From positions 1 to 64,000 of IMG/VR virus record IMGVR_UViG_3300014204_000002: a DNA stretch of 64,000 nucleotides. One strand, given 5' to 3'. Under the pieces are notes generated by a model. The model searched no databases. It worked only from the letters and a program-made list of their open reading frames with translations, and was not told the DNA's origin. Below, piece by piece: positions 1-64,000 of this stretch (positions are counted from its first letter, which is position 1; every line of letters begins with the position of its first letter). The position numbers and the translations under genes are program-made. Origin of the DNA: a virus (taxonomy: Duplodnaviria; Caudoviricetes).

Positions 1-9318: not shown

Positions 9319-9591
9319 ATGGTATTCCAAAAGAAAGAAGTCGATCCAGAGATTGCAAAGTGGGGTTTCTGTGACACCTGTGCGTGTTTCGTAATGAGTC
9401 CCGGTGCCTCCAGAGACATGAATGGTAAGTGCCATCTTGGCCCTACCATTGTACCAATTTCACTGGCTAGTATGAGCTGGTGCAGTAATTATCGCAAAGG
9501 TACACAGCGCAATGCACGAAGTACCAGTGCTAATCCTACTGGTATAACCGACGAAGTTGTGACAGTGGCCGAAGTTAAGGAGGAGCAATAA
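9319..9591 (+). CDS. small Cys-rich (Zn-finger-like) protein
   Basis: GAGGT SD upstream of ATG 9319; CDTC...GKC...WCSNY. Confidence 0.6.
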   Translation: MVFQKKEVDPEIAKWGFCDTCACFVMSPGASRDMNGKCHLGPTIVPISLASMSWCSNYRKGTQRNARSTSANPTGITDEVVTVAEVKEEQ

Positions 9592-10473
9592 ATGGGGTGG
9601 GATGCAGAAGATCCGGTAGTGGATCAGTTTAAACCCAAAACTGATCTTGTTGAGGATGGATCTATGACCATTAGCAAGTCTACCGATAAGCAGGCGTCAA
9701 ATGATGACTTTTCCTTCGATTTCGATGAAGCAGAGGATGACGGCGAAAAGAAAGAAATCTACACTGTTTACGGGCACAAAAACAATGGCAAGACAACTAT
9801 CTCATATGGTATTCCACATGCCGGTGACAAGATTCTTGTGCTGTCATTTGATCGAAAGTCTACACGGCCAAAGGATGCGCCATATATCGTAAATGGCAAA
9901 CTTACTATCAGCGTAAAAGATGCCATCAAGTACCTCGACAAATCCTCTGAACAGAGATATATTGAGTCAGCTATTAAGACCCACGCCTTTGTTCTGGCGC
10001 TGCTTGATCAGGCAAAGGAAAAGTTTGATCCGGATTGGGTCATGTTTGATGGCACAGAAGTTATGTCTGGCATCATGGAACTCGTTATGCGTGGACGTAA
10101 CAACCTCAAACCCTTCCAAGGAGTAGCAAATCGGAGTTTGTGGAGAGAACGCCGTCAGTATATCGATGATATCCATAACCGGGCTTCACAGGTTGCCAAG
10201 AAAGGTGTCATCTACACAATGTACTCGCAAAAGGATGAGGTAATCGACAAAGATGGAACTGTCATGAAAAAGGTTGATATTCCAAAGTGGATCGGATCTG
10301 TAATGGAAGAGACCGATATTGTAGTTCACGCAGAGACAAAGTTCGAAAATAACAAGAATGTCTTTTACGCGAGAGTAGAAGGATCAAAACTGCCTGACAG
10401 ATATCCAGACGGTATGTATAATATTACGAACAAGCGCTTTAGGGATGTTGTAGAAACTAAGGCAACATCATAA
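9592..10473 (+). CDS. AAA_24/Sak4-like P-loop ATPase (single-strand annealing recombinase)
   Basis: Walker A YGHKNNGKTT, Walker B WVMFDG; between SSB-like and PD-(D/E)XK nuclease genes. Confidence 0.75.
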   Translation: MGWDAEDPVVDQFKPKTDLVEDGSMTISKSTDKQASNDDFSFDFDEAEDDGEKKEIYTVYGHKNNGKTTISYGIPHAGDKILVLSFDRKSTRPKDAPYIVNGKLTISVKDAIKYLDKSSEQRYIESAIKTHAFVLALLDQAKEKFDPDWVMFDGTEVMSGIMELVMRGRNNLKPFQGVANRSLWRERRQYIDDIHNRASQVAKKGVIYTMYSQKDEVIDKDGTVMKKVDIPKWIGSVMEETDIVVHAETKFENNKNVFYARVEGSKLPDRYPDGMYNITNKRFRDVVETKATS

Positions 10474-10478
10474 TTTTT

Positions 10479-11234
10479 ATGATAACGCTACCCGTGACAA
10501 CGGACGCCGAATGGAATGCCACCAACGACTACATTTCAAAGTCCAGGTGCACACTATTTACTACATGTGGCATAAAGTACAAAAAGCAATACATCGATCA
10601 TTGTATTCCGCGTGAGGATTCTCATGCGTCAACTGTCGGCACACGATTCCACGAATTTGCTGAACTCTTTATGGGAGTGGCTGACAAATACCCTGAAGAA
10701 AAATGGAAGTCCTTCATTCATCCTGACTTCACTAATGAAGAAACAGCAATGCTCGATTGGTGGATTGACACCGAAATTGAACGACGCAAGACAGTAGGAG
10801 AATACTGGAAACCACTCGCTATGGAGTATCGTGCCATAAACCACGGTCGTAGAATCAGGGGAATCATCGATAGAATCGTGCAAACATCTGAAGACACTAT
10901 CGATGTAGGAGAGTACAAAACAACTCAATCTATAAATAAATCAAAGTTGATGTTTGAATTCGGGTTCTATGATGTGCTACTTGAAAACGTCCCGGAATTA
11001 GAGGGATTCAAGCGCACTTATACCGTTATTAACCCGCGATTAAAACAGATCGTGTCATTTAATCCTTCCCGGTTATCCACCATAATCAAGAAGATCAACA
11101 AGATAAACGACGCAATTAAGAACAACGAGTTCAAACCTGCGTGCAAATACGACTATGTCTTTGACTGGTGTAATATCTGCACCATGGAGGAAATAACCCA
11201 GTATAATGGTCTTATGAACTTTGTGAGCGACTGA
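10479..11234 (+). CDS. PD-(D/E)XK (Cas4/RecB-like) exonuclease
   Basis: ISKS..C, GTRFH, RGIIDRI and EYKT motifs; C-terminal C...WCNIC Fe-S-type cysteines. Confidence 0.85.
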   Translation: MITLPVTTDAEWNATNDYISKSRCTLFTTCGIKYKKQYIDHCIPREDSHASTVGTRFHEFAELFMGVADKYPEEKWKSFIHPDFTNEETAMLDWWIDTEIERRKTVGEYWKPLAMEYRAINHGRRIRGIIDRIVQTSEDTIDVGEYKTTQSINKSKLMFEFGFYDVLLENVPELEGFKRTYTVINPRLKQIVSFNPSRLSTIIKKINKINDAIKNNEFKPACKYDYVFDWCNICTMEEITQYNGLMNFVSD

Positions 11235-11306
11235 ACAGTAGTTTAAAAGGAAACAAACATTATATAAGGCAGTAAAAATAACAGTTAATGGAGCACTGAT
11301 TGTAGA

Positions 11307-11675
11307 ATGAGCAATGTGACGCCAAATACTTCAATTCCTGATATACCAGATGCTATTCATATGCCGGAATATCAGATGCGAAATATCCTTGGTGAGATTA
11401 AAAACAAGAGACCGATTACAGGGGAAAGTAAGAAATCAGACTCTTTCAAGTCTCTTTTTGATACGATTAAAGAAGTGCTTGATGCTAAAAACGGTCAGTA
11501 CTCAATTGATCCCATTTCCGTTTTATCTACTGACGATCTATTATGCCAGATAAAGATCAAGGCAGTAAGAGCACAACTCGTGAACATGAAGGACAAGCGC
11601 ATTGATGAGTTAACTGACATCATTGTGTATAGCCTGCTTACGTGGAAGAAAATTATTGAGGAATCACATGAGTGA
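11307..11675 (+). CDS. DUF1599/Nmad1-like all-alpha nucleotide pyrophosphatase-related protein
   Basis: AKNGQY...IKIKAVR...IDELTDIIVYSLL pattern. Confidence 0.6.
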   Translation: MSNVTPNTSIPDIPDAIHMPEYQMRNILGEIKNKRPITGESKKSDSFKSLFDTIKEVLDAKNGQYSIDPISVLSTDDLLCQIKIKAVRAQLVNMKDKRIDELTDIIVYSLLTWKKIIEESHE

Positions 11676-11997
11676 CGATATTACTATTACATTTACAAGA
11701 GAAGAACTTGCCGGAATATACTTCCTTACTCAACTTGGCGTTATTTCGTCTTATGTTGAACCAAGTATAAGGCGCGTTGTCCTCAAAAACGACACTGAAG
11801 AAAAGCATCAGGAGTTTGACAAGGCACACGACGACTTTGATACTACCCTTAGTTATATCAAAAGCATTACAAAGGATGACAAGATTGTAGGTGGGGCACC
11901 AGCACTCGATAAAATTGAGGAACTGCGCACGACTCTCAATGATATCTTTGCCAGCGAAAACCCCGAAGAATCAGCCAAAGAATCGACCGAAGAATAA
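11668..11997 (+). CDS. hypothetical protein
   Basis: Likely ATG at 11668 overlapping the upstream stop; acidic tail. Confidence 0.55.
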   Translation: MSDDITITFTREELAGIYFLTQLGVISSYVEPSIRRVVLKNDTEEKHQEFDKAHDDFDTTLSYIKSITKDDKIVGGAPALDKIEELRTTLNDIFASENPEESAKESTEE

Positions 11998-12021
11998 GTC
12001 AATCATCACCATTTAACATAC

Positions 12022-12055
12022 TCTTTTATCCCCGGCCAGCAAATACTGTATAATG
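12022..12055 (+). promoter_or_regulatory. archaeal TATA-type promoter for a leaderless polB transcript
   Basis: TTTTATCC about 22-25 nt before the ATG, with no SD. The same spacing occurs before 5522, 7100, 22781 and 40794. Confidence 0.55.
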
Positions 12056-15001
12056 GCCGAAAAATTAATATGGGTGCTAGAAGACTCTACATATCGCGTT
12101 TCCCGTGGGGCAGCCGAAGTATTGTTCTTTTCCCGAAATTACGAAGATAAATTCAAGACCATAACTCACGTATTCACGGGGTTTAGGCCATATTGTCTTG
12201 TTCCGGCTGATGAATTTCCTCCACTTCCACCCGGCTGTGACTATGGCGATGAAATAGAATTCGATGCATTAAATCGCGAAGTTCGTAAAGTTTACACTGA
12301 TGTTCCTGCCACGGTTCGCAAAATACGAGACCTATTCACGTTTACTGATATGGCCGACTTCCTTTTCGAAAAGCGATTTGCTGTAGATCATGGCATCTAT
12401 TACGCCTATCGATTAAACGAGGCCGGCCTACCCGAAAATGTAGAAATAGACGATTTCATTCCTCCACGAGTATTAGGTATAGATATCGAAACTCTTGCAC
12501 CACAAGGTACCTTGCCATTGCCCCATGATGCGAAATGGCCGGTAGTATCTATCCAATCTGAAGACTTTTACACAGGAGAAATTATTGTCTTTACTGCCTC
12601 GAATCTCAACATTAATGGCGAGCGAGTTATGTTTCCCCAGACTGATGCGCCGGATCATGTTGCCTGTAAAAATGAGCAGGAACTTTTCAAGGTGTTTCAA
12701 GCCTACATGAGTGAAATTAACCCCGACGTACTAACAGCTTGGAGCGGGGCTCGCTATGACTTGCCTTTCTTGATTAGACGCGCTAAAGTGCTTGGAATAA
12801 GTTGCACTGGTCTGGCTCGTCACGGGATCCCCCGATGTGAAATAGATAACGAAGCAGATTCCGGGTTCAGTACATCAGTTAAGGGTCGCTGCACTCTCGA
12901 TATGCTCGAAGCCTATAAAAAATTCTACAAGCAAAAAGCACAGCGAGAAAGTTACGATTTAAAATCAGTATCTGCTGATTATGGCTTTGAGTACGTCGAT
13001 TATGGTGCAAAACTCCTAGAACTACTCCACAACAAAGAATATGAAAAGTTTCTCCAATACTGTCGCAACGATGTAATAGCGCTGAAGAACATTGACGACA
13101 AAGTAGGACTGTTTAACTTTTATGAAGCACTGCGCAAAATCGCTGGCTGCAAACTAAACGACACCTTGCACAATTCAGTAGTTATTGAGGCAGCATTCCT
13201 GAAAAACGGCATGAAAGCAATGCCTACCAAAGCTCCGTATACCAAAGGCGGTGACAAATTTGAGGGAGCACTTGTATTACTTCCACCAGCGGGTATCCAC
13301 GAATGGGTGGGCACTGTCGATCTTGCGGCACTGTATCCAACGGTCATGCGTGCATTTCCTGATAAATGTTGCCCTGATCCCAATTACAAAGTTATCGAAA
13401 TACTAGAACTATTTGTATCAGAGCGTGAGCGATATAGAGCCCTGAACAAAACAGATGCATCAACACCGTTAACAGAACTCATTGAGTACATTTTCAAAGT
13501 ATTAGCCAACTCAGTATACGGCGCACTGGGACTCAAATCATTCAGGTTATTTAAGCGCGAATGTGCAGAAAACGTAACATCTATAGGCCGAGACGTCGAT
13601 CGCTTTGTTCATAAATGCCTATTAAAACACGGCTATAAAACTGTATACAGCGACTCTGTTGCTGGTGATTCAGTCATAAAACTTTACGATAAGAAAGGAA
13701 ATTGGAAGTTTGTAAACATCGAGGATATGTTCACCACTGTAGATGTTACGGAGCAAGAAACTGGAAAAGAGTATCATTTGCTTGAAAACGTTTACGTTGA
13801 ATCTATTGATGAAAACGGCAAAGTTATCCTCGACAGAATAAAATGTGTGATGCGGCACAAATGCAATAAACAAATGTATCGCGTAACTGATCAGAATAGC
13901 ATATATATTGATGTTACAGAAGATCATTCTTTGATTACATACGACGGTTTTAGATTCTGCGAAATAAGACCTATAGATCTTAAAAATACTCATTATCCAC
14001 TGATATCATATCTTATCAATCCACTAAATGAGCATACGAGCATTGTTTTCGATAATATTGCATCTGTTGAAAAGATTAACTATAGTGGTTATGTTTATGA
14101 TCTAACTACCGAGCAATCACATAAATTCTTCGCAAATGGATTGCTTTTGAAAAATACGGACAGTTCGTTCTTCTATCCGGTAAACACGCCTGAAGAGGGG
14201 CTTAAAGTTCAAGACAAATTAAACGTCGATCTGGAAGAGTGGGGATTAGCGGTGGGTGCAAGGGTTAAATTTACACTTAAATTTGAAAAACTCTACCGTC
14301 GCATCTTGTTTAAGAAGGATGAGAAGGCCAAGAAAGAGTTTCGATGGGGCGACGATGTTGGTGCCAAGAAAAAGTATGTTGGTCATTTACTTTGGAAAGA
14401 AGGTGTTGATTACAGCGATAAACGCGAATTAAACTTCATGGGACTAGAGTTAGTAAGGTCAGATAGTAGCCAGTTCACCAAGAAGATGCTACGTGAGTTC
14501 TTTGAAATAATATTAATTGACGGAGATACAGTTGCCGGATCGGCTTTCATCAGGAAGTCGTATAAGGACGTGAAGGCAGGCAAAATAAATGTGAAGGAAT
14601 TATCAATACCTAAACAGATCAGGGCAGCATCGAGGGCAGCATCGCCTCACAAGCGCGGTATCCAGAACACTCATAAAGTATTCAATTACAACATTCCAGA
14701 TGGTGTTAAACCCAGACTGATCTACGTCAAAGATTATCCATATGAATTCTGCATAGACGACGAATTAGACATCGGTGATTGGAACAACAAGATTGACTGG
14801 GAAACAACTCTCGAAAAGAACGTCACTAAAAAACTCAGGCTGTACGCAGAAAGCGCCGGTATAAACTGGAATCATGTTATTTACGGCCAGCAATCAATCA
14901 GGTCATTCTTAACCCAAACCGAAACCGTCAACGAAGCACTCAAAGAAATCGAAAAAGACGACGCCGAAGACGATGAGTTAGAACCCTATGAAATGAGTTA
15001 A
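12053..15001 (+). CDS. polB: family B DNA polymerase with mini-intein
   Basis: Exo I DIET, Exo III YCRND, motif A DLAALYP, motif B KVLANSVYG, motif C YSD/TDS split by the intein, KKKY, C-terminal PIP-like QQSIRSFL. Confidence 0.97.
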   Translation: MAEKLIWVLEDSTYRVSRGAAEVLFFSRNYEDKFKTITHVFTGFRPYCLVPADEFPPLPPGCDYGDEIEFDALNREVRKVYTDVPATVRKIRDLFTFTDMADFLFEKRFAVDHGIYYAYRLNEAGLPENVEIDDFIPPRVLGIDIETLAPQGTLPLPHDAKWPVVSIQSEDFYTGEIIVFTASNLNINGERVMFPQTDAPDHVACKNEQELFKVFQAYMSEINPDVLTAWSGARYDLPFLIRRAKVLGISCTGLARHGIPRCEIDNEADSGFSTSVKGRCTLDMLEAYKKFYKQKAQRESYDLKSVSADYGFEYVDYGAKLLELLHNKEYEKFLQYCRNDVIALKNIDDKVGLFNFYEALRKIAGCKLNDTLHNSVVIEAAFLKNGMKAMPTKAPYTKGGDKFEGALVLLPPAGIHEWVGTVDLAALYPTVMRAFPDKCCPDPNYKVIEILELFVSERERYRALNKTDASTPLTELIEYIFKVLANSVYGALGLKSFRLFKRECAENVTSIGRDVDRFVHKCLLKHGYKTVYSDSVAGDSVIKLYDKKGNWKFVNIEDMFTTVDVTEQETGKEYHLLENVYVESIDENGKVILDRIKCVMRHKCNKQMYRVTDQNSIYIDVTEDHSLITYDGFRFCEIRPIDLKNTHYPLISYLINPLNEHTSIVFDNIASVEKINYSGYVYDLTTEQSHKFFANGLLLKNTDSSFFYPVNTPEEGLKVQDKLNVDLEEWGLAVGARVKFTLKFEKLYRRILFKKDEKAKKEFRWGDDVGAKKKYVGHLLWKEGVDYSDKRELNFMGLELVRSDSSQFTKKMLREFFEIILIDGDTVAGSAFIRKSYKDVKAGKINVKELSIPKQIRAASRAASPHKRGIQNTHKVFNYNIPDGVKPRLIYVKDYPYEFCIDDELDIGDWNNKIDWETTLEKNVTKKLRLYAESAGINWNHVIYGQQSIRSFLTQTETVNEALKEIEKDDAEDDELEPYEMS
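13655..14155 (+). mobile_element. mini-intein (167 aa, no homing endonuclease) in PolB motif C
   Basis: Begins SVAGDS, block B DVTEDHSL, block F GYVYDL, ends FFANGLLLKN followed by Thr; excision restores YSDTDS. Confidence 0.92.
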
Positions 15002-15002
15002 G

Positions 15003-15076
15003 TATAAATAGTTATAAAACGCACCTAAATGATGCCAAGGTAACAGGGAAGTTTCCTCTTTTTCTTTCTTGTTATG
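15003..15076 (+). repeat. dispersed promoter+hairpin unit, copy A (putative small RNA gene)
   Basis: TATAAATA...GCACCTAA-ATGATGC...GTAACAGGGAAG-loop-CTTTCTTGTTATG; homologous to copies at 22.1, 30.4, 46.8 and 57.3 kb. Confidence 0.7.
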
Positions 15077-15177
15077 GCGGCAAAATATTCTGTGATATTG
15101 TTTCTTCTCCGATGTTAGGTGGGAAGTTTGTCATTTCTTTCCACCAAATATATATCTTCTGAAATTCCATTCTTCTT

Positions 15178-15351
15178 ATGCAATTTTTATGCGTGACGTG
15201 CAAGGCAGCAATGCGCGAGACAATGCACTTCGATTATGAGAACGGCAAATATGAGATACGGCTCAATTGCCCGAACAAATGTAAGCGCGGGTCGTCTCAC
15301 ATCTCCTTTACGTCAATCCCCGGCGAAGTAAAACTGAAATTGAGCGAGTGA
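15178..15351 (+). CDS. small Zn-finger-like protein (57 aa, below ORF-track cutoff)
   Basis: MQFLCVTC...LNCPNKC; TATATAT upstream. Confidence 0.5.
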   Translation: MQFLCVTCKAAMRETMHFDYENGKYEIRLNCPNKCKRGSSHISFTSIPGEVKLKLSE

Positions 15352-15358
15352 CGAAAAT

Positions 15359-15697
15359 ATGAGACACTATAAACCCGTCATAAAAGTACAAGACGTGCAC
15401 GACTGTACAACCTGTGATATTTGCGGCAAAGAATTCAAAACTAGCAAAAGTGTTGATGCGTGCTCAGTTGAACATAAATTTGAAATGTCTTATGACTATA
15501 GTGAGTATTATTATGATCCAGTTGACTCATATCATTGGGCACCAGATATTTGCATGGATTGTTTCATCGAGAAATTTGTGCCATTCTTTGAGCAAATTGG
15601 GCTCGTGCCACCTCCAAATGAGTGTAAATATGATGCCTCATTTGACACTGCTATTGCGCTTTATCTTAAACGTAGGCAGGAATGCTTGAAAAATTAA
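15359..15697 (+). CDS. Zn-finger hypothetical protein
   Basis: CDICG...ICMDC. Confidence 0.65.
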   Translation: MRHYKPVIKVQDVHDCTTCDICGKEFKTSKSVDACSVEHKFEMSYDYSEYYYDPVDSYHWAPDICMDCFIEKFVPFFEQIGLVPPPNECKYDASFDTAIALYLKRRQECLKN

Positions 15698-15712
15698 GTA
15701 TTATAAGTAACA

Positions 15713-16594
15713 TTACTTAGAAAAGAAGATCTTGTTATTTTCAATCACATCTCGCATTTTTGCAGGCCACTGAATGTAAATCCCGCTATGACCGCTTTTC
15801 TCGCTGGTATAATGGAAATATGCACCGCCAAAATCTTCACCAAACTTGGTTAATTTCCATGCACTATTTTCCTTCGTGACATATCCGAGGCGATGTAACA
15901 ATTTGTTTGTTTTGCTTCCATTGTCCCCATATGGTTTACCGAGATCGCGGGCACTGATATGCGCACCTTCATACTCATTTTCTGCAGGAGGTAGGCATTT
16001 TTGATACTTCTCGAAGCTGACTCCGGTTTCTCTGGTTGCTTCTGCTAATGCTACGGCGATCATCATTGTTTTTGGCACGTTTACAATATCAGCAATATAG
16101 ACACCAAGATCTATTTTATCCTTGCATACCTGTTCAGGACTACGCATAGACGGGTGAATGACCGGAGTAACACTTATCGTAGAAACCAATTCTTTCCTGC
16201 GATATTTCGTAAACACTTCAGCCATTCCTCGCTGATGATTTATAATTTTTTCACGCGCTTCCATATTTCTAATCGTATCTGGATTGATCTTCTGAATTAA
16301 CAAGTTATACCCATTCTCATTAATGAAGTTATAAATCGTGCCTCTCTGAAAGCCAGTTGCATTATTCGCAACCGGGTTAACATTTGCGTTTTGTAACTCA
16401 TTTCCATTTACTTTTATGATATACCCATTGAATTCCTGCTCATTTCTTGAAAACAATCTACTAATTGTGGATTTGTCTACATCTAACTGCTTATATAAAT
16501 CAGTAACGCATACAAACGGTTCATTGTTCGTAATCAAAATTCTACACTCAATACCATCTACGGCATCAAATTCAAGTTTTTCTATATTGTGCAT
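15713..16594 (-). CDS. antirepressor-like DNA-binding protein (Bro-N/AntA-like N-terminus, KilAC/ANT-like C-terminus)
   Basis: N-terminal EPFVCVTDL...FINENG; C-terminal ISARDLGK...NKLLHRLGY...WKLTKFG. Confidence 0.7.
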   Translation of the reverse strand: MHNIEKLEFDAVDGIECRILITNNEPFVCVTDLYKQLDVDKSTISRLFSRNEQEFNGYIIKVNGNELQNANVNPVANNATGFQRGTIYNFINENGYNLLIQKINPDTIRNMEAREKIINHQRGMAEVFTKYRRKELVSTISVTPVIHPSMRSPEQVCKDKIDLGVYIADIVNVPKTMMIAVALAEATRETGVSFEKYQKCLPPAENEYEGAHISARDLGKPYGDNGSKTNKLLHRLGYVTKENSAWKLTKFGEDFGGAYFHYTSEKSGHSGIYIQWPAKMRDVIENNKIFFSK

Positions 16595-16605
16595 TTTCGA
16601 TACCT

Positions 16606-16738
16606 CAACAATAAATTAGAAATACGCAATCTTTATATCGGAAAAGAGACAACATATAGTGTTCATTCTTTTCTAATATGAAGGATGGTACCCTTCATAT
16701 TTATTGTTAAACTACATTTGGTTCTGAACTATTTAAAA
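16606..16738 (-). promoter_or_regulatory. structured 5' leader with embedded antisense promoter, copy 1
   Basis: Homologous to 38191-38310 with compensatory changes in the outer stem. Confidence 0.65.
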
Positions 16739-17200
16739 TTAGGCGTAGGCAGGAATAAGCCATGTATTTACGGGATATATTAGATCGCTTCCTTTTTTAT
16801 TGTTGCAATTAGTACACATCGGCTGATAATTTTTAAGTTCGTCTTTTCCACCGCGTGATCTAGGCAGTATGTGATCCTTCGTGAAGAGCACTTCATTTCC
16901 TTGATCATCGAGTCCATAGAGATTAAAGTGATATTGACCGTAATGTCCCTGTCTCTCCATTATGAAATATTGAGCCTCTAATCCACAATCAACGCAGGTA
17001 GTGCCATATACAGCAAAGCATTGATAGCGATCGGAGGCCATATTAATCCATTCTCCGTCAAAGTCAACTTTATATGCTTTACCATTGCGTTTGGTATCAA
17101 AAATAGTTTGTGAGAGGACTTCTTCGATGGAATAGTGTTTTTCTTTGCGATCAAAACGGGGAACAGAGATACGTTTATTTCTGATTCGAACCATCTGCAA
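16739..17200 (-). CDS. HNH endonuclease
   Basis: CVDCG...TKDHILPRSRGG...NYQPMCTNCNNKKG. Confidence 0.9.
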   Translation of the reverse strand: MQMVRIRNKRISVPRFDRKEKHYSIEEVLSQTIFDTKRNGKAYKVDFDGEWINMASDRYQCFAVYGTTCVDCGLEAQYFIMERQGHYGQYHFNLYGLDDQGNEVLFTKDHILPRSRGGKDELKNYQPMCTNCNNKKGSDLIYPVNTWLIPAYA

Positions 17201-17218
17201 AAAAGATTGGTTGTTGTC

Positions 17219-18109
17219 TTATATAAAAGTTTCTAAATTAATGTCCTTGAGCCGGGTTTCGTAATAACTGTATAGATTACGTGGGCCTTCGCAAAGATGA
17301 TGTTTGCATTCAACTTGCACATATTGGGCAATTAGGGGCATGGCTTTTCGTATGTTTTTGAATTCGTCGCCTAAATCAACACGGGCTTTCTCGATCGCGC
17401 CATAAATTTCAGAGTCTGACAACGGCGGTAATTGAATGGCGCCGTCTCTGATATCACGAGGAACCTTTGTTAATCTTGGTGTGTCAACTTTTGACTTGAA
17501 ATAAATTGTACCGCGACCTGCTCCGGCATTTTCGCCCATGTTAAACGGAGTCTCGCCCATTGCTTTACCGACGACGCCTTCTTCACCGCGATCAATGCAT
17601 TCTTGTAGCATCAGGTCTTTGAACTCGTAAAGTTCCTCAATGGTAGTCATTTTGCAGGTTCCCATTAACTCTGTAACCGGTAGCCCGGCATGATCGCACT
17701 CCTGATACAACTTCGTATAATTTACAAATCGCTGTGATTTTGCGCTCCATAAGTCAAATGCAATAAAATGCGTATTTTCGTGAACTTTAATTCGGGTAGG
17801 TGATTTTCCTTTGCCGCAGAGTTCACCGAAGAGCACGTAATCAGTATTCCACTCACTTGCCGAGTTAAGCAGATCTAAAATGGCGTCCCATTCAGGACAC
17901 TGCTTCATCTGCGTATAGACCTCCATGTTTGCGCGAGCCATGTTTCGTGATCTGATTTCTGGTTCGCCGTCAATTAATGCAATTCCAATATTTGAGCCAT
18001 CCTCTTTCAACGTCCAGAATATCTCGTGCCCGAGCAAAATTTGTGGCCCCGGCTCCAACCTTTCCAGCGCATCTAAATGAGGGTATTTAACCTGTTCTAA
18101 TATATCCAT
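17219..18109 (-). CDS. ATP-dependent RNA ligase (Rnl2-like nucleotidyltransferase)
   Basis: Motif I KEDGSN, RSRN, III LFGE, IIIa AFDL, IV EGVV, V FKSK; no OB domain. Confidence 0.8.
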   Translation of the reverse strand: MDILEQVKYPHLDALERLEPGPQILLGHEIFWTLKEDGSNIGIALIDGEPEIRSRNMARANMEVYTQMKQCPEWDAILDLLNSASEWNTDYVLFGELCGKGKSPTRIKVHENTHFIAFDLWSAKSQRFVNYTKLYQECDHAGLPVTELMGTCKMTTIEELYEFKDLMLQECIDRGEEGVVGKAMGETPFNMGENAGAGRGTIYFKSKVDTPRLTKVPRDIRDGAIQLPPLSDSEIYGAIEKARVDLGDEFKNIRKAMPLIAQYVQVECKHHLCEGPRNLYSYYETRLKDINLETFI

Positions 18110-18239
18110 AAGTTATCTTATGTTAGTTAATTTATAAGTTTAAAAAGGTTTATATTGTCGTAAGTATAATTCTTAATTCCAACAAAATCCGATTGTAGGC
18201 GAATGGCACTGAATCTGATCCTTCATGCCACATTTATTA

Positions 18240-19519
18240 AATTGCCTGCTACTTTAGTTGTGGGATACAGCAGGCTTACACATAGATATAAATATCTGTA
18301 AGTATAATATGGTAATATGTTACAAACCTACAAGTACAGGTTGTATCCCAATGCGATCCAGCAGGACCGTATTGAGAGGCATATCGGCGCTTGTAGGTTT
18401 GTATACAATCTGTTTCTTCAGAAGAAAATCAAGCATTACTCTGCACATGGTAAGTCCTTGTCTTGTTTTGCTCTGAATAAGATGTTGCCCGCACTGAAAA
18501 TTGAGTATCCATTCTTACAGGATGTTCACTCACAACCATTACAGATGGCATCTCGCAATTTAGATAATGCGTTTACAAAGTTCTTCAGAGAAAAGAAGGG
18601 ATTTCCTAAGTTCAAGTCTAAAAAGAATCCAGTTCAATCGTTTCAGTATCCACAAGGAGTGAAACTTAACTGGGAATCAAGCAAGGTATATCTTCCGAAA
18701 GTAGGTCAAGTTAAGTGCAAACTACACCGATTTTTTGAAGGGAACATCAAAACATGTACAGTATCACGGACTCCTACCGGAAAGTATTTTGTATCAATTC
18801 TTGTAGATAACAAAGAACCAGTTCCAGAATCTCAACCATTTAATTCAGAGACTACAATTGGTATTGATGTAGGATTGACATATTTCGCTACTCTATCTGA
18901 TGGAACAAAAGTTGAAAACCCAAGGATTCTTAAAAAGACCTCTGTAAAACTTAAGAAACTTCAGCAATCAGTATCCAGAAAAGTAAAAGGATCAAACAAC
19001 AGACGCAAAGCAATCCGCAAAGTAGCACAATGTCATGAAGATATAGCAAACCAACGATCAGACTTCTTGCACAAACTTTCTTTTAATCTAATCAGCGAGA
19101 ACCAAGCAATCGCAATTGAAGATCTGAACGTGTCTGGGATGTTAAAAAATCATAAACTTGCTAAACATATTGCAGATGCTTCTTGGTCAGAGTTTAGAAC
19201 TATGATCATATACAAATGTAAGAAGTATGGAAAGACCTTGTTAACTATCGGTAGGTTTGATCCATCTTCAAAAATTTGTAGCAAGTGTGGATATCATAAC
19301 ATTAATCTCGCACTGAAAGACCGAAATTGGATTTGTCCTGATTGCGGAGCAGTTCATGATCGGGACATTAATGCCGCGATCAATATTAAATCATTTGCTT
19401 TAATGAAGCAAGATACAGGGCAGGATCTGTCCGGTGAGCCTATGGAGATTGAGTCAGACACATTAAGTGCATCGATCAATGAAACAGGAAGCCAACAACT
19501 TTAGTCATTGGTAGATCAC
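18240..19519 (+). mobile_element. tnpB-only IS200/IS605-family (IS1341-type) element
   Basis: Related subterminal palindromes GCCTGCTACTTTAGTTGTGG (left) and GCCAACAACTTTAGTCATTGG (right); right end TCAC; no tnpA. Left boundary uncertain by about 2 nt. Confidence 0.8.
18317..19504 (+). CDS. tnpB: RNA-guided endonuclease TnpB
   Basis: YKYRLYP N-terminus, RuvC-I GIDVG, RuvC-II IEDL, zinc finger CSKC/CPDC, RuvC-III DRDINAA; all catalytic residues intact. Confidence 0.96.
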   Translation: MLQTYKYRLYPNAIQQDRIERHIGACRFVYNLFLQKKIKHYSAHGKSLSCFALNKMLPALKIEYPFLQDVHSQPLQMASRNLDNAFTKFFREKKGFPKFKSKKNPVQSFQYPQGVKLNWESSKVYLPKVGQVKCKLHRFFEGNIKTCTVSRTPTGKYFVSILVDNKEPVPESQPFNSETTIGIDVGLTYFATLSDGTKVENPRILKKTSVKLKKLQQSVSRKVKGSNNRRKAIRKVAQCHEDIANQRSDFLHKLSFNLISENQAIAIEDLNVSGMLKNHKLAKHIADASWSEFRTMIIYKCKKYGKTLLTIGRFDPSSKICSKCGYHNINLALKDRNWICPDCGAVHDRDINAAINIKSFALMKQDTGQDLSGEPMEIESDTLSASINETGSQQL

Positions 19520-19576
19520 CAAATTGCTCTAATTAACAATAGTTTTATATAAACATAGTCGCTACTTGTACGTACT

Positions 19577-19759
19577 ATGTCTTATGATGACAAAACTGCC
19601 GGTGACATTGCCGGTGAAAAACTCGAAGCAGAACTTGCCACGGCAAAACCCGGCGCATTTAATCGCTTCAAAGTAAACGTGTCGGATCTCGCGTATAGGT
19701 GCACTTTTGGTAAAGTTGGAACGGCTAAACCGACGCCATCCTGCCCTTATACGAAGTGA
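19577..19759 (+). CDS. hypothetical protein
   Basis: 60 aa; TTTTATATA box upstream. Confidence 0.5.
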   Translation: MSYDDKTAGDIAGEKLEAELATAKPGAFNRFKVNVSDLAYRCTFGKVGTAKPTPSCPYTK

Positions 19760-19768
19760 GGCAATCCC

Positions 19769-20611
19769 ATGTATAAAATTTTATTTTTGATCGCTCTTTT
19801 AATTGTTGCACCAGTTAGCGCAATTGAAGGATCTCAACTTAATGTTACGATTGGGGGTGGTGGCGGTGCGTTTATTACTCACGGCGATCATTATAGCGAG
19901 GCATCGGGCGCGTCACTTGGCTTCATAACTGGCAACGAAAACTACCAGTATCAGGCTGCCGGAACCCATATTGTTACTCTTGGAGGAACAAGCTATGCCG
20001 AAACCGACAAATATGATAATCGAATTAAGAACACTGTAAATGTCAAAAACGAACTCATTTACGATAGTCAGGCAGTTGTAGATAATACATATGCATTAGT
20101 TGATAATAGGGCATATATTCCTGATATGGAATGCACGGCTGGAAACTTGCCAACGGCAGGATCAAATGTCGGTCCTAATGGCACGCTGATCGTAGAAGGT
20201 CAGACTCCCTCGTATCAGTCGGTAGAAGTGCATTATGATGGTGCTATGGCCGGTGGTGGAAAGTATCGAACTAACGGCGTGATTGACGATTCGAACTTAA
20301 CGTCCTCAATGCGTGCAGTCAGTTACGGAGATGCTGGATCAGTGACCGCAAATTACGCAGTAACTGCAGAAGCAGGCTATAATAGTTCAAACAATGATGT
20401 TAACTTCAGAAAGCAGGACTACGGACACACGACTTGGATTGCCCGTGATAACATGACGTATGAAGCAGAGTTCGACCTTGAATACAAGGATTACAGCAAG
20501 GCTCTGCAGGCTTCAGAAGAGACGTCGAACAGCAGTATAGTTGTAGGAAATGAAACAATCGCATTCGGCAACGAGACTGTTACCAATGCTACGGTTACAA
20601 ATACCACCTAA
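19769..20611 (+). CDS. secreted/surface glycoprotein
   Basis: Signal peptide MYKILFLIALLIVAPVSA; many N-x-S/T sequons, clustered at the C-terminus. Confidence 0.7.
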   Translation: MYKILFLIALLIVAPVSAIEGSQLNVTIGGGGGAFITHGDHYSEASGASLGFITGNENYQYQAAGTHIVTLGGTSYAETDKYDNRIKNTVNVKNELIYDSQAVVDNTYALVDNRAYIPDMECTAGNLPTAGSNVGPNGTLIVEGQTPSYQSVEVHYDGAMAGGGKYRTNGVIDDSNLTSSMRAVSYGDAGSVTANYAVTAEAGYNSSNNDVNFRKQDYGHTTWIARDNMTYEAEFDLEYKDYSKALQASEETSNSSIVVGNETIAFGNETVTNATVTNTT

Positions 20612-21170
20612 TTTTTAAGGAGTTAAATTTGATGAGTTAATATGACTCTTCAACAATACCTATCTTTTTATATTCGTAACTATAACTACATCATATGCAT
20701 GATTCACAGCAATCTATGGATAGTCTGGCGCGCTCTATCGAAACACTTGCGGCAGAAGTAAAACACCTTTATGAAGAAATGGAATTATTGAAAATGAGGA
20801 TACCACGATGCCCTTGTGGAAACACTATGGTCTCAATGGAAATTGAAAACTTCAAATGACACCAGATCAAAAGATCGCCCTTATAAAAGCGCTCAATCCA
20901 AGTTAAGTTTAAATACTTATCACTCTTATTTTTTAGTTATGTGGAATTGGGTCCGTAAGTATTTTAAAAAATCTCGTGGGTGGCACATTCTTTATAAATA
21001 TAGAAATGGCCGATTAGTTGACGACGAAGACCGGTGGGAAATTGAAGCATTTCAGGGTGTTGGATTTATGAAACGATATGGTATTCACGAAGTAATTCAT
21101 GAAGATGGCACTATATCTTATCAACATACCTGTAAAACAACTCGACGCGGCAAAATACTTATGAATTTAT

Positions 21171-21455
21171 ATGACTAAAAATATCAGTAATGACCTATTA
21201 TTAGCAATCCAGATATACCGGGATCAACCTAAAGCGTGGTTTGGTAAACTGGCCGAAGAATTATCAGGAATCATGGATAAAGACGAGGTTTCTCATTCTC
21301 TGGACATATTATTCGATTGGGGAATTGTCTTTGGTGAATATGGCCCGACTGCTGATGGCCGCGCTGGAAGACTGCTATTCATCGATGAAAGCGCTGAACA
21401 CATCATCAAAGAACTCGATGAGTTGGAGAAACAATTTCCTCAAATCATAAGTTAA
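21171..21455 (+). CDS. putative winged-helix protein
   Basis: WFGKLAEEL...VSHSLDILFDWGIV...GRAGRLLFI pattern. Confidence 0.55.
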   Translation: MTKNISNDLLLAIQIYRDQPKAWFGKLAEELSGIMDKDEVSHSLDILFDWGIVFGEYGPTADGRAGRLLFIDESAEHIIKELDELEKQFPQIIS

Positions 21456-21477
21456 GTTTAAAACATACATTTAAAAT

Positions 21478-21969
21478 TTATGTAAAATAAGCATTTATTA
21501 TATGCTGAATTGTAGCATCTTCTATATTATACCATTCTCCTGATATTTTATAATCTGATAACAATGCGTGTAACTTTGTTTCTTCTCGTAATGCGGTTTC
21601 TACTCTTTTGTATGCTATATATTTTAACTCTGATGAGTTTGAACATTTATGTGATTTAATTCTTTTATTTAAATTTTTAGTCATTCCTATTTTATACTTT
21701 GTTGATCCGACTTCATTTAGTAAGTAAATATATCCAGATGAATCTCTTTCTTCTATAGGATTATCTCGTAAAAATTGTATCACATCGTTCATAATGTCAG
21801 GTTTGAGGTTATATAATTCATTAAGTAAAAATACTTCTAATTTTGGATGGCTATCTATTGCAAATTTCATCGCTACTACGGGATGTGCATATGTACCACC
21901 ATATCTTCCGCGTTTTGTTTGTATCACAGGTTTAAAATCGACCGACATGCAAATCAGATTTGTTATCAA
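21478..21969 (-). CDS. partial KilA-N fused to T5orf172/GIY-YIG-like domain
   Basis: GRYGGTYAHPVVAMKFA (KilA-N C-terminal half); GYIYLL...YKIGMT...GEWY. The KilA-N N-terminal half is missing. Confidence 0.75.
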   Translation of the reverse strand: MITNLICMSVDFKPVIQTKRGRYGGTYAHPVVAMKFAIDSHPKLEVFLLNELYNLKPDIMNDVIQFLRDNPIEERDSSGYIYLLNEVGSTKYKIGMTKNLNKRIKSHKCSNSSELKYIAYKRVETALREETKLHALLSDYKISGEWYNIEDATIQHIINAYFT

Positions 21970-22096
21970 CCCATAAATAGATTCTGGATTGATTGAGGCA
22001 GGATTAACATTTCAAGATAGATTTGATAAATTAACAGAATTATATGATCGGCGCAGGGTCAGATTGCTAGCATAAACGACTAAAATGCGGCCACTC

Positions 22097-22172
22097 TATA
22101 ACAAAAAGAAAGGAAAACTTTCTCCCTGTTATTTTGGGGGTACGCTTAATTGTGTTGTTACACGTATAAAAA
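22097..22172 (-). repeat. dispersed promoter+hairpin unit, copy D (putative small RNA gene)
   Basis: Minus strand TTTTATA...ACACAATTAA...ATAACAGGGAGAAAG-TTTTC-CTTTCTTTTTGTTAT. Confidence 0.7.
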
Positions 22173-22174
22173 TG

Positions 22175-22387
22175 TTAGTAGTGTCTTGAAGATATGATCA
22201 TCCCATTTTCAATTTTGTAATATGGATTTCTGTCTCCAAGACCTTTATCGAGGGTGATTACATAATCGTTGTTGCCCTCTGCTTCGTTTCGTTCTACTTC
22301 CTCAAGGATAAACTTTGCATCCTCTTCTGATTCACCAGCGACAAGCCAGCGTCTTCCGTCTTCATTAATTTTTCTCATGATATTCAA
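22175..22387 (-). CDS. hypothetical protein
   Basis: 70 aa directly after the membrane protein gene. Confidence 0.45.
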   Translation of the reverse strand: MNIMRKINEDGRRWLVAGESEEDAKFILEEVERNEAEGNNDYVITLDKGLGDRNPYYKIENGMIISSRHY

Positions 22388-22690
22388 TTATTCGACACGG
22401 GTGACCGCTGTGTCTGCGGGAGTCTCATAAATTTCGGCATTGACTGTTTTATCAAAGTGAATCAATACGAGGAATGCAATAAACGCATCAGCCAGTTTGA
22501 TCTTCTGGGCATCGGTAACTGTGCCTGCTGTAATCTGCACGAGAGTAATTCCTGCGACACTTAAGAGATCGAGGAAGTTCTGTACAATCGAAAGTGCGTA
22601 TGATGCATCTTTGTACTTGCTCACAATGAAGGGAGAAACAGCAACGAGTATTGCGATGGCACCTTCAAGGACCGGCAGTATATCAGTCAT
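22388..22690 (-). CDS. small membrane protein (holin-like)
   Basis: Two to three hydrophobic segments in 100 aa. Confidence 0.5.
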   Translation of the reverse strand: MTDILPVLEGAIAILVAVSPFIVSKYKDASYALSIVQNFLDLLSVAGITLVQITAGTVTDAQKIKLADAFIAFLVLIHFDKTVNAEIYETPADTAVTRVE

Positions 22691-22780
22691 ACGACAGCAA
22701 TTCTATTTTTTCCTCTTTAATATAATGTTGTTAACTTTTGAGCAAAAATCTATAAATGTTAGTATATCAAAGTTAACATC

Positions 22781-23806
22781 ATGGATCCATTAGTTGCAGT
22801 ATGCATCTCTACATTTAATAGGTTTGCTGATTTACACACTTGCCTTACGTCTATAATGGAGCAGGATTATGTAAATTTAAAAATTATTATATACGATAAC
22901 TATTCTACTGATGAGACAGTCAAATTACTAAAATTGTATGAGGCAACCTTTCCTGAAATGGTAACCGTATTTTACGGCGAAAGAGATCAGCCAAATGCCA
23001 TGATAACACTCAATGCGACGTTTAAAGAGGCCGCGCGAATAGGAGCAGATTATGCTCTGGTAATGGACGACGATGCGTATATACTTGACGATACCGTGAT
23101 ATCAAAACTGGTTGCGTGCATGGTTGACAATGTTGCAATTGTAGGTTCCAACGTCAAATCTGAAGACGGATCATGGCAGATGCCAATCAGAAAGCAAAAT
23201 GGAGAATTTTTATCATCCGAAGAAATAGATGAACTCGGATTGATAGCATATCAAGAGTTTCATGGTGCCTGTGCGTTATTTGACGTTAAAAAATGTGGAA
23301 TTTTTAACTGGTACGACGAGTCTTTTGTAATCTACATGAATGAGTTAGATTTAGCCACGAAAGCACTTAACGCAGGATACAACGTATTATTTAGATCAGA
23401 TGCAGTTGCTTATCATGTTGGCGTAGGCGACAAAAATGCTTGTAACAAACGCGCCTATTACTTTGTCAGAAATTACAATACCGTGCTAACAAGGAATTTC
23501 AGGACGGTGATCAGCAGATTAAAGGCAGTGACGCTTCATACGTTTATGAGTGGTGGTTATTTTGCTGAACGAATTCTTATTCATAATACCTGTAACAATA
23601 GACTTAAGATATTTAACTTCTCATATTTAATGATGCGAGCCTATATTAACGCAGCATATCGAAGTTTCTTTCCTGATGAACGACACCAATTCAAAAATCA
23701 GGACTTCTTTGAACAATCAATGTACAATGGCTTTAAGCGATGCATAGCAGATCGCATGAAATGGATTAAGGGTCGTGAATTAACTGCAACCAAAGGTGTC
23801 CGATGA
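22781..23806 (+). CDS. GT2 family glycosyltransferase
   Basis: VCISTFNR, YDNYSTD, MDDD, FHGAC and ELDL motifs. Confidence 0.92.
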   Translation: MDPLVAVCISTFNRFADLHTCLTSIMEQDYVNLKIIIYDNYSTDETVKLLKLYEATFPEMVTVFYGERDQPNAMITLNATFKEAARIGADYALVMDDDAYILDDTVISKLVACMVDNVAIVGSNVKSEDGSWQMPIRKQNGEFLSSEEIDELGLIAYQEFHGACALFDVKKCGIFNWYDESFVIYMNELDLATKALNAGYNVLFRSDAVAYHVGVGDKNACNKRAYYFVRNYNTVLTRNFRTVISRLKAVTLHTFMSGGYFAERILIHNTCNNRLKIFNFSYLMMRAYINAAYRSFFPDERHQFKNQDFFEQSMYNGFKRCIADRMKWIKGRELTATKGVR

Positions 23807-24747
23807 ACAGAGTTGGTGTAGCAATTTCTACATGGAATCGCGTAGAAGATCTTGCACGATGTTTAGCGTTGCTATATAGGCAAGATCATTCATTTGATAT
23901 ATTCGTTGTTGATAATTGCAGCTCTGATAATACAGTAGAAGTTCTTAAATTATTTGGATTAGAACAGGAAAAAACATATCGTGTAATGCCTCACTCAAAT
24001 TTTTCTGCAATTTATACAATAAATATGGCGCTTCGTGAATTACAAAATGAATATATTATCATACTTGATGATGATACATTTCTTGAAGATCCGTGTAGTA
24101 TTTCAAAAATGGTTGATGCAGCAGACACTGATCCAAATATTGCAATTGTCGCGTGTAATATTCGTGATAAGTTTGGAAAGATTTCATTTGTATTAAAAAC
24201 TCCAAGATTTGATGCTGTTGATTATAATCAGTATTCTACTGATGCTATTTTTGACATAGATGATTTTAGTGGTGCTTGTACATTATTTAAACGAGAGTTT
24301 GTCGGTCCTGATTTTTACGATGAAAGCTTTAAATTGTATTGGAATGAGCCGGAATTAGCAATTAGAATGGCTGCTAGCGGTCATAGAGTAGTAATTAACC
24401 AGGATATACTCGTAACGCATGGCAGTGATGTTGGTAGAGAATCTTGTAAATCGTTTTACTATGGTTCGCGTAATACTTTTAGACTTATGACAAAAGTTTT
24501 GTCAATAAAACAAAGCCTTGTGTTTACTTGTGTATTAATTCCATTTCATATGTTTCGGTATTTAACAATGCGAAAAGAAAAAAACTTCTTGCGATATCTC
24601 CCAAAAATAATATATGCGCATTTTAAGGCCATTTATAGGTGTTTCTTTGCAAAACGTATTGAGTTTAATGATATAAGTGTGCAACAAAGAGTGAGAGACA
24701 CGTATAATAAATACTTCTTAAAAGAAATATTATATTCAATACAATGA
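23803..24747 (+). CDS. GT2 family glycosyltransferase (paralog)
   Basis: AISTWNR, VDNCSSD, LDDD, FSGAC; ATGA-coupled to the upstream gene. Confidence 0.92.
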   Translation: MNRVGVAISTWNRVEDLARCLALLYRQDHSFDIFVVDNCSSDNTVEVLKLFGLEQEKTYRVMPHSNFSAIYTINMALRELQNEYIIILDDDTFLEDPCSISKMVDAADTDPNIAIVACNIRDKFGKISFVLKTPRFDAVDYNQYSTDAIFDIDDFSGACTLFKREFVGPDFYDESFKLYWNEPELAIRMAASGHRVVINQDILVTHGSDVGRESCKSFYYGSRNTFRLMTKVLSIKQSLVFTCVLIPFHMFRYLTMRKEKNFLRYLPKIIYAHFKAIYRCFFAKRIEFNDISVQQRVRDTYNKYFLKEILYSIQ

Positions 24748-25361
24748 AATTAATTTATTTTATTCATGATTATATTTATGAACCATTTTTCAATTTTGTG
24801 TATAGTATTAAGTGGAAATTATTAACTTTTAGGTTATTTAATAAGATATCAAACAAACCACAAATAATATATATATCATTTATTAATGGCGGTGGACTTG
24901 CGTTACACATTTCTGATTTATTAAATAACATGAATAATTATGAAATGTGGTTATTTAGAAGCAAAAGATGGATATGGCATGTTTATAAAGGCAACCGAAG
25001 CGTATTTCGATATCCTGAAAACATGAATCTATTAGATGTAATTAATTTTATAAATCCAGATATTATTCACATCCATCAATTAAGTGAAACATTGTGGGAA
25101 TTACCACATGTGCCGTGGGAAAAATGCATAGTAACTACGCACGATGTGTATTATATGTGCCCGAAGTATTTTATGACTGAGTGCATGGGTACAAGATTTT
25201 GTCATCCATCTCTATGTAGCAAAGAATGGAGAGAAAAAATGCATTATATTTTAAGAACATGCAAAAAAGTAATTTGCCCATCTACTGCGATGAAAGATAT
25301 TATTTTATTTTATTATCCAGACATCGAAGAAAAAATTGTAATTATTGAACACGGGATTTAA
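24744..25361 (+). CDS. GT-B (GT4-like) glycosyltransferase N-terminal domain
   Basis: GGG..H, PDIIHIH, TTHD..YMCP, VICPS, ends IEHGI. Confidence 0.8.
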   Translation: MKLIYFIHDYIYEPFFNFVYSIKWKLLTFRLFNKISNKPQIIYISFINGGGLALHISDLLNNMNNYEMWLFRSKRWIWHVYKGNRSVFRYPENMNLLDVINFINPDIIHIHQLSETLWELPHVPWEKCIVTTHDVYYMCPKYFMTECMGTRFCHPSLCSKEWREKMHYILRTCKKVICPSTAMKDIILFYYPDIEEKIVIIEHGI

Positions 25362-25362
25362 T

Positions 25363-25860
25363 ATGTTAAACGTAGCATATGTTGGTGCGTTATATCACGC
25401 CAAAGGATCATTCAATTTGTTTAGTTTGTTATTACAAGATTTGCCAGTTAAATGGTTTGTTATTGGATGGGTCGCATCTTATGATGAATCTCTTAAAAAT
25501 GCAACTGTATACGGGTCATACAAAACAAGAACTGAATTATATGATATGTTAGATATATATAACATTGATTTAGTAATTATGCCAAATGAATGCCACGAGT
25601 CTTTTTCATATACGATGAGTGAAGTCTGGGAATGCGGAATTCCAATTTTGGGCACTAATAGAGGCGCAATTCAAAGTCGCATAGAAGAATCTGGATGTGG
25701 CTGGATATCCGATCCCAAATTAATGGGCGAAAAGTTAAGGTGGCTTGATGGCAATCCAGATGAATTTAATAGAGTGTTGTCTATTGCTCACTTATATAAA
25801 GTTCCTACACTAATTGATATGTGTAACAATTATAACAAATTATATGAGGAATTATGTTAA
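25363..25860 (+). CDS. GT-B (GT4-like) glycosyltransferase C-terminal domain
   Basis: ATG 1 nt after the upstream stop; YVGAL..AKG and ESFSYTMSE (E-x7-E). Confidence 0.82.
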   Translation: MLNVAYVGALYHAKGSFNLFSLLLQDLPVKWFVIGWVASYDESLKNATVYGSYKTRTELYDMLDIYNIDLVIMPNECHESFSYTMSEVWECGIPILGTNRGAIQSRIEESGCGWISDPKLMGEKLRWLDGNPDEFNRVLSIAHLYKVPTLIDMCNNYNKLYEELC

Positions 25861-27359
25861 CTGCACTGGTCGTGATGTATAATGCCGAAAAGCAATTAGA
25901 TGCTCGGTTTAAATCGCTTTGGTTCTGTGATGAGATTATAGCAATTGACATAGGAAGTAAAGATAATTCAGTTAATATTGCTAAAAAATATAACTGTATT
26001 ATTAAACATCATGAATGGGTTCCTATGGGGGAACTAGCATGGACGCATTATATAGAAGAAGCAAAAAATGATTGGATAATAATAGCAGACCCAGATGAAG
26101 TAATTAGTCCGTGTTTAGCAAATAAAATTATTGCGCTATTATCTAATGCAGAACTTGATGTCGGAACTATATCTCTGCCATATAGGCACCATTTATTGAG
26201 AAAAAGAATAGATATTTCTATGTGGGGAGAAATTCATCACGTAGATAAAATATTTAATCGTAGTAGAGTAGATGTTACTTGTGTTGTGCATCGTCCATTT
26301 GTACTAAAGACAGGATTTAAAAATATACGGATTACCACTGATAAAACTGACGATAGTGAGGTTGTATTACATTATCCTGCAGAAAGCATAATATTTTTGT
26401 TGCTGAAACTTTTTAGATATTCAATAATGGAGGGAGAAGCAAGATTTAAACGAGGAGAAGTTTGGACATTTCGTAATTCTGTATATGCTATTGCAAGAAG
26501 TGTATATTATCATTTTGGAACTACTCATGGGTTGCGAGGCTTATCAGGAATATTTTTAGGATCTTTATTTGTGCTGTATGATGTTGTTTCTCAATTTATG
26601 TTGTTTTTGTATCAACGCAAATATAATCAAGGCAAATTGGAAATATTACAGATAGAGCCCACTAGAAGGTGTAATATGTCATGTAGGCATTGTAATAGAA
26701 AAGATAACACTGGTTATATTTCAATTGAAGCATTTAAGCATCTTTTATCTATATATCCTTATATAAACACTATAAAAATACAAGGACTTGGAGAACCGTT
26801 ACTACACCCTAATATTAATAAACTAATTCAACTATCTAGGAATCATGGATCAAAAGTAATGATTATTACAAATGGATCTCTTCCGATTCCAGAAGATATT
26901 GATTATGTAATAGTTTCATTAGAAACGATGAATCCTGATAAATATCAAGCACTGCGCGGGTATGATATTAACAAAGTATTGCAAAATATTATAGAAATTT
27001 CACAGAAGCAAAAAATAACAATTAATTGTGTGCAAACTCACTTAACGACTCCTAATGATGTAGAGCAGGTTAAAAAGTTTGCTACTTCAATTAATGTTGA
27101 CGTCTGGATTACCGCAATGGAAGTATGGGAAGATGTAAATCATGTAGATTATATAAATTCTCGCGAAAATGCTATGAAAGCACACTCTATACATGGGATC
27201 GCGTTAGGCAATAAACGAAAACAAGCCTGCCAATGGATGAAAAAATATAGATATTATGATTATTTAGGAAGAGAGCATCCATGTTGTATTCGTATGACTG
27301 ACGATTATATATTAAGCAATGTAAACCTAGAAGAGTGTTGTAAGGAGTGTCCATTATGA
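25854..27359 (+). CDS. GT2 glycosyltransferase-radical SAM fusion
   Basis: N-terminal YNAE...DIGSKD...DPDE; C-terminal CNMSCRHC, QGLGEPLLHP, ITNG and a SPASM/twitch-like C...HPCC...CKEC. Confidence 0.85.
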   Translation: MLTALVVMYNAEKQLDARFKSLWFCDEIIAIDIGSKDNSVNIAKKYNCIIKHHEWVPMGELAWTHYIEEAKNDWIIIADPDEVISPCLANKIIALLSNAELDVGTISLPYRHHLLRKRIDISMWGEIHHVDKIFNRSRVDVTCVVHRPFVLKTGFKNIRITTDKTDDSEVVLHYPAESIIFLLLKLFRYSIMEGEARFKRGEVWTFRNSVYAIARSVYYHFGTTHGLRGLSGIFLGSLFVLYDVVSQFMLFLYQRKYNQGKLEILQIEPTRRCNMSCRHCNRKDNTGYISIEAFKHLLSIYPYINTIKIQGLGEPLLHPNINKLIQLSRNHGSKVMIITNGSLPIPEDIDYVIVSLETMNPDKYQALRGYDINKVLQNIIEISQKQKITINCVQTHLTTPNDVEQVKKFATSINVDVWITAMEVWEDVNHVDYINSRENAMKAHSIHGIALGNKRKQACQWMKKYRYYDYLGREHPCCIRMTDDYILSNVNLEECCKECPL

Positions 27360-27907
27360 TTATAGACAACAACGTAGAAGGTTGGATAAGTCCAATTGAA
27401 GGATCTGTTTTACAGATTTTTGCAAGTAAATGTATTGCTGGATGTATCGTGAATATTGGGTGCTTCAAAGGAAAGTCACTTGATTGTATAATAAATGGTA
27501 TAAAAACGCACAATGCTACCGAGCCTGTGATATACGCAATAGACATAGAAATACGACCAGAAGTTAAACCATTAGCACATTATGGCGTGATTTTGATCGA
27601 AGGATCTTCTTATGATCCAGATGTATGCAATACGATACCTGATACCATAGAGTTGGTATTTGTTGATGGAGATCATTCGTATGGAGGATGTAAACAGGAT
27701 TTAGAAATTTATTGGAGTAAACTTATTTCTGGAGGTATCATGATGGTTCATGATAGTTATGATACCGGTGGAAAAATTTGCGAGCCGTGGGTCGTTAGGG
27801 CAACTCAAGAATTTGTAAAACAACATATGAATGAATTTGTTCCGGACAACTGGTATACTACTCCAGTTCACAGGGTTGATAGCACCTTGATAATACAAAA
27901 GATATAA
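27347..27907 (+). CDS. class I SAM methyltransferase (Methyltransf_24-like)
   Basis: NIGCFKGKS, FVDGDHSY and GGIMMVHD. Confidence 0.85.
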   Translation: MSIMIIDNNVEGWISPIEGSVLQIFASKCIAGCIVNIGCFKGKSLDCIINGIKTHNATEPVIYAIDIEIRPEVKPLAHYGVILIEGSSYDPDVCNTIPDTIELVFVDGDHSYGGCKQDLEIYWSKLISGGIMMVHDSYDTGGKICEPWVVRATQEFVKQHMNEFVPDNWYTTPVHRVDSTLIIQKI

Positions 27908-27933
27908 TCAGGTTAAATAACGTAAACACTTAA

Positions 27934-28197
27934 ATGATTAACATGGTAGATATTACGATTAAGAAGGGGCTTGTTGATGCTGCAGGAAAGCCAGTTAATG
28001 GCGCGTATATTAGCAATCTTGCTCCTTCTAAAATTATATACACTGGATTCGTTGAATCCGAAATTGAAACGATTAAGAAGTGGGCACTTAAGGTAGGCGC
28101 AGTATTCGAGCAGAAGTCCGGCAAAGTAAAGGAAGAGCCAAAATATTTTGCAAAAGATACGACCGAATTGCCAGTTGAAGATTTGTTTCCTGAATAA
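27934..28197 (+). CDS. hypothetical protein
   Basis: 87 aa; TTAAATAA box upstream. Confidence 0.55.
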   Translation: MINMVDITIKKGLVDAAGKPVNGAYISNLAPSKIIYTGFVESEIETIKKWALKVGAVFEQKSGKVKEEPKYFAKDTTELPVEDLFPE

Positions 28198-28234
28198 ACC
28201 TAACTTTTTATTCTTTCCCATCAAATGTTAAGGT

Positions 28235-28921
28235 ATGCAACAATTTAATGTTGACACACCATATGATGGATTTATTGCGATATTCAATCATATAATGAGT
28301 AAGCATGAGTTATTTGTCTCCGAAGATGGCGATCAGTCATATCTTGGCGAGACTGTTTGTATCCACATACATGATCCATTAAAAGATCATGATAAGTTAA
28401 TAGAAGTGTCGTGTCAAGGACAGCAATCTTTTGATTATTACAAGGAGCAACTTGTAGAAGGTAAACACATTAAACAAGAAGATCCAGAAGATGAAGCCGA
28501 ATACACATATCATGGCCGTTTATTTGAATATGAGTACGAGTCAGGAGAATTTGGATCTACGAATCAAATTGAAAAAATTGTGCAAAAGTTAACAAAGTCT
28601 CCATATTCAAGGCGCGCTGTTGCAGTTACTTGGCAGCCATGGAACGATATTAACGCGCAAGATCCTCCGTGCATGGACATCCTTAAATTTAGCATTAAAA
28701 AAGGAAAAGGGTGCCTAACCGTGTTATTTAGATCACATGACGCGCTCAAAGCATGGCCTCAAAATGAGTATGCTATAAGTTATTTACTACAGTCGGTCTG
28801 CGATCAATTGGGCATTAGAGTTGGCTGGCTCGAAATCATATCCTGTGATCCTCACGTCTACATTAAGGCCGATCAAGATCTTGTAAAAGCAACATATGCC
28901 AAAATAGGTAAACATATTTAA
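28235..28921 (+). CDS. thyA: thymidylate synthase, archaeal/methanogen type
   Basis: YTYHGRL, SRRA, catalytic PPCM, FRSHD...N and HVY. Confidence 0.85.
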   Translation: MQQFNVDTPYDGFIAIFNHIMSKHELFVSEDGDQSYLGETVCIHIHDPLKDHDKLIEVSCQGQQSFDYYKEQLVEGKHIKQEDPEDEAEYTYHGRLFEYEYESGEFGSTNQIEKIVQKLTKSPYSRRAVAVTWQPWNDINAQDPPCMDILKFSIKKGKGCLTVLFRSHDALKAWPQNEYAISYLLQSVCDQLGIRVGWLEIISCDPHVYIKADQDLVKATYAKIGKHI

Positions 28922-29305
28922 CTTAGTTAATACATATAACTAAGTTACTTTGAAGTTACCTTGTTTGCTGTGCAATGACGAATCAGATGGTAGGAAACAC
29001 AAAAATAAGGTTCTTATGCCTTATATCGAGGGTATTGGATACCTATGTTTGCAATGCGGTAACACGAATCCTTGGAAGAGGCCGTATAAGAGGAAAAATG
29101 GCACGAAAAACAAATGAAGAATTTAACAAATTGAATGATGCCCCGGAAGTTACCCTGGAAGTTAGTATATGCGCGTGTGATAAACTCGTGGAAATTGGAT
29201 TTCATCGATGTAAAGATGATGTGATTTACATTATGTTCTTATGTGAGGAATGTCAAAAGATTAGGATTAAGAAGTACAATTTGACACTTCTGGATGAGAT
29301 GAAAT

Positions 29306-30031
29306 ATGGTTAATCATGGTATAGAATTATTTACTCTTTCAAAAGATCAATTCAAACTTTATTTTGATACTCTTTTTCGATTGCGACCCGAAGTGAAAAT
29401 TGACCTGTTTCCCGAAAAGAAGCACGTTTATGTTAGGTCAGAAGACGAATCAAAAATTCTCATGTCTGAACTGATCCTGAATGTTGAACCAAAGGAGTTT
29501 ACGAGTTTTGAAATAGGACTCGAATCTGTAATAAAATTGAACCCCAAAAAAGATGTGACGTTCTATCATAAAGGAAATCAAATTATTTTAGCGCAGGGCG
29601 ACACGGCATTAAAAGTTATAACCTTGGATCCGCGCTGCTCCGAGTTAGGTAAAGTTCCTGCGTTTCCTGAATTGGAATATGATGCGCGATTGCATCTTGA
29701 TAAAACATCTATTGAGGCATGGTATGATTATTTTAAAGTCCTCGTGGCAAAAGAAGGAGTTACATTCGAAGTAGCAGATGGCGAACTATCAGTGCATGGC
29801 AAAGTAGAAAATGATGATGTGCTCGAAATGACATCAGTGATTCCAACAGATCAGGAAGATTGCAAAGTAGTTATTGCTGTTGCGCCATTAATCGATGCTT
29901 TTGCACATTGGAAAGTTTATGATACGGTAGTTATACATCTTGGATACAGGACGCCACTACAACTGGAATTTGGATCAGATCTATTGAACATTAAAACGAT
30001 AATTGCGCCCATAGTGAACGATGATGACTGA
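29306..30031 (+). CDS. pcn: PCNA-like DNA sliding clamp
   Basis: 241 aa with alternating alpha/beta clamp pattern; DESKILM near the N-terminus; C-terminal PLQLEF...IIAPIV. Confidence 0.75.
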   Translation: MVNHGIELFTLSKDQFKLYFDTLFRLRPEVKIDLFPEKKHVYVRSEDESKILMSELILNVEPKEFTSFEIGLESVIKLNPKKDVTFYHKGNQIILAQGDTALKVITLDPRCSELGKVPAFPELEYDARLHLDKTSIEAWYDYFKVLVAKEGVTFEVADGELSVHGKVENDDVLEMTSVIPTDQEDCKVVIAVAPLIDAFAHWKVYDTVVIHLGYRTPLQLEFGSDLLNIKTIIAPIVNDDD

Positions 30032-30293
30032 TGGAGAATCAATGAAGTTACAACTAGTTAATGGAGCATGGATAAATGAACGCCACGTAATCGTATATTA
30101 CATATCTGAAGACAGTAAAACAATTGGCTGCCTGTCACTTGGTGATCAGTGTTACACGGTATTAAAACCAGAAAACGAGTTAGTTACACAGGAATTGCTC
30201 GATGATACAATGCGCGTAATTACATCTATGGCACTCAATAACCAACTCCTGTCACAATACGATCTATGGAAGGCACTTAATCGAATAAAATGA
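30021..30293 (+). CDS. hypothetical protein
   Basis: 90 aa coupled to the PCNA gene. Confidence 0.5.
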   Translation: MMTDGESMKLQLVNGAWINERHVIVYYISEDSKTIGCLSLGDQCYTVLKPENELVTQELLDDTMRVITSMALNNQLLSQYDLWKALNRIK

Positions 30294-30417
30294 CAGGATG
30301 TTACAATTGCAAATACTACTGGCTGCATCCATGCTCGTGTAGGCCATTTTGCAAGTGGTATATTGCGTCAATTATCGATCCGTGGGAGTATTGCGAAAAG
30401 TTCACTGAAGAAGAAAC

Positions 30418-30492
30418 TTTTATATATTGATCGACACAATTAAATGATGCACATAGTAACGAGAGAAAGTTTCTTTTCTTTCTTTTGTTATG
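30418..30492 (+). repeat. dispersed promoter+hairpin unit, copy B (putative small RNA gene)
   Basis: TTTTATATA...ACACAATTAA-ATGATGC...GTAACGAGAGAAAG-TTTCTTTT-CTTTCTTTTGTTATG. Confidence 0.72.
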
Positions 30493-30597
30493 GCCGAAAA
30501 TTTGCGCTTGTTACATGACTCTTTTTGAAAGTTAAGCGACTTCCATTGACATTCGATTTCTTTATATGCCCGTAAAGTCAACTGATAACGTGATTTT

Positions 30598-32826
30598 ATG
30601 AGTGGCGAATCTATTATCGAACATGTTTTAAGAGAGAGATATTATCAACCCGGAGAAAGTTCTCTAAATGATGTTTTTGATCGGGTCACGACAGCAATAT
30701 ATCCACAAGATCGAACGATGCGAACCAAATTTCATGAGATGATGAGTGATATGCGGTTCTTGCCAAATTCCCCAACATTAATGAACTCTGGGACTGAAAT
30801 AGGTCAGTTATCAGCTTGTTTTTCCCTTGGCATCAATGATGATATGGTTAGCATATTTGATACGCTCAAGAATGCTGCCTTAATTTTCAAATCTGGTGGT
30901 GGAGTTGGGATAAACTTTAGTTATCTTCGTCCTAAAGGCGCTTCAGTTGGTTCGACTCTTGGCACTTCATCGGGTGTCTTGTCATTTATGCAAGTATATA
31001 ATTCAATGGTTGAGACAGTAAAAAGCGGGGCTGTTAGACGAGGAGCAGCAATTGGTATTCTAAATATAGATCATCCTGAAATAGAAGATTTTATCGTTAG
31101 TAAAAACATAGAAGGTCAATTGTCAAACTTTAATATCAGCGTAATGATCACCGATGAGTTCATGAAGGCGGTTGAACTTGGCGATCCGTGGTATCTGAAA
31201 TTCGAAGGAAAGGTTTACAAGGAAGTTGATGCTCGTGAATTGTTTAACAAAATTGCCAAATCAATGTGGACGAGGGCAGAACCAGGAATCCTATATTATG
31301 ACGCAATAAACAAGGATAATGTATTAATAGACATTTACGGCCCAATTGACACCTGTAATCCATGTGGTGAGAAAATGCTCGTTGTTTTGAGAAAGGCGCT
31401 TGATGCATGGCTTAAAAAATATGAAGGTGGTGGATCGTCATGTAATCTTGGTTCATTAAATCTTATAAAATATGTAAAAGATGGACAATTTAACTTTAAA
31501 AAGTTTGAAACTGATGTTAGGCTCGGAGTGAGAATTCTTGATCAAATTATTGATGTTAATAAGTACCCGCTTGAGCAAATAGAATACATTACAAAGGATA
31601 TTCGTGAATTAGGACTTGGAGTGATGGGATATCACGATATGCTTATTGAGATGGGAATTCCTTATGACAGCGAAGATGCCTATCAATTTGAAGAAAAGTT
31701 ATTTGGATCGATGTATAGAGCAGCAATAAATGAATCTGAAAAACTTGGAATAGAGATTGGTGTGTTTCCATCTTGCTCAAAATCTAAATTAAAAGATTCC
31801 CCGAGACGAAATTCGTTTGTGTTATCAATCGCGCCCACCGGCACGCTATCGATGATTGCACAATGTTCTAGTGGAATAGAACCAAATTTCTCATATGTGT
31901 ATAATAGAAGTACTTGGTCATCTGGAGAAAAGAAAACATTTAGAGTTATTCATCCATTGTTTGAACAACATCTAAAGTCGTTATATAATAAAACTCAAAT
32001 TGATCGGATAACGAATTTCATGTATGAGAATGGCAGCATTCAAAATTGCCCGGATGTCATCGATCTCACTAAAAAATTATTTAAGACTGCCAAAGACATC
32101 CATTGGAAAGATCATATTTTTACGCAATCTGTGGCACAAAAATGGATTGATTCGTCTATCTCAAAAACGATTAATCTGTCATCGGATACTACAGTAGATG
32201 ATATGAAGAATGCGCTTACTTTAGCACACAAATGTGGACTGAAGGGATTTACAGTTTATAGAGAAGGATCGCGCAATGATGTTGTTCTTGAAACAAACAA
32301 AGTAGTGACGCAATTAAATCCTGTCGAGAAGTTAATAAAAGGTGCAAATGGGCGCATTCTTCCTAAAACTCCTCGTAGTATGATGAGCATCACTGAAAAA
32401 AGGCGCTCTAATTGTGGAAAATTGTACATAACAGTAGCCGAAGTCGAGGGACAAGCGCATACACTTTTGATTAAAAATAAAGGTGGTGGATGTTCTGCAA
32501 TGCTCCAAACGGTTGCTGAATTATCTGCTGCGATGCTTCGATGGAAAATACCTCGTTGGGAACTTGTTAGAATATTAACTGGTATTACATGTGATGCTTG
32601 TAGAGGTCGTACTGACATAGATGGAAAGTCATGCGCTGATATCATTGGAAAAGTAATAAAGGAGAATTTCCCAGACGAGGATATTCCAAATAAACATGAT
32701 GGAGAATCACCTAAAAAGACAACTGTTTCCCAAACTGCTGTTCCGTGCCCCAAATGCGGAAAGGCACTTGTATTTGCAGAAGGATGTAGATCTTGTTCGG
32801 AATGCGATTACACTCGATGTTCGTGA
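30598..32826 (+). CDS. nrdJ: class II (B12-dependent) ribonucleotide reductase with C-terminal TSCPD domain and Zn ribbon
   Basis: PNSPTLMN, SACF, GGGVG, RRGA, NPCGE, CNLGSLN, IAPTG, SKTIN, YREGSR; CPKC...EGC..CSEC. Confidence 0.95.
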   Translation: MSGESIIEHVLRERYYQPGESSLNDVFDRVTTAIYPQDRTMRTKFHEMMSDMRFLPNSPTLMNSGTEIGQLSACFSLGINDDMVSIFDTLKNAALIFKSGGGVGINFSYLRPKGASVGSTLGTSSGVLSFMQVYNSMVETVKSGAVRRGAAIGILNIDHPEIEDFIVSKNIEGQLSNFNISVMITDEFMKAVELGDPWYLKFEGKVYKEVDARELFNKIAKSMWTRAEPGILYYDAINKDNVLIDIYGPIDTCNPCGEKMLVVLRKALDAWLKKYEGGGSSCNLGSLNLIKYVKDGQFNFKKFETDVRLGVRILDQIIDVNKYPLEQIEYITKDIRELGLGVMGYHDMLIEMGIPYDSEDAYQFEEKLFGSMYRAAINESEKLGIEIGVFPSCSKSKLKDSPRRNSFVLSIAPTGTLSMIAQCSSGIEPNFSYVYNRSTWSSGEKKTFRVIHPLFEQHLKSLYNKTQIDRITNFMYENGSIQNCPDVIDLTKKLFKTAKDIHWKDHIFTQSVAQKWIDSSISKTINLSSDTTVDDMKNALTLAHKCGLKGFTVYREGSRNDVVLETNKVVTQLNPVEKLIKGANGRILPKTPRSMMSITEKRRSNCGKLYITVAEVEGQAHTLLIKNKGGGCSAMLQTVAELSAAMLRWKIPRWELVRILTGITCDACRGRTDIDGKSCADIIGKVIKENFPDEDIPNKHDGESPKKTTVSQTAVPCPKCGKALVFAEGCRSCSECDYTRCS

Positions 32827-32903
32827 GCGTTATATGATAAGCATTGAAACTATTGCTCTTTCTTTTTCTATTGCAGGGGCGATATTTATAGGGAGGTTAA
32901 TTT

Positions 32904-33146
32904 ATGGAAATTGAATTAATCTTAACTAGTGTATCTTTATTTGGAATGGCATGTGTTGCAAGGCATGAAATTAGATTTATAGGATTTATTATTTGTAGTA
33001 TTGGGAACATTGGTTGGATCATACATGGGAATTTTATAAATAATATTTCGTATATTGTTCTTTTTTCAGGATATCTTATATTTAATATAATTGGAGCATT
33101 TGATGCACATAAACAAGTTATGAACATTAGCGAGTGTATTAAATGA
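32904..33146 (+). CDS. small membrane protein (PnuC-like fragment)
   Basis: Three hydrophobic segments; GFII..IGNIGW. Confidence 0.5.
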   Translation: MEIELILTSVSLFGMACVARHEIRFIGFIICSIGNIGWIIHGNFINNISYIVLFSGYLIFNIIGAFDAHKQVMNISECIK

Positions 33147-34151
33147 TTAAGAAGTTTTTATCGGACGAAAGTATAATTATTGATAAATATAACAATGTTT
33201 ATGGTCGCTTATCAATATTATACGAGTTTAAGAAAAACCACAAGACATGGTGTCATTGTAAATGTGTTTGTGGTAACGAAACAGATGTTTTAAAATCTGC
33301 ACTAGGAGTAACTACGGTTTCGTGTGGATGTTATCATAAAGAAGTTCAACAACGAATTAGAACAAATTTAACCGGGATACGATTTGGAAGGCTTCTTGCG
33401 GTTGAGCGAGTTAAAAATGACAATAAAATATATTATAGATGTTTATGTGATTGTGGAAGTGAAAAACTTATATTACATTCTAATTTAATAAATGGAAATA
33501 GCAAGTCGTGTGGATGTACGAGAACTCCAAGAAAGCCAAAACATGTAGATAATATCAAAAAAGGGCATATCTTCGGAAGATATACTTATACAGGAATTTA
33601 TAAACGTAATAATAATAGAACTTATTTTAAATGCCTGTGTGAATGCGGAAATGAAAAATTTGTTAGATCCGATGCATTAATAAATGGAACCGCTAAGAGT
33701 TGCGGATGTTATCGAGATGATTCTGCATCTATAAGATTGTCATTTTCATTGGACGAGAGAGCATTACATTGGAAAGGCGGCAAGGGCGATAAGGGATATT
33801 GTTATAAGTTTAAAAGAGCAAGTTTAAAAGAACGAGTACGAAAATTTTTTGGTGATGAGTGTAATATGTGGTAAGACATCTATTGATAATGGCAGAAAAC
33901 TAGATGTGCATCATGTGTATAGAAATAAAGAAGTAATGTGTAATGATGACGAAAGAAAATATTTTGTCCCGTTATGCAAAACATGTCATGGACTAGTGAG
34001 AAGATGTGAAAATAAAAACAATTTTGAGTATAGAGATATGTTTATTAATCTAATACATGAGAAAGGACGATGTTATTATTCAATAGAAGAATATCTAGAG
34101 AAGTTTAAAGGTATAAAACTAAAGAATATAAATTTATATGGAGGAATTTGA
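33143..34151 (+). pseudogene. HNH homing-endonuclease-like gene with CxCxCG...SCGC repeats, split by a frameshift near 33860
   Basis: Three C-x-C-x-CG..SCGC repeats in 33143-33874; the HNH core (LDVHH...PLCKTCH) is in another frame. Restoring 2 nt gives GDECVICGK. Confidence 0.75.
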
Positions 34152-34381
34152 TGATAGATCATATAGCAAACACATTTGTTAACGATAATGGATTAACTGC
34201 AGAAGGACGCAAAAAACTTCGTGTTATAGAAGCGCTTAAACGAAATTACGACAAATACGGGCACTCATACTGTCCGTGCAAAGTCGACAAAATTGAAGAT
34301 AACATCTGCCCATGCAAAGACTTCCGGGAAACTGGTAAATGTATTTGCGGCCTCTATTTATCAGGACAAGAACTTGAATAA
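34151..34381 (+). CDS. ferredoxin:thioredoxin reductase catalytic (beta) subunit-like protein
   Basis: KYGHSYCPC...NICPC...GKCICGLY matches the CPC/CPC/CxC FTR signature; GGAGG SD upstream. Confidence 0.85.
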   Translation: MIDHIANTFVNDNGLTAEGRKKLRVIEALKRNYDKYGHSYCPCKVDKIEDNICPCKDFRETGKCICGLYLSGQELE

Positions 34382-34410
34382 CTTTTTATATTTTATCGTT
34401 GTATAGTGAT

Positions 34411-34606
34411 CATGAGTACTCAAAGTATATCAGTCTCATTTTACTTACCGGTGCAGATCGCATTGCTTGTATTGTTTTACGGGAATATTTTGCCGACATT
34501 ACCAATCTGGCTTGTATGGGCGCCATCATTGATTATTGTGGGCTTGCTTGTCATCGCCGCTGTTATTTTGTTAGTTGCGCTTATTGCTGCATTTTTCAGC
34601 AACTAA
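34411..34606 (+). CDS. small membrane protein
   Basis: Two transmembrane segments, W..W.P motif. Confidence 0.55.
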
Positions 34607-34655
34607 TTTACTTTTTTGCAAGCGCTTTTATACTTTTGTGCCGTAATATAATGAT

Positions 34656-34871
34656 ATGATAAACGATCTCAAAGCTACTGACTTGCTTCTTATTGCTTCA
34701 AATATTGTTTTTATATGGGTATCGTGCAATGGATTAATTCAACAATGTCCACGATACTTGATGTATATTTTTGTTATATTGATAATGATAGAGATGATTA
34801 TTTTTTGCGCATGGGTTCTTTGCAAAGTCGCGTTAATGATAGTTAGATTTATGATAGAGATGATAGAATGA
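34656..34871 (+). CDS. small membrane protein
   Basis: Hydrophobic 71-aa ORF coupled to the methyltransferase gene. Confidence 0.5.
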   Translation: MINDLKATDLLLIASNIVFIWVSCNGLIQQCPRYLMYIFVILIMIEMIIFCAWVLCKVALMIVRFMIEMIE

Positions 34872-35344
34872 AAGGTCATGATGCGTTAACAAGTAGTGTG
34901 AGTCAAAACTGGGCAACTCCTCCGGATCTCTATTTAACACTACATAACGAGTTTGTTTTTACTTTGGACGCTTGTGCGGATGAATCAAACCATAAATGCG
35001 ATAAGTATTTTACCGAAGCGCAGGACGGTTTAAAACAAGAATGGCAAGGTTACACGGCGTTTATAAATCCGCCATACAACGAAACCAAACTATGGGTAGA
35101 AAAGGCAATTGAGCAGCATCATAAATACGGAATTACGATCGTGATGCTTCTTGCAAGTAGAACTGGAAATAAAACATGGCACGAGTTAATTGTCCCACAT
35201 GCAAAACAGATACGGTTTTTAAAGGGCAGGATTAAGTTTGTTGGGGCTACTTCAGGCGCAACTTTTGACAGCGCAATCGTGGTATTTTCGACTAAATCGA
35301 CTGATAAAGCATTTGAAAAATTCGTCTTTATAGACTATAGGTGA
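34868..35344 (+). CDS. phage-type DNA N6-adenine methyltransferase (Dam family)
   Basis: WATPP, FTLDACA, DGLKQEW, NPPY and GRIKF. Confidence 0.92.
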   Translation: MKGHDALTSSVSQNWATPPDLYLTLHNEFVFTLDACADESNHKCDKYFTEAQDGLKQEWQGYTAFINPPYNETKLWVEKAIEQHHKYGITIVMLLASRTGNKTWHELIVPHAKQIRFLKGRIKFVGATSGATFDSAIVVFSTKSTDKAFEKFVFIDYR

Positions 35345-35348
35345 GTTA

Positions 35349-35834
35349 ATGAGAGAAATTACAATAGAAGTGACAAATTATTGTCCATTTCGATGCAAGT
35401 ATTGTTCAAGTAATGCTATAGACAATATTCCTGATGCGACCTTTGTAGAATTAAAACACATTTACACATGCTTGGAAGGTTGGTATGATCGAATTATTAT
35501 TTCCGGAGGAGAACCGTTATTTCATCCATCTATCGGACGCATAATTTATTATTGCAAGCAACACACAAACGATGTAGTAGTTTATACAAACATGATTACA
35601 CACGTTGCTTATAATGCAAATGTCATTGATGGAATTACAGTTGATGTAAACCTGACAACCTTGGACAATGTGAACGAGATACACGTATTAAAGCGAGTTA
35701 AACAAGGAAGAGAAGCAACTCGGCCAGAAGTTAAGTTTTCATCTAATTGGGACAAACACGATTGTCAAAATTGCGGAGACTTTGTATTGAAGCCTGACGG
35801 AACAACGAGACCGTCTCCATGTAATAAGGAATAA
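35349..35834 (+). CDS. minimal radical SAM protein
   Basis: CPFRCKYC, ISGGEPL, YTN; only 161 aa. Confidence 0.8.
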   Translation: MREITIEVTNYCPFRCKYCSSNAIDNIPDATFVELKHIYTCLEGWYDRIIISGGEPLFHPSIGRIIYYCKQHTNDVVVYTNMITHVAYNANVIDGITVDVNLTTLDNVNEIHVLKRVKQGREATRPEVKFSSNWDKHDCQNCGDFVLKPDGTTRPSPCNKE

Positions 35835-35836
35835 TC

Positions 35837-36307
35837 ATGGGTAAGTATTGGTTGCATTTTAAGTATACTTCTATTCACAAATTTTATGTGATGAAGTATT
35901 GTTTTGAAGAAGGGTATTACTTGCGCGGGATCTTGCACGACTTGAGTAAGTTTAGATTGTGCGAGTTTGTGCCATATGCGTGCTACTTTTTCGAGCCACA
36001 TGTGTCGGGAGAACGCAAGGCAGAAAAGAAACATGCATTTGCTGTTGCGTGGCTTAATCATCAGAATCGCAACAAGCACCACTGGCATTTCTGGACGTCT
36101 ATTGATTACGAAGGAAACTTAAAGTATCTTGACATGCCATATGAATACATTGTAGAAATGATCTGTGACTGGCGTGCAGCAGGCAAAGCAAAAGGTACTT
36201 CTGATGGATCACTGGATCAAACTCGTGATTATTACATTACAAACAAACACCGAATGCTTTTATCGTCAAACACCAGACATATAGTAGAGGACATATTAAA
36301 AGTATGA
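35837..36307 (+). CDS. HD-like (DUF5662-type) protein
   Basis: HK..V, LHDLSKF, WLNHQNRNKHHW and EMICDW. Confidence 0.8.
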   Translation: MGKYWLHFKYTSIHKFYVMKYCFEEGYYLRGILHDLSKFRLCEFVPYACYFFEPHVSGERKAEKKHAFAVAWLNHQNRNKHHWHFWTSIDYEGNLKYLDMPYEYIVEMICDWRAAGKAKGTSDGSLDQTRDYYITNKHRMLLSSNTRHIVEDILKV

Positions 36308-36525
36308 AGCGCATTGCTACGATACTTGAATTTGATAGTTGTCATGACTGCCTATATGGGTCAGGTGGTGAATCTTTAGGCAGCCCAATGTACTGCACGT
36401 TCTTTGATCCACCAAAGCAAATTCTAAATTCAAATGGACACGCAGTGACCCCTTTACAAGATGGACGATTTATACCGGTGTTTTGCCCATTACCAGAAGA
36501 CGAAGTTTTTAACGGTGTATTATGA
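36304..36525 (+). CDS. small Cys-rich protein
   Basis: SCHDC...YC...IPVFCPL. Confidence 0.6.
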   Translation: MKRIATILEFDSCHDCLYGSGGESLGSPMYCTFFDPPKQILNSNGHAVTPLQDGRFIPVFCPLPEDEVFNGVL

Positions 36526-37385
36526 AAACGTATTGCTATCAATTTAAAGACGAATTAATTTATGTCATTCATAAAAGTGATGAGATCTGGATTCCAATTA
36601 AATCAATAACTACTGCATGTAAACTATCTCACACAAATACATTACATAGGTTAAAACAATATAAAGAAGATTGCCCGCACCATTTTATGTTAGTGACCGC
36701 AGTGTCAATTGATGAAAATTATCATAAATATAAAAACTCATCAATTCAACTAATTAGTTTACCGGGATTGCTACAGTATGTTAGCGTTATAGGTAAAAAC
36801 ATTAACAATTTAAATTTATTATTGGAATTCTGTAACTGGGTAGATTTAACATTACAAACAAAGTTAATGGATGTATATAGAAGTCGTAACGCCGTTGCTC
36901 TATTAGATAGAGTAAAAACTACAACCGGGAGAGTATTGCAAGTATGTGATATTATTGATTCTGCTGATTTTAATGATGTATTTGTTCATTCATGGAGAAT
37001 AGATTATAGAAAGGAAAAAGACAGGTATTCAATTATAACACTAATTAATAAAAAGAAAACGTATTTAAGTAGGTTTGTTACAAATTGTCCAGATAATATG
37101 TACGTAGATCATATTAATCATGATTTATTTGATAATAGACAGTCTAATTTAAGAATATGCACAAACTCTCAAAATTGCATGAATAGAAAACCGTATGTTA
37201 AATATAAGGGGGTTCAATATAATAAAAAGAAAGACTACTTTTATGCATGTGTAATCAAAAACGGAAAACGTATAACAAAACACTGTTTTTCTACAGAAGA
37301 AGATGCAGCACGAGCATATAATGAAATGGCAAAAGAAATTCACGGTGAGTTTGCGTATTTAAATTTTATAGAGGAAAGTAAATGA
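36522..37385 (+). CDS. HNH endonuclease with AP2 domain and antirepressor-like N-terminus
   Basis: VDHINHDLFDNRQSNLR...N; YKGV...EEDAARAYN..AKEIHGEFAYLN. Confidence 0.88.
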   Translation: MKTYCYQFKDELIYVIHKSDEIWIPIKSITTACKLSHTNTLHRLKQYKEDCPHHFMLVTAVSIDENYHKYKNSSIQLISLPGLLQYVSVIGKNINNLNLLLEFCNWVDLTLQTKLMDVYRSRNAVALLDRVKTTTGRVLQVCDIIDSADFNDVFVHSWRIDYRKEKDRYSIITLINKKKTYLSRFVTNCPDNMYVDHINHDLFDNRQSNLRICTNSQNCMNRKPYVKYKGVQYNKKKDYFYACVIKNGKRITKHCFSTEEDAARAYNEMAKEIHGEFAYLNFIEESK

Positions 37386-38095
37386 GAACGCTCGTTGTGG
37401 GTGATATTCACGGAAATCGTAACGCATTATTACAATGTTTTCAGAGAAGCGAGTTTAATTACAGTAATGATGTTTTAATTTCACTTGGGGATGTTGTTGA
37501 TGGGGGATTACAATCATGTCAAGTTATTGCAGAGTTACTTAAAATAAAAAACTTTATTCTCATTTCTGGGAATCACGACTGCAGTAAGGAAGGATGTGGC
37601 AACGTTGAGTTTGGTTGGTTTTTACTATGGGCTTCAGAAGGCGTGTCTATACCTTTGTGGGAAAATCAAGGTGGTAGGGCAACAATGCTTTCGTATGATT
37701 ATGATCGCCGTAATGTACCTCAATCTCACATCGATTTATTGAAATCGGCAGTTCCATATTACATTGATGATCGTAATAATTTATACGTGCATGGTGGATT
37801 TGACGAGCGTTATCCAATTGAAGAACAAGATCCTGAAACCTTGATGTGGGATCGTGATTTGGTCTATAAATATGGTCGTGGGTATGCTAAAGGCCCAATT
37901 AAAGAATATAAGCGTGTATTTTTGGGCCACACGTCTACACAGGGAATTATGCATGACTGGAATGCCACTGACCCAATTATAACTGACAATGTGATAGCGT
38001 TGGATACCGGTGGTGGATGGAATGGCAAATTGACAATTATGAACGTTGACACCTTGGAATACTGGCAATCCGACATTCAGACACCCAGTCAATAA
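37382..38095 (+). CDS. calcineurin-like metallophosphoesterase (Ser/Thr phosphatase type)
   Basis: GDIHG, GDVVDGG, GNHD, VHGG, GHT and DTG. Confidence 0.92.
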   Translation: MRTLVVGDIHGNRNALLQCFQRSEFNYSNDVLISLGDVVDGGLQSCQVIAELLKIKNFILISGNHDCSKEGCGNVEFGWFLLWASEGVSIPLWENQGGRATMLSYDYDRRNVPQSHIDLLKSAVPYYIDDRNNLYVHGGFDERYPIEEQDPETLMWDRDLVYKYGRGYAKGPIKEYKRVFLGHTSTQGIMHDWNATDPIITDNVIALDTGGGWNGKLTIMNVDTLEYWQSDIQTPSQ

Positions 38096-38190
38096 TCCCG
38101 ACATTAATCACGACAATTTGTCGCGATAACCACTACTTTTTTAAGATATTTTGGTGTCCGGATCTGTACGATATTAAACTTATAGATAAA

Positions 38191-38310
38191 TTTATCTTCC
38201 CAAAAGTTCAATAATATGTGTTAACAAAAGAGATGTGAGGCATCTCTTGAAGAGAATAAACAATACATATTGTCCTTTTCAAGATATATAACTTTCGCTC
38301 TCTTTTGTTG
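38191..38310 (+). promoter_or_regulatory. structured 5' leader with embedded antisense promoter, copy 2
   Basis: Outer stem TAACAAAAGAG/CTCTTTTGTTG; conserved inner hairpin; antisense CGAAAGTTATATATC. Confidence 0.65.
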
Positions 38311-38344
38311 GTAGGATCATATATGGAAAATGCAGTAGTTAAAA

Positions 38345-39049
38345 ATGGAGTTCATGGAATCTCCGATTGAATGTATTGTAAAAGACGGAATTCAATATAT
38401 TACAGTAACGTCTATAGGAAAAACTCTTGGTATCGCAAATAGAACCATACACAAAGTTATAAAAAATAATCAAGATAATTTTGAGGATTGTTTGACCAGG
38501 TACCTTACGTGCCGGGTCGACGGAAATCCATTAGAACAAGTCTGTTTGTCAAAAGAGGGAGTTATAAACCTTCTTCTATTAATAAGCACAAAGCGTTACC
38601 CTGAAGAAAAACAACAGCGAATTAAAGACTTTAAGAAGTGGGCGCGTAAAGTATTAATTAATGCATATGATCAGCAGTTTAACAATCTTATCACTGCTTC
38701 AAAAGAAGAGCAGCGCGAAATAACTAAATCGATGCACAAAACACTAATGCCCGCGTTAACTAATGCATATGCTCTAAAATATAAAAGTGGTATTGTACCA
38801 AGAACTATCTATATGTATGAAAATATGATGCTGAATACTGTATCATTTGGATATCATGAGCGAGATATGAGAAATAGAGTTTCGCACGAGGAACTTGTCA
38901 GGCTTTCAATTGCACAAGGGGCAGATTTAACATTGCTTGAGTGTGGAATATTATCTATAACAGATCGCGCTGATAAGATTAATAGTATCATTGCGAAATA
39001 TTATATATCTGCGCCTAATCAGTTGAGTAAACTTGAATCTTTTATGTAA
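38345..39049 (+). CDS. antirepressor-like (Bro-N/AntA-like) DNA-binding protein
   Basis: N-terminus resembles the 15713-16594 product (QYITVTSIGKTLG...LSKEGV...FKKWA.KVL). Confidence 0.7.
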   Translation: MEFMESPIECIVKDGIQYITVTSIGKTLGIANRTIHKVIKNNQDNFEDCLTRYLTCRVDGNPLEQVCLSKEGVINLLLLISTKRYPEEKQQRIKDFKKWARKVLINAYDQQFNNLITASKEEQREITKSMHKTLMPALTNAYALKYKSGIVPRTIYMYENMMLNTVSFGYHERDMRNRVSHEELVRLSIAQGADLTLLECGILSITDRADKINSIIAKYYISAPNQLSKLESFM

Positions 39050-39249
39050 GATTTAATAACCATTACTTTTTTAAGTTGGGTAATGTGACCTATGCTCGGT
39101 GACATGTTTGTGTACAAATATAAACCAGAATACAAAGATAGTTTAAAGCGCCTATATTCGACCATTGAGACTATTGCAGACGCGGAAGATACAACATTTG
39201 AATATGTCGTGAAAGACCTCTTTGATATTCATTTACACGATTATTAGAC

Positions 39250-39528
39250 ATGCAGAAACAATTAAAGGAATTATTAGATTATTATGGCAAAGATGATCGA
39301 TTACTCGTGGTATATGAGGAACTGGCAGAATTAACGCAGGCGATCACAAAATACGAACGAGGTTTAACAAAATTTAACACAAATATCGTAGAAGAAACTG
39401 CTCATGTATTGATTATGATTGAATACTTAAAGATCATTTATGGATTTGATGATCTGGATATCAAGGGAGAAATTAATAAAAAGTTAACTAAATTAATTAA
39501 ATATAGAGAACTTTATCCGAGAAGTTAA
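39250..39528 (+). CDS. MazG-like nucleotide pyrophosphohydrolase
   Basis: EELAELTQAI...EETAHV (E-x-x-E...E-x-x-D type, with His at the Asp position). Confidence 0.75.
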   Translation: MQKQLKELLDYYGKDDRLLVVYEELAELTQAITKYERGLTKFNTNIVEETAHVLIMIEYLKIIYGFDDLDIKGEINKKLTKLIKYRELYPRS

Positions 39529-39553
39529 ATAGAATGTAAACATATAATAATGT

Positions 39554-40279
39554 ATGTTTATAGATGGATTATGGAACATGCTTACTCTTCCTGATGGGAC
39601 AAAAGATCCCATCAAATATATTTTTCATATCATTATTAAAGATCGCTTTCGTCAGATGATTACGAGTGACCCGGATGCTACCGGTAATTCGCTTGAAATT
39701 CTTGACGGACTTGAGATTGATGCTCGTCTTATCACTCACGAAGAAACTGATAGGTATGTCATTAATGAACCGTTTATCAGGGCAATGATAGATAACTATA
39801 ACACCGAATGGATGAAGTATAAACCGGGAAAATTAGAGCGAAAATACAAGGATTTTGTTATTAATTTCGTATTTGCCTTGTATCGAAATGACAGTGAGTA
39901 TACCTCGAAGATTGGCGGAATTATGTCGTGGCTCATCATGAATAGAGAAGAGTTTTCTAATCCAAATGGAAACCATCTGAAGGTAATAGAGCAGGTTTAT
40001 GATTTTTGGGCCAATGGATCTCTTGATGCAGAAGGCAATGTCATTCAACCGGGCGATAATCGAATTAGAACCAAGCCGTGGATAGACTGGGGATTCCGCT
40101 ACGTTATAAACCGATACAAGAGAGGCCAGAAATTCTACATGTATAGTGTTAACTTCTTTCTTCGGTACATTTACGTCAACGCCGATAAATGGGTTATTAT
40201 TCCTGCGTTCTTCCCGGAAAACTGGTATGGAAACAATAAAGGGTATCAGACTATTGAGCTCTACGGAGGCAACTTCTAA
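39554..40279 (+). CDS. hypothetical protein
   Basis: 241 aa; TTAAATA box upstream. Confidence 0.7.
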   Translation: MFIDGLWNMLTLPDGTKDPIKYIFHIIIKDRFRQMITSDPDATGNSLEILDGLEIDARLITHEETDRYVINEPFIRAMIDNYNTEWMKYKPGKLERKYKDFVINFVFALYRNDSEYTSKIGGIMSWLIMNREEFSNPNGNHLKVIEQVYDFWANGSLDAEGNVIQPGDNRIRTKPWIDWGFRYVINRYKRGQKFYMYSVNFFLRYIYVNADKWVIIPAFFPENWYGNNKGYQTIELYGGNF

Positions 40280-40755
40280 TGACAGACGAGTCAATTAATG
40301 AAGTCAATCAGGAAGCAGCAGTAGACCCGGTTATTAAATTTTTAGCGACGCTGCGATTTGATACAGATGTATTCACGGTGTTGCATCAGGCGTCAATGGA
40401 TCCTGAACAATATGATAAATTTTTCCAGTCACCTGAACTATTCGTGTTGCTTAATGCCTCGCACGTACTGAATGATAACGACCCAAATAAAGGTGAGATT
40501 GATCATCAGGCAATTCAAAATTTGTTGCGATGGATTACCGTAAAATGCGCAACTGATCCGGTCTGGATGTGTTATTTTGGCTGGTTATTCAGGTTTATTG
40601 CAGTGCATACCGATCCATCGAGTTATTGGCCTATTAAGTTTAGCCCGCGATTCTTGCCTAAAAATTTCATCAAGCGCGGCGAATCCTTTGACATTGGAGT
40701 CGAAAACCGAAAGATTAAAACTCCCGAAGAAGTATTCAAAAAATCTAAGCAATAA
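40279..40755 (+). CDS. hypothetical protein, possible paralog of the upstream gene's C-terminal half
   Basis: TAATG coupling; shared F..R(F/Y)I...W...P.F.P.N pattern. Confidence 0.65.
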   Translation: MTDESINEVNQEAAVDPVIKFLATLRFDTDVFTVLHQASMDPEQYDKFFQSPELFVLLNASHVLNDNDPNKGEIDHQAIQNLLRWITVKCATDPVWMCYFGWLFRFIAVHTDPSSYWPIKFSPRFLPKNFIKRGESFDIGVENRKIKTPEEVFKKSKQ

Positions 40756-40793
40756 TAATTAACTTTATCTCTTTTTGCGATCTATATATTGTC

Positions 40794-41312
40794 ATGGTAG
40801 ATCATGCGTATGGAATAAGACGGGCAAAAGGAACAGCAGCGTCTTCCACTTGTATTTCGTCACATTATGGCGCTGAAATAATCGACCCTGTTACGAAAAG
40901 ACCTGTTGGATCTGGATTTAATGGCGTTCCAAGAGGCATGGAACACTGTAATGACAAAAAGTGGTGTTTTAAACAGGAACTTGGCTTTACTCATTTTCAG
41001 GAAGGAGTTGGTCAATGGGCTGGATTATCTTATTGTTTATGTACTCATGCTGAAGTTAATGCTATTGCACAGGCAGGAGATCGGGCATGGGGATGTTGGA
41101 TGTATTTGTGGGGCGAGCGAGCAAACGGAGTCAGGATCCTTCCGCAACCATGCTTTACTTGCACTAAAATGATTATTAATGCTGGTATAACTGATGTAAT
41201 TGTTGAGTCAACTCCGGGAATTTATATAAAGATCAATCCAATCGCGCTGTATCATAAATACGTTAAAGAAATGGTGGATTACGCTGACTTAAATAAAGGA
41301 AATTCGGAGTAA
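40794..41312 (+). CDS. dCMP deaminase
   Basis: C..SHYGA, GFNG, HAE.NAI and PCFTC zinc motifs. Confidence 0.92.
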   Translation: MVDHAYGIRRAKGTAASSTCISSHYGAEIIDPVTKRPVGSGFNGVPRGMEHCNDKKWCFKQELGFTHFQEGVGQWAGLSYCLCTHAEVNAIAQAGDRAWGCWMYLWGERANGVRILPQPCFTCTKMIINAGITDVIVESTPGIYIKINPIALYHKYVKEMVDYADLNKGNSE

Positions 41313-41317
41313 TTTAT

Positions 41318-41674
41318 ATGAGCGATTATGAGGTAGGAAAAGATATTGGCGCTCTAATACAGCGAGTCGAATATCTCGAAACCGCACTATTTACAGCAGA
41401 ACCATCTTCGGAGTTTGAGGATTATGCTCACCGTTTAGCGTATCCGATCACAGGAAAGGTAACGGCAAATACTGATACGAATAAGAATCTTTGCCGGGCT
41501 GTACAAGAGTCAACCTATACTGTTGAACTTTTAAAGACGAACGATGGCATTCCTACGTTAATGAAATCTGAAATGACTCGTGCTGAGCTTGACGATTTTA
41601 TTGCGAAGAATCCCGGCAGAAACTTTAGCGAGTTTATCGTGTCTGTTTCTCCATCATACAAGGATTACATATGA
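41318..41674 (+). CDS. hypothetical protein
   Basis: 118-aa ORF within the operon. Confidence 0.55.
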   Translation: MSDYEVGKDIGALIQRVEYLETALFTAEPSSEFEDYAHRLAYPITGKVTANTDTNKNLCRAVQESTYTVELLKTNDGIPTLMKSEMTRAELDDFIAKNPGRNFSEFIVSVSPSYKDYI

Positions 41675-41949
41675 ACGAAGTTTACACCGGCTTAATAAAT
41701 AAAATACAGGGAAATGACCGGGCTACCTTTTCCATGAATATAACCATGCCTCAGGATTTATCAGATGACGACAAGAAAACCATCGGGGACTCATTTACCA
41801 TCACGCGCGAAGAAGCGGAGGAAAACCCGATCTTCGAATACTGGTTCGCCCAAGTCGAGAAAAAAGGCTACTGGGCGCCGTGGATGCAAGACTGGACGAG
41901 CGCGACGATCTACCGGTTCTACAGGGGCGAAGAAACGATTAATGTCTGA
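41671..41949 (+). CDS. hypothetical protein (GC-rich insert)
   Basis: ATGA-coupled; about 53% GC over 41761-41940. Confidence 0.6.
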   Translation: MNEVYTGLINKIQGNDRATFSMNITMPQDLSDDDKKTIGDSFTITREEAEENPIFEYWFAQVEKKGYWAPWMQDWTSATIYRFYRGEETINV

Positions 41950-42634
41950 AAAAAGCATTAACGACATGAAATTTGGCGTCACTATCGATGATCGCGAATT
42001 AACCCACGAGAGCAATGCGTGGATCCATCCATATTTAGTTAATGCGTTTCCTAGCGTTGAATTTACAATTAATCGCATAGACGAGGGGGATTTCGAATCT
42101 GACCACGTTATCGTGGAAAGAAAAAAAATAGAGGACTTATGGGAGTCGTTACAGGATGGCAGGTTTCATGATCAGATAAATCGCCTCATGACGCACCATG
42201 ATAAAATTGTCATTTATCTAATCGTGGGATCGGTGGACGCCTTTATGTTCAAGCATAATGCTCTACACGCACGAGGAATAGTCAGGAAGCCCGATGCTGA
42301 TACAATCGATGCAATGATTGCCTCTCTGCTGATCAGGTATAATTTTCGGGTAATATGTGACTCTAATGAGCAACTTGGTCTCAAGCGTATGATTAGGATG
42401 ATGCAGAAGATAGAGGACGAAGATGCACTCGATATTCCATCAAAGGTAGATCCACTCATGTTATCCGGGTGTATCACAGGGTTATCCAAAAAGCAGGTGC
42501 AAGAATTAAGCAAGAAATATGGCACGTCTCTTGTAAGATGGGGCAAGTTATCAAAGGCTCAATTAATGGAGATTAAGGGAATTGGGCCAGCAAAAGCCGA
42601 CAAATTTCTCAAGATCCTCAATAGCGGATTTTAA
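41942..42634 (+). CDS. XPF/ERCC4-family endonuclease with HhH
   Basis: DDRE, GDF, ERKKIEDL..S..DGRF..Q, C-terminal IKGIGPAKA; start moved to ATG 41942. Confidence 0.9.
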   Translation: MSEKSINDMKFGVTIDDRELTHESNAWIHPYLVNAFPSVEFTINRIDEGDFESDHVIVERKKIEDLWESLQDGRFHDQINRLMTHHDKIVIYLIVGSVDAFMFKHNALHARGIVRKPDADTIDAMIASLLIRYNFRVICDSNEQLGLKRMIRMMQKIEDEDALDIPSKVDPLMLSGCITGLSKKQVQELSKKYGTSLVRWGKLSKAQLMEIKGIGPAKADKFLKILNSGF

Positions 42635-42770
42635 AAGTTAAATCCTGATACTTAACATATTTTTATATTGCGTCAGGTCAATTGTATAATTCCAAAAACT
42701 TTTTACTTTATAATATGGTTGCTTTATAATATGGAGGATTCTCGTTTAAATTTGAAAAGGAGAAGATTAT

Positions 42771-44171
42771 TTGAATATTTACGACGATGCGTTGAATGAG
42801 TTGAAGAGACGTCAAGTGGAGGATGCCGATATATTTGGTCCTTATTTCATTATCAGCTATGCGTGCCATGCCTTCAATCTCATGAACGAGCAAAGTTTAA
42901 AGAATACTGATGGCAGAAAAGCCGTCTATATGGCAAGTGGTCAGGTTCCAAACATGCGCACACATTTGCTGTTTATGGCTCCTCCCGGCACTGGCAAGTC
43001 TTTTTTTCTCAAGCACTTCTCAAATAAGAATTTCGGTATATTTCGCTATGCTGGTCATCCAATACATACCGAAACATCGATGACAGGCGCTGCATTTGTT
43101 GGAACAATAAAATTAGAACCTGATGGATCTGCCACAACTGTTCCCGGTGCAGCATATGAACATCAATCTGCCGTTTTCGTTATGGAAGAATTCCTCGCAA
43201 TGATGTCTGCTATGAAAACCGGCTACAACGGAGAACTTGAGGCACAGTTATTAACGGCATTAGATTCAGGGGATATGTCCAAGCGACTTGCTCATGGCCC
43301 CATTGAATATCACACATCGCTCAGTATGTGGTGTGGTATACAGCCAATTAAAGTCAGTTTGGAAGGCGGTCTTGGAAGACGATTTTGCTATATTCTTAAC
43401 ATTCCAACAACCGAAGGACAGGAACGATACACAGAAGCCTCAATGGGTTCCGATAACATCGAAGTTGATATGAATTGGCTCCAATCATATAGACGGCGTG
43501 TCGAACTCTGGACGGCATCACTTGAACTCATAGAAACAGTAAAGTTTGATCCTGCGTTCTATAACTTCTTGCGCACAGTGATTAAATGTAAGGGGTATGA
43601 GGTCGATATCTATAGGCGGTTGATACTTGGATACCATCTATCTAAGTACGGGGTTTCTGAACATGTTGTAGCGATGCTCGATGATACCATTACTCAGATT
43701 ATTATTCAGCAGGCGGAATGGCGACATAGAATTAAGCAAGGTCCACGAGTGCAGCAGATAGTTTATGTGTTGAGGGAAAATGGCTACCAGATGGAAAATG
43801 GCTTTGGTATGACAAAGGCAGAAATGATCTCCTATGGCAGTGATATGGAAATGTCAGCACAACTAGTACATGATATATTACTCGACGCAAGCAAACTTGG
43901 TTATATCAAGATCCGGGGCAACAACCTATGTATAGAACCAGCCGCGTTACTTGACTCCCCGATAATTCAACGCGCTAAATCAGCCGGGTTAATTGCAGAA
44001 ACACCGAGTGTTGTGCCAGTGATAACTTCAGAAGTCAACCAGTTAATGAAGCCAAGATCCTTTCAAATGGATTATGATACGTTAAATGAACGAGAATGGG
44101 ACGAATTAGATCCCGATGAAATGGAGGAAATGAGAGAGTATGACGAAGAGCGTAACAATTACTTTGAGTAA
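42771..44171 (+). CDS. MCM-like AAA+ helicase lacking the N-terminal OB/Zn domain
   Basis: HLLFMAPPGTGKS (Walker A), TGAAFVG, VPGA, VMEEF (Walker B), LGRRF Arg finger, C-terminal wHTH-like region. Confidence 0.75.
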   Translation: MNIYDDALNELKRRQVEDADIFGPYFIISYACHAFNLMNEQSLKNTDGRKAVYMASGQVPNMRTHLLFMAPPGTGKSFFLKHFSNKNFGIFRYAGHPIHTETSMTGAAFVGTIKLEPDGSATTVPGAAYEHQSAVFVMEEFLAMMSAMKTGYNGELEAQLLTALDSGDMSKRLAHGPIEYHTSLSMWCGIQPIKVSLEGGLGRRFCYILNIPTTEGQERYTEASMGSDNIEVDMNWLQSYRRRVELWTASLELIETVKFDPAFYNFLRTVIKCKGYEVDIYRRLILGYHLSKYGVSEHVVAMLDDTITQIIIQQAEWRHRIKQGPRVQQIVYVLRENGYQMENGFGMTKAEMISYGSDMEMSAQLVHDILLDASKLGYIKIRGNNLCIEPAALLDSPIIQRAKSAGLIAETPSVVPVITSEVNQLMKPRSFQMDYDTLNEREWDELDPDEMEEMREYDEERNNYFE

Positions 44172-44601
44172 TGAGTTATTACAGAAACTCGCAATAATGG
44201 AATTACAACCGTCAAAAGTTTGCAATGCAATGCTTGAGTGGTATTTGACAGATTACGACAAGGACATTGGTGCAATATTCATGATGGAGCACCTTGCCGC
44301 GCAAATTAAACTCATGAAAGAAGAAATTATCCAGTTAGAACAGAAACAGAATCTTGTTGCAAAACTCGAAAGAAAATTAAAAGTAATCAAGGATACCTAC
44401 GAGGATTCATCCGGTAAACTCGAAATCCAGTATCTGCTTAATTTCCTGCGCCGAAGAGTCATTGCATATCATTACGACATTAACGAAATTCAAGAAAAAC
44501 AAAGTGATGTTATTGAGAGAATAAAAGTCCACAATAAAAAGTTTGATTTACAACATTTCATCGATGAGACGCGCCTCCTCAGAGAAGAGACGCTTCTGTA
44601 A
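44140..44601 (+). CDS. hypothetical protein (RHH-like N-terminus plus coiled coil)
   Basis: MTKSVTITLSNELL...; overlaps the helicase 3' end. Confidence 0.55.
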   Translation: MTKSVTITLSNELLQKLAIMELQPSKVCNAMLEWYLTDYDKDIGAIFMMEHLAAQIKLMKEEIIQLEQKQNLVAKLERKLKVIKDTYEDSSGKLEIQYLLNFLRRRVIAYHYDINEIQEKQSDVIERIKVHNKKFDLQHFIDETRLLREETLL

Positions 44602-45400
44602 ACTTTTCAAATTTATCAATCGATTTTTCAAACAAGGCAGCCTGCGCTGTCGGAGATAAATAATCCTCGTATATTTTGCGACATTTATTTTGCGCCACGC
44701 CGAGATCATGGGTTTCATGGAATTCTAATACTATTTCTGCAGTTTTTCTCGGATCTTCTACCCACGGGAAACAGTCCATGGATCGATAATCAATAAAATG
44801 ATCAAAAGGAATGCATCCTCCAGAATCAATATAAATGGGAATCCTACTCACTGCAAGCGTTTCGTATAAGCGCTGTGAATAATTACCATTTCCTCTGGCA
44901 CATAAATTGTACTGATTCGCAAGAAGGTTGTTACGAAAGAGCGGTGCATCTTTCTTGTGGGCTGCCGCAATTGCCGGGAAGAAACTACACGATTCTCCTT
45001 CAGGTTCCCATCTAATATGTGCATCAAAACAAATCAAATCTGAATCCATAAGCGATTTTGCCGCAAAATAACGAGGTTCAAATCCCCGATGTAACACAGT
45101 CTGCGCATTCTTGTTAAATAATGGAATACGACCCACAAAACCTACTGATGGCACTTCCGATTCCTCTGATAGCGGCAACTGCTTCACGTTATCAAGATCG
45201 ATTGCAGACCACGAATATGTGTTATAACATTTTTCGGCACCAGTTAAAAATTGCACGATTTCATAATTGAGCGGTATCCCAAAGTCAGAACACACAAACA
45301 CATAATCGTAACCTGTCAAATCTGGCAACTCTTCCTTAAAATAATGGAATCCTAAAACAGAAGGATAAATATTGAATTTATCCACTATGCGACTAAACAT
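44579..45400 (-). CDS. exostosin-like (GT47-type) glycosyltransferase
   Basis: VGFVGR and YNLCARGNGNYSQRLYETLAVSRIPIYI. Confidence 0.8.
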   Translation of the reverse strand: MFSRIVDKFNIYPSVLGFHYFKEELPDLTGYDYVFVCSDFGIPLNYEIVQFLTGAEKCYNTYSWSAIDLDNVKQLPLSEESEVPSVGFVGRIPLFNKNAQTVLHRGFEPRYFAAKSLMDSDLICFDAHIRWEPEGESCSFFPAIAAAHKKDAPLFRNNLLANQYNLCARGNGNYSQRLYETLAVSRIPIYIDSGGCIPFDHFIDYRSMDCFPWVEDPRKTAEIVLEFHETHDLGVAQNKCRKIYEDYLSPTAQAALFEKSIDKFEKFTEASLL

Positions 45401-45603
45401 TAATCCTCTAAATTTATGAGAATTGCGAGCACCTTTTCATCCCACGGAAATCGAATAAGTGCAGATTTGCCGCCTGTTTCTTCAAGTTCCATGTTTATGC
45501 GAATTTTGGCAATCTCAATTAAGATCTTGGCAGAATTAATATCCGGGTGACCTTCCATTAACTCCATAAGATCCTTTTCTGCTTGTGTTAACTCATACTC
45601 CAT
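45400..45603 (-). CDS. hypothetical protein, possible HTH
   Basis: 67 aa; TAATG coupling. Confidence 0.5.
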   Translation of the reverse strand: MEYELTQAEKDLMELMEGHPDINSAKILIEIAKIRINMELEETGGKSALIRFPWDEKVLAILINLED

Positions 45604-45604
45604 T

Positions 45605-46360
45605 TTAGACCACCGTTACGGTTTTGTAAAATGCGTGCGGGATAGTAAAGATGTTATAATCCCATTTATAATTAGATCCATCGATTTCGAACAGCACATA
45701 GCCGTTATCTGGCATTTCCTGTGACCCCTGATTCATGAAATGATCAAGTCCTTTCCAACAAGGCGTGTTAATCGTGATATCATTTGAGTCACCCGAAAAG
45801 TTAAATTTGTGCGTATGTGACCGCAAATAAATATCGACGTTTGTGCCCTGCGACTTCATAATCATGGCTTCCTTGCGCTGCCCGGTGCATCGTGAATATG
45901 GCGTCGATGAATAGCCAATTTTGTGCCTCACATGCATGATTAAGTCTTCAATTTTCAGGAATTGGTGATCTCCAAGCCATACACCATCAATCATCTGGCA
46001 CACAATCTGATCGCCTGAAGTCTGCCCGGTGTGATACTTTGAGCCGTTGGTAATGTAAACGGTATCAGCATCAATCATATTGATGAGTGTAGCCGCAATA
46101 AATGCCTGCGCGTGTATGTTAGTCGAAATAACACCAGTTCCATTTTCTTTACGGTTCTCGCCCTCGATAAGGTCGCCATTAACAATGAGCATATCAACGT
46201 GGCCGACTTTTTGCCGCATAACATTCCACTTATCAAAGAAGTGGTTCTGAATAGCGTTTGCAGTATACGTCATGTGGTAGTCTTCATCGGTAACTTCGGG
46301 CAGGCAGAGCGCGAACGGCGACCCAACATGTAAATCAGAAACGACTAACACGCGCTTCAT
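45605..46360 (-). CDS. calcineurin-like metallophosphoesterase
   Basis: SDLHVG, NGDLIEG, GSKYH, H and SHTH. Confidence 0.85.
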   Translation of the reverse strand: MKRVLVVSDLHVGSPFALCLPEVTDEDYHMTYTANAIQNHFFDKWNVMRQKVGHVDMLIVNGDLIEGENRKENGTGVISTNIHAQAFIAATLINMIDADTVYITNGSKYHTGQTSGDQIVCQMIDGVWLGDHQFLKIEDLIMHVRHKIGYSSTPYSRCTGQRKEAMIMKSQGTNVDIYLRSHTHKFNFSGDSNDITINTPCWKGLDHFMNQGSQEMPDNGYVLFEIDGSNYKWDYNIFTIPHAFYKTVTVV

Positions 46361-46716
46361 TGTATTTTGACCTGCTGATCGGCAAACCTCGGATATACTC
46401 GCGTAAATTCGGCATCAGACACGACAAATTCGATTCTTAATCTGGCCGCATCGACAGTCATAGAAGTGACAAATTCGGTCTGGACCCATCCATTAGACGC
46501 ATCAAGAATTTCACACGGAAGATCGGTAGCAAACCCTTCCTCGCGAAATGAGGAGCCGTCATCCTGCAATTCCTGCACAATTTTAAAAAGGTTGCATACA
46601 ATGGTCGTTCCGGTTAAATCTACAGGAATCAGGCTCTGTGTCGCCTCATCATACTCCATAATTCGATACGGAAAAGGCCCAAACTCACCCTTTCGCATAT
46701 ACGCGGTGTTAAGCAT
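46357..46716 (-). CDS. BppU-like baseplate/Ig-like protein
   Basis: PVDLTGTTI...DASNGWV...EFVV...YP pattern. Confidence 0.6.
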   Translation of the reverse strand: MLNTAYMRKGEFGPFPYRIMEYDEATQSLIPVDLTGTTIVCNLFKIVQELQDDGSSFREEGFATDLPCEILDASNGWVQTEFVTSMTVDAARLRIEFVVSDAEFTRVYPRFADQQVKIQ

Positions 46717-46788
46717 GAGTAATATACAACTTGAAACTTTAAATAGATTACTAAGTTAAATGCCTTAACATTCGCGAGAAAAGTCTAC

Positions 46789-46862
46789 CATAACAAAAGA
46801 AGAAAGGAAAAATTCTCCTTTTGCCGTGTGCATCATTTAGTTGTGTTTACTATCTTATAAAA
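46789..46862 (-). repeat. dispersed promoter+hairpin unit, copy C (putative small RNA gene)
   Basis: Minus strand TTTTATAA...ACACAACTAA-ATGATGC...GGCAAAAGGAGAA-loop-TTCTTCTTTTGTTATG. Confidence 0.72.
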
Positions 46863-46863
46863 C

Positions 46864-46932
46864 TTACTTTCCCTTACCTTTGGGTACAGGTTTCTTGCCC
46901 TTGGGTACTGGTTTACTTCCACCACATGCCAT
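46864..46932 (-). CDS. 22-aa basic peptide MACGGSKPVPKGKKPVPKGKGK
   Basis: Strong GAGGTGA SD; TTTATATC promoter upstream; internal KPVPKGK repeat with synonymous differences. Confidence 0.65.
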   Translation of the reverse strand: MACGGSKPVPKGKKPVPKGKGK

Positions 46933-46975
46933 ATTTTTCACCTCGAATTATTGTTTGATTAACTGATATATAAAC

Positions 46976-47128
46976 TTAATTACCAAGAATAAAATCTGCT
47001 TCTTCCTGTGTTATTTTACCAAGCGTCACGAATGTATTAACTTGTGCCTCGGTAATAGTTCCTGCGTGATACCTTACATATACAATTTTTGCAAGTGCAG
47101 AGAGATCATCGTAACTTGTTATAGTCAT
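46976..47128 (-). CDS. XkdX-like small tail-associated protein
   Basis: 50 aa ending FVTLGKITQEEADFILG. Confidence 0.7.
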   Translation of the reverse strand: MTITSYDDLSALAKIVYVRYHAGTITEAQVNTFVTLGKITQEEADFILGN

Positions 47129-47232
47129 TCTAACTCACGCTCTGCGATATATTGTTCAAGTGCAGTAACGCGCTCTTCAAGCGATACATAATCAATTCCG
47201 AAAATTCCTAATATTACTTTTATTAAACTCAT
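47125..47232 (-). CDS. short XkdW-like C-terminal peptide
   Basis: 35 aa; SLEERVTALEQY resembles PDERVAALEQY of 47384-47674. Confidence 0.5.
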   Translation of the reverse strand: MSLIKVILGIFGIDYVSLEERVTALEQYIAERELE

Positions 47233-47384
47233 GGTTTATTTCCTACGATATAAGTTTGTTCATCTACCGTTACTTTAAATGTTGTTACCAATGTTTCTAA
47301 TTGTGTAGAGGTTAGTGTCCCTGCCAGATAACGAGCCAGTGCAATTTTTGCCACCGATCCTAATTCACTGTAATTTTCTATCAT
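47229..47384 (-). CDS. XkdX-like small protein (second copy)
   Basis: 51 aa; Y..L..VAKI...RY.AGT paralogous to 46976-47128. Confidence 0.65.
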   Translation of the reverse strand: MIENYSELGSVAKIALARYLAGTLTSTQLETLVTTFKVTVDEQTYIVGNKP

Positions 47385-47674
47385 TATATTAACCCTAATT
47401 CCTTTTCCATAACATACTGTTCAAGTGCTGCTACCCTTTCATCTGGTGTCGGATCCAATGTCACAGCATCATAATAATCAGCATTTTGCAAATATCCACC
47501 ATTTGAGTCGCGCTCTAACAATTGCTCTGAAATATATTTCCAAGCAGTATTTGTAGTTGTATTGAGTAGAAGGCATCCATTTACGTAAACCTTATCAGAT
47601 ACAGTTGATACCTCGTCGAATCCGGGGAACGAATTTATAATTTGTTTTGAATCAACTAAATAAAAAATAATCAT
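47384..47674 (-). CDS. XkdW-like tail fibre assembly protein
   Basis: Follows a fibre gene; C-terminal PTPDERVAALEQ. Confidence 0.6.
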   Translation of the reverse strand: MIIFYLVDSKQIINSFPGFDEVSTVSDKVYVNGCLLLNTTTNTAWKYISEQLLERDSNGGYLQNADYYDAVTLDPTPDERVAALEQYVMEKELGLI

Positions 47675-49821
47675 AACACAACTCCTCCATCGGTCGATGC
47701 TGCCCAGTTTGCCGGACTTATTGGTGTTGTGCCAGAATTAAGACATGATACTGTGTAGATAACTCCTCCGCGTTGTGCAATCATTCCGATCAAAGCGGTT
47801 TTTACATGACTGTAATATACTGGTACGTAACTATCAACAGATTTTATGCCATATGATGTGCCACTCACGGCTGTAATTTCGACGACGTTATATGTGCATG
47901 TCGCGACAGTAGAAGACACCACAATTAATCCATTTGCACTTGTATTTGGACTATATAACCAGCATCTGGTAATAGTGATTCCAGCGGATCCCCCGGATAT
48001 AATAATTGGAAATTGTGAATCAGCACTGCATGTAATGTGGCATGCTCTTATGTCTGGGAGTATAGCACCCGATAAGGTTACTCCAGATCCGGCGTTTGAT
48101 ATGATAAGCCCGGTAACATATACTTTAGATGTGTTAGTAACGGTAACAGATTGTATCACGGTCTTTGCAATCTGATACGTCCATGCCGTAGTAAGTGCTT
48201 TTGCACTGTTTGTTGTAAGAGTGACTTCTGCCCCATCCACCGATGCAACGGTATCAGTAAACGATTCTAAAGGAGCAGACGCAAGAACGGTACTTGTCCA
48301 TTTTGTCATCCATACCGTATCCCCGGCAGAAATTTGGGCTCTGTCAGCATATCCCGTATCACCGGTTCCAAGGTCAAATTTTCCAGTTTTGCTGCTTGCA
48401 TTCGTTCCATACCAGTAATATTCTGCGCGAATTGTGATACTTCCTGCTCCCACGATTCTTTGCACTGATATGTTTTCAGTATATGCAGTAGCACCTTTAC
48501 ACATGATGATTGTTATCGCATGGGCGATAATTTCGGGAAGAGTTGCATATGCTGCCGCAAATGTAGTAAATCCATTTGCTTTAGTTGAGCCATCACCGGT
48601 TCCAGTTGCGTCTTTATACACATACAAAGTTAAGTTAACAGATGTTGAACTGGCTCTGGTTATATCAGTGGGATGAATATGATCTCCCCTTGCTGATTCA
48701 GTGCTCGTGCCTATGGTGGCAGTTCCGTCTATTACTGGTGCTGTTGTGGCAAGAGCAGTGATGTCATTAAACGATGTGCCGATAACTTTTGCAGGAAATG
48801 TAACATTCTTATCCTTGTCCACGGAATAAATCATCTTCTTTTTTGCAGGATATCCTCCGAACCACATGATCTGCATCAGATTTACAGGATACTCAGTAGT
48901 CGATGACGTTACTGAAAATGTAAGTCTTATACTACCACAATAATCGGGACTTTCGTCTGTCGATTTGAATGGTATAACGGTATGAGGAACCCATACATGA
49001 GTAGGCCAGCCACTAGTTGTTCCAGTGCAAATCGTGCCCCATGAAGTACTCGTGTTATTATATGCTTCAATTTTAACCCCGACATCATTTACTCCGGTGT
49101 TAATGTAGAGATATAATGCGTTTAACCATGCGTATGATGCCGAATCCCACGTTAATCGATAGTATCCTGATTGACCTACTCCTGTAATAGGAATAATTTC
49201 GGCATCTCCATCAGCAACTCCTTCGCCGTTTCCAATCATTAACATGCTCAATCTGGACGTAAAGAGGCGAGTAGAAGTTATCCAGGTATTACCGTCAGTT
49301 GATTCTTCCTGTGATGTCGGTGGCACAAATCTTAATTGATTTGGAAACTGGCTGGCGCATGATGCGATTTCTTCAGTTGTTGGTGCTCCAAGATTGCTAT
49401 ATACGGTGTTTATTGCTCGTTTTACTCCTGCTATATCAGGGGCTGTTACGAGTCCGGTAAATGTAGGATTATTAATTGGAGCATATATAGCATTATTAAT
49501 TTTTTGCCATGCGATACCAGAGTACACAATCCAGTCATCTATTCCGTATACTACTCCTGATACAGTTCCTGCTACAGACACAACATAATATTGACCTTGA
49601 TCCGGACTTGCTGGATATGATCCTCCTGAAGCATCCCACGTACCCATAAAATACAACGATCCGTAATTAAATTCTGATAGAGCACTCCAATGATTTGTTC
49701 CATCACCGATTCTGAATGCCTGGTTTGTGGTGTCAAATCCAATCTCTCCTTGCGCTAAAATAGGATTATTAGAAGCCCAATTACTGGCATTATCGCGACG
49801 ATGCTGTATTTTCGTGCCCAT
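47671..49821 (-). CDS. tail fibre/adhesin with Mtd-N domain and C-terminal beta-helix
   Basis: IQHRRDNASNW..NPILAQGEIGFDT...IGDG; Y.GTWDAS repeat; pectin-lyase-like C-terminus. Confidence 0.85.
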   Translation of the reverse strand: MGTKIQHRRDNASNWASNNPILAQGEIGFDTTNQAFRIGDGTNHWSALSEFNYGSLYFMGTWDASGGSYPASPDQGQYYVVSVAGTVSGVVYGIDDWIVYSGIAWQKINNAIYAPINNPTFTGLVTAPDIAGVKRAINTVYSNLGAPTTEEIASCASQFPNQLRFVPPTSQEESTDGNTWITSTRLFTSRLSMLMIGNGEGVADGDAEIIPITGVGQSGYYRLTWDSASYAWLNALYLYINTGVNDVGVKIEAYNNTSTSWGTICTGTTSGWPTHVWVPHTVIPFKSTDESPDYCGSIRLTFSVTSSTTEYPVNLMQIMWFGGYPAKKKMIYSVDKDKNVTFPAKVIGTSFNDITALATTAPVIDGTATIGTSTESARGDHIHPTDITRASSTSVNLTLYVYKDATGTGDGSTKANGFTTFAAAYATLPEIIAHAITIIMCKGATAYTENISVQRIVGAGSITIRAEYYWYGTNASSKTGKFDLGTGDTGYADRAQISAGDTVWMTKWTSTVLASAPLESFTDTVASVDGAEVTLTTNSAKALTTAWTYQIAKTVIQSVTVTNTSKVYVTGLIISNAGSGVTLSGAILPDIRACHITCSADSQFPIIISGGSAGITITRCWLYSPNTSANGLIVVSSTVATCTYNVVEITAVSGTSYGIKSVDSYVPVYYSHVKTALIGMIAQRGGVIYTVSCLNSGTTPISPANWAASTDGGVVL

Positions 49822-49832
49822 GATTTAGCACC

Positions 49833-50639
49833 TTATGCTGAAGATCCACCGTCTATATCTGACCAAGCGGGATTTGCGCCGCTTCCTCCAGTTTTAAATA
49901 CCTGCCCTGCTGTTCCCGGTCCCAGTCTAACATAACCAGTTCCATTGTGATATATTACATCACCCTGTACTGAACTTCCCGGAATTCCAATATACACAGA
50001 AGTCAGGCTTACGGCTCCTGTTAATCCATCGACTGATACTACTGCGTCTGTTGCATCAAGATGATCCCATGTTGTACCATTGTAAACTGCCCAGTCACCA
50101 ACCGAATAAACAACAGTAGAAATTGTTCCTCCAGTTGCACAAACATAGTACCAACCAGTTTCTGGGTTATCTGGATATGCGCCACCTGCCGCACTAAAAG
50201 TTCCCTTGTATTCGAGGGCACCAAGCACTGAATCAGGAAGCATTGTTGCAAACACTTTACCAGAACTATCTAACGGTGCTAATCCATTTGCTACTGCCTT
50301 TGATGCAATAAACGTGTCAATCTGGGCATGAGTATTTGTACCAATATTTGACAACAGCGTGTGGTCAGTTACTCCGGAAGCAGGTGTTGCATTAATCCAT
50401 TTACTGGTTGCAGAATCCCACGTTACTACCTGACCATTTGCAAGGGTGCCATCAGTAATAACAACATCCTGTAACTTATTCAATTTGTTGTCATATAACA
50501 GCGAATTCCAAGGAGTTGAACCATCTCCGCATTTTACGTCTCCTGTATCAGTTTCCCGGCCATATTCGCCTTGTGCAAGCGTAGGATTATTTGAAGTCCA
50601 ATTTGCTGCTGTGTCTCGTCTAATTTGTATTCTTGTCAT
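49833..50639 (-). CDS. tail fibre protein with Mtd-N domain
   Basis: IQIRRDTAANW..NPTLAQGEYG.ETDT...GDG; ANGLAPLDSSGK; ends IDGGSSA. Confidence 0.85.
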   Translation of the reverse strand: MTRIQIRRDTAANWTSNNPTLAQGEYGRETDTGDVKCGDGSTPWNSLLYDNKLNKLQDVVITDGTLANGQVVTWDSATSKWINATPASGVTDHTLLSNIGTNTHAQIDTFIASKAVANGLAPLDSSGKVFATMLPDSVLGALEYKGTFSAAGGAYPDNPETGWYYVCATGGTISTVVYSVGDWAVYNGTTWDHLDATDAVVSVDGLTGAVSLTSVYIGIPGSSVQGDVIYHNGTGYVRLGPGTAGQVFKTGGSGANPAWSDIDGGSSA

Positions 50640-50641
50640 AA

Positions 50642-50791
50642 TTAATCAGTTGAATTTCCACCATCTATAACGCCGAGATCAGAACTAATTGCCTTAATAT
50701 ATATCACCTGATCGTTCCAGTCTTTGGCGTTTAATATTCCATTTACTAAATCCGTTGCGTCATTATCTACTTTTGTTGAATCCCATGACAT
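50642..50791 (-). CDS. 49-aa tail-associated peptide ending IDGGNSTD
   Basis: TAATG-coupled to the upstream gene; LNAKDWN fibre-anchor-like motif. Confidence 0.6.
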   Translation of the reverse strand: MSWDSTKVDNDATDLVNGILNAKDWNDQVIYIKAISSDLGVIDGGNSTD

Positions 50792-51087
50792 TATGGCACC
50801 TCATATGAATCCATTACTTTAAATCGAGATGCAACTCCATACAACACTTTCCCTGTTGGAAACTCGGTATATGCCTGTAGAAAATAGAATCCATCTTCGT
50901 TTAAATCACCGGACACAGAAGTATAAGATAATACACCATTCGTCGGATCACCGTAAACTATAGCAGGCCATGTAGCCGTTTTGTTCGAAGGTTTCTTAAC
51001 CAACAATGCCGTATTAGTGGTGCTTGTTAAATCATATTCTGTAGAAACTTCAAATGTAATTCCGACTGAATTCTTATATATATTCAT
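50791..51087 (-). CDS. BppU-like baseplate/Ig-like protein
   Basis: KKPS..TATW...GVLSY...GDLNEDG.Y.LQ. Confidence 0.65.
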   Translation of the reverse strand: MNIYKNSVGITFEVSTEYDLTSTTNTALLVKKPSNKTATWPAIVYGDPTNGVLSYTSVSGDLNEDGFYFLQAYTEFPTGKVLYGVASRFKVMDSYEVP

Positions 51088-51353
51088 TATGCCTCCTGTA
51101 ATTTACTTATTAATTGAATATTATCACTATAACCGCTACTTAACTCAACATCGTCATTAATCTGACTATTTACCAAGTTACTTCCGTATTGAACTCCATA
51201 TCCAAAGATAGATCTACCGTATACTATTTTTCCAAATATAGCAGCATTGAACGTAGTTATTACATTATTCTCAATTTTACTAGTAATATAAACAGCGTTG
51301 TAAATGTAACTATTCTGTGTAATACTGTCATAAATTCGAGAAATAAAACTCAT
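51087..51353 (-). CDS. structural hypothetical protein
   Basis: FG...YG...FG repeat; coupled within the tail operon. Confidence 0.5.
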   Translation of the reverse strand: MSFISRIYDSITQNSYIYNAVYITSKIENNVITTFNAAIFGKIVYGRSIFGYGVQYGSNLVNSQINDDVELSSGYSDNIQLISKLQEA

Positions 51354-51398
51354 GATAATGCATAAACATTATCATTATAAAAAAGAAATGTGGCTTAT

Positions 51399-51773
51399 CT
51401 ATGTTGGTGATATCGGCCAGATTATATTATCTGGATCAGTTTGTAGAGTAATGTCTCGTAACGATTGACGATATTTTTGCCATGATGCTTTTTCGTCATC
51501 GGTAAGAGGCACATCTGACAATTGAGTCCAATCGCACGCACGTAACATCTCTGTTCGCTGCGATCTTATGGTATTCCATTTCTGTTCTGATGTGGGTGAT
51601 ATCGGAGTAATATTAACAACTACCGGTGTTCCTGACCATTCAAGATACGGAACATACTTTGTAGAGTCTATATATCGCCCATTTTCGATTTCATATATCC
51701 GGTAATACCATCCTCCGGAATATTTTTCGTATTGCTGTCCTGTTTTAGTTTTAGTTGTGTGTTTTTCAAACAT
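51399..51773 (-). CDS. tail fibre assembly chaperone
   Basis: IRSQRTEMLRACDWTQLSD...WQKYRQSLRDI...WP. Confidence 0.9.
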   Translation of the reverse strand: MFEKHTTKTKTGQQYEKYSGGWYYRIYEIENGRYIDSTKYVPYLEWSGTPVVVNITPISPTSEQKWNTIRSQRTEMLRACDWTQLSDVPLTDDEKASWQKYRQSLRDITLQTDPDNIIWPISPT

Positions 51774-51775
51774 GG

Positions 51776-52462
51776 TTATTTCCTCCGCGTAAGAATTGCA
51801 GAATTTCCAGAATATCTATCTATCGTTGATATTCGGATCTCTGAAAGCCGACCATGCATAAAATTCGCAGGTGTCCCTCCGGATGGCATCGTACACCCAA
51901 GGTATAACAATCCTGTAATTTCTGCATATCCTGATATTGTTGTAGGTTCTCCAATTAATGCACCATTAAAATATGTTCTTACTTCGTTTGATGCATTTCT
52001 CACAATTGCCCAGTGATATTTTGTTGCCGTAGAAACTGTTACATCTCTATAATGAGTTGTGGCATTAAAATAAAACCGAAGTGAATATATTCCTGATGTG
52101 TTATTAAGTGTTAAAAATTTTTCATTTCCTCCAGTTGTGGCCCTATGCGCAAAAAATCCCATATATGCGCCTGAACCTGGAAGAGATAAAAAATATGCAA
52201 ATCCCTCGATTGTAAACTCTAAAGGAAGATCGAACTCTGGAGTATCTATGAATGATATAAAATCTCCGCTTCCATCAAATAAACCTGAAGACCCCACAAA
52301 AAACTGAACCGCTTTATTTTGTGTAGTATTTCCCTGCACATTTGTAGTTTTTCCAGTCAGTTCTTTAAATATGGCGCCGTCTCCATTCATTCGAGTGTGC
52401 AACATTGTAAATGCATCAGGCCGTCTGATGCCTGCCCCTACACATCCTGAGGATGCAATCAT
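51776..52462 (-). CDS. LamG/concanavalin-like lectin tail protein
   Basis: FDGSGD, FTIEGF, HWAIVR and GRLSEIRIS. Confidence 0.85.
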   Translation of the reverse strand: MIASSGCVGAGIRRPDAFTMLHTRMNGDGAIFKELTGKTTNVQGNTTQNKAVQFFVGSSGLFDGSGDFISFIDTPEFDLPLEFTIEGFAYFLSLPGSGAYMGFFAHRATTGGNEKFLTLNNTSGIYSLRFYFNATTHYRDVTVSTATKYHWAIVRNASNEVRTYFNGALIGEPTTISGYAEITGLLYLGCTMPSGGTPANFMHGRLSEIRISTIDRYSGNSAILTRRK

Positions 52463-52464
52463 TT

Positions 52465-53355
52465 CTATGCCACCACATAGGTCAGCATTACCGACAAATC
52501 CTGTGCTGTCCCTCCGGTTCCTTTCAGGGCCATAATACCAACAGAATCACCATAACTGATACCATACTTTGTTGTATCAATATCAATGACTGTTGTTTTT
52601 GCTGCGGTAGAATCTATTAAAAGCCCGGAATATGTGTTATAGGTGATAACAGGCGTTACAATCTCGTATACGCTATCAGAACTCGGATTTGTCGTCCATG
52701 TCGCAACCTGCGCAATTTTCGTTGATCCGACATAATCTATGATTTTGCGGCTCTGACCAAACCCGGTTCCTGAAATGATTCGAATCCACATGTTGTTGTA
52801 TGCATCATCACTTGCCGAAGCACCAGACGCAAGAGTGATATGAGTGGCGTCTCCTGCCTGTGCCGTTCCGGTCGCTGTTGCTGCTCCTTGTCTGACGTTA
52901 GCGTATCCATCCGATGAAGAATCCACAACCCGACTATACATGAGAGCACGAACCATATACGCCGGGCCCTGTTGCCAGATGAGTGTTTGGCCTAAATCGT
53001 TGATGAGAAGTGCCGCTTCTGTTGAGTCCTCGTAATAGCCAGGGATAAGAATCGGTAACTGCACAACTCCTGTTTTCGTATAATACAGGTTTGATACGTC
53101 TCCGGATAGTGAAGCCCCTGCAATAGTCATCAGGTTTGATGCCATCCCAGTTATCACGCCATAATACACTGTCCCCCCAATCGTGTATTTGAGACCATAT
53201 CCTGCCTTTATGTCAGCAGTTCGATCACTCGTCATCGTGAGCGTGCTGGTGCTTGCAGGAGTGGCTGTATACCCGGTAGATATTGCAATCCATTGACCGT
53301 CTGATGTAGAAGATTGTTCAGTTGAATATTGTAATCCATTGATATATTTGGTCAT
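52465..53355 (-). CDS. tail fibre/structural protein
   Basis: TGTAQAG...ITLA..AS..DDAYN...IISGTG.GQ.R.I.DY module. Confidence 0.7.
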   Translation of the reverse strand: MTKYINGLQYSTEQSSTSDGQWIAISTGYTATPASTSTLTMTSDRTADIKAGYGLKYTIGGTVYYGVITGMASNLMTIAGASLSGDVSNLYYTKTGVVQLPILIPGYYEDSTEAALLINDLGQTLIWQQGPAYMVRALMYSRVVDSSSDGYANVRQGAATATGTAQAGDATHITLASGASASDDAYNNMWIRIISGTGFGQSRKIIDYVGSTKIAQVATWTTNPSSDSVYEIVTPVITYNTYSGLLIDSTAAKTTVIDIDTTKYGISYGDSVGIMALKGTGGTAQDLSVMLTYVVA

Positions 53356-54869
53356 GCTCTCACCTGTGATTTTAAAGTTTCTATTTCGGCCTTTAATTCC
53401 TGAATTGCTTTAACGAGAACAGGAATAAGTTTTGCTGGTGATAATTCTAATTTTTCCGGGTTATCATCATATACCAGATCCGGAATTGTAATACCAGTGT
53501 CTTCCTCTACTTTTTGAACATCCTGCGCAATGAATCCAGTATCAGGAATACCTATTTTTCCGCCATCTCTCATATTCCAGTCAAATGACACCGGCGTCAA
53601 TCGATTGATAAAATCTAATCCTGCTACGATTGGCTTGATATTTGTCTTGTCGCGCCTATCTGATAACCCGGTAATACTTGTTACCTGACATCGGAGTGTA
53701 GAAATTGAAGAATTTCCAAGAGTTACTGTATTGCTGACAGTTGCACTTGATCCAACTGCGTTATATCCTATAGCCGTGTTATTTGTACCTGTAGTAAACA
53801 AAACTCCTGCAAGGCAGCCAATTCCAGTATTGAACGTGCCTGTTGTAAGTCCTTGTAATGATGCTTGTCCAATGGCAGTGTTATCATAACCACCATTAGT
53901 ATTGTACATCGAGTTTACCCCAATTGCTACATTTTCATACCCGGATGTATCAGTGTGTAGCGAATTACGGCCAATAGAAACGTTAAATCCTCCAGTTAAA
54001 TGAGATTTAAGTGCCTGATATCCGATGGCAGTATTGTAACTTCCACTTGTGTTAACTCGTAAGGCGTAGACACCAAGTGCTGTATTTTCTGTGCCACTGG
54101 TAAGAGCATTTAGTGCTTCTGTGCCTAATGCAAGTGACGATGTATTTGTAATAAGTGGTGTTTGGATCATCGATCTCGTCACAGCGGTCAAATAAGTACT
54201 CGTGTCAAGTGACCAAGTGTTTGCTGCGGTTTTCTTGAGAAATCCAGATGTCCCGGTTAAGTTCCCAATTGCAGTTAGATCTGCATCTACTGGCTGGTAA
54301 ATCCCGGTATGATTGTGACTTGCAAGTGCAGCGTCTGAAATTCCATATCCAGCAAGTGTCGTTGGATTTGTTCCTGCTGTGACTTGGCCCTTTGAATTTA
54401 CAGTAACCGATTTAAATGTTCCTGTAACAGAAACTGTTGGCAATGTAGTCGTAATTGTAGCGTTCGCAGATCCGTCAAATGCTGCTGTTCCTGATATATC
54501 ACCAGATAAAATAATGTTTCGTGCAGTTGCCAATGCTGCTGCTGCTGTGGCCGTGCTTGCGTTCCCGGTTAACGCGCCGATAAATGAGGGTGCTGTAATA
54601 TTACCTGAGTCATCTACGGTAGACAATGAGTCCTGAACCAATTTCCCGGTAGCAGAATCAAATCTTACAATAGCATTGTTCGTTGCTCCAGATGGTCCAA
54701 TTACATCACCAGATCCTGCTTCTCCCAGCGCCGTTAAATCCTTGAATTGTGTGGTGCCGTCCCCGATCTTTAATTGGTTAGTAGTTGAATTATATCCCGG
54801 TTCATTGTCCTGTAAAACATGGGTTGAGTCTGTGACAGTGGTTGCTGCCAGTTTTATTGTATATGTCAT
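53352..54869 (-). CDS. tail fibre with Mtd-N-like start, trimeric beta-roll repeats and peptidase S74 intramolecular chaperone
   Basis: Start moved to MTYTIK (54869); NTAIG repeats; SDRRDK...GFIAQ...LVKAIQEL. Confidence 0.88.
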   Translation of the reverse strand: MTYTIKLAATTVTDSTHVLQDNEPGYNSTTNQLKIGDGTTQFKDLTALGEAGSGDVIGPSGATNNAIVRFDSATGKLVQDSLSTVDDSGNITAPSFIGALTGNASTATAAAALATARNIILSGDISGTAAFDGSANATITTTLPTVSVTGTFKSVTVNSKGQVTAGTNPTTLAGYGISDAALASHNHTGIYQPVDADLTAIGNLTGTSGFLKKTAANTWSLDTSTYLTAVTRSMIQTPLITNTSSLALGTEALNALTSGTENTALGVYALRVNTSGSYNTAIGYQALKSHLTGGFNVSIGRNSLHTDTSGYENVAIGVNSMYNTNGGYDNTAIGQASLQGLTTGTFNTGIGCLAGVLFTTGTNNTAIGYNAVGSSATVSNTVTLGNSSISTLRCQVTSITGLSDRRDKTNIKPIVAGLDFINRLTPVSFDWNMRDGGKIGIPDTGFIAQDVQKVEEDTGITIPDLVYDDNPEKLELSPAKLIPVLVKAIQELKAEIETLKSQVRA

Positions 54870-56434
54870 GAGAATGTTCCTCCATTTATTGTCGTGTCTT
54901 CGGCACCGTAGATTACCCAACTAAATGTAGTATCTGTTGCAAACGCACTTGCTCCTGAAATCGTAAAAGTCGTGGCATTTACATCTGATATTGTGCAATC
55001 CGGAAGAACTTCGAATATTATTGGTATTGCTCCATATCCATGAGTTACAACTTCTGATGTTTCCCCGGTTGAAATAACAGCAGTGCCATATGTAGCAAAC
55101 GATCCAGCACTTGATTCACCAGAATTCATTTCCCAGTTTCCACTAACTCGTTTCAGGAATCCGTCTCCTGATAGTGCCGCAATTGCCGTTAAGTCGGCGT
55201 CTACTGGTTGATATGTTCCTGTGTGCGTGTGGTTCGTATCTGATTTTGTTGCCAATCCTGCAGTTAACGCCTCCACGCTCGCAAATTCATTGGTATCTAA
55301 TTCCCATGTATTTAACGCCGTTTTCTTGAGTGTTCCAGTTGTTCCTGCTAATGCTGCAATCGCAGTCAAATCCAGATCTACTGGTTGATATGTTCCATCG
55401 TGATTGTGAGTTGTAGCAGATTTGGCATCAAGAGCATCCTGTAGATCAGTTTGCCCACTTATTGAACCGGTGATATTTCCCCATTCCAGAGAATCTCCCG
55501 TTGCGAAATTAAGTGTTCCGTCTGCTTCAATCGTGACATTGAGCCCTGCTTTTATTCCACCAACTGCTAAATCTGTTGCGATTGGTAATACAGACGCGAA
55601 TAACGTCCCGCTCGTGATATTACTTGCTACGGTCGAGTCTACGTTAACTACATTTCCAAGAACTAAATCTGCCTTTGTAATAGTCACTAGTGGCCCAGAA
55701 TGTCCATTTACTGATGTTACATATCCAGATGAATTACCAAGTTCGTACCATGACACAGTTGATGTTGCATAAATGCTGCTGACACCTGTGTCAGTATTAA
55801 CCCAGACCCACCCATCTTGAGGATCTGTTGGCGCGACAGTTGTTGGAAATACTGCCGTAATTGAAATTTGTCCAATATACGTGCTTGGAATTTTACTATC
55901 TGCTCCAAGTGGCACGTATCCATTTGCAACTCCTTTACTTGCTGCGTCTTCCGGCGTAAATCCAAGAGCGTCTTGCTTTCCAGTCCATGAAACGATTTGT
56001 GTATCTGTTACGACTCGATGACTTGAATCACTTGAAAGATCAGCAAGTTCGTCTGGTATTGGTAAAGTTATATTAGTTGATAAATCATAACCGTTAATCG
56101 TTCTTGTATTAGGAACTTTTGCAGCCAATACAGCCGATAAATCTAACTGTGCAGCCAGAGTTCCGGTTATACTACCCCATGTGCCGCCTGTTGTTCCGGC
56201 GGCTCCTGCAGGTCCAGTTCCTCCCCTGATAGCAGGAGTTACATCAACCCACGAAGTTGTTGACAATATATATTGGAGTAACGAAGATGTTCCAGTAATA
56301 TAAACCAGTACATCGTTAATTAACTCGCCCGGATTAGTTACAAAATATGCATCTCTGGCTGTTGTGTCAGTAAACACATATTTATCCTGTACCACGATGG
56401 CACTCGCGGTACTAATATTTGGTCTGAATACCAT
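54866..56434 (-). CDS. tail fibre protein with repeated shaft modules
   Basis: WGSITG/WGNITG repeats, short collagen GPAGAAG, H.GTYQPVD.DLTAIAAL x2, H-lectin-like end, C-terminal INGG. Confidence 0.82.
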   Translation of the reverse strand: MVFRPNISTASAIVVQDKYVFTDTTARDAYFVTNPGELINDVLVYITGTSSLLQYILSTTSWVDVTPAIRGGTGPAGAAGTTGGTWGSITGTLAAQLDLSAVLAAKVPNTRTINGYDLSTNITLPIPDELADLSSDSSHRVVTDTQIVSWTGKQDALGFTPEDAASKGVANGYVPLGADSKIPSTYIGQISITAVFPTTVAPTDPQDGWVWVNTDTGVSSIYATSTVSWYELGNSSGYVTSVNGHSGPLVTITKADLVLGNVVNVDSTVASNITSGTLFASVLPIATDLAVGGIKAGLNVTIEADGTLNFATGDSLEWGNITGSISGQTDLQDALDAKSATTHNHDGTYQPVDLDLTAIAALAGTTGTLKKTALNTWELDTNEFASVEALTAGLATKSDTNHTHTGTYQPVDADLTAIAALSGDGFLKRVSGNWEMNSGESSAGSFATYGTAVISTGETSEVVTHGYGAIPIIFEVLPDCTISDVNATTFTISGASAFATDTTFSWVIYGAEDTTINGGTFS

Positions 56435-56446
56435 GATTCATCACCG

Positions 56447-56794
56447 TTAATAGATTCCGGCTCCCATAGTAACAATCAGACCAGTCATTGTAGTAGTGCC
56501 ACTAAATTTCAGATTGACTACCTGATCTTTCTCTAAAAAGTATGTTGCAAGCATCTGGAGTTTTGCTGGGTAGTCCTCGTTTGGATTAGTCAAATAATGC
56601 TTGTATCCACCATCGTCAACGAGATAATACCTACCCGCATCTTCCATCGTGCATTGAATTGTAACAACGGTAACATTGCTATTTGCAATACTTCCCGTTA
56701 TTTCTGCTATGACAGTATCAGCAGTTACCGCAACTGGAGATGTGAGTATGAGTTGAGGGAGATTCCTCAGTTCTGTTACATTGCCTAATACCAT
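56447..56794 (-). CDS. structural hypothetical protein
   Basis: AGGTGA SD; beta-rich 115 aa; first gene of the fibre operon. Confidence 0.6.
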   Translation of the reverse strand: MVLGNVTELRNLPQLILTSPVAVTADTVIAEITGSIANSNVTVVTIQCTMEDAGRYYLVDDGGYKHYLTNPNEDYPAKLQMLATYFLEKDQVVNLKFSGTTTMTGLIVTMGAGIY

Positions 56795-56888
56795 TTATTT
56801 TCACCTATAAGTAAAATATATAAACTTACAATATATAATAAAAGATGCAAAAGATAATTATTTAAGTCTGGACGATCCATTAGATATC

Positions 56889-57293
56889 ATGCAACTCAAA
56901 ATGGCAATTATAGGAACGATTTTAATAATGCTTCTCATTGGAAGTGTATCAGCATATTACTCTCCGTGCAACAACTGTTATGTAACAACTCCAACCATTG
57001 CTCCCGTGTATGAAACAGTTGGTATATCATTTGATGTGAGCCCGGCCTATGTAAAATCTGGGCAGTCTACTCGTCTATCAGGATATCAGACAAGTGGCAC
57101 TACTTTAAGTCCGTTAACTTCATGGCAATTCATGTCTCAATCAGGATCCGATATACAAGTATTAAACGGGCAATCGGTAACATTTAAACCAAAGAAGAGT
57201 GCAGCAACATATTCTATATCGCTAACTGCCAGAGACACGGCGCAAATGCTAAATGGGTACGTGAGATACGTAGGAGTTGTAAGAACCAGATAA
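56889..57293 (+). CDS. secreted protein with PKD/Ig-like domain
   Basis: Signal peptide ending GSVSA; FDVSP...SWQF...YSISLTA. Confidence 0.65.
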   Translation: MQLKMAIIGTILIMLLIGSVSAYYSPCNNCYVTTPTIAPVYETVGISFDVSPAYVKSGQSTRLSGYQTSGTTLSPLTSWQFMSQSGSDIQVLNGQSVTFKPKKSAATYSISLTARDTAQMLNGYVRYVGVVRTR

Positions 57294-57365
57294 TTTATAT
57301 AGTAATAAACACAACTAAATGTACCACCCAATGAAAGAGAAAGTTTTTCTTTCTTTTTTGTTATG
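57294..57365 (+). repeat. dispersed promoter+hairpin unit, copy E (putative small RNA gene)
   Basis: TTTATATA...ACACAACTAA-ATGTACC...AATGAAAGAGAAAG-TTTTT-CTTTCTTTTTTGTTATG. Confidence 0.7.
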
Positions 57366-57371
57366 CTGGAC

Positions 57372-60167
57372 TTAAACCTTTTCTAGCGTCAAATCTTCAG
57401 TTATGGTCACTTTGTCTTCGAGTGTTTTGGCGTCCATTATAACGAAGGCTGTGTCATCACTATAGCCCGCAACTTTGAGTAAACGGTGGCCGAGGTCATT
57501 TATGGCGTTCGTGATAAGGTGGCCCCATTCATCGAGGTTGGCCCATGTGCTTCTGTTGGAGGCTTCATCGACACCGAGGCCGTCTGGCACCTGCTTTTGG
57601 ATGGCGGTTACGAGGTCGGTAAAGAGGCGTGCATTGTAACGTGATTCTACTATGCTGATTAGATCGGTCAATAACTTGGATTTAATTGGGGCGCCGATTT
57701 CTGTGACGAATATTTTGTCGTGGAAATAGCGGGCGTTTAGGTGGACTTTTATGCAATCCGTGTATGTTTTTGTGCTCGTTCCGTAGGCGTTGCTTGTGGT
57801 GAGGCTGACTGTGTAAGTGCCAAAACTTGGAAAGGCATGGAGCGGGTTTTCGGCTGTTGATGTCGTGCTGTCGCCAAAGTTCCATAAGTAGGTCGCGCCG
57901 TTCGATGATAGGTTTGTTAACTGGACATTTACTGGCACCGTGCCTGTCAGGACATTCAAGTAAGCGGGCTTGAAATTTGCAATTGGAGCGGCGCCTACTG
58001 TGATCGTGATAGAATCTGTTGCTGTGACGCCATAATTGTTTGTAACTGTGCAAGATACTGATTTCGCGCTAGCCGTGTAAAATAGCGCCGTTGGATTATA
58101 TGTTGTGTACGTTGTGCCGTCAATCGCCCACTCGATACTTGTAATTGTTTCGTGAAGCGATAAAGAGGTTGTTATGATCGGCGAAAACCTAATTCTGGAC
58201 GGAATCGTATAGTCATCGAGTAAGTGCGATGTTATGGAGATTATCGGAATTGGATCGGTGATAAGCGCGGTTCGTGTTGTATAACCGTTGTATTGCTGAT
58301 TAGAGGCATACAATGTAACTGTGTATGATCCGGGAGTCTCGTATATATGGACAGGATTTTGTTCAGTTGAATTTGCGCCATCGTCAAAGTCCCAATACCA
58401 TTCATTTGGCTCTCCATCTGATGCATCGGTAAACGTAAATTTATTGAAGTCGGTAACTGCTTCTACTGCGAGTATATATGCAGAATGTGTATATGTTCCT
58501 GCTACGGTGACATTTTGGCTGGTTGCTGAATTTGTAGTGCCCCAAACACAGTCTCCTTCGGTGGCAGGGTATCCACTTGGTTCAAATGTTGGGGGAAAGT
58601 CTACAATGAATAAATAATCCTTGGTTTCGTCAAAATTGTATGATATGGCATCTGTATAGACTGTTCCACTTACTGAAATACTGCCGCTTGAACTGCCATT
58701 TACGGTAAGCGGGGTTGGTGTTGTTGTGCCATTATATGTGGAGCCATCTCGTTCTACAATTGCCAGATTATTGAAGTATGTTATTATGTCACTGGATCCC
58801 TTTAATTTTAATCTAATGGCATTTCCAGAGGTAGTTATAACAGATGCCGGGATTACGCATCTGAATGTTTTGGCAAGAATCTGACTGTATTGGGCTAATA
58901 TTACACGACTAAATAATGTCGTGTAATTTGTTCCCTGCAAATAAGTAAATGCAGCACTTAACGAATTGTTGCTTACTGTAACGGGCAATGAATATTTCTG
59001 AAGCAATGCACTATTTATATAACCACTTGCGTATGCTTTGTATGTACCAAATGCTTTGTATATATGAGTTGTGGCAAATGATGTCTGCGAAGCACTGTTA
59101 TATGACTCACCGTCGCCGTATATTAGTTCAAAGGTTGTCAGTGTCGCCGGGCATAACACCGAGATCGAAGTTGATAACGGGGGCGTTCCAGTGGATGGAG
59201 ACACTATCAATAGTATTACATTTCCGGTGAAGGTTTCTGCACCCCATGTAGAGTTTACTGGTTCGTTGGCTGCACATGCACGCATTATGACATAATCATA
59301 AAGCATGACATGAGAGTTATACCCGGCTAGCATTCGATAGCTTCTTAAAAATAAATTTGATATTGTTGTGGAATTTGCTATAGATGACAGCCTATCAATA
59401 TATACATTACTTGTATAAGACGCATTATCTGATACAGTATACGATCCATTTGTTTTGCGTATTCTAAAATATCCAAATGTCGATAGGGTTTCTGGAGCAT
59501 TTTTTGTAGAATTTAGATTGTAAGTAGTTCCCACACAAGCGTAACTTTTTCCGCCATTATTATCTGCATTTTCGTCATAATAATGCATGAATGCAATAAC
59601 TGCATTTGCAGAAGTCCTTAATACTAATCCATTATCGGATAATGCTGCAGAGCCTGTCCATCGTAATTTTAATATTATTTCAAAGTTATCTTGTGTTGTA
59701 AACGGAGTATATATTCCGGTTACATCACTAACAGCAAGGGGGAAAGGCACAGTTAATATAGATCCCGATGCTGATGGAGTTACCCCAGATGATGTCCAAA
59801 TCGATGTGTTGTATGTATCAAAATCATCAAAGAAATCAAAGGTGTTTGTTCCGCTTGATTCACTGATGGCTGATGAGTTTCCATAATATGCGGTAACTGA
59901 TTGAGATGCAGCAATGGTTGGGAACTTGACCCAGATAATGGCAGAAACTCCACTTGTGTAACTCTCTATCCAGTATGATAGCGAAGTAGAGTCGTCTGTA
60001 CTGAATCGTATATCTGAAAAATCGGTGTTACAATGCGTATTGCAGTATAAAGTAGATCCAGATGATGTGCCGGTTCCGTAATATACCGTGAATTTGATTT
60101 GGTAATTAGTTAATCCAACAGATGTAATTGTGTGCGTTTGTTTATATAAATAGTTGGAAAAACTCAT
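57372..60167 (-). CDS. DUF2341 plus multiple PKD domain adhesin/structural protein
   Basis: DFSDIRF...LSYWIE...WVK...YYGN...FDFFDDF; PKD motifs WYWDFDDG..STEQNPVH.Y and WNFGD..ST.ENP.H. Confidence 0.88.
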   Translation of the reverse strand: MSFSNYLYKQTHTITSVGLTNYQIKFTVYYGTGTSSGSTLYCNTHCNTDFSDIRFSTDDSTSLSYWIESYTSGVSAIIWVKFPTIAASQSVTAYYGNSSAISESSGTNTFDFFDDFDTYNTSIWTSSGVTPSASGSILTVPFPLAVSDVTGIYTPFTTQDNFEIILKLRWTGSAALSDNGLVLRTSANAVIAFMHYYDENADNNGGKSYACVGTTYNLNSTKNAPETLSTFGYFRIRKTNGSYTVSDNASYTSNVYIDRLSSIANSTTISNLFLRSYRMLAGYNSHVMLYDYVIMRACAANEPVNSTWGAETFTGNVILLIVSPSTGTPPLSTSISVLCPATLTTFELIYGDGESYNSASQTSFATTHIYKAFGTYKAYASGYINSALLQKYSLPVTVSNNSLSAAFTYLQGTNYTTLFSRVILAQYSQILAKTFRCVIPASVITTSGNAIRLKLKGSSDIITYFNNLAIVERDGSTYNGTTTPTPLTVNGSSSGSISVSGTVYTDAISYNFDETKDYLFIVDFPPTFEPSGYPATEGDCVWGTTNSATSQNVTVAGTYTHSAYILAVEAVTDFNKFTFTDASDGEPNEWYWDFDDGANSTEQNPVHIYETPGSYTVTLYASNQQYNGYTTRTALITDPIPIISITSHLLDDYTIPSRIRFSPIITTSLSLHETITSIEWAIDGTTYTTYNPTALFYTASAKSVSCTVTNNYGVTATDSITITVGAAPIANFKPAYLNVLTGTVPVNVQLTNLSSNGATYLWNFGDSTTSTAENPLHAFPSFGTYTVSLTTSNAYGTSTKTYTDCIKVHLNARYFHDKIFVTEIGAPIKSKLLTDLISIVESRYNARLFTDLVTAIQKQVPDGLGVDEASNRSTWANLDEWGHLITNAINDLGHRLLKVAGYSDDTAFVIMDAKTLEDKVTITEDLTLEKV

Positions 60168-60206
60168 ATCGATGTATGAGCATTTACATTATAAAAAGAG
60201 TTTATA

Positions 60207-62594
60207 TTATAGCATGGAGTCTGGTATAAAATTAACTGTTGGTATAAACTGATTTTGCGCCTGACATGAAATTGCCATAATACCGCTCGGAGTCGCAACC
60301 GATGTAAGACTTGTAAGTGTATATGGTAATATAATACCGGTATCCGTAAATGTTAGTCCGTTGACACTGACATATAAGTAACCAATTCCACTTGAATATG
60401 ACATGCCATATATTTTATTATTGTGCGAGATACAAGTTTCTGTAAATATATTGTGTGAAATTGTTCCCATTACGGTTCCGGGATCATCTATTGAGTTAAA
60501 TACTGTTAGGACTTGTGTAGTAGAATAATGCGAGTACACATATAATATTCCATTACACGGGATCATATTTGCACCGGTTCCAGATTGTCCATAAACACTA
60601 ATGGGTCTTATAATGTCATATTGCTTGCTTGGCACGTAATAATGACCTACTGGATTAGTTCCCCACCTGTGCCATATTCCTGTATCATCAGCAACATAAA
60701 ACATGTTTATTATTCCGGTTACTGGAAACGCCGCTTTGTTTATGTAATGTGTATGCGGATCAGTAAATGATGCATTGACATTGTTCCCATTTAAATCATA
60801 GATATCTAAATATGCGCCGGTATATTCGCTGTATACACTGGATATTTGTAACGGGCAAAATCCAGCCACGATATATCCTTCATATACGCACATTGATCCA
60901 TTTGTACTGTTTGGAATGTGGTATCCGGTATCAGTTATTGTGGTCACATTGCTATCTATGAAAAGGTCTTCTCCATATGAGTATGTACTTCCAAAACTCG
61001 AAAATAAATATTGTCCTCCCAAATCCCAGATAGTGCCTCCTCGCTCTATATCTCTATATAAGTAACCAACTTTGATCCAATATCGTATGCCAAGAGAGGT
61101 TATTTCTATGGAGTCTTTATCGTATGTCGTTGATATGATACACGAGAATAATCCAGGTGTATTTTGTGGAACCATTGTGCAAACCATTCCGTTTATTACA
61201 CACCCCTTACATGAGTAAAGTGTATACCATTCAGAAGTTGGTGCAGAAAATGCTATACAATTTGTTCCTACTGAATCGATATATTTTGGATCGTTTAGAT
61301 ATATATCTCCAGTTTTAAGGTATATATGTGTAGGTTTAAACGTAATTGGATGTGGAATAGTGCTTATTGAAGGATATAACAACTTTGGCACAATTTCACT
61401 TATTACTGTTTTTCCAGTCGCAGTAACAGCGGTCTCAAAAATCCAAACCGTTCCATTCCACGTAGCATATTTTCCAGATTGCCCTATCCATAATCCAGTA
61501 GGGTCTTCTCCAACAAGATATCTGTCATTTATAGCAGGCGATGATGGAGGAGTAGACGCTATGCCAAGTGCAGGAAAGTCAAAATCCCAAATAAAATCCG
61601 TGAATGTATCAGGGTCCAGACATTTATTTTTTGGATTTGATTGTATTATCGCTGTGAGAGTTATATCAGTTGCAGAATTGACATACAGTGATGCATTTAT
61701 TGGCAATGTCAATGCAATTGTCCTGCCACATCCAACTATACCAATAAGTTGTGCGGCGCACTTAATAAGATAGTCAAACGCCATGCTTGTATAGTTTACT
61801 GTCAGCCTGGGACTTTCTATGGTTCCATCTATCGTATCAATGAGATGTTGCGTTCCAAGATCGTCAACGTAATAAAGATAATTTATCCATTCAGGATGTG
61901 CAGCGAAATCTCCTGTCCATAAGTCAATCGTGGCACAATTCATCTTGTATTCTATATACGAAGCGGGACCATTTTCGAATACTGCAGTGTTTGTGCCATA
62001 GCCATTATATCCTGAGTTTCGTATAGTGCCACTATACCATATTCCAGAAGGCCATTCTGCTGATACAGAATACATGAGGAGCCGATTGCTAATATCGCAA
62101 TCCTGTCCAAGGCATTCGCATGGAGAACACTCTTTACAACAGCCGATATCAGTAGATCCGGCCCGGTGACGTTCCGCAAACTTAAATGTTATTTCGGTTG
62201 CCGGGGCCTGAAGTATCCCACCTGTGCAAGAGTTTATCAGTGTCCAATCCGGATCCCCTTCTGATCCTTTGTTGAACCAAAGTGAAAATGCGCCCCACAA
62301 ATGTGCCACTTCTCCGTAAGAATCGATAAAAATATAGTTTTTCCCAGATGCGCATTTTCTAACTTCAAACACTGCATATGGAGGAGATGCCTCTGTCTCA
62401 AAATACATCAATGAAATATGCCCATTGCGTCTATATCCGCACTGCTTTACTGGAACCGTATCTCCGTAAATAATGGTGCCGGTATAAAGTGACGGGTCAT
62501 CTGTAGTTGTGCCTATGCATACCGCAAATCTCCGAAGCCAAATTATACACCCAACAAGCAAAGTTCCATATACGCGCTGATTAGTGCCAGTCAT
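60207..62594 (-). CDS. large structural (tail/baseplate) protein
   Basis: 795 aa; PP.SP...DRYLVG..PTG.W.GQ module (DUF2793-like); propeller-like C-terminus. Confidence 0.65.
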   Translation of the reverse strand: MTGTNQRVYGTLLVGCIIWLRRFAVCIGTTTDDPSLYTGTIIYGDTVPVKQCGYRRNGHISLMYFETEASPPYAVFEVRKCASGKNYIFIDSYGEVAHLWGAFSLWFNKGSEGDPDWTLINSCTGGILQAPATEITFKFAERHRAGSTDIGCCKECSPCECLGQDCDISNRLLMYSVSAEWPSGIWYSGTIRNSGYNGYGTNTAVFENGPASYIEYKMNCATIDLWTGDFAAHPEWINYLYYVDDLGTQHLIDTIDGTIESPRLTVNYTSMAFDYLIKCAAQLIGIVGCGRTIALTLPINASLYVNSATDITLTAIIQSNPKNKCLDPDTFTDFIWDFDFPALGIASTPPSSPAINDRYLVGEDPTGLWIGQSGKYATWNGTVWIFETAVTATGKTVISEIVPKLLYPSISTIPHPITFKPTHIYLKTGDIYLNDPKYIDSVGTNCIAFSAPTSEWYTLYSCKGCVINGMVCTMVPQNTPGLFSCIISTTYDKDSIEITSLGIRYWIKVGYLYRDIERGGTIWDLGGQYLFSSFGSTYSYGEDLFIDSNVTTITDTGYHIPNSTNGSMCVYEGYIVAGFCPLQISSVYSEYTGAYLDIYDLNGNNVNASFTDPHTHYINKAAFPVTGIINMFYVADDTGIWHRWGTNPVGHYYVPSKQYDIIRPISVYGQSGTGANMIPCNGILYVYSHYSTTQVLTVFNSIDDPGTVMGTISHNIFTETCISHNNKIYGMSYSSGIGYLYVSVNGLTFTDTGIILPYTLTSLTSVATPSGIMAISCQAQNQFIPTVNFIPDSML

Positions 62595-62620
62595 TGTCTA
62601 TAAAATGGGAGGTAATAGTA

Positions 62621-63787
62621 TTAAGATATATTTATCCATCCTACAGATGAGTTGATATACATTTTTACTTTACTGTCAGAAGTGTCATAATAGTTGTCTC
62701 CGGTAGCAAAGGAGGTCGGATATGTTGCAAATTCTCCAAGATATCTAATGTATGTTCCCGTGTGCGTATGATCAACTGATGCGAAATATGATGCATGATA
62801 CGTATCGAGTGTATCGGCGTCGAGAGAACTACCATGCCCATCGTGATTTACATCGATGAGTTTGCCGCCATCAACGTATATGTAGGTGCCATCACTGGTT
62901 AACGTGACGCTATTTGGCTCTGTTGAAAACCCACCAATGTTTATAGCGTCGAATGTTCCGAACTCTCCATATATGGATTCTACACGAACATTGCTATATG
63001 CGTCAAGTGCAGACTTAATATGAAGTTCCCCATTTACATCGAATAATTTTACTCCGGCGTGAATCTGGAAACTTTCATTCGGTGTACCATCTCCTGTTAT
63101 GAGAGTTGTATAATCGATACCACTATCTTTTACGGTTTTGCCATCAGTTCCATCAAATGCCACTAAATTGTTATTTGTTGCAACAGGAATAGAGTCTATG
63201 TAACCTGTTCCGGGGGTTGCCCATTCTCCGGTGTCACAGGCAAACATCGTTCCTGTTGGGGTTAATGAGACTGGCAATTCGTTTACTTCAAGGAATTGTT
63301 TTGCTTCAAAATACGTGCCGTTAAACTTGATACTGTAGCCGGTTGGAAATGTAGTTAGATCGATATCGCTGCCTGACCACGGCAATGATTGGTATGCTGT
63401 CGATCCATCACCCACTTTGAATCGACCTGTTGGGGCATTGGTAGAGTCGTTTACTTCTATTAGCAGAGCAAATTTAGGATAGACGGTTGTATTTGATTCC
63501 CAATTTGTCGTGGTATCTATGGCTCCCTGTAAGCGATATGTCCATTTATCAAGTGAATCACTGAAATATACGGTTTCGTCATCTACCGGGGATCGTGAAT
63601 TGTCGGTGTCTTTGTTGCCGATGGATCCAGATGTATAAGATAAAACAGACCATTTTTTAACACCATCGCCAGTTTTCGTGTTTCCCGTGTCCACCGATAC
63701 TGCAACTATTCCAAAAGGAATAACAGGATCCGATAAGATCCAGTTTGCTTCGTAATCTGGCATAGTACTATCAAATGGTCTAAACAT
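62621..63787 (-). CDS. tail fibre protein with two Mtd-N-like modules
   Basis: NW..SDPVI..G...DTG..KTGDG..W..L twice; SSLDADTLD.YHAS motif. Confidence 0.8.
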   Translation of the reverse strand: MFRPFDSTMPDYEANWILSDPVIPFGIVAVSVDTGNTKTGDGVKKWSVLSYTSGSIGNKDTDNSRSPVDDETVYFSDSLDKWTYRLQGAIDTTTNWESNTTVYPKFALLIEVNDSTNAPTGRFKVGDGSTAYQSLPWSGSDIDLTTFPTGYSIKFNGTYFEAKQFLEVNELPVSLTPTGTMFACDTGEWATPGTGYIDSIPVATNNNLVAFDGTDGKTVKDSGIDYTTLITGDGTPNESFQIHAGVKLFDVNGELHIKSALDAYSNVRVESIYGEFGTFDAINIGGFSTEPNSVTLTSDGTYIYVDGGKLIDVNHDGHGSSLDADTLDTYHASYFASVDHTHTGTYIRYLGEFATYPTSFATGDNYYDTSDSKVKMYINSSVGWINIS

Positions 63788-64000
63788 GATTAATCCCTCA
63801 TGATAAGGCCGTCATATGCCACGGTTATTGATGTTGCCCCAGTATTTTTAACAGTTATATAATCGGAGATATTGCAATGATAATTGTATGATAGCAGGCT
63901 TGTTGAAGCATTCATTAATTTAATTGGAGTGGTGCCATCTGTTCGATATAATTCACAGGTTGCTCCAAGAGGAATGTATATGTTATGGATTGCCCATTCG

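Follow-up and report, generated by a model that had tools for sequence, protein, structure and literature searches.

Intergenic units in the viral genome

The window analysed here is a 64-kb stretch (64,000 nt) of the 143.5-kb genome of a tailed virus. Five short units are located in it (u1 to u5, Table 1). A covariance model trained on two copies from elsewhere in the genome retrieves each of them with E = 1e-7 to 2e-5, at the places and on the strands given in a first-pass annotation of this DNA. That annotation spoke of a family of five. The same model identifies five further units in the rest of the genome, which raises the family to ten members (E = 3e-13 to 1e-3 overall). All ten are intergenic in a genome with an intergenic share of 14.7% (P ~5e-9). 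The distance from one unit to the next is 1-24 kb, for the most part 5-24 kb, their orientations are mixed, and the copies are approximately 65-75% alike, with variable stems.

Each unit comprises, in this order, the TATA octamer TTTATATA, a 7-nt spacer, a 17-nt box with T(G/A)C at its end, a short leader rich in A and C, a hairpin of 11-16 bp and a G-rich tail. The hairpin has a purine 5' arm and a pyrimidine 3' arm with a GTTAT end. In the five window units, the TATA 8-mer and the 7-nt spacer are followed by the box ACACAAYTAAATGATGC, a linker of 4-14 nt and a hairpin of 12-16 bp. A near-fixed 3' arm (close to CTTTCTTTTGTTAT) and a purely pyrimidine loop, as initially described, were seen in all five.

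Table 1. Parts and genomic context of the five window units, and positions of the further covariance model matches outside the window. MFE values are in kcal/mol.
Unit	Coordinates	Strand	E-value	TATA box	17-nt box	Predicted start	Hairpin and end	MFE sense; antisense	Context
u1	15003..15077	+	7e-6	TATAAATA 15003-15010	15019-15035	G15034 (TGC)	15040-15075, 12 bp, 12-nt loop; GG tail	-11.2; -5.3	starts 2 nt past PolB stop codon (14999-15001)
u2	22096..22171	-	2e-5	TTTTATAC 22171-22164	22155-22139 (..GTACC variant)	A22141 (TAC)	22132-22098, 15 bp; AGAG tail	-14.0; -9.0	start adjoins stop codon of ORF 22175-22378(-)
u3	30419..30493	+	2e-5	TTTATATA 30419-30426	30434-30450	G30449	30456-30491, 14 bp; GG tail	-14.7; -5.8	RNR gene (30598) with separate TATA near 30557
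u4	46788..46862	-	9e-7	TTTTATAA 46862-46855	46846-46830	G46831	46825-46792, 13 bp; GTTAT end at 46790	-14.1; -7.0	downstream gene 46357-46716(-) with separate TATA (ATTTAAAG); positional counterpart in G010
u5	57294..57366	+	1e-7	TTTATATA 57294-57301	57309-57325 (..GTACC variant)	A57323	57330-57362, 14 bp	-11.6; -4.3	between stop codons of convergent genes 56889-57293(+) and 57372-60167(-); no co-oriented gene after
Further unit	77169	+
Further unit	93722	+
Further unit	98960	-
Further unit	122105	+
Further unit	123400	-

Promoter geometry

The T-R-C triplet of the five window units is placed 21-23 nt past the TATA box's 3' edge, and a purine-rich stretch occupies the BRE position upstream of the methanogen-type box TTTATATA. 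A common TATA-to-start geometry was observed in 23 out of 26 units from three lineages, the other three being misparsed. Genome-wide, TATA-like motifs peak 26-35 nt ahead of start codons, with 49 vs a background of ~6-9 per bin.

This arrangement can be compared to the methanogen stable-RNA promoters with their box A (TTTATATA) and box B (ATGC) (Wich et al. 1986; Thomm & Wich 1988; via PMC2699501). A spacing of 23±2 nt occurs in 94% of the M. jannaschii promoters, the stable-RNA promoters of Methanococcales prefer T(-1), G(+1) and C(+2), and the octamer, referred to as the 'A box', is seemingly confined to methanogens (PMC2699501). The units combine the same octamer with a T-G/A-C initiator at 23±2 nt and thus appear to carry promoters of the box A/box B type. 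Whereas the methanogen promoters drive tRNA and rRNA genes, the units would drive a hairpin of ~40-60 nt, and here the 10-15 bp before the initiator are fixed and virus-specific.

Since the TATA-to-TGC spacing fits a methanogen stable-RNA promoter, we read "ATGATGC" as promoter DNA and not as the RNA start. The motifs ATGATGC and GTACC, formerly considered a semi-variable start of the transcript, would then represent the promoter initiator (box B, T-R-C), with the RNA beginning at or just past it. The whole conserved 17-nt box is likewise read as promoter DNA that varies with the lineage: the 17 bp from TATA box to start are near-identical inside one virus and different among related viruses, even at matching positions. 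For this reason, the stretch most likely represents the recognition site of a virus-lineage-specific factor or, alternatively, an optimised promoter-proximal element.

Judged from these motifs, the promoters of this tailed virus are methanogen-type and thus archaeal. The genome also holds bacterial-type genes, namely those for a RuvB-like protein, a class II CCA enzyme and a 679-aa protein in common with Firmicutes. In a bacterial host, the TATA box would instead serve as a -10-like element, and the RNA would include the 17-nt box.

Hairpin pairing and covariation

On a structural alignment that was itself fitted to the covariance model, 92.5% of the cells are paired (57-76% with the partner displaced by 1-3 columns), 11 out of 16 pairs changed at both positions, and the observed covariation score was reached by none of 500 shuffles. 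As purine and pyrimidine arms pair easily, part of this 'covariation' reflects A/G drift opposite U. There are 27 G·U/U·G combinations as against 2 of A·C/C·A (p = 1.6e-6), and every C residue of the 3' arm (18 out of 18) is located opposite G. The minimum free energy is -11 to -17 kcal/mol in sense vs -4 to -12 kcal/mol in antisense, with the sense fold being stabler in all ten copies and, counting three lineages, in 24 out of 26 units. This is in good agreement with the original proposal that pairing is specific to one strand and points to an RNA instead of a DNA palindrome. The pattern indicates that the hairpin is under selection as RNA on the TATA strand; in particular, the G·U asymmetry argues for an RNA rather than a transposon-type DNA element.

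The 3' arm holds runs of T4-T6, where an archaeal polymerase might stop within the hairpin. The next tract of at least four T is 6-30 nt distant, and in G001/G006, members of a related lineage, a T6-T7 tract lies within 36 nt after five out of eight units. The transcript, first estimated at ~50 nt, probably extends beyond the hairpin to the T tract and would measure roughly 55-100 nt. An ATG after the hairpin opens ORFs of just 2-49 aa, which are not conserved, and the ATGATG motif precedes the predicted start; by these features the units are non-coding.

Units in related viruses

Two related lineages, G001 together with G006 on the one hand and G010 on the other, carry eight units each, with the same geometry, a different box and longer hairpins. 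PolB identity between our virus and these relatives is 35-44%. About six units occur at matching genome positions across lineages, and the counterpart of u5 in G010 resides between the same two orthologous genes. Because related viruses keep the units, several of them at matching positions, a reading as small RNA genes is favoured.

Comparison to known RNA and repeat classes

A search of Rfam 15 with the 64-kb window gave no match at gathering thresholds, and four loci holding units of two lineages gave no match on any unit at E <= 5. As no description of such a family was found in the literature either, the initial impression of an unrecognised family is upheld, and the units most likely represent an undescribed family of short non-coding RNAs.

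Several classes were considered individually. Archaeal C/D box sRNAs are marked by a C box (RUGAUGA) close to the 5' end and a D box (CUGA) close to the 3' end. The AUGAUGC motif of the units is C-box-like but is located ahead of the predicted start, and a conserved CUGA is absent downstream. A solitary CRISPR repeat or RNA anti-CRISPR would be identical in sequence to a CRISPR repeat of the host; the unit stems vary from copy to copy, unlike repeats of that kind. MITEs or IS200-IS605 derivatives were rejected: the copies are not near-identical, their stems vary, neither of the two tnpB genes (18482-19504 and 86403-87542) adjoins a unit, and target-site duplications and terminal inverted repeats were not found at the units.

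A putative set of small RNA genes

We give about an even chance to the units being genes in their own right that are regulated together and encode hairpin RNAs some 55-100 nt long. The idea of a multi-copy small RNA family transcribed from the TATA strand thus stays the best explanation of pairing, promoter geometry, orientation and conservation, at the same even odds and with its details altered as described above. The ten units would form one co-regulated set, each of them a self-contained archaeal transcription unit. TBP and TFB together with the host RNA polymerase would initiate at the G or A of the T-R-C triplet. The resulting RNA would consist of an A/C-rich leader of 4-14 nt, an A-U/G·U-rich hairpin of 11-16 bp and a G-rich tail, and would terminate 5-36 nt past the unit, at a T4-T7 tract. 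A lineage-specific factor bound to the 17-bp stretch, or the stretch itself as a promoter-proximal element, would switch on the whole set jointly.

Gene context and alternative readings

The earlier statement that no ORF follows the units holds in a narrow sense only. Seven out of ten have a co-oriented ORF 31-310 nt downstream, and in six of these seven cases a separate TATA or TCTGGACGA-type promoter is located after the hairpin and before the ATG of the gene. No co-oriented gene is found downstream of u5, u6 and u9, and u6 and u9 lack one on either side. As several units oppose the surrounding genes and most co-oriented downstream genes are self-promoted, we regard the units as neither plain gene promoters nor plain terminators.

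Clearly less probable than an even chance, at roughly one in four, is a reading of the units as regulatory promoter-plus-terminator cassettes that act as punctuation or insulators, with the short RNA as a by-product. The hairpin with its T-rich arm would stop or stabilise upstream transcripts, and the promoter would restart transcription or block oncoming polymerase. The location of the units at gene-block boundaries is consistent with this. Six out of ten reside right behind a co-oriented gene, and four begin ~3 nt or less from the stop codon of a called ORF, which in case of u4 has merely 22-30 aa. Two units of G010 are located between convergent genes and point towards each other, and convergent pairs flank cassettes of ~1.1-1.2 kb with ORFs of unknown function in our genome (G000, u8/u9), in G001 and in G010. 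On the other side, four out of ten units are without a co-oriented upstream gene, five out of 18 in this genome and G001/G006 (three out of eight in G001/G006) are located in antisense inside gene blocks, and most downstream genes rely on promoters of their own. The stems are A-U/G·U-rich and, at the energies given above, unlike strong terminator hairpins. The U runs sit inside the 3' arm and not directly after the hairpin, and a classification as intrinsic terminators of the upstream genes was rejected on these grounds. Moreover, because the promoter precedes the hairpin, transcription could not restart without reading through its own stop signal. Recombination at the repeats could in addition shuffle modules, but no evidence of recombination between copies was found, the relatives being so distant that recent indels would escape notice.

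Two known systems, the closest analogues in the literature, bear on this cassette function. The Class I/II intergenic repeats (IRs) of the halovirus HF2 and other haloferacalesviruses have been proven to act as promoters and share a conserved motif where transcription starts, and mutation of the gamma-motif abolishes activity (Russ, Pfeiffer & Dyall-Smith 2021; PMC8707807). Like our units, they are multi-copy and intergenic in a tailed archaeal virus, combine BRE/TATA with a virus-specific motif over the start, and are kept in sequence and genome position among related viruses. The 17-nt box places this layout in all copies of our family, as an analogy of layout only. However, the HF2 repeats have no hairpin, and those that were mapped lie at, or close to, the 5' end of long mRNAs of as much as 35 kb. 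The units have no sequence in common with them, often oppose their neighbours and are followed at once by a covarying hairpin and T tracts; since these intervene, and u5, u6 and u9 are without a co-oriented gene, the units do not qualify as repeats heading an mRNA.

The second system are the promoter-early stem-loops (PeSLs) of T4-type phages, which unite promoter and terminator (Arbiol et al. 2010, PMC2839356; Comeau et al. 2014, PMC4122927). They are likewise dispersed, composite, intergenic repeats of large tailed viruses with a strong promoter and a stem-loop, often beside genes of unknown function, and they mediate recombination, seen as indels or mini-circles with the repeats as boundaries. 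In contrast to our units, they have a sigma-70 promoter, a G/C-rich stem-loop between or over -35 and -10 that terminates upstream transcripts, and an end formed by the Shine-Dalgarno sequence and start codon of the next gene. In the units, the promoter is of archaeal TATA type, the A-U/G·U-rich hairpin comes after the predicted start, no SD/ATG is conserved and no gene need follow, which sets them apart from the PeSL class.

It is improbable that the units are structured 5' leaders or attenuators. In such a case, the gene or genes downstream would be transcribed from the unit promoter, and the hairpin with its T-rich arm would either halt transcription early in a regulated manner or stabilise the 5' end as a stem-loop. 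The co-oriented ORFs mentioned above suggest such a role, above all in case of u7, which lies 31 nt before the ATG of a 64-aa ORF, leaves no space for a second TATA box and could be its leader. Similarly, the G006 unit 16996(+) points in the same direction as the orthologue of the last gene in the block that follows u4, and lies 125 nt upstream of it. Against a general leader function, u5, u6 and u9, as well as four of the relatives' units, are directed at the 3' ends of opposite-strand genes, and six of the seven downstream genes are separated from the hairpin by their own promoter. The distance from hairpin to ATG varies, the downstream genes are mutually unrelated, and no conserved ribosome-binding site was found before them.

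RNA-primed replication origins are found in T4 (oriF/oriG), ColE1 and herpesviruses (oriLyt). That the units are transcription-primed origins, whose purine-rich RNA forms an R-loop on the pyrimidine template in the manner of a polypurine tract and primes the viral family B polymerase, is very unlikely. A dedicated promoter ahead of a polypurine stretch of RNA that gives way to a U-rich one would suit this function, and some arms resemble retroviral polypurine tracts. However, selection for intramolecular pairing, as seen from compensatory changes and G·U pairs, competes with R-loop formation, ten origins in mixed orientation would be unusual, and a separate 1.9-kb non-coding tract (~102.0-103.9 kb) would be a more conventional origin candidate. 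Shifts in strand composition along the genome go with the orientation of the genes.

Least probable of all are strand-specific DNA hairpin sites that act as single-stranded DNA and tolerate G·T on the folding strand, either of the integron attC type or derived from IS200/IS605 TnpB elements. The genome does hold two tnpB genes, and attC sites are likewise imperfect hairpins of kept structure and variable sequence, often at gene 3' ends, just as some units follow gene ends or flank small cassettes; the TAAC...GTTA(T/G)G(C/G) stem base, with GTTAGGC as the end of u10, resembles the attC core sites RYYYAAC / GTTRRRY. This likeness is restricted to the stem base: attC sites have no TATA/initiator module, the fixed geometry of which would be without a role in such DNA sites, the units are widely scattered in mixed orientation instead of forming a one-way array, and no integron-type integrase, attI site or Y1 transposase was found among ~70 proteins scanned.

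Possible mode of action

Returning to the putative small RNA genes, shape and purine/pyrimidine composition of the stems are retained whereas their sequence is not, so that the RNA may act by shape rather than as an antisense guide. We speculate that a protein-binding hairpin, i.e., a decoy, sponge or scaffold, is the more likely function. Of the roles first put forward, a decoy for Sm-like proteins, a trans-antisense regulator and an R-loop primer, none is singled out by the present findings. Adenovirus VA RNAs and the EBERs of EBV are abundant eukaryotic Pol III transcripts of ~160 nt that occur in one or two copies and whose shape lets them bind host proteins. Like the RNAs predicted here, they are viral, hairpin-rich small non-coding RNAs from short units of their own, and the likeness is one of functional analogy only.

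Copy number and anatomy of the units

The genome record of the virus (G000) comprises 143,525 bp with direct terminal repeats, and the window represents its first 64 kb. The five units in the window, each a promoter followed by a hairpin, are confirmed at the positions and strands proposed in the first-pass annotation. The family is real, but larger than five copies: a regular-expression scan and then a covariance model, trained on two copies from outside the window, yield ten units in the whole genome. They score at E values from 3e-13 to 1e-3, the next match in the genome having E = 1.5, and the same ten are recovered from the genome by a box-free scan for hairpins with a purine and a pyrimidine arm. 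All ten are intergenic, with intergenic DNA making up 14.7% of the genome.

Every copy consists of a TATA octamer (TTTATATA or a near variant), a spacer of 7 nt, a 17-nt box (ACACAAYTAAATGATGC, with the ending ..GTACC in u2 and u5), a 4-14 nt linker rich in A and C, a hairpin of 11-16 bp and a G-rich tail (GG.. or AGAG..). The 5' arm contains purines only, the loop is pyrimidine, and the 3' arm stays near CTTTCTTTTGTTAT; in u8 and u10 the loop has an insertion. In 8 out of 10 units, a T4 tract comes 6-30 nt further on.

Two further sites were observed. A possible degenerate unit in the window has a large loop insertion and lacks a recognisable box. Here, AACAAAAGAGA (~38223) pairs perfectly with TCTCTTTTGTT (~38300), which is followed by GGTAGG, and an 8-bp hairpin lies inside. 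Its place roughly matches that of unit 10602+ on the related contig G001, on the opposite strand. About 50 nt past u10, TATATAAA followed by CATAGTTAAATGAGGCATG resembles a partial unit box, but its TATA spacing differs and a hairpin is missing.

Positions of the units (covariance model) and of other features; G000 genome coordinates unless a contig is named, k standing for kb
Feature	Position	Strand	Remark
Unit u1	15.0k	+	window
Unit u2	22.1k	-	window
Unit u3	30.4k	+	window
Unit u4	46.8k	-	window
Unit u5	57.3k	+	window
Unit	77.2k	+	
Unit	93.7k	+	
Unit	98.9k	-	
Unit	122.1k	+	
Unit	123.4k	-	
Possible degenerate unit	38205-38312	+	window
Partial unit box	93850-93875	+	
G000-type box at L058	15321-15339	+	contig G001
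TCTGGACGA element	5501-5509	+	window
TCTGGACGA element	56867-56875	+	window
TCTGGACGA element	93675	-	
TCTGGACGA element	93888	+	
TCTGGACGA element	99102	+	
TCTGGACGA element	101249	-	
TCTGGACGA element	102059	-	
TCTGGACGA element	112829	+	
TCTGGACGA element	122371	+	
TCTGGACGA element	140390	+	
Family B DNA polymerase	12053-15001	+	window
TnpB gene	18482-19504	+	window
TnpB gene	86403-87542	+	
Thymidylate synthase	28235-28921	+	window
ERCC4 nuclease	41765-42634	+	window
Terminase	89482-91989		835 aa
679-aa protein	140427-142466	+	
RNA-repair style set	17219-18109	-	window
RNA-repair style set	922-1003		window
RNA-repair style set	2112-2186		window
RNA-repair style set	120245-121633	+	
Tract without called gene	1469-2708		window, 1.24 kb

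Promoter geometry and predicted transcripts

An upstream gap of 45 nt or more precedes 98 genes of the virus, and among these, TATA-like hexamers concentrate 26-35 nt 5' of the ATG (49 vs approximately 6-9 per bin elsewhere). By inspection, a Shine-Dalgarno sequence is not evident in most of these genes, which is a leaderless pattern. Judged from the sequence, the promoter grammar of this genome is archaeal.

In M. jannaschii, 94% of promoters show 23±2 nt from the TATA box's 3' edge to the start (Zhang et al., PMC2699501). The same study describes TTTATATA as the "A box" of Methanococcus stable-RNA genes, seemingly found in methanogens only, and reports that stable-RNA promoters favour T(-1), G(+1) and C(+2). 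In the five window units, T-G-C or T-A-C is located 21-23 nt past the TATA 3' edge. A single TATA-to-start geometry holds in 23 of 26 units from three viral lineages (ten in G000, eight in contigs G001 and G006, eight in contig G010); the other three are misparsed. Since the T-R-C spacing matches that of stable-RNA promoters, ATGATGC, formerly taken as the start of the RNA, is better read as initiator and proximal promoter element, and the RNA is predicted from that G/A onwards. The proposed length of about 50 nt is revised as well, while the small-RNA reading as such is kept: T6-T7 tracts, which lie at most 36 nt after five of the eight G001/G006 units, far above chance by a rough base-composition estimate, predict transcripts of ~60-100 nt.

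A strong box A/box B promoter would thus start transcription at the G/A of T-R-C, giving a structured hairpin product that ends at an oligo-T stop. Because the units share the anatomy of archaeal stable-RNA genes, we read them as RNA genes in their own right, and we see about an even chance that each encodes a short hairpin RNA autonomously and that all are regulated together.

Another promoter element, (T)TTAAGTCTGGACGA, is repeated as well; TCTGGACGA occurs ten times in the genome, with ~1 expected and 0 in the reversed control. Six copies stand straight after a TATA-like box, 15-30 nt before a start codon, and five adjoin hairpin units (u5, u7, u8, and u10 on both sides). The element is probably a separate promoter class driving genes.

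The hairpin at the RNA level

In a model-based alignment, which was fitted to the structure and hence flatters the figures for pairing and covariation, 92.5% of the cells are paired, as against 57-76% when partners are slid by 1-3 columns, and none of 500 shuffles attains the observed covariation score. Of 16 pairs, 11 are altered on both sides. Independently of these scores, G·U or U·G cells outnumber A·C or C·A cells by 27 to 2. A C in the 3' arm faces G in 18 out of 18 cases, a U faces A (74) or G (25), and u6 has a C-G pair at a position of purine-U in the other copies. A or G opposite U is cheap variation and accounts for part of the pattern; G tracking C is not cheap. MFE values range from -11 to -17 kcal/mol for the sense and from -4 to -12 kcal/mol for the antisense strand, the sense hairpin being more stable in all ten copies. 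Across the three lineages this holds for 24 of 26 units, with G·U contributing 68 of 416 pairs. The earlier view of an RNA structure rather than a DNA palindrome, on the strand of the TATA box, is in good agreement with the excess of G·U over A·C and with C always facing G. The nucleotide pattern places the hairpin at the level of RNA, on the TATA strand, where the partners follow RNA pairing rules. Shape and purine/pyrimidine make-up are conserved and the sequence is not, which, we speculate, favours a protein-binding over an antisense role.

RNAalifold, run on a plain MAFFT alignment of longer stretches, reports nothing past the hairpin. An extension of the helix by leader-tail pairing is not supported: units gain no more stability from their own tail than from a swapped or shuffled one (means of -1.7, -1.9 and -1.7 kcal/mol; Wilcoxon p = 0.32 vs swapped and 0.80 vs shuffled). 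Strong leader-tail pairing is nonetheless present in two G001/G006 units.

Relatives and positional conservation

Related IMG/VR contigs were reached through PolB and a conserved 679-aa protein. G001 and G006 are from the same sample and largely syntenic to G000, with which they have 51 proteins in common. The two together contain eight units in the G000 layout, with the box GATCAACATRGTTGTGC instead. In G010, which has 34 proteins in common with G000, the box of the eight units reads ..ATATGTATGTGCCC or ..CTGTATGTACCCC. The covariance model and the box-free purine/pyrimidine hairpin scan detected no units in G002 (PolB 39%), G003, G008, G012 and G013, of which G002, G008, G012 and G013 had been found through single shared proteins. 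G008 has just 19 proteins in common with G000 and contains repeated Shine-Dalgarno-like AGGAGA 11-mers; it may be a bacterial phage sharing the 679-aa protein. Exact-box scans of IMG/VR and metagenome contigs returned chance matches inside coding sequence only, and in these collections no genome other than G000 has so far shown its box type.

Several units occupy matching places. u5 and the G010 unit ending at 5338(-) lie between orthologues of the same two convergent genes, and both have the rarer ..GTACC initiator. u4 and the G010 unit at 10260(+) each follow an orthologue of a 50-aa XkdX-like gene, and u9 and the G006 unit at 33863(-) each diverge from a RuvB-like gene neighbourhood. u2 and u3 have approximate counterparts in G001, and u6 has one in G006 at the same place with flipped orientation. 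In G001 and G010, a convergent unit pair encloses a homologous small ORF; the cassette between u8 and u9 is not homologous to that of the G001 pair. Matching positions across relatives indicate that the units are old. The clade has retained 8-10 of these mini-genes per genome, and several have kept their place, across ~55-65% protein divergence, which argues for a real and important function.

The box is uniform within a genome and different between genomes, and the stems are not homogenised. As the simplest reading of this box pattern we infer that a lineage-specific trans-acting factor, or a lineage-specific optimum, selects the promoter DNA. At locus L058, G001 also contains a G000-type box, ACGCGACTAAATCATCC, with 4 mismatches over 17 nt and TTATAT before it. 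Its place is the other strand immediately downstream of a G001-type unit, into whose hairpin it points. This suggests that two box types once coexisted, or a bidirectional arrangement.

Alternative readings

The main rival to autonomous RNA genes, which we hold to be rather unlikely, is a punctuation element, i.e. a stop, a roadblock or a recombination point with the RNA as a by-product. Plain terminators were rejected: four of the ten units have no co-oriented upstream gene, the A-U-rich stems are weak, and a promoter would serve no purpose.

A leader or attenuator is improbable. The statement that no ORF follows holds for u5, u6 and u9 and fails for the seven units with a co-oriented downstream gene, yet for six of these seven genes a separate TATA or TCTGGACGA lies between the hairpin and the ATG. 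Only u7, 31 nt before a 64-aa ORF, could be a leader. Gene promoters were dismissed on the same ground and because the genes ahead of u5, u6 and u9 lie on the opposite strand with their 3' ends towards the unit; around u6 and u9, neither flanking gene is co-oriented. Of the eight units in G001/G006, three run antisense within gene blocks, and one more faces a convergent gene.

R-loop origins, which would make the units start points of replication, are very improbable. A 1.9-kb non-coding tract near 102-104 kb is a more conventional origin candidate. A single-strand DNA site is the least probable of these readings.

Peptide coding does not apply either: frames from ATGATG span 4-24 aa, are unconserved and lie before the predicted start, and ORFs from GTTATG after the hairpin span 2-49 aa and are likewise unconserved. 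C/D-box, attC, MITE and TnpB-remnant readings were discarded since the units fail their defining features. A match to a known family, considered in the first-pass annotation, was not found in Rfam at gathering thresholds or at E <= 5.

Relation to known systems

Our literature search found no description of such promoter-hairpin units and no multi-copy small-RNA gene family in archaeal viruses. Among published systems, the intergenic repeats of HF2 and the PeSLs of T4-type phages come closest. In the class I repeats of HF2, a gamma motif spans the start site and is needed for promoter activity (PMC8707807), and the unit box parallels this motif. T4-type PeSLs, from which our units differ, have a stem-loop within a sigma-70 promoter and themselves end in SD and ATG. 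Even if punctuation were their only role, they would be the first archaeal counterpart of PeSL cassettes.

To our knowledge, very few non-coding RNAs are described in archaeal viruses. If they acted as decoys or primers, the RNAs would bring a new subject into the study of virus-host conflict in archaea. We consider decidedly unlikely, as a whole, the far-reaching picture of a regulon of ~10 hairpin RNAs in tailed viruses of methanogen-like archaea, with a box co-evolving with a virus-encoded transcription factor and abundant A-U/G·U-rich purine/pyrimidine hairpins that act on a host protein (RNA-binding, RNA-processing or defence) as its decoys or sponges. If true, archaea would have their equivalent of the VA RNAs of adenovirus and the EBERs of herpesvirus, and with it a viral ncRNA class undescribed for them. 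The lineage-specific promoter box provides an experimental handle that should reveal a virus-specific transcription regulator and timing class. As compact, portable methanogen-type promoter-hairpin-terminator modules, the units could also serve as genetic parts.

Virus and host

Among the gene products of G000 are an intein-containing family B polymerase, a B12-dependent ribonucleotide reductase, tail fibres, a portal and a terminase. Among deposited viruses, the best matches of the polymerase are haloarchaeal tailed viruses (24-27% identity); no relative was found in 185,579 species genomes, nor a match of the portal and putative capsid proteins in 50,697 phage records. The thymidylate synthase fits best the methanogen-type model TIGR03283 (2e-47), and the ERCC4 nuclease archaeal Hef/Xpf. 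These two genes are the best clues to a host that would be a methanogen-like euryarchaeon. A bacterial host is unlikely in our view; there, the TATA would function like a -10 element, and a longer sRNA would have the box as its 5' end. Bacterial-type proteins do occur in G000, namely a RuvB-like protein, a class II CCA-adding enzyme and the 679-aa protein that it has in common with Firmicutes. The latter shows 45-78% identity in many viral contigs and 50-63% in Firmicutes and other bacteria, and also occurs in one Thorarchaeota contig; given this spread it says nothing on the host, and its gene is very widely exchanged. It has no Pfam match.

The polymerase carries its Intein_splicing domain at residues 554-701, and the terminase is unusually long. 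Both TnpB genes (OrfB_IS605 and Cas12f-like TNB) belong to the IS200/IS605-type RNA-guided nucleases. An RNA-repair style set comprises an RNA ligase, the class II CCA-adding/HD enzyme, a tRNA-Leu(TAA) and an odd tRNA-like gene whose anticodon is called as 2 bases; around this gene a tract without a called gene extends. The CCA enzyme and a PIN-like ORF directly precede u8 upstream.

What the first reader, a model, noticed from the sequence alone, without database searches (positions are those of the whole stretch)
16606..38322. Covarying structured leader with built-in antisense promoter upstream of two antirepressor-like genes
Seen in sequence: the genes at 15713-16594(-) and 38345-39049(+) have homologous ~100-nt leaders (16606-16709 minus; 38222-38310 plus), although most genes here are leaderless. 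The outer stem shows compensatory changes: TAACAATAAAT/ATTTATTGTTG versus TAACAAAAGAG/CTCTTTTGTTG, ending at or just before the SD-like GAGGT/AGGA. A competing hairpin overlaps the 5' strand (AATATGAAGG..CCTTCATATT; AAGAGATG..CATCTCTT). A conserved inner hairpin follows (GAAAAGAATGAACACTATATGTTGTCTCTTTTC versus GAAGAGAATAAACAATACATATTGTCCTTTTC). Each leader also holds an opposite-strand BRE/TATA (GCAATCTTTATATC; CGAAAGTTATATATC) that would make a ~45-50-nt antisense RNA ending in that competing hairpin plus a T-rich tail. Established: bacterial phage antirepressors are controlled by antisense RNAs (P22 sar, P1 c4). Inference: an archaeal-virus antisense switch or RNA switch controlling antirepressor-like genes.
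Basis: partly seen in the sequence, partly recalled or inferred. Interest (0 to 1): 0.8.

Follow-up and report, generated by a model that had tools for sequence, protein, structure and literature searches.

The report
Structured leader RNA on antirepressor genes
Two antirepressor-like genes of a 143-kb archaeal-type tailed virus carry a ~100-nt leader that folds into a conserved rod with a competing hairpin; five more copies in related viruses keep the pairing while the sequence changes, so it is a real, undescribed regulatory RNA motif whose antisense-RNA control remains untested.

Summary
Both leaders sit at the stated coordinates, and every quoted arm and motif is present.

I found five further homologous leaders in related metagenomic viruses. 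Four lie upstream of P22_AR_N orthologues and one upstream of a Bro-N-like orthologue.

- All seven fold by minimum free energy (MFE) into the same rod: a 5'-terminal clamp helix P1 ending at the Shine-Dalgarno (SD) site, a middle helix P2 and an inner hairpin P3. Core z-scores run from -3.6 to -6.4.
- The sense strand folds better than the antisense strand in 7 of 7.
- P1 has a different sequence in every lineage, with 54 Watson-Crick, 8 G-U and 0 mismatched pairs.
- The competing hairpin H1 is conserved in structure only: 60 Watson-Crick pairs, no wobble, no mismatch.
- Forcing H1 costs only 0.9-8.8 kcal/mol, so the leader looks bistable.
- Close relatives with the same promoter lack the leader, so it is an optional module.
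- Rfam has no match.

The antisense promoter is plausible but unproven. Its score is strong in three closely related copies, moderate in A and L115, and weak in B and L014. No RNA run holding this DNA was listed.

Another first-stage note (e1-5686795) describes leader B of this same genome; it is not independent support.

Verdict: a new structured-leader motif. The mechanism is inferred.

The parts
16730..16737 (-). Sense promoter TATA box of leader A (TTTAAATA). It lies 27-28 nt upstream of the first base of P1, so the RNA should start at the foot of P1.
   Evidence: Score 10.0 with a weight matrix built from this genome's own leaderless promoters (top 0.02% of genome positions).
16595..16710 (-). 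Leader A RNA. P1 is 16710-16699 with 16616-16605. H1 is 16701-16692 with 16684-16675. The P3 stem is 16673-16667 with 16647-16641. SD GAGGT is 16606-16602.
   Evidence: MFE rod of -29.2 kcal/mol, z -5.3. H1 is a 10-bp perfect hairpin, matched by 3 of 2000 shuffles. The H1-enforced fold is only 2.8 kcal/mol above the MFE.
16632..16639 (+). Candidate antisense TATA (TTTATATC, preceded by GCAATC) inside leader A.
   Evidence: Weight-matrix score 8.2. It is the best antisense hit in the core, but 297 of 2000 shuffles do as well.
15713..16594 (-). Gene A, 293 aa, Bro-N/ORF6N-like N-terminus, antirepressor-like.
   Evidence: Pfam Bro-N E 1e-3, below the cut-off. PHROG anti-repressor E 9e-5. Three family members touch ANT/KilAC weakly. 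Fourteen homologues at 43-62% identity.
38191..38198 (+). Sense promoter TATA of leader B (TTTATCTT, inside the palindrome AGATAAATTTATCT).
   Evidence: Weight-matrix score 6.3, with the same spacing to P1 as in the other copies.
38221..38325 (+). Leader B RNA. P1 is 38221-38233 with 38299-38311. H1 is 38228-38235 with 38241-38248. P2 plus P3 is 38245-38284. SD AGGA is 38313-38316. The ancestral ATG is 38323-38325.
   Evidence: MFE rod of -28.5 kcal/mol, z -5.4. A covariance model built only from relatives finds it at E 0.006. H1 is 8 bp perfect, matched by 39 of 2000 shuffles.
38285..38298 (-). Candidate antisense BRE/TATA of leader B (GCGAAA-GTTATATA).
   Evidence: Present in the sequence. 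Weight-matrix score only 4.5, and 603 of 2000 shuffles do as well.
38323..38370 (+). 15-codon upstream ORF, the remnant of the ancestral N-terminus of gene B cut off by a +1 frameshift in an A-run.
   Evidence: The homologue consensus is MxSxIVK-MEFM. It is identical in the contig of independent run X2, which covers 37992-38382.
38345..39049 (+). Gene B, 234 aa, P22_AR_N domain antirepressor-like protein.
   Evidence: Pfam P22_AR_N at 40.1 bits against a cut-off of 30.7. PHROG anti-repressor. Six homologues at about 50% identity.

Best explanation
The element is a conserved, bistable 5' leader RNA: an optional module consisting of a promoter, a leader and an SD site. It precedes antirepressor-like genes (P22_AR_N and Bro-N-like) in a small clade of large archaeal-type tailed viruses.

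Shown here:
- The transcript should begin at the foot of a clamp helix, P1, whose 3' strand ends at the SD.
- Inside the clamp, four segments X, X', Y and X' can pair in two ways. One way gives a rod (X with the distal X', the proximal X' with Y, around hairpin P3). The other gives side-by-side hairpins (H1 = X with the proximal X', then P3).
- H1 is the first helix that can form during transcription.

Inferred, and the mechanism I think most likely:
- A promoter on the opposite strand, in the conserved unpaired stretch between P2 and P1, makes an antisense RNA of about 45-60 nt.
- That RNA would start in the P3 loop, carry the complement of H1 as its hairpin, and end in a U-run.
- It would pair with the 5' half of the leader, probably starting loop-to-loop at H1, and break the rod.
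- That would free the C/U-rich 3' strands, which then cover the SD and lower translation of the antirepressor-like protein.

Odds: that this is a selected sense-strand RNA structure, about 0.85. That the antisense RNA exists and acts this way, about 0.4 (the figure given as confidence).
For: Homology and structure:
- There are seven copies. A and B are in the window. L009, L010, L013 and L014 lie upstream of P22_AR_N orthologues. L115 lies upstream of a Bro-N-like orthologue.
- All seven fold by MFE into the same rod. Core z-scores are -3.6 to -6.4.
- The sense strand is more stable than the antisense strand in 7 of 7, by 1.9-15.2 kcal/mol, because of G-U pairs.
- P1 has a different sequence in every lineage: 54 Watson-Crick pairs, 8 G-U, 0 mismatches.
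- On a model-fitted alignment of B, L009, L010 and L013, 92.9% of cells pair. Twelve pairs change on both sides, against 4.2 +/- 1.6 in shuffles (0 of 500 reach it) and at most 5 when the partner columns are slid.

Bistability:
- H1 is perfect in every copy apart from one bulged base in L014: 60 Watson-Crick pairs, 0 G-U, 0 mismatches. Shuffle p is 0.001-0.04 in A, B, L010, L013 and L115.
- The first 60 nt fold into H1 in all seven.
- Enforcing H1 costs 0.9-8.8 kcal/mol, and P1 persists in 5 of 7.

Geometry:
- The sense TATA starts 26-28 nt upstream of P1 in A, B, L009, L010 and L013.
- Leaderless genes of this genome carry their TATA about 30 nt upstream of the ATG.

Antisense RNA:
- The best antisense weight-matrix hit lies at the same structural place in 6 of 7 copies. 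Scores are 12.3, 12.3, 11.3, 8.2, 6.9 and 4.5.
- On the antisense strand H1 is followed by a U-run in 6 of 7.
- In B that tail is the 10-mer TCTTTTGTTA, which also ends the genome's own dispersed promoter-plus-hairpin units.
- H1 has no wobble pairs, whereas about 11% of rod pairs are G-U. That fits a helix needed on both strands.
- Masking the 5' half raises the predicted SD pairing in 7 of 7: B 0.06 to 0.60, L014 0.11 to 0.94, L010 0.48 to 0.89.

Precedents, from my own knowledge: P22 sar, P1 c4, and the T-ant antisense RNA of haloarchaeal virus phiH.
Against: - There are no RNA data of any kind, so the start sites of both promoters are only predicted.
- Against shuffles the antisense TATA is significant only in the three closely related copies (p 0.004-0.024). 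It is not significant in A (0.15), L115 (0.08) or B (0.30), and L014 has no good site there.
- The TATA-like stretch overlaps the 3' strand of P2, so part of its conservation can be structural.
- The SD is mostly unpaired in both cis conformers, so no on/off state is evident without a trans factor.
- The rise in SD pairing on masking is a folding prediction. Freeing any U/C-rich strand would have some such effect.
- The leader is dispensable. L007, sister to L010 in the protein tree (support 98/99), has the same promoter but no leader. Five Bro-N-like loci also lack it.
- Only seven copies exist, about five independent lineages, and the alignment used for the pair counts was fitted to the structure.
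Confidence: 0.4

Rival explanations
1. A purely cis-acting (or protein-read) structured leader with no antisense RNA. The 5'-terminal clamp and rod would protect the mRNA from 5'-end-dependent decay, or set how ribosomes reach the SD at its foot. The balance between rod and H1 would be shifted by temperature, by a virus or host RNA-binding protein, or by the ribosome.
For: All the structural evidence applies equally. P1 starts at the predicted transcription start and ends at the SD in every copy. The antisense promoter is weak or absent in B and L014.
Against: There is no candidate ligand or protein. The SD is open in both conformers, so the output of a cis switch is unclear. This reading does not explain why H1 alone avoids wobble pairs, or why the unpaired stretch AAAG-N-UUUC is conserved.
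Confidence: 0.33
2. A transcription attenuator. The U-rich 3' strand of P1 would act as an oligo-U terminator, so most transcripts would end as an RNA of about 90 nt. The H1 conformer or a factor would allow read-through into the gene.
For: In B and L014 the 3' arm carries TCTTTTGTT, the same motif that ends the genome's dispersed promoter-plus-hairpin units. L115 has five U in a row.
Against: The U-run is not conserved: it is only 2-3 U in L009, L010 and A. The motif is paired inside P1 and does not follow a hairpin. That TCTTTTGTTA is a terminator is itself untested.
Confidence: 0.12
3. A miniature mobile hairpin element (MITE- or IS200/IS605-derived) inserted between a leaderless promoter and its gene, with no regulatory role.
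For: It is a rod with inverted ends. Close relatives differ in presence or absence, with the same promoter (L010 versus L007). Short direct repeats (TATATG-like) flank it, 14 nt long in L009. A TnpB gene lies 1.6 kb from leader A.
Against: There are only two copies per genome, 64% identical, both in the same orientation and register in front of antirepressor-like genes. It has stayed at the orthologous position in proteins only 45-53% identical, with compensated pairs and no broken ones. G-U pairs favour the transcribed strand in 7 of 7. No other copies turned up in IMG/VR or in one genome per prokaryote species.
Confidence: 0.08
4. A DNA-level operator: the palindromes would be binding sites for a dimeric repressor of the antirepressor promoters.
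For: H1 is a perfect DNA palindrome lying 10-35 bp downstream of the predicted start.
Against: The palindrome sequence differs between A and B in the same genome and between lineages, so only the pairing is conserved. P1, P2 and P3 rely on G-U pairs, which are mismatches in DNA.
Confidence: 0.05

Closest known systems
Phage P22 sar antisense RNA controlling ant (my own knowledge)
   Same: A short RNA from a promoter on the opposite strand inside the leader of an antirepressor gene, ending in a hairpin plus U-run. Gene B carries the P22_AR_N domain.
   Different: sar overlaps the ant ribosome-binding site. Here the predicted antisense RNA covers only the 5' half of a 100-nt structured leader. 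The host type is archaeal (TATA/BRE promoters). The antisense transcript is unproven.
P1/P7 c4 RNA (c4-icd-ant) and satellite P4 CI RNA (my own knowledge)
   Same: Antirepressor or immunity control by an RNA derived from the leader of the same operon, using repeated complementary boxes within the leader. Here X, X', Y and X' are such repeats.
   Different: In P1 and P4 the repeats pair with the ribosome-binding site or cause termination, and the RNA is cut out by RNase P. None of this is shown here, and no repeat overlaps the SD.
T-ant antisense RNA of haloarchaeal virus phiH (my own knowledge: Stolt and Zillig 1993)
   Same: An archaeal-virus antisense RNA complementary to the 5' part of an early lytic transcript.
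   Different: There is no sequence or structural similarity. That RNA is about 150 nt and leads to cleavage of the duplex. It has no described bistable leader and no link to antirepressor-like genes.
Bacterial attenuators and riboswitch expression platforms
   Same: Mutually exclusive helices (1:2 with 3:4, versus 2:3) conserved by covariation in a 5' leader.
   Different: No ligand-binding core or leader peptide is conserved. The SD is free in both states. No Rfam family matches, even at E up to 1.
The same genome's dispersed promoter-plus-hairpin units (first-stage notes e1-5686785 and e1-5686793)
   Same: The hairpin ends are of the same type (UAACARAAG ... CUUUUGUUA). Leader B carries the 10-mer TCTTTTGTTR on both strands.
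   Different: The units have a conserved 5' box, CAACTAAATGATG, a single short hairpin, and no H1, P3 or SD. They are not tied to antirepressor-like genes.

Membership tests
cis-antisense control of an antirepressor (P22 sar type) | Promoter on the opposite strand inside the leader | tested here: inconclusive
   A weight matrix from the genome's own promoters scores 12.3, 12.3, 11.3, 8.2, 6.9 and 4.5 at the same place in 6 of 7 copies; L014 has none there. Shuffle p is 0.004-0.30.
cis-antisense control of an antirepressor (P22 sar type) | Antisense RNA overlaps the ribosome-binding site or start codon | tested here: not met
   The predicted antisense RNA runs from the P3 loop to the 5' arm of P1, at least 40 nt upstream of the SD.
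cis-antisense control of an antirepressor (P22 sar type) | Antisense transcript detected | not testable with these tools
   No RNA run holding this DNA was listed, and the runs laid were DNA contigs.
P1 c4 / P4 CI leader-derived RNA | Complementary boxes in the leader that pair with the ribosome-binding site, or a terminator | tested here: not met
   The X, X', Y and X' repeats exist, but none overlaps the SD or AUG, and the SD is mostly unpaired in both conformers.
P1 c4 / P4 CI leader-derived RNA | RNA released from the leader by processing | not testable with these tools
   No RNA data.
Any described RNA family (Rfam 15) | Match to a curated covariance model | tested here: not met
   No hit at gathering score over the window, and none at E up to 1 on either leader.
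Two-state leader (attenuator or riboswitch platform) | Mutually exclusive helices, each kept by compensatory change | tested here: met
   Rod versus H1 in all 7 copies. H1 has 60 of 60 Watson-Crick pairs with a different sequence in each lineage, and the energy gap is 0.9-8.8 kcal/mol.
Two-state leader (attenuator or riboswitch platform) | One state hides the SD or forms a terminator | tested here: inconclusive
   The SD is open in both cis states. The U-run in the P1 3' strand is strong only in B, L014 and L115.
MITE / IS200-IS605-derived hairpin element | Many similar copies at unrelated sites | tested here: not met
   There are two copies in 143.5 kb, 64% identical, both upstream of antirepressor-like genes. 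None was found elsewhere.
MITE / IS200-IS605-derived hairpin element | Presence/absence polymorphism and flanking direct repeats | tested here: inconclusive
   L007 lacks it while its sister L010 has it. There is a 14-nt direct repeat in L009, but elsewhere only 4-6 nt (TATATG), which is also the usual start-site context.
Archaeal-type virus | TATA-box promoters about 30 nt upstream of leaderless ATGs; replication proteins nearest to those of archaeal viruses | tested here: met
   The TATA peak lies 28-33 nt upstream of ATGs, and SD motifs lie 9-14 nt upstream. The best phage-collection matches of the family B DNA polymerase (PolB) are haloarchaeal tailed viruses. The host genus was not determined.

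The most novel reading that the evidence does not exclude
The leaders would be the receiving end of an RNA-only immunity circuit in archaeal viruses. Each antirepressor-like gene would be held off by its own cis-antisense RNA. In addition, the virus's dispersed tiny RNAs, whose shared tail UCUUUUGUUA is complementary to the 5' arm of leader B's P1, would flip the bistable leader in trans. That would be an archaeal counterpart of the P1 c4 and P4 CI systems. A still bolder variant: a tiny ORF at the 5'-terminal AUG, followed by the rod, lets ribosomes loaded in the leaderless manner shunt across the rod to the SD-AUG.
Probability: 0.1. Interest if true: 0.85.

Novelty: new variant of a known kind. 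Interest (0 to 1): 0.62.

Why it matters
To my knowledge very few cis-regulatory RNA structures are known in archaea, and I found none described for viruses of non-halophilic, non-thermophilic archaea. How such viruses time their early regulators is unknown.

This motif has a clear geometry: its 5' end is the foot of the clamp, and the SD sits at the other foot. It has two competing folds kept by compensatory change, and it has natural 'deletion mutants' (relatives with the same promoter and no leader). That makes it a concrete, testable entry point.

If the antisense RNA is real, RNA control of antirepressor-like genes arose in archaeal viruses as it did in P22 and P1, with a different architecture.

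Tried and rejected
- RNA evidence: no RNA holder was listed for this DNA. The runs laid were DNA contigs only.
- More copies: five DNA patterns scanned against IMG/VR, one of them also against one genome per prokaryote species, gave only the two contigs already known (L014/L015) plus chance hits.
- Protein-guided scans of IMG/VR with single proteins, and with the Bro-N-like alignment, found nothing. The metagenome scan returned only the L014 contig again.
- MAFFT alignment of all seven leaders is structurally wrong and gives no consensus fold. Covariance models built from the close trio find B well, but A, L014 and L115 only at noise level (11-17 bits), mixed with reverse-strand hits. I therefore made no seven-row alignment for the pair-count tool and counted helices by script instead.
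- Conserved leader peptide: rejected. The small ORFs differ in every copy (sequence).
- Concerted evolution of A and B: not supported. They are 64% identical, against 58-62% to copies in other viruses.
- Duplex prediction between the tiny units and the leaders favours B's P1 5' arm (z -2.5 to -5.5) but not A. I kept it only as a lead.
- The profile of the Bro-N-like family has no relative with a solved structure.
- Relatives cannot be drawn for a virus record, and the host was not identified.


Full report
**What the window is.** The window is the first 64 kb of a complete 143.5-kb virus record with direct terminal repeats. It was recovered from landfill and groundwater metagenomes. Its signals are archaeal in type. 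TATA-like motifs peak 28-33 nt upstream of ATGs, and SD-like motifs peak 9-14 nt upstream. A weight matrix learned from its own upstream regions has the consensus TTTATATA, most often starting 30 nt before the ATG, in 36 of 97 ORFs that have an upstream gap. The best matches in the phage collection to its intein-bearing family B DNA polymerase (PolB) are haloarchaeal tailed viruses. The host genus was not determined.

**Check of the observation.** The 26-nt inner core occurs exactly twice in the genome, against none expected. The two downstream proteins show no detectable pairwise similarity. Both nonetheless look like antirepressors. B has a P22_AR_N domain above the Pfam cut-off. A has sub-threshold Bro-N and ORF6N matches, a PHROG 'anti-repressor' hit, and weak ANT/KilAC hits in its family. 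The leaders are therefore much better conserved than the genes they precede: the cores are 64% identical, against 47% for shuffled sequence.

In the outer stem, all three internal differences between A and B are double compensatory changes, and no pair is broken.

One correction concerns leader B. It ends at ATG 38323, six bases after AGGA. That ATG opens MENAVVK, which matches the N-terminus MxSxIVK-MEFM of the homologues. An extra A in the run at 38340-38344 shifts the frame, leaving a 15-codon upstream ORF that overlaps the start of the long ORF at 38345. The same sequence appears in a contig from an independent study, so it is probably real and not an assembly error.

**Related sequences.** Homologues of protein B, at about 50% identity, lie on metagenomic virus contigs. 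Upstream of four distinct ones there is a homologous leader: L009, L010, L013 and L014. L014 stands for two IMG/VR records. Of the homologues of protein A, one, L115 at 43% identity, has the leader. Five other loci are leaderless.

L007 encodes the sister of the L010 protein (support 98/99). It has the same promoter, CATAACATTTTTAAA, followed directly by a leaderless ATG. So the leader is an optional module that can be lost or gained cleanly. Further searches of IMG/VR and of one genome per prokaryote species found no more copies. Rfam has no match.

**Anatomy.** All seven copies fold by minimum free energy (MFE), independently, into one architecture:
- A basal clamp helix, P1. Its 5' strand begins 26-28 nt after the first base of the sense TATA in five copies, which puts it at the predicted 5' end of the RNA. 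Its 3' strand ends at, or one base into, the SD.
- A middle section made of X pairing with the distal X', and the proximal X' pairing with Y.
- An inner hairpin, P3, with a conserved YAUAUR loop.

Core z-scores against dinucleotide shuffles are -3.6 to -6.4. P1 differs in sequence in every lineage yet has 54 Watson-Crick pairs, 8 G-U pairs and no mismatch. The lineage sequences are UUAACAA.., UGUUAC, UGGUAUCA, UAUGUUGAU and GCGAUC.

The sense strand folds better than its complement in all seven, by 1.9-15.2 kcal/mol, because of G-U pairs. That argues for an RNA structure on the transcribed strand, and against a DNA palindrome or an antisense-only structure.

On a model-fitted alignment of B with the three close relatives, 92.9% of cells pair. 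Twelve of 36 pairs change on both sides, against 4.2 +/- 1.6 in shuffles (0 of 500 reach it) and at most 5 when the partner columns are slid. That alignment leans towards the structure by construction.

**The competing hairpin.** X can also pair with the proximal X' to give H1. H1 is present in all seven with different sequences, and apart from one bulged base in L014 it is perfect: 60 Watson-Crick pairs, no wobble, no mismatch. Helices of 8-10 bp are matched in only 0.1-4% of shuffles in A, B, L010, L013 and L115. H1 is what the first 60 nt fold into on their own. Enforcing it costs only 0.9-8.8 kcal/mol, usually with P1 and P3 kept. The leader therefore looks bistable: a rod, or hairpins side by side inside the clamp. 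The SD is largely unpaired in both states, so the cis structure alone does not explain an on/off output.

**The antisense idea.** The stretch between P2 and the distal X' is unpaired in the rod and conserved (AUAAAG-N-UUUC). On the opposite strand it reads GAAA-N2-TTTAT, which is BRE/TATA-like.

With the genome's own promoter matrix, this is the best antisense hit at the same structural place in 6 of 7 copies. It scores 12.3, 12.3 and 11.3 in the close trio, 8.2 in A, 6.9 in L115 and 4.5 in B. L014 has no good site there. Against shuffles only the trio is significant.

A start 24-28 nt downstream of that site would fall in the conserved P3 loop. The RNA would then carry the complement of H1 as a hairpin, followed by a U-run in 6 of 7. 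In B that tail is TCTTTTGTTA. This 10-mer occurs eight times in the genome (final base A or G). Five of these end the genome's dispersed promoter-plus-hairpin units, and two are the two arms of leader B.

H1 has no wobble pairs, whereas about 11% of rod pairs are G-U. That is what one expects of a helix needed on both strands.

If the 5' half of the leader is masked, as an antisense duplex would do, the predicted SD pairing rises in all seven. The rise is strong in B, L010, L014 and L115.

No RNA run holding this DNA was listed.

**Verdict.** The structure is real, conserved, specific to antirepressor-like genes, and undescribed. I put about 0.85 on a selected sense-strand RNA structure. I put about 0.4 on the antisense-RNA mechanism. 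The rivals are a cis- or protein-read leader (0.33), an attenuator (0.12), a mobile-element remnant (0.08) and a DNA operator (0.05).

The element works like the P22 sar and P1 c4 systems in purpose, but it fails their defining features where I could test them. The predicted antisense RNA does not overlap the ribosome-binding site, and none of the repeated boxes pairs with it.

Another first-stage note (e1-5686795) describes leader B of this same genome. It is the same element read again, not independent evidence.

Noticed in passing
window 38323-38370 and 38345-39049: Gene B carries a +1 frameshift (an extra A in the run at 38340-38344) relative to its homologues' N-terminus. This leaves a 15-codon upstream ORF behind the SD that overlaps the start of the long ORF. 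The sequence is identical in a contig of an independent study. Translational coupling, programmed frameshifting or a decaying gene are all possible.
   Followed up: partly
window 30437-30490 (+), 46843-46791 (-); genome 77172, 93727, 98957, 122108, 123397: A family of at least seven dispersed units: a TATA box, the conserved box CAACTAAATGATG at the predicted start, a purine/pyrimidine hairpin whose sequence varies, and the invariant tail TCTTTTGTTA. The same 10-mer forms both arms of leader B's outer stem. The tails are predicted to pair with B's 5' arm (z -2.5 to -5.5).
   Followed up: partly
L007:2740-3003 versus L010:440-626: Sister proteins (support 98/99) share the promoter CATAACATTTTTAAA, but one gene is leaderless and the other has the 100-nt leader. 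This is a natural, clean presence/absence pair. Short TATATG-like direct repeats flank the leader, 14 nt long in L009.
   Followed up: partly
window 18317-19504 (+): A TnpB/IS605 OrfB-type gene (OrfB_IS605, Cas12f1-like TNB and HTH domains) lies 1.6 kb from leader A, next to RNA ligase and HNH genes.
   Followed up: no
window 12053-15001 (+): The family B DNA polymerase carries an intein. Its nearest matches in the phage collection are haloarchaeal tailed viruses at about 24-28% identity.
   Followed up: partly
window 2112-2186 (+): ARAGORN reports a tRNA-like gene with an undetermined two-base anticodon ('aa'), next to tRNA-Leu(taa) at 922-1003.
   Followed up: no
S coordinates 0-9 of the leaders (e.g. 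window 38216-38218; L010:513-515): Six of seven leaders have an ATG at or next to the predicted transcription start, opening a 1- to 25-codon ORF that differs in every copy (ATG-TAG in A, ATG-TGT-TAA in B, MLLKR in L010 and L013). It may be a relic of a leaderless promoter, or a start-stop mini-ORF at the foot of the rod.
   Followed up: partly
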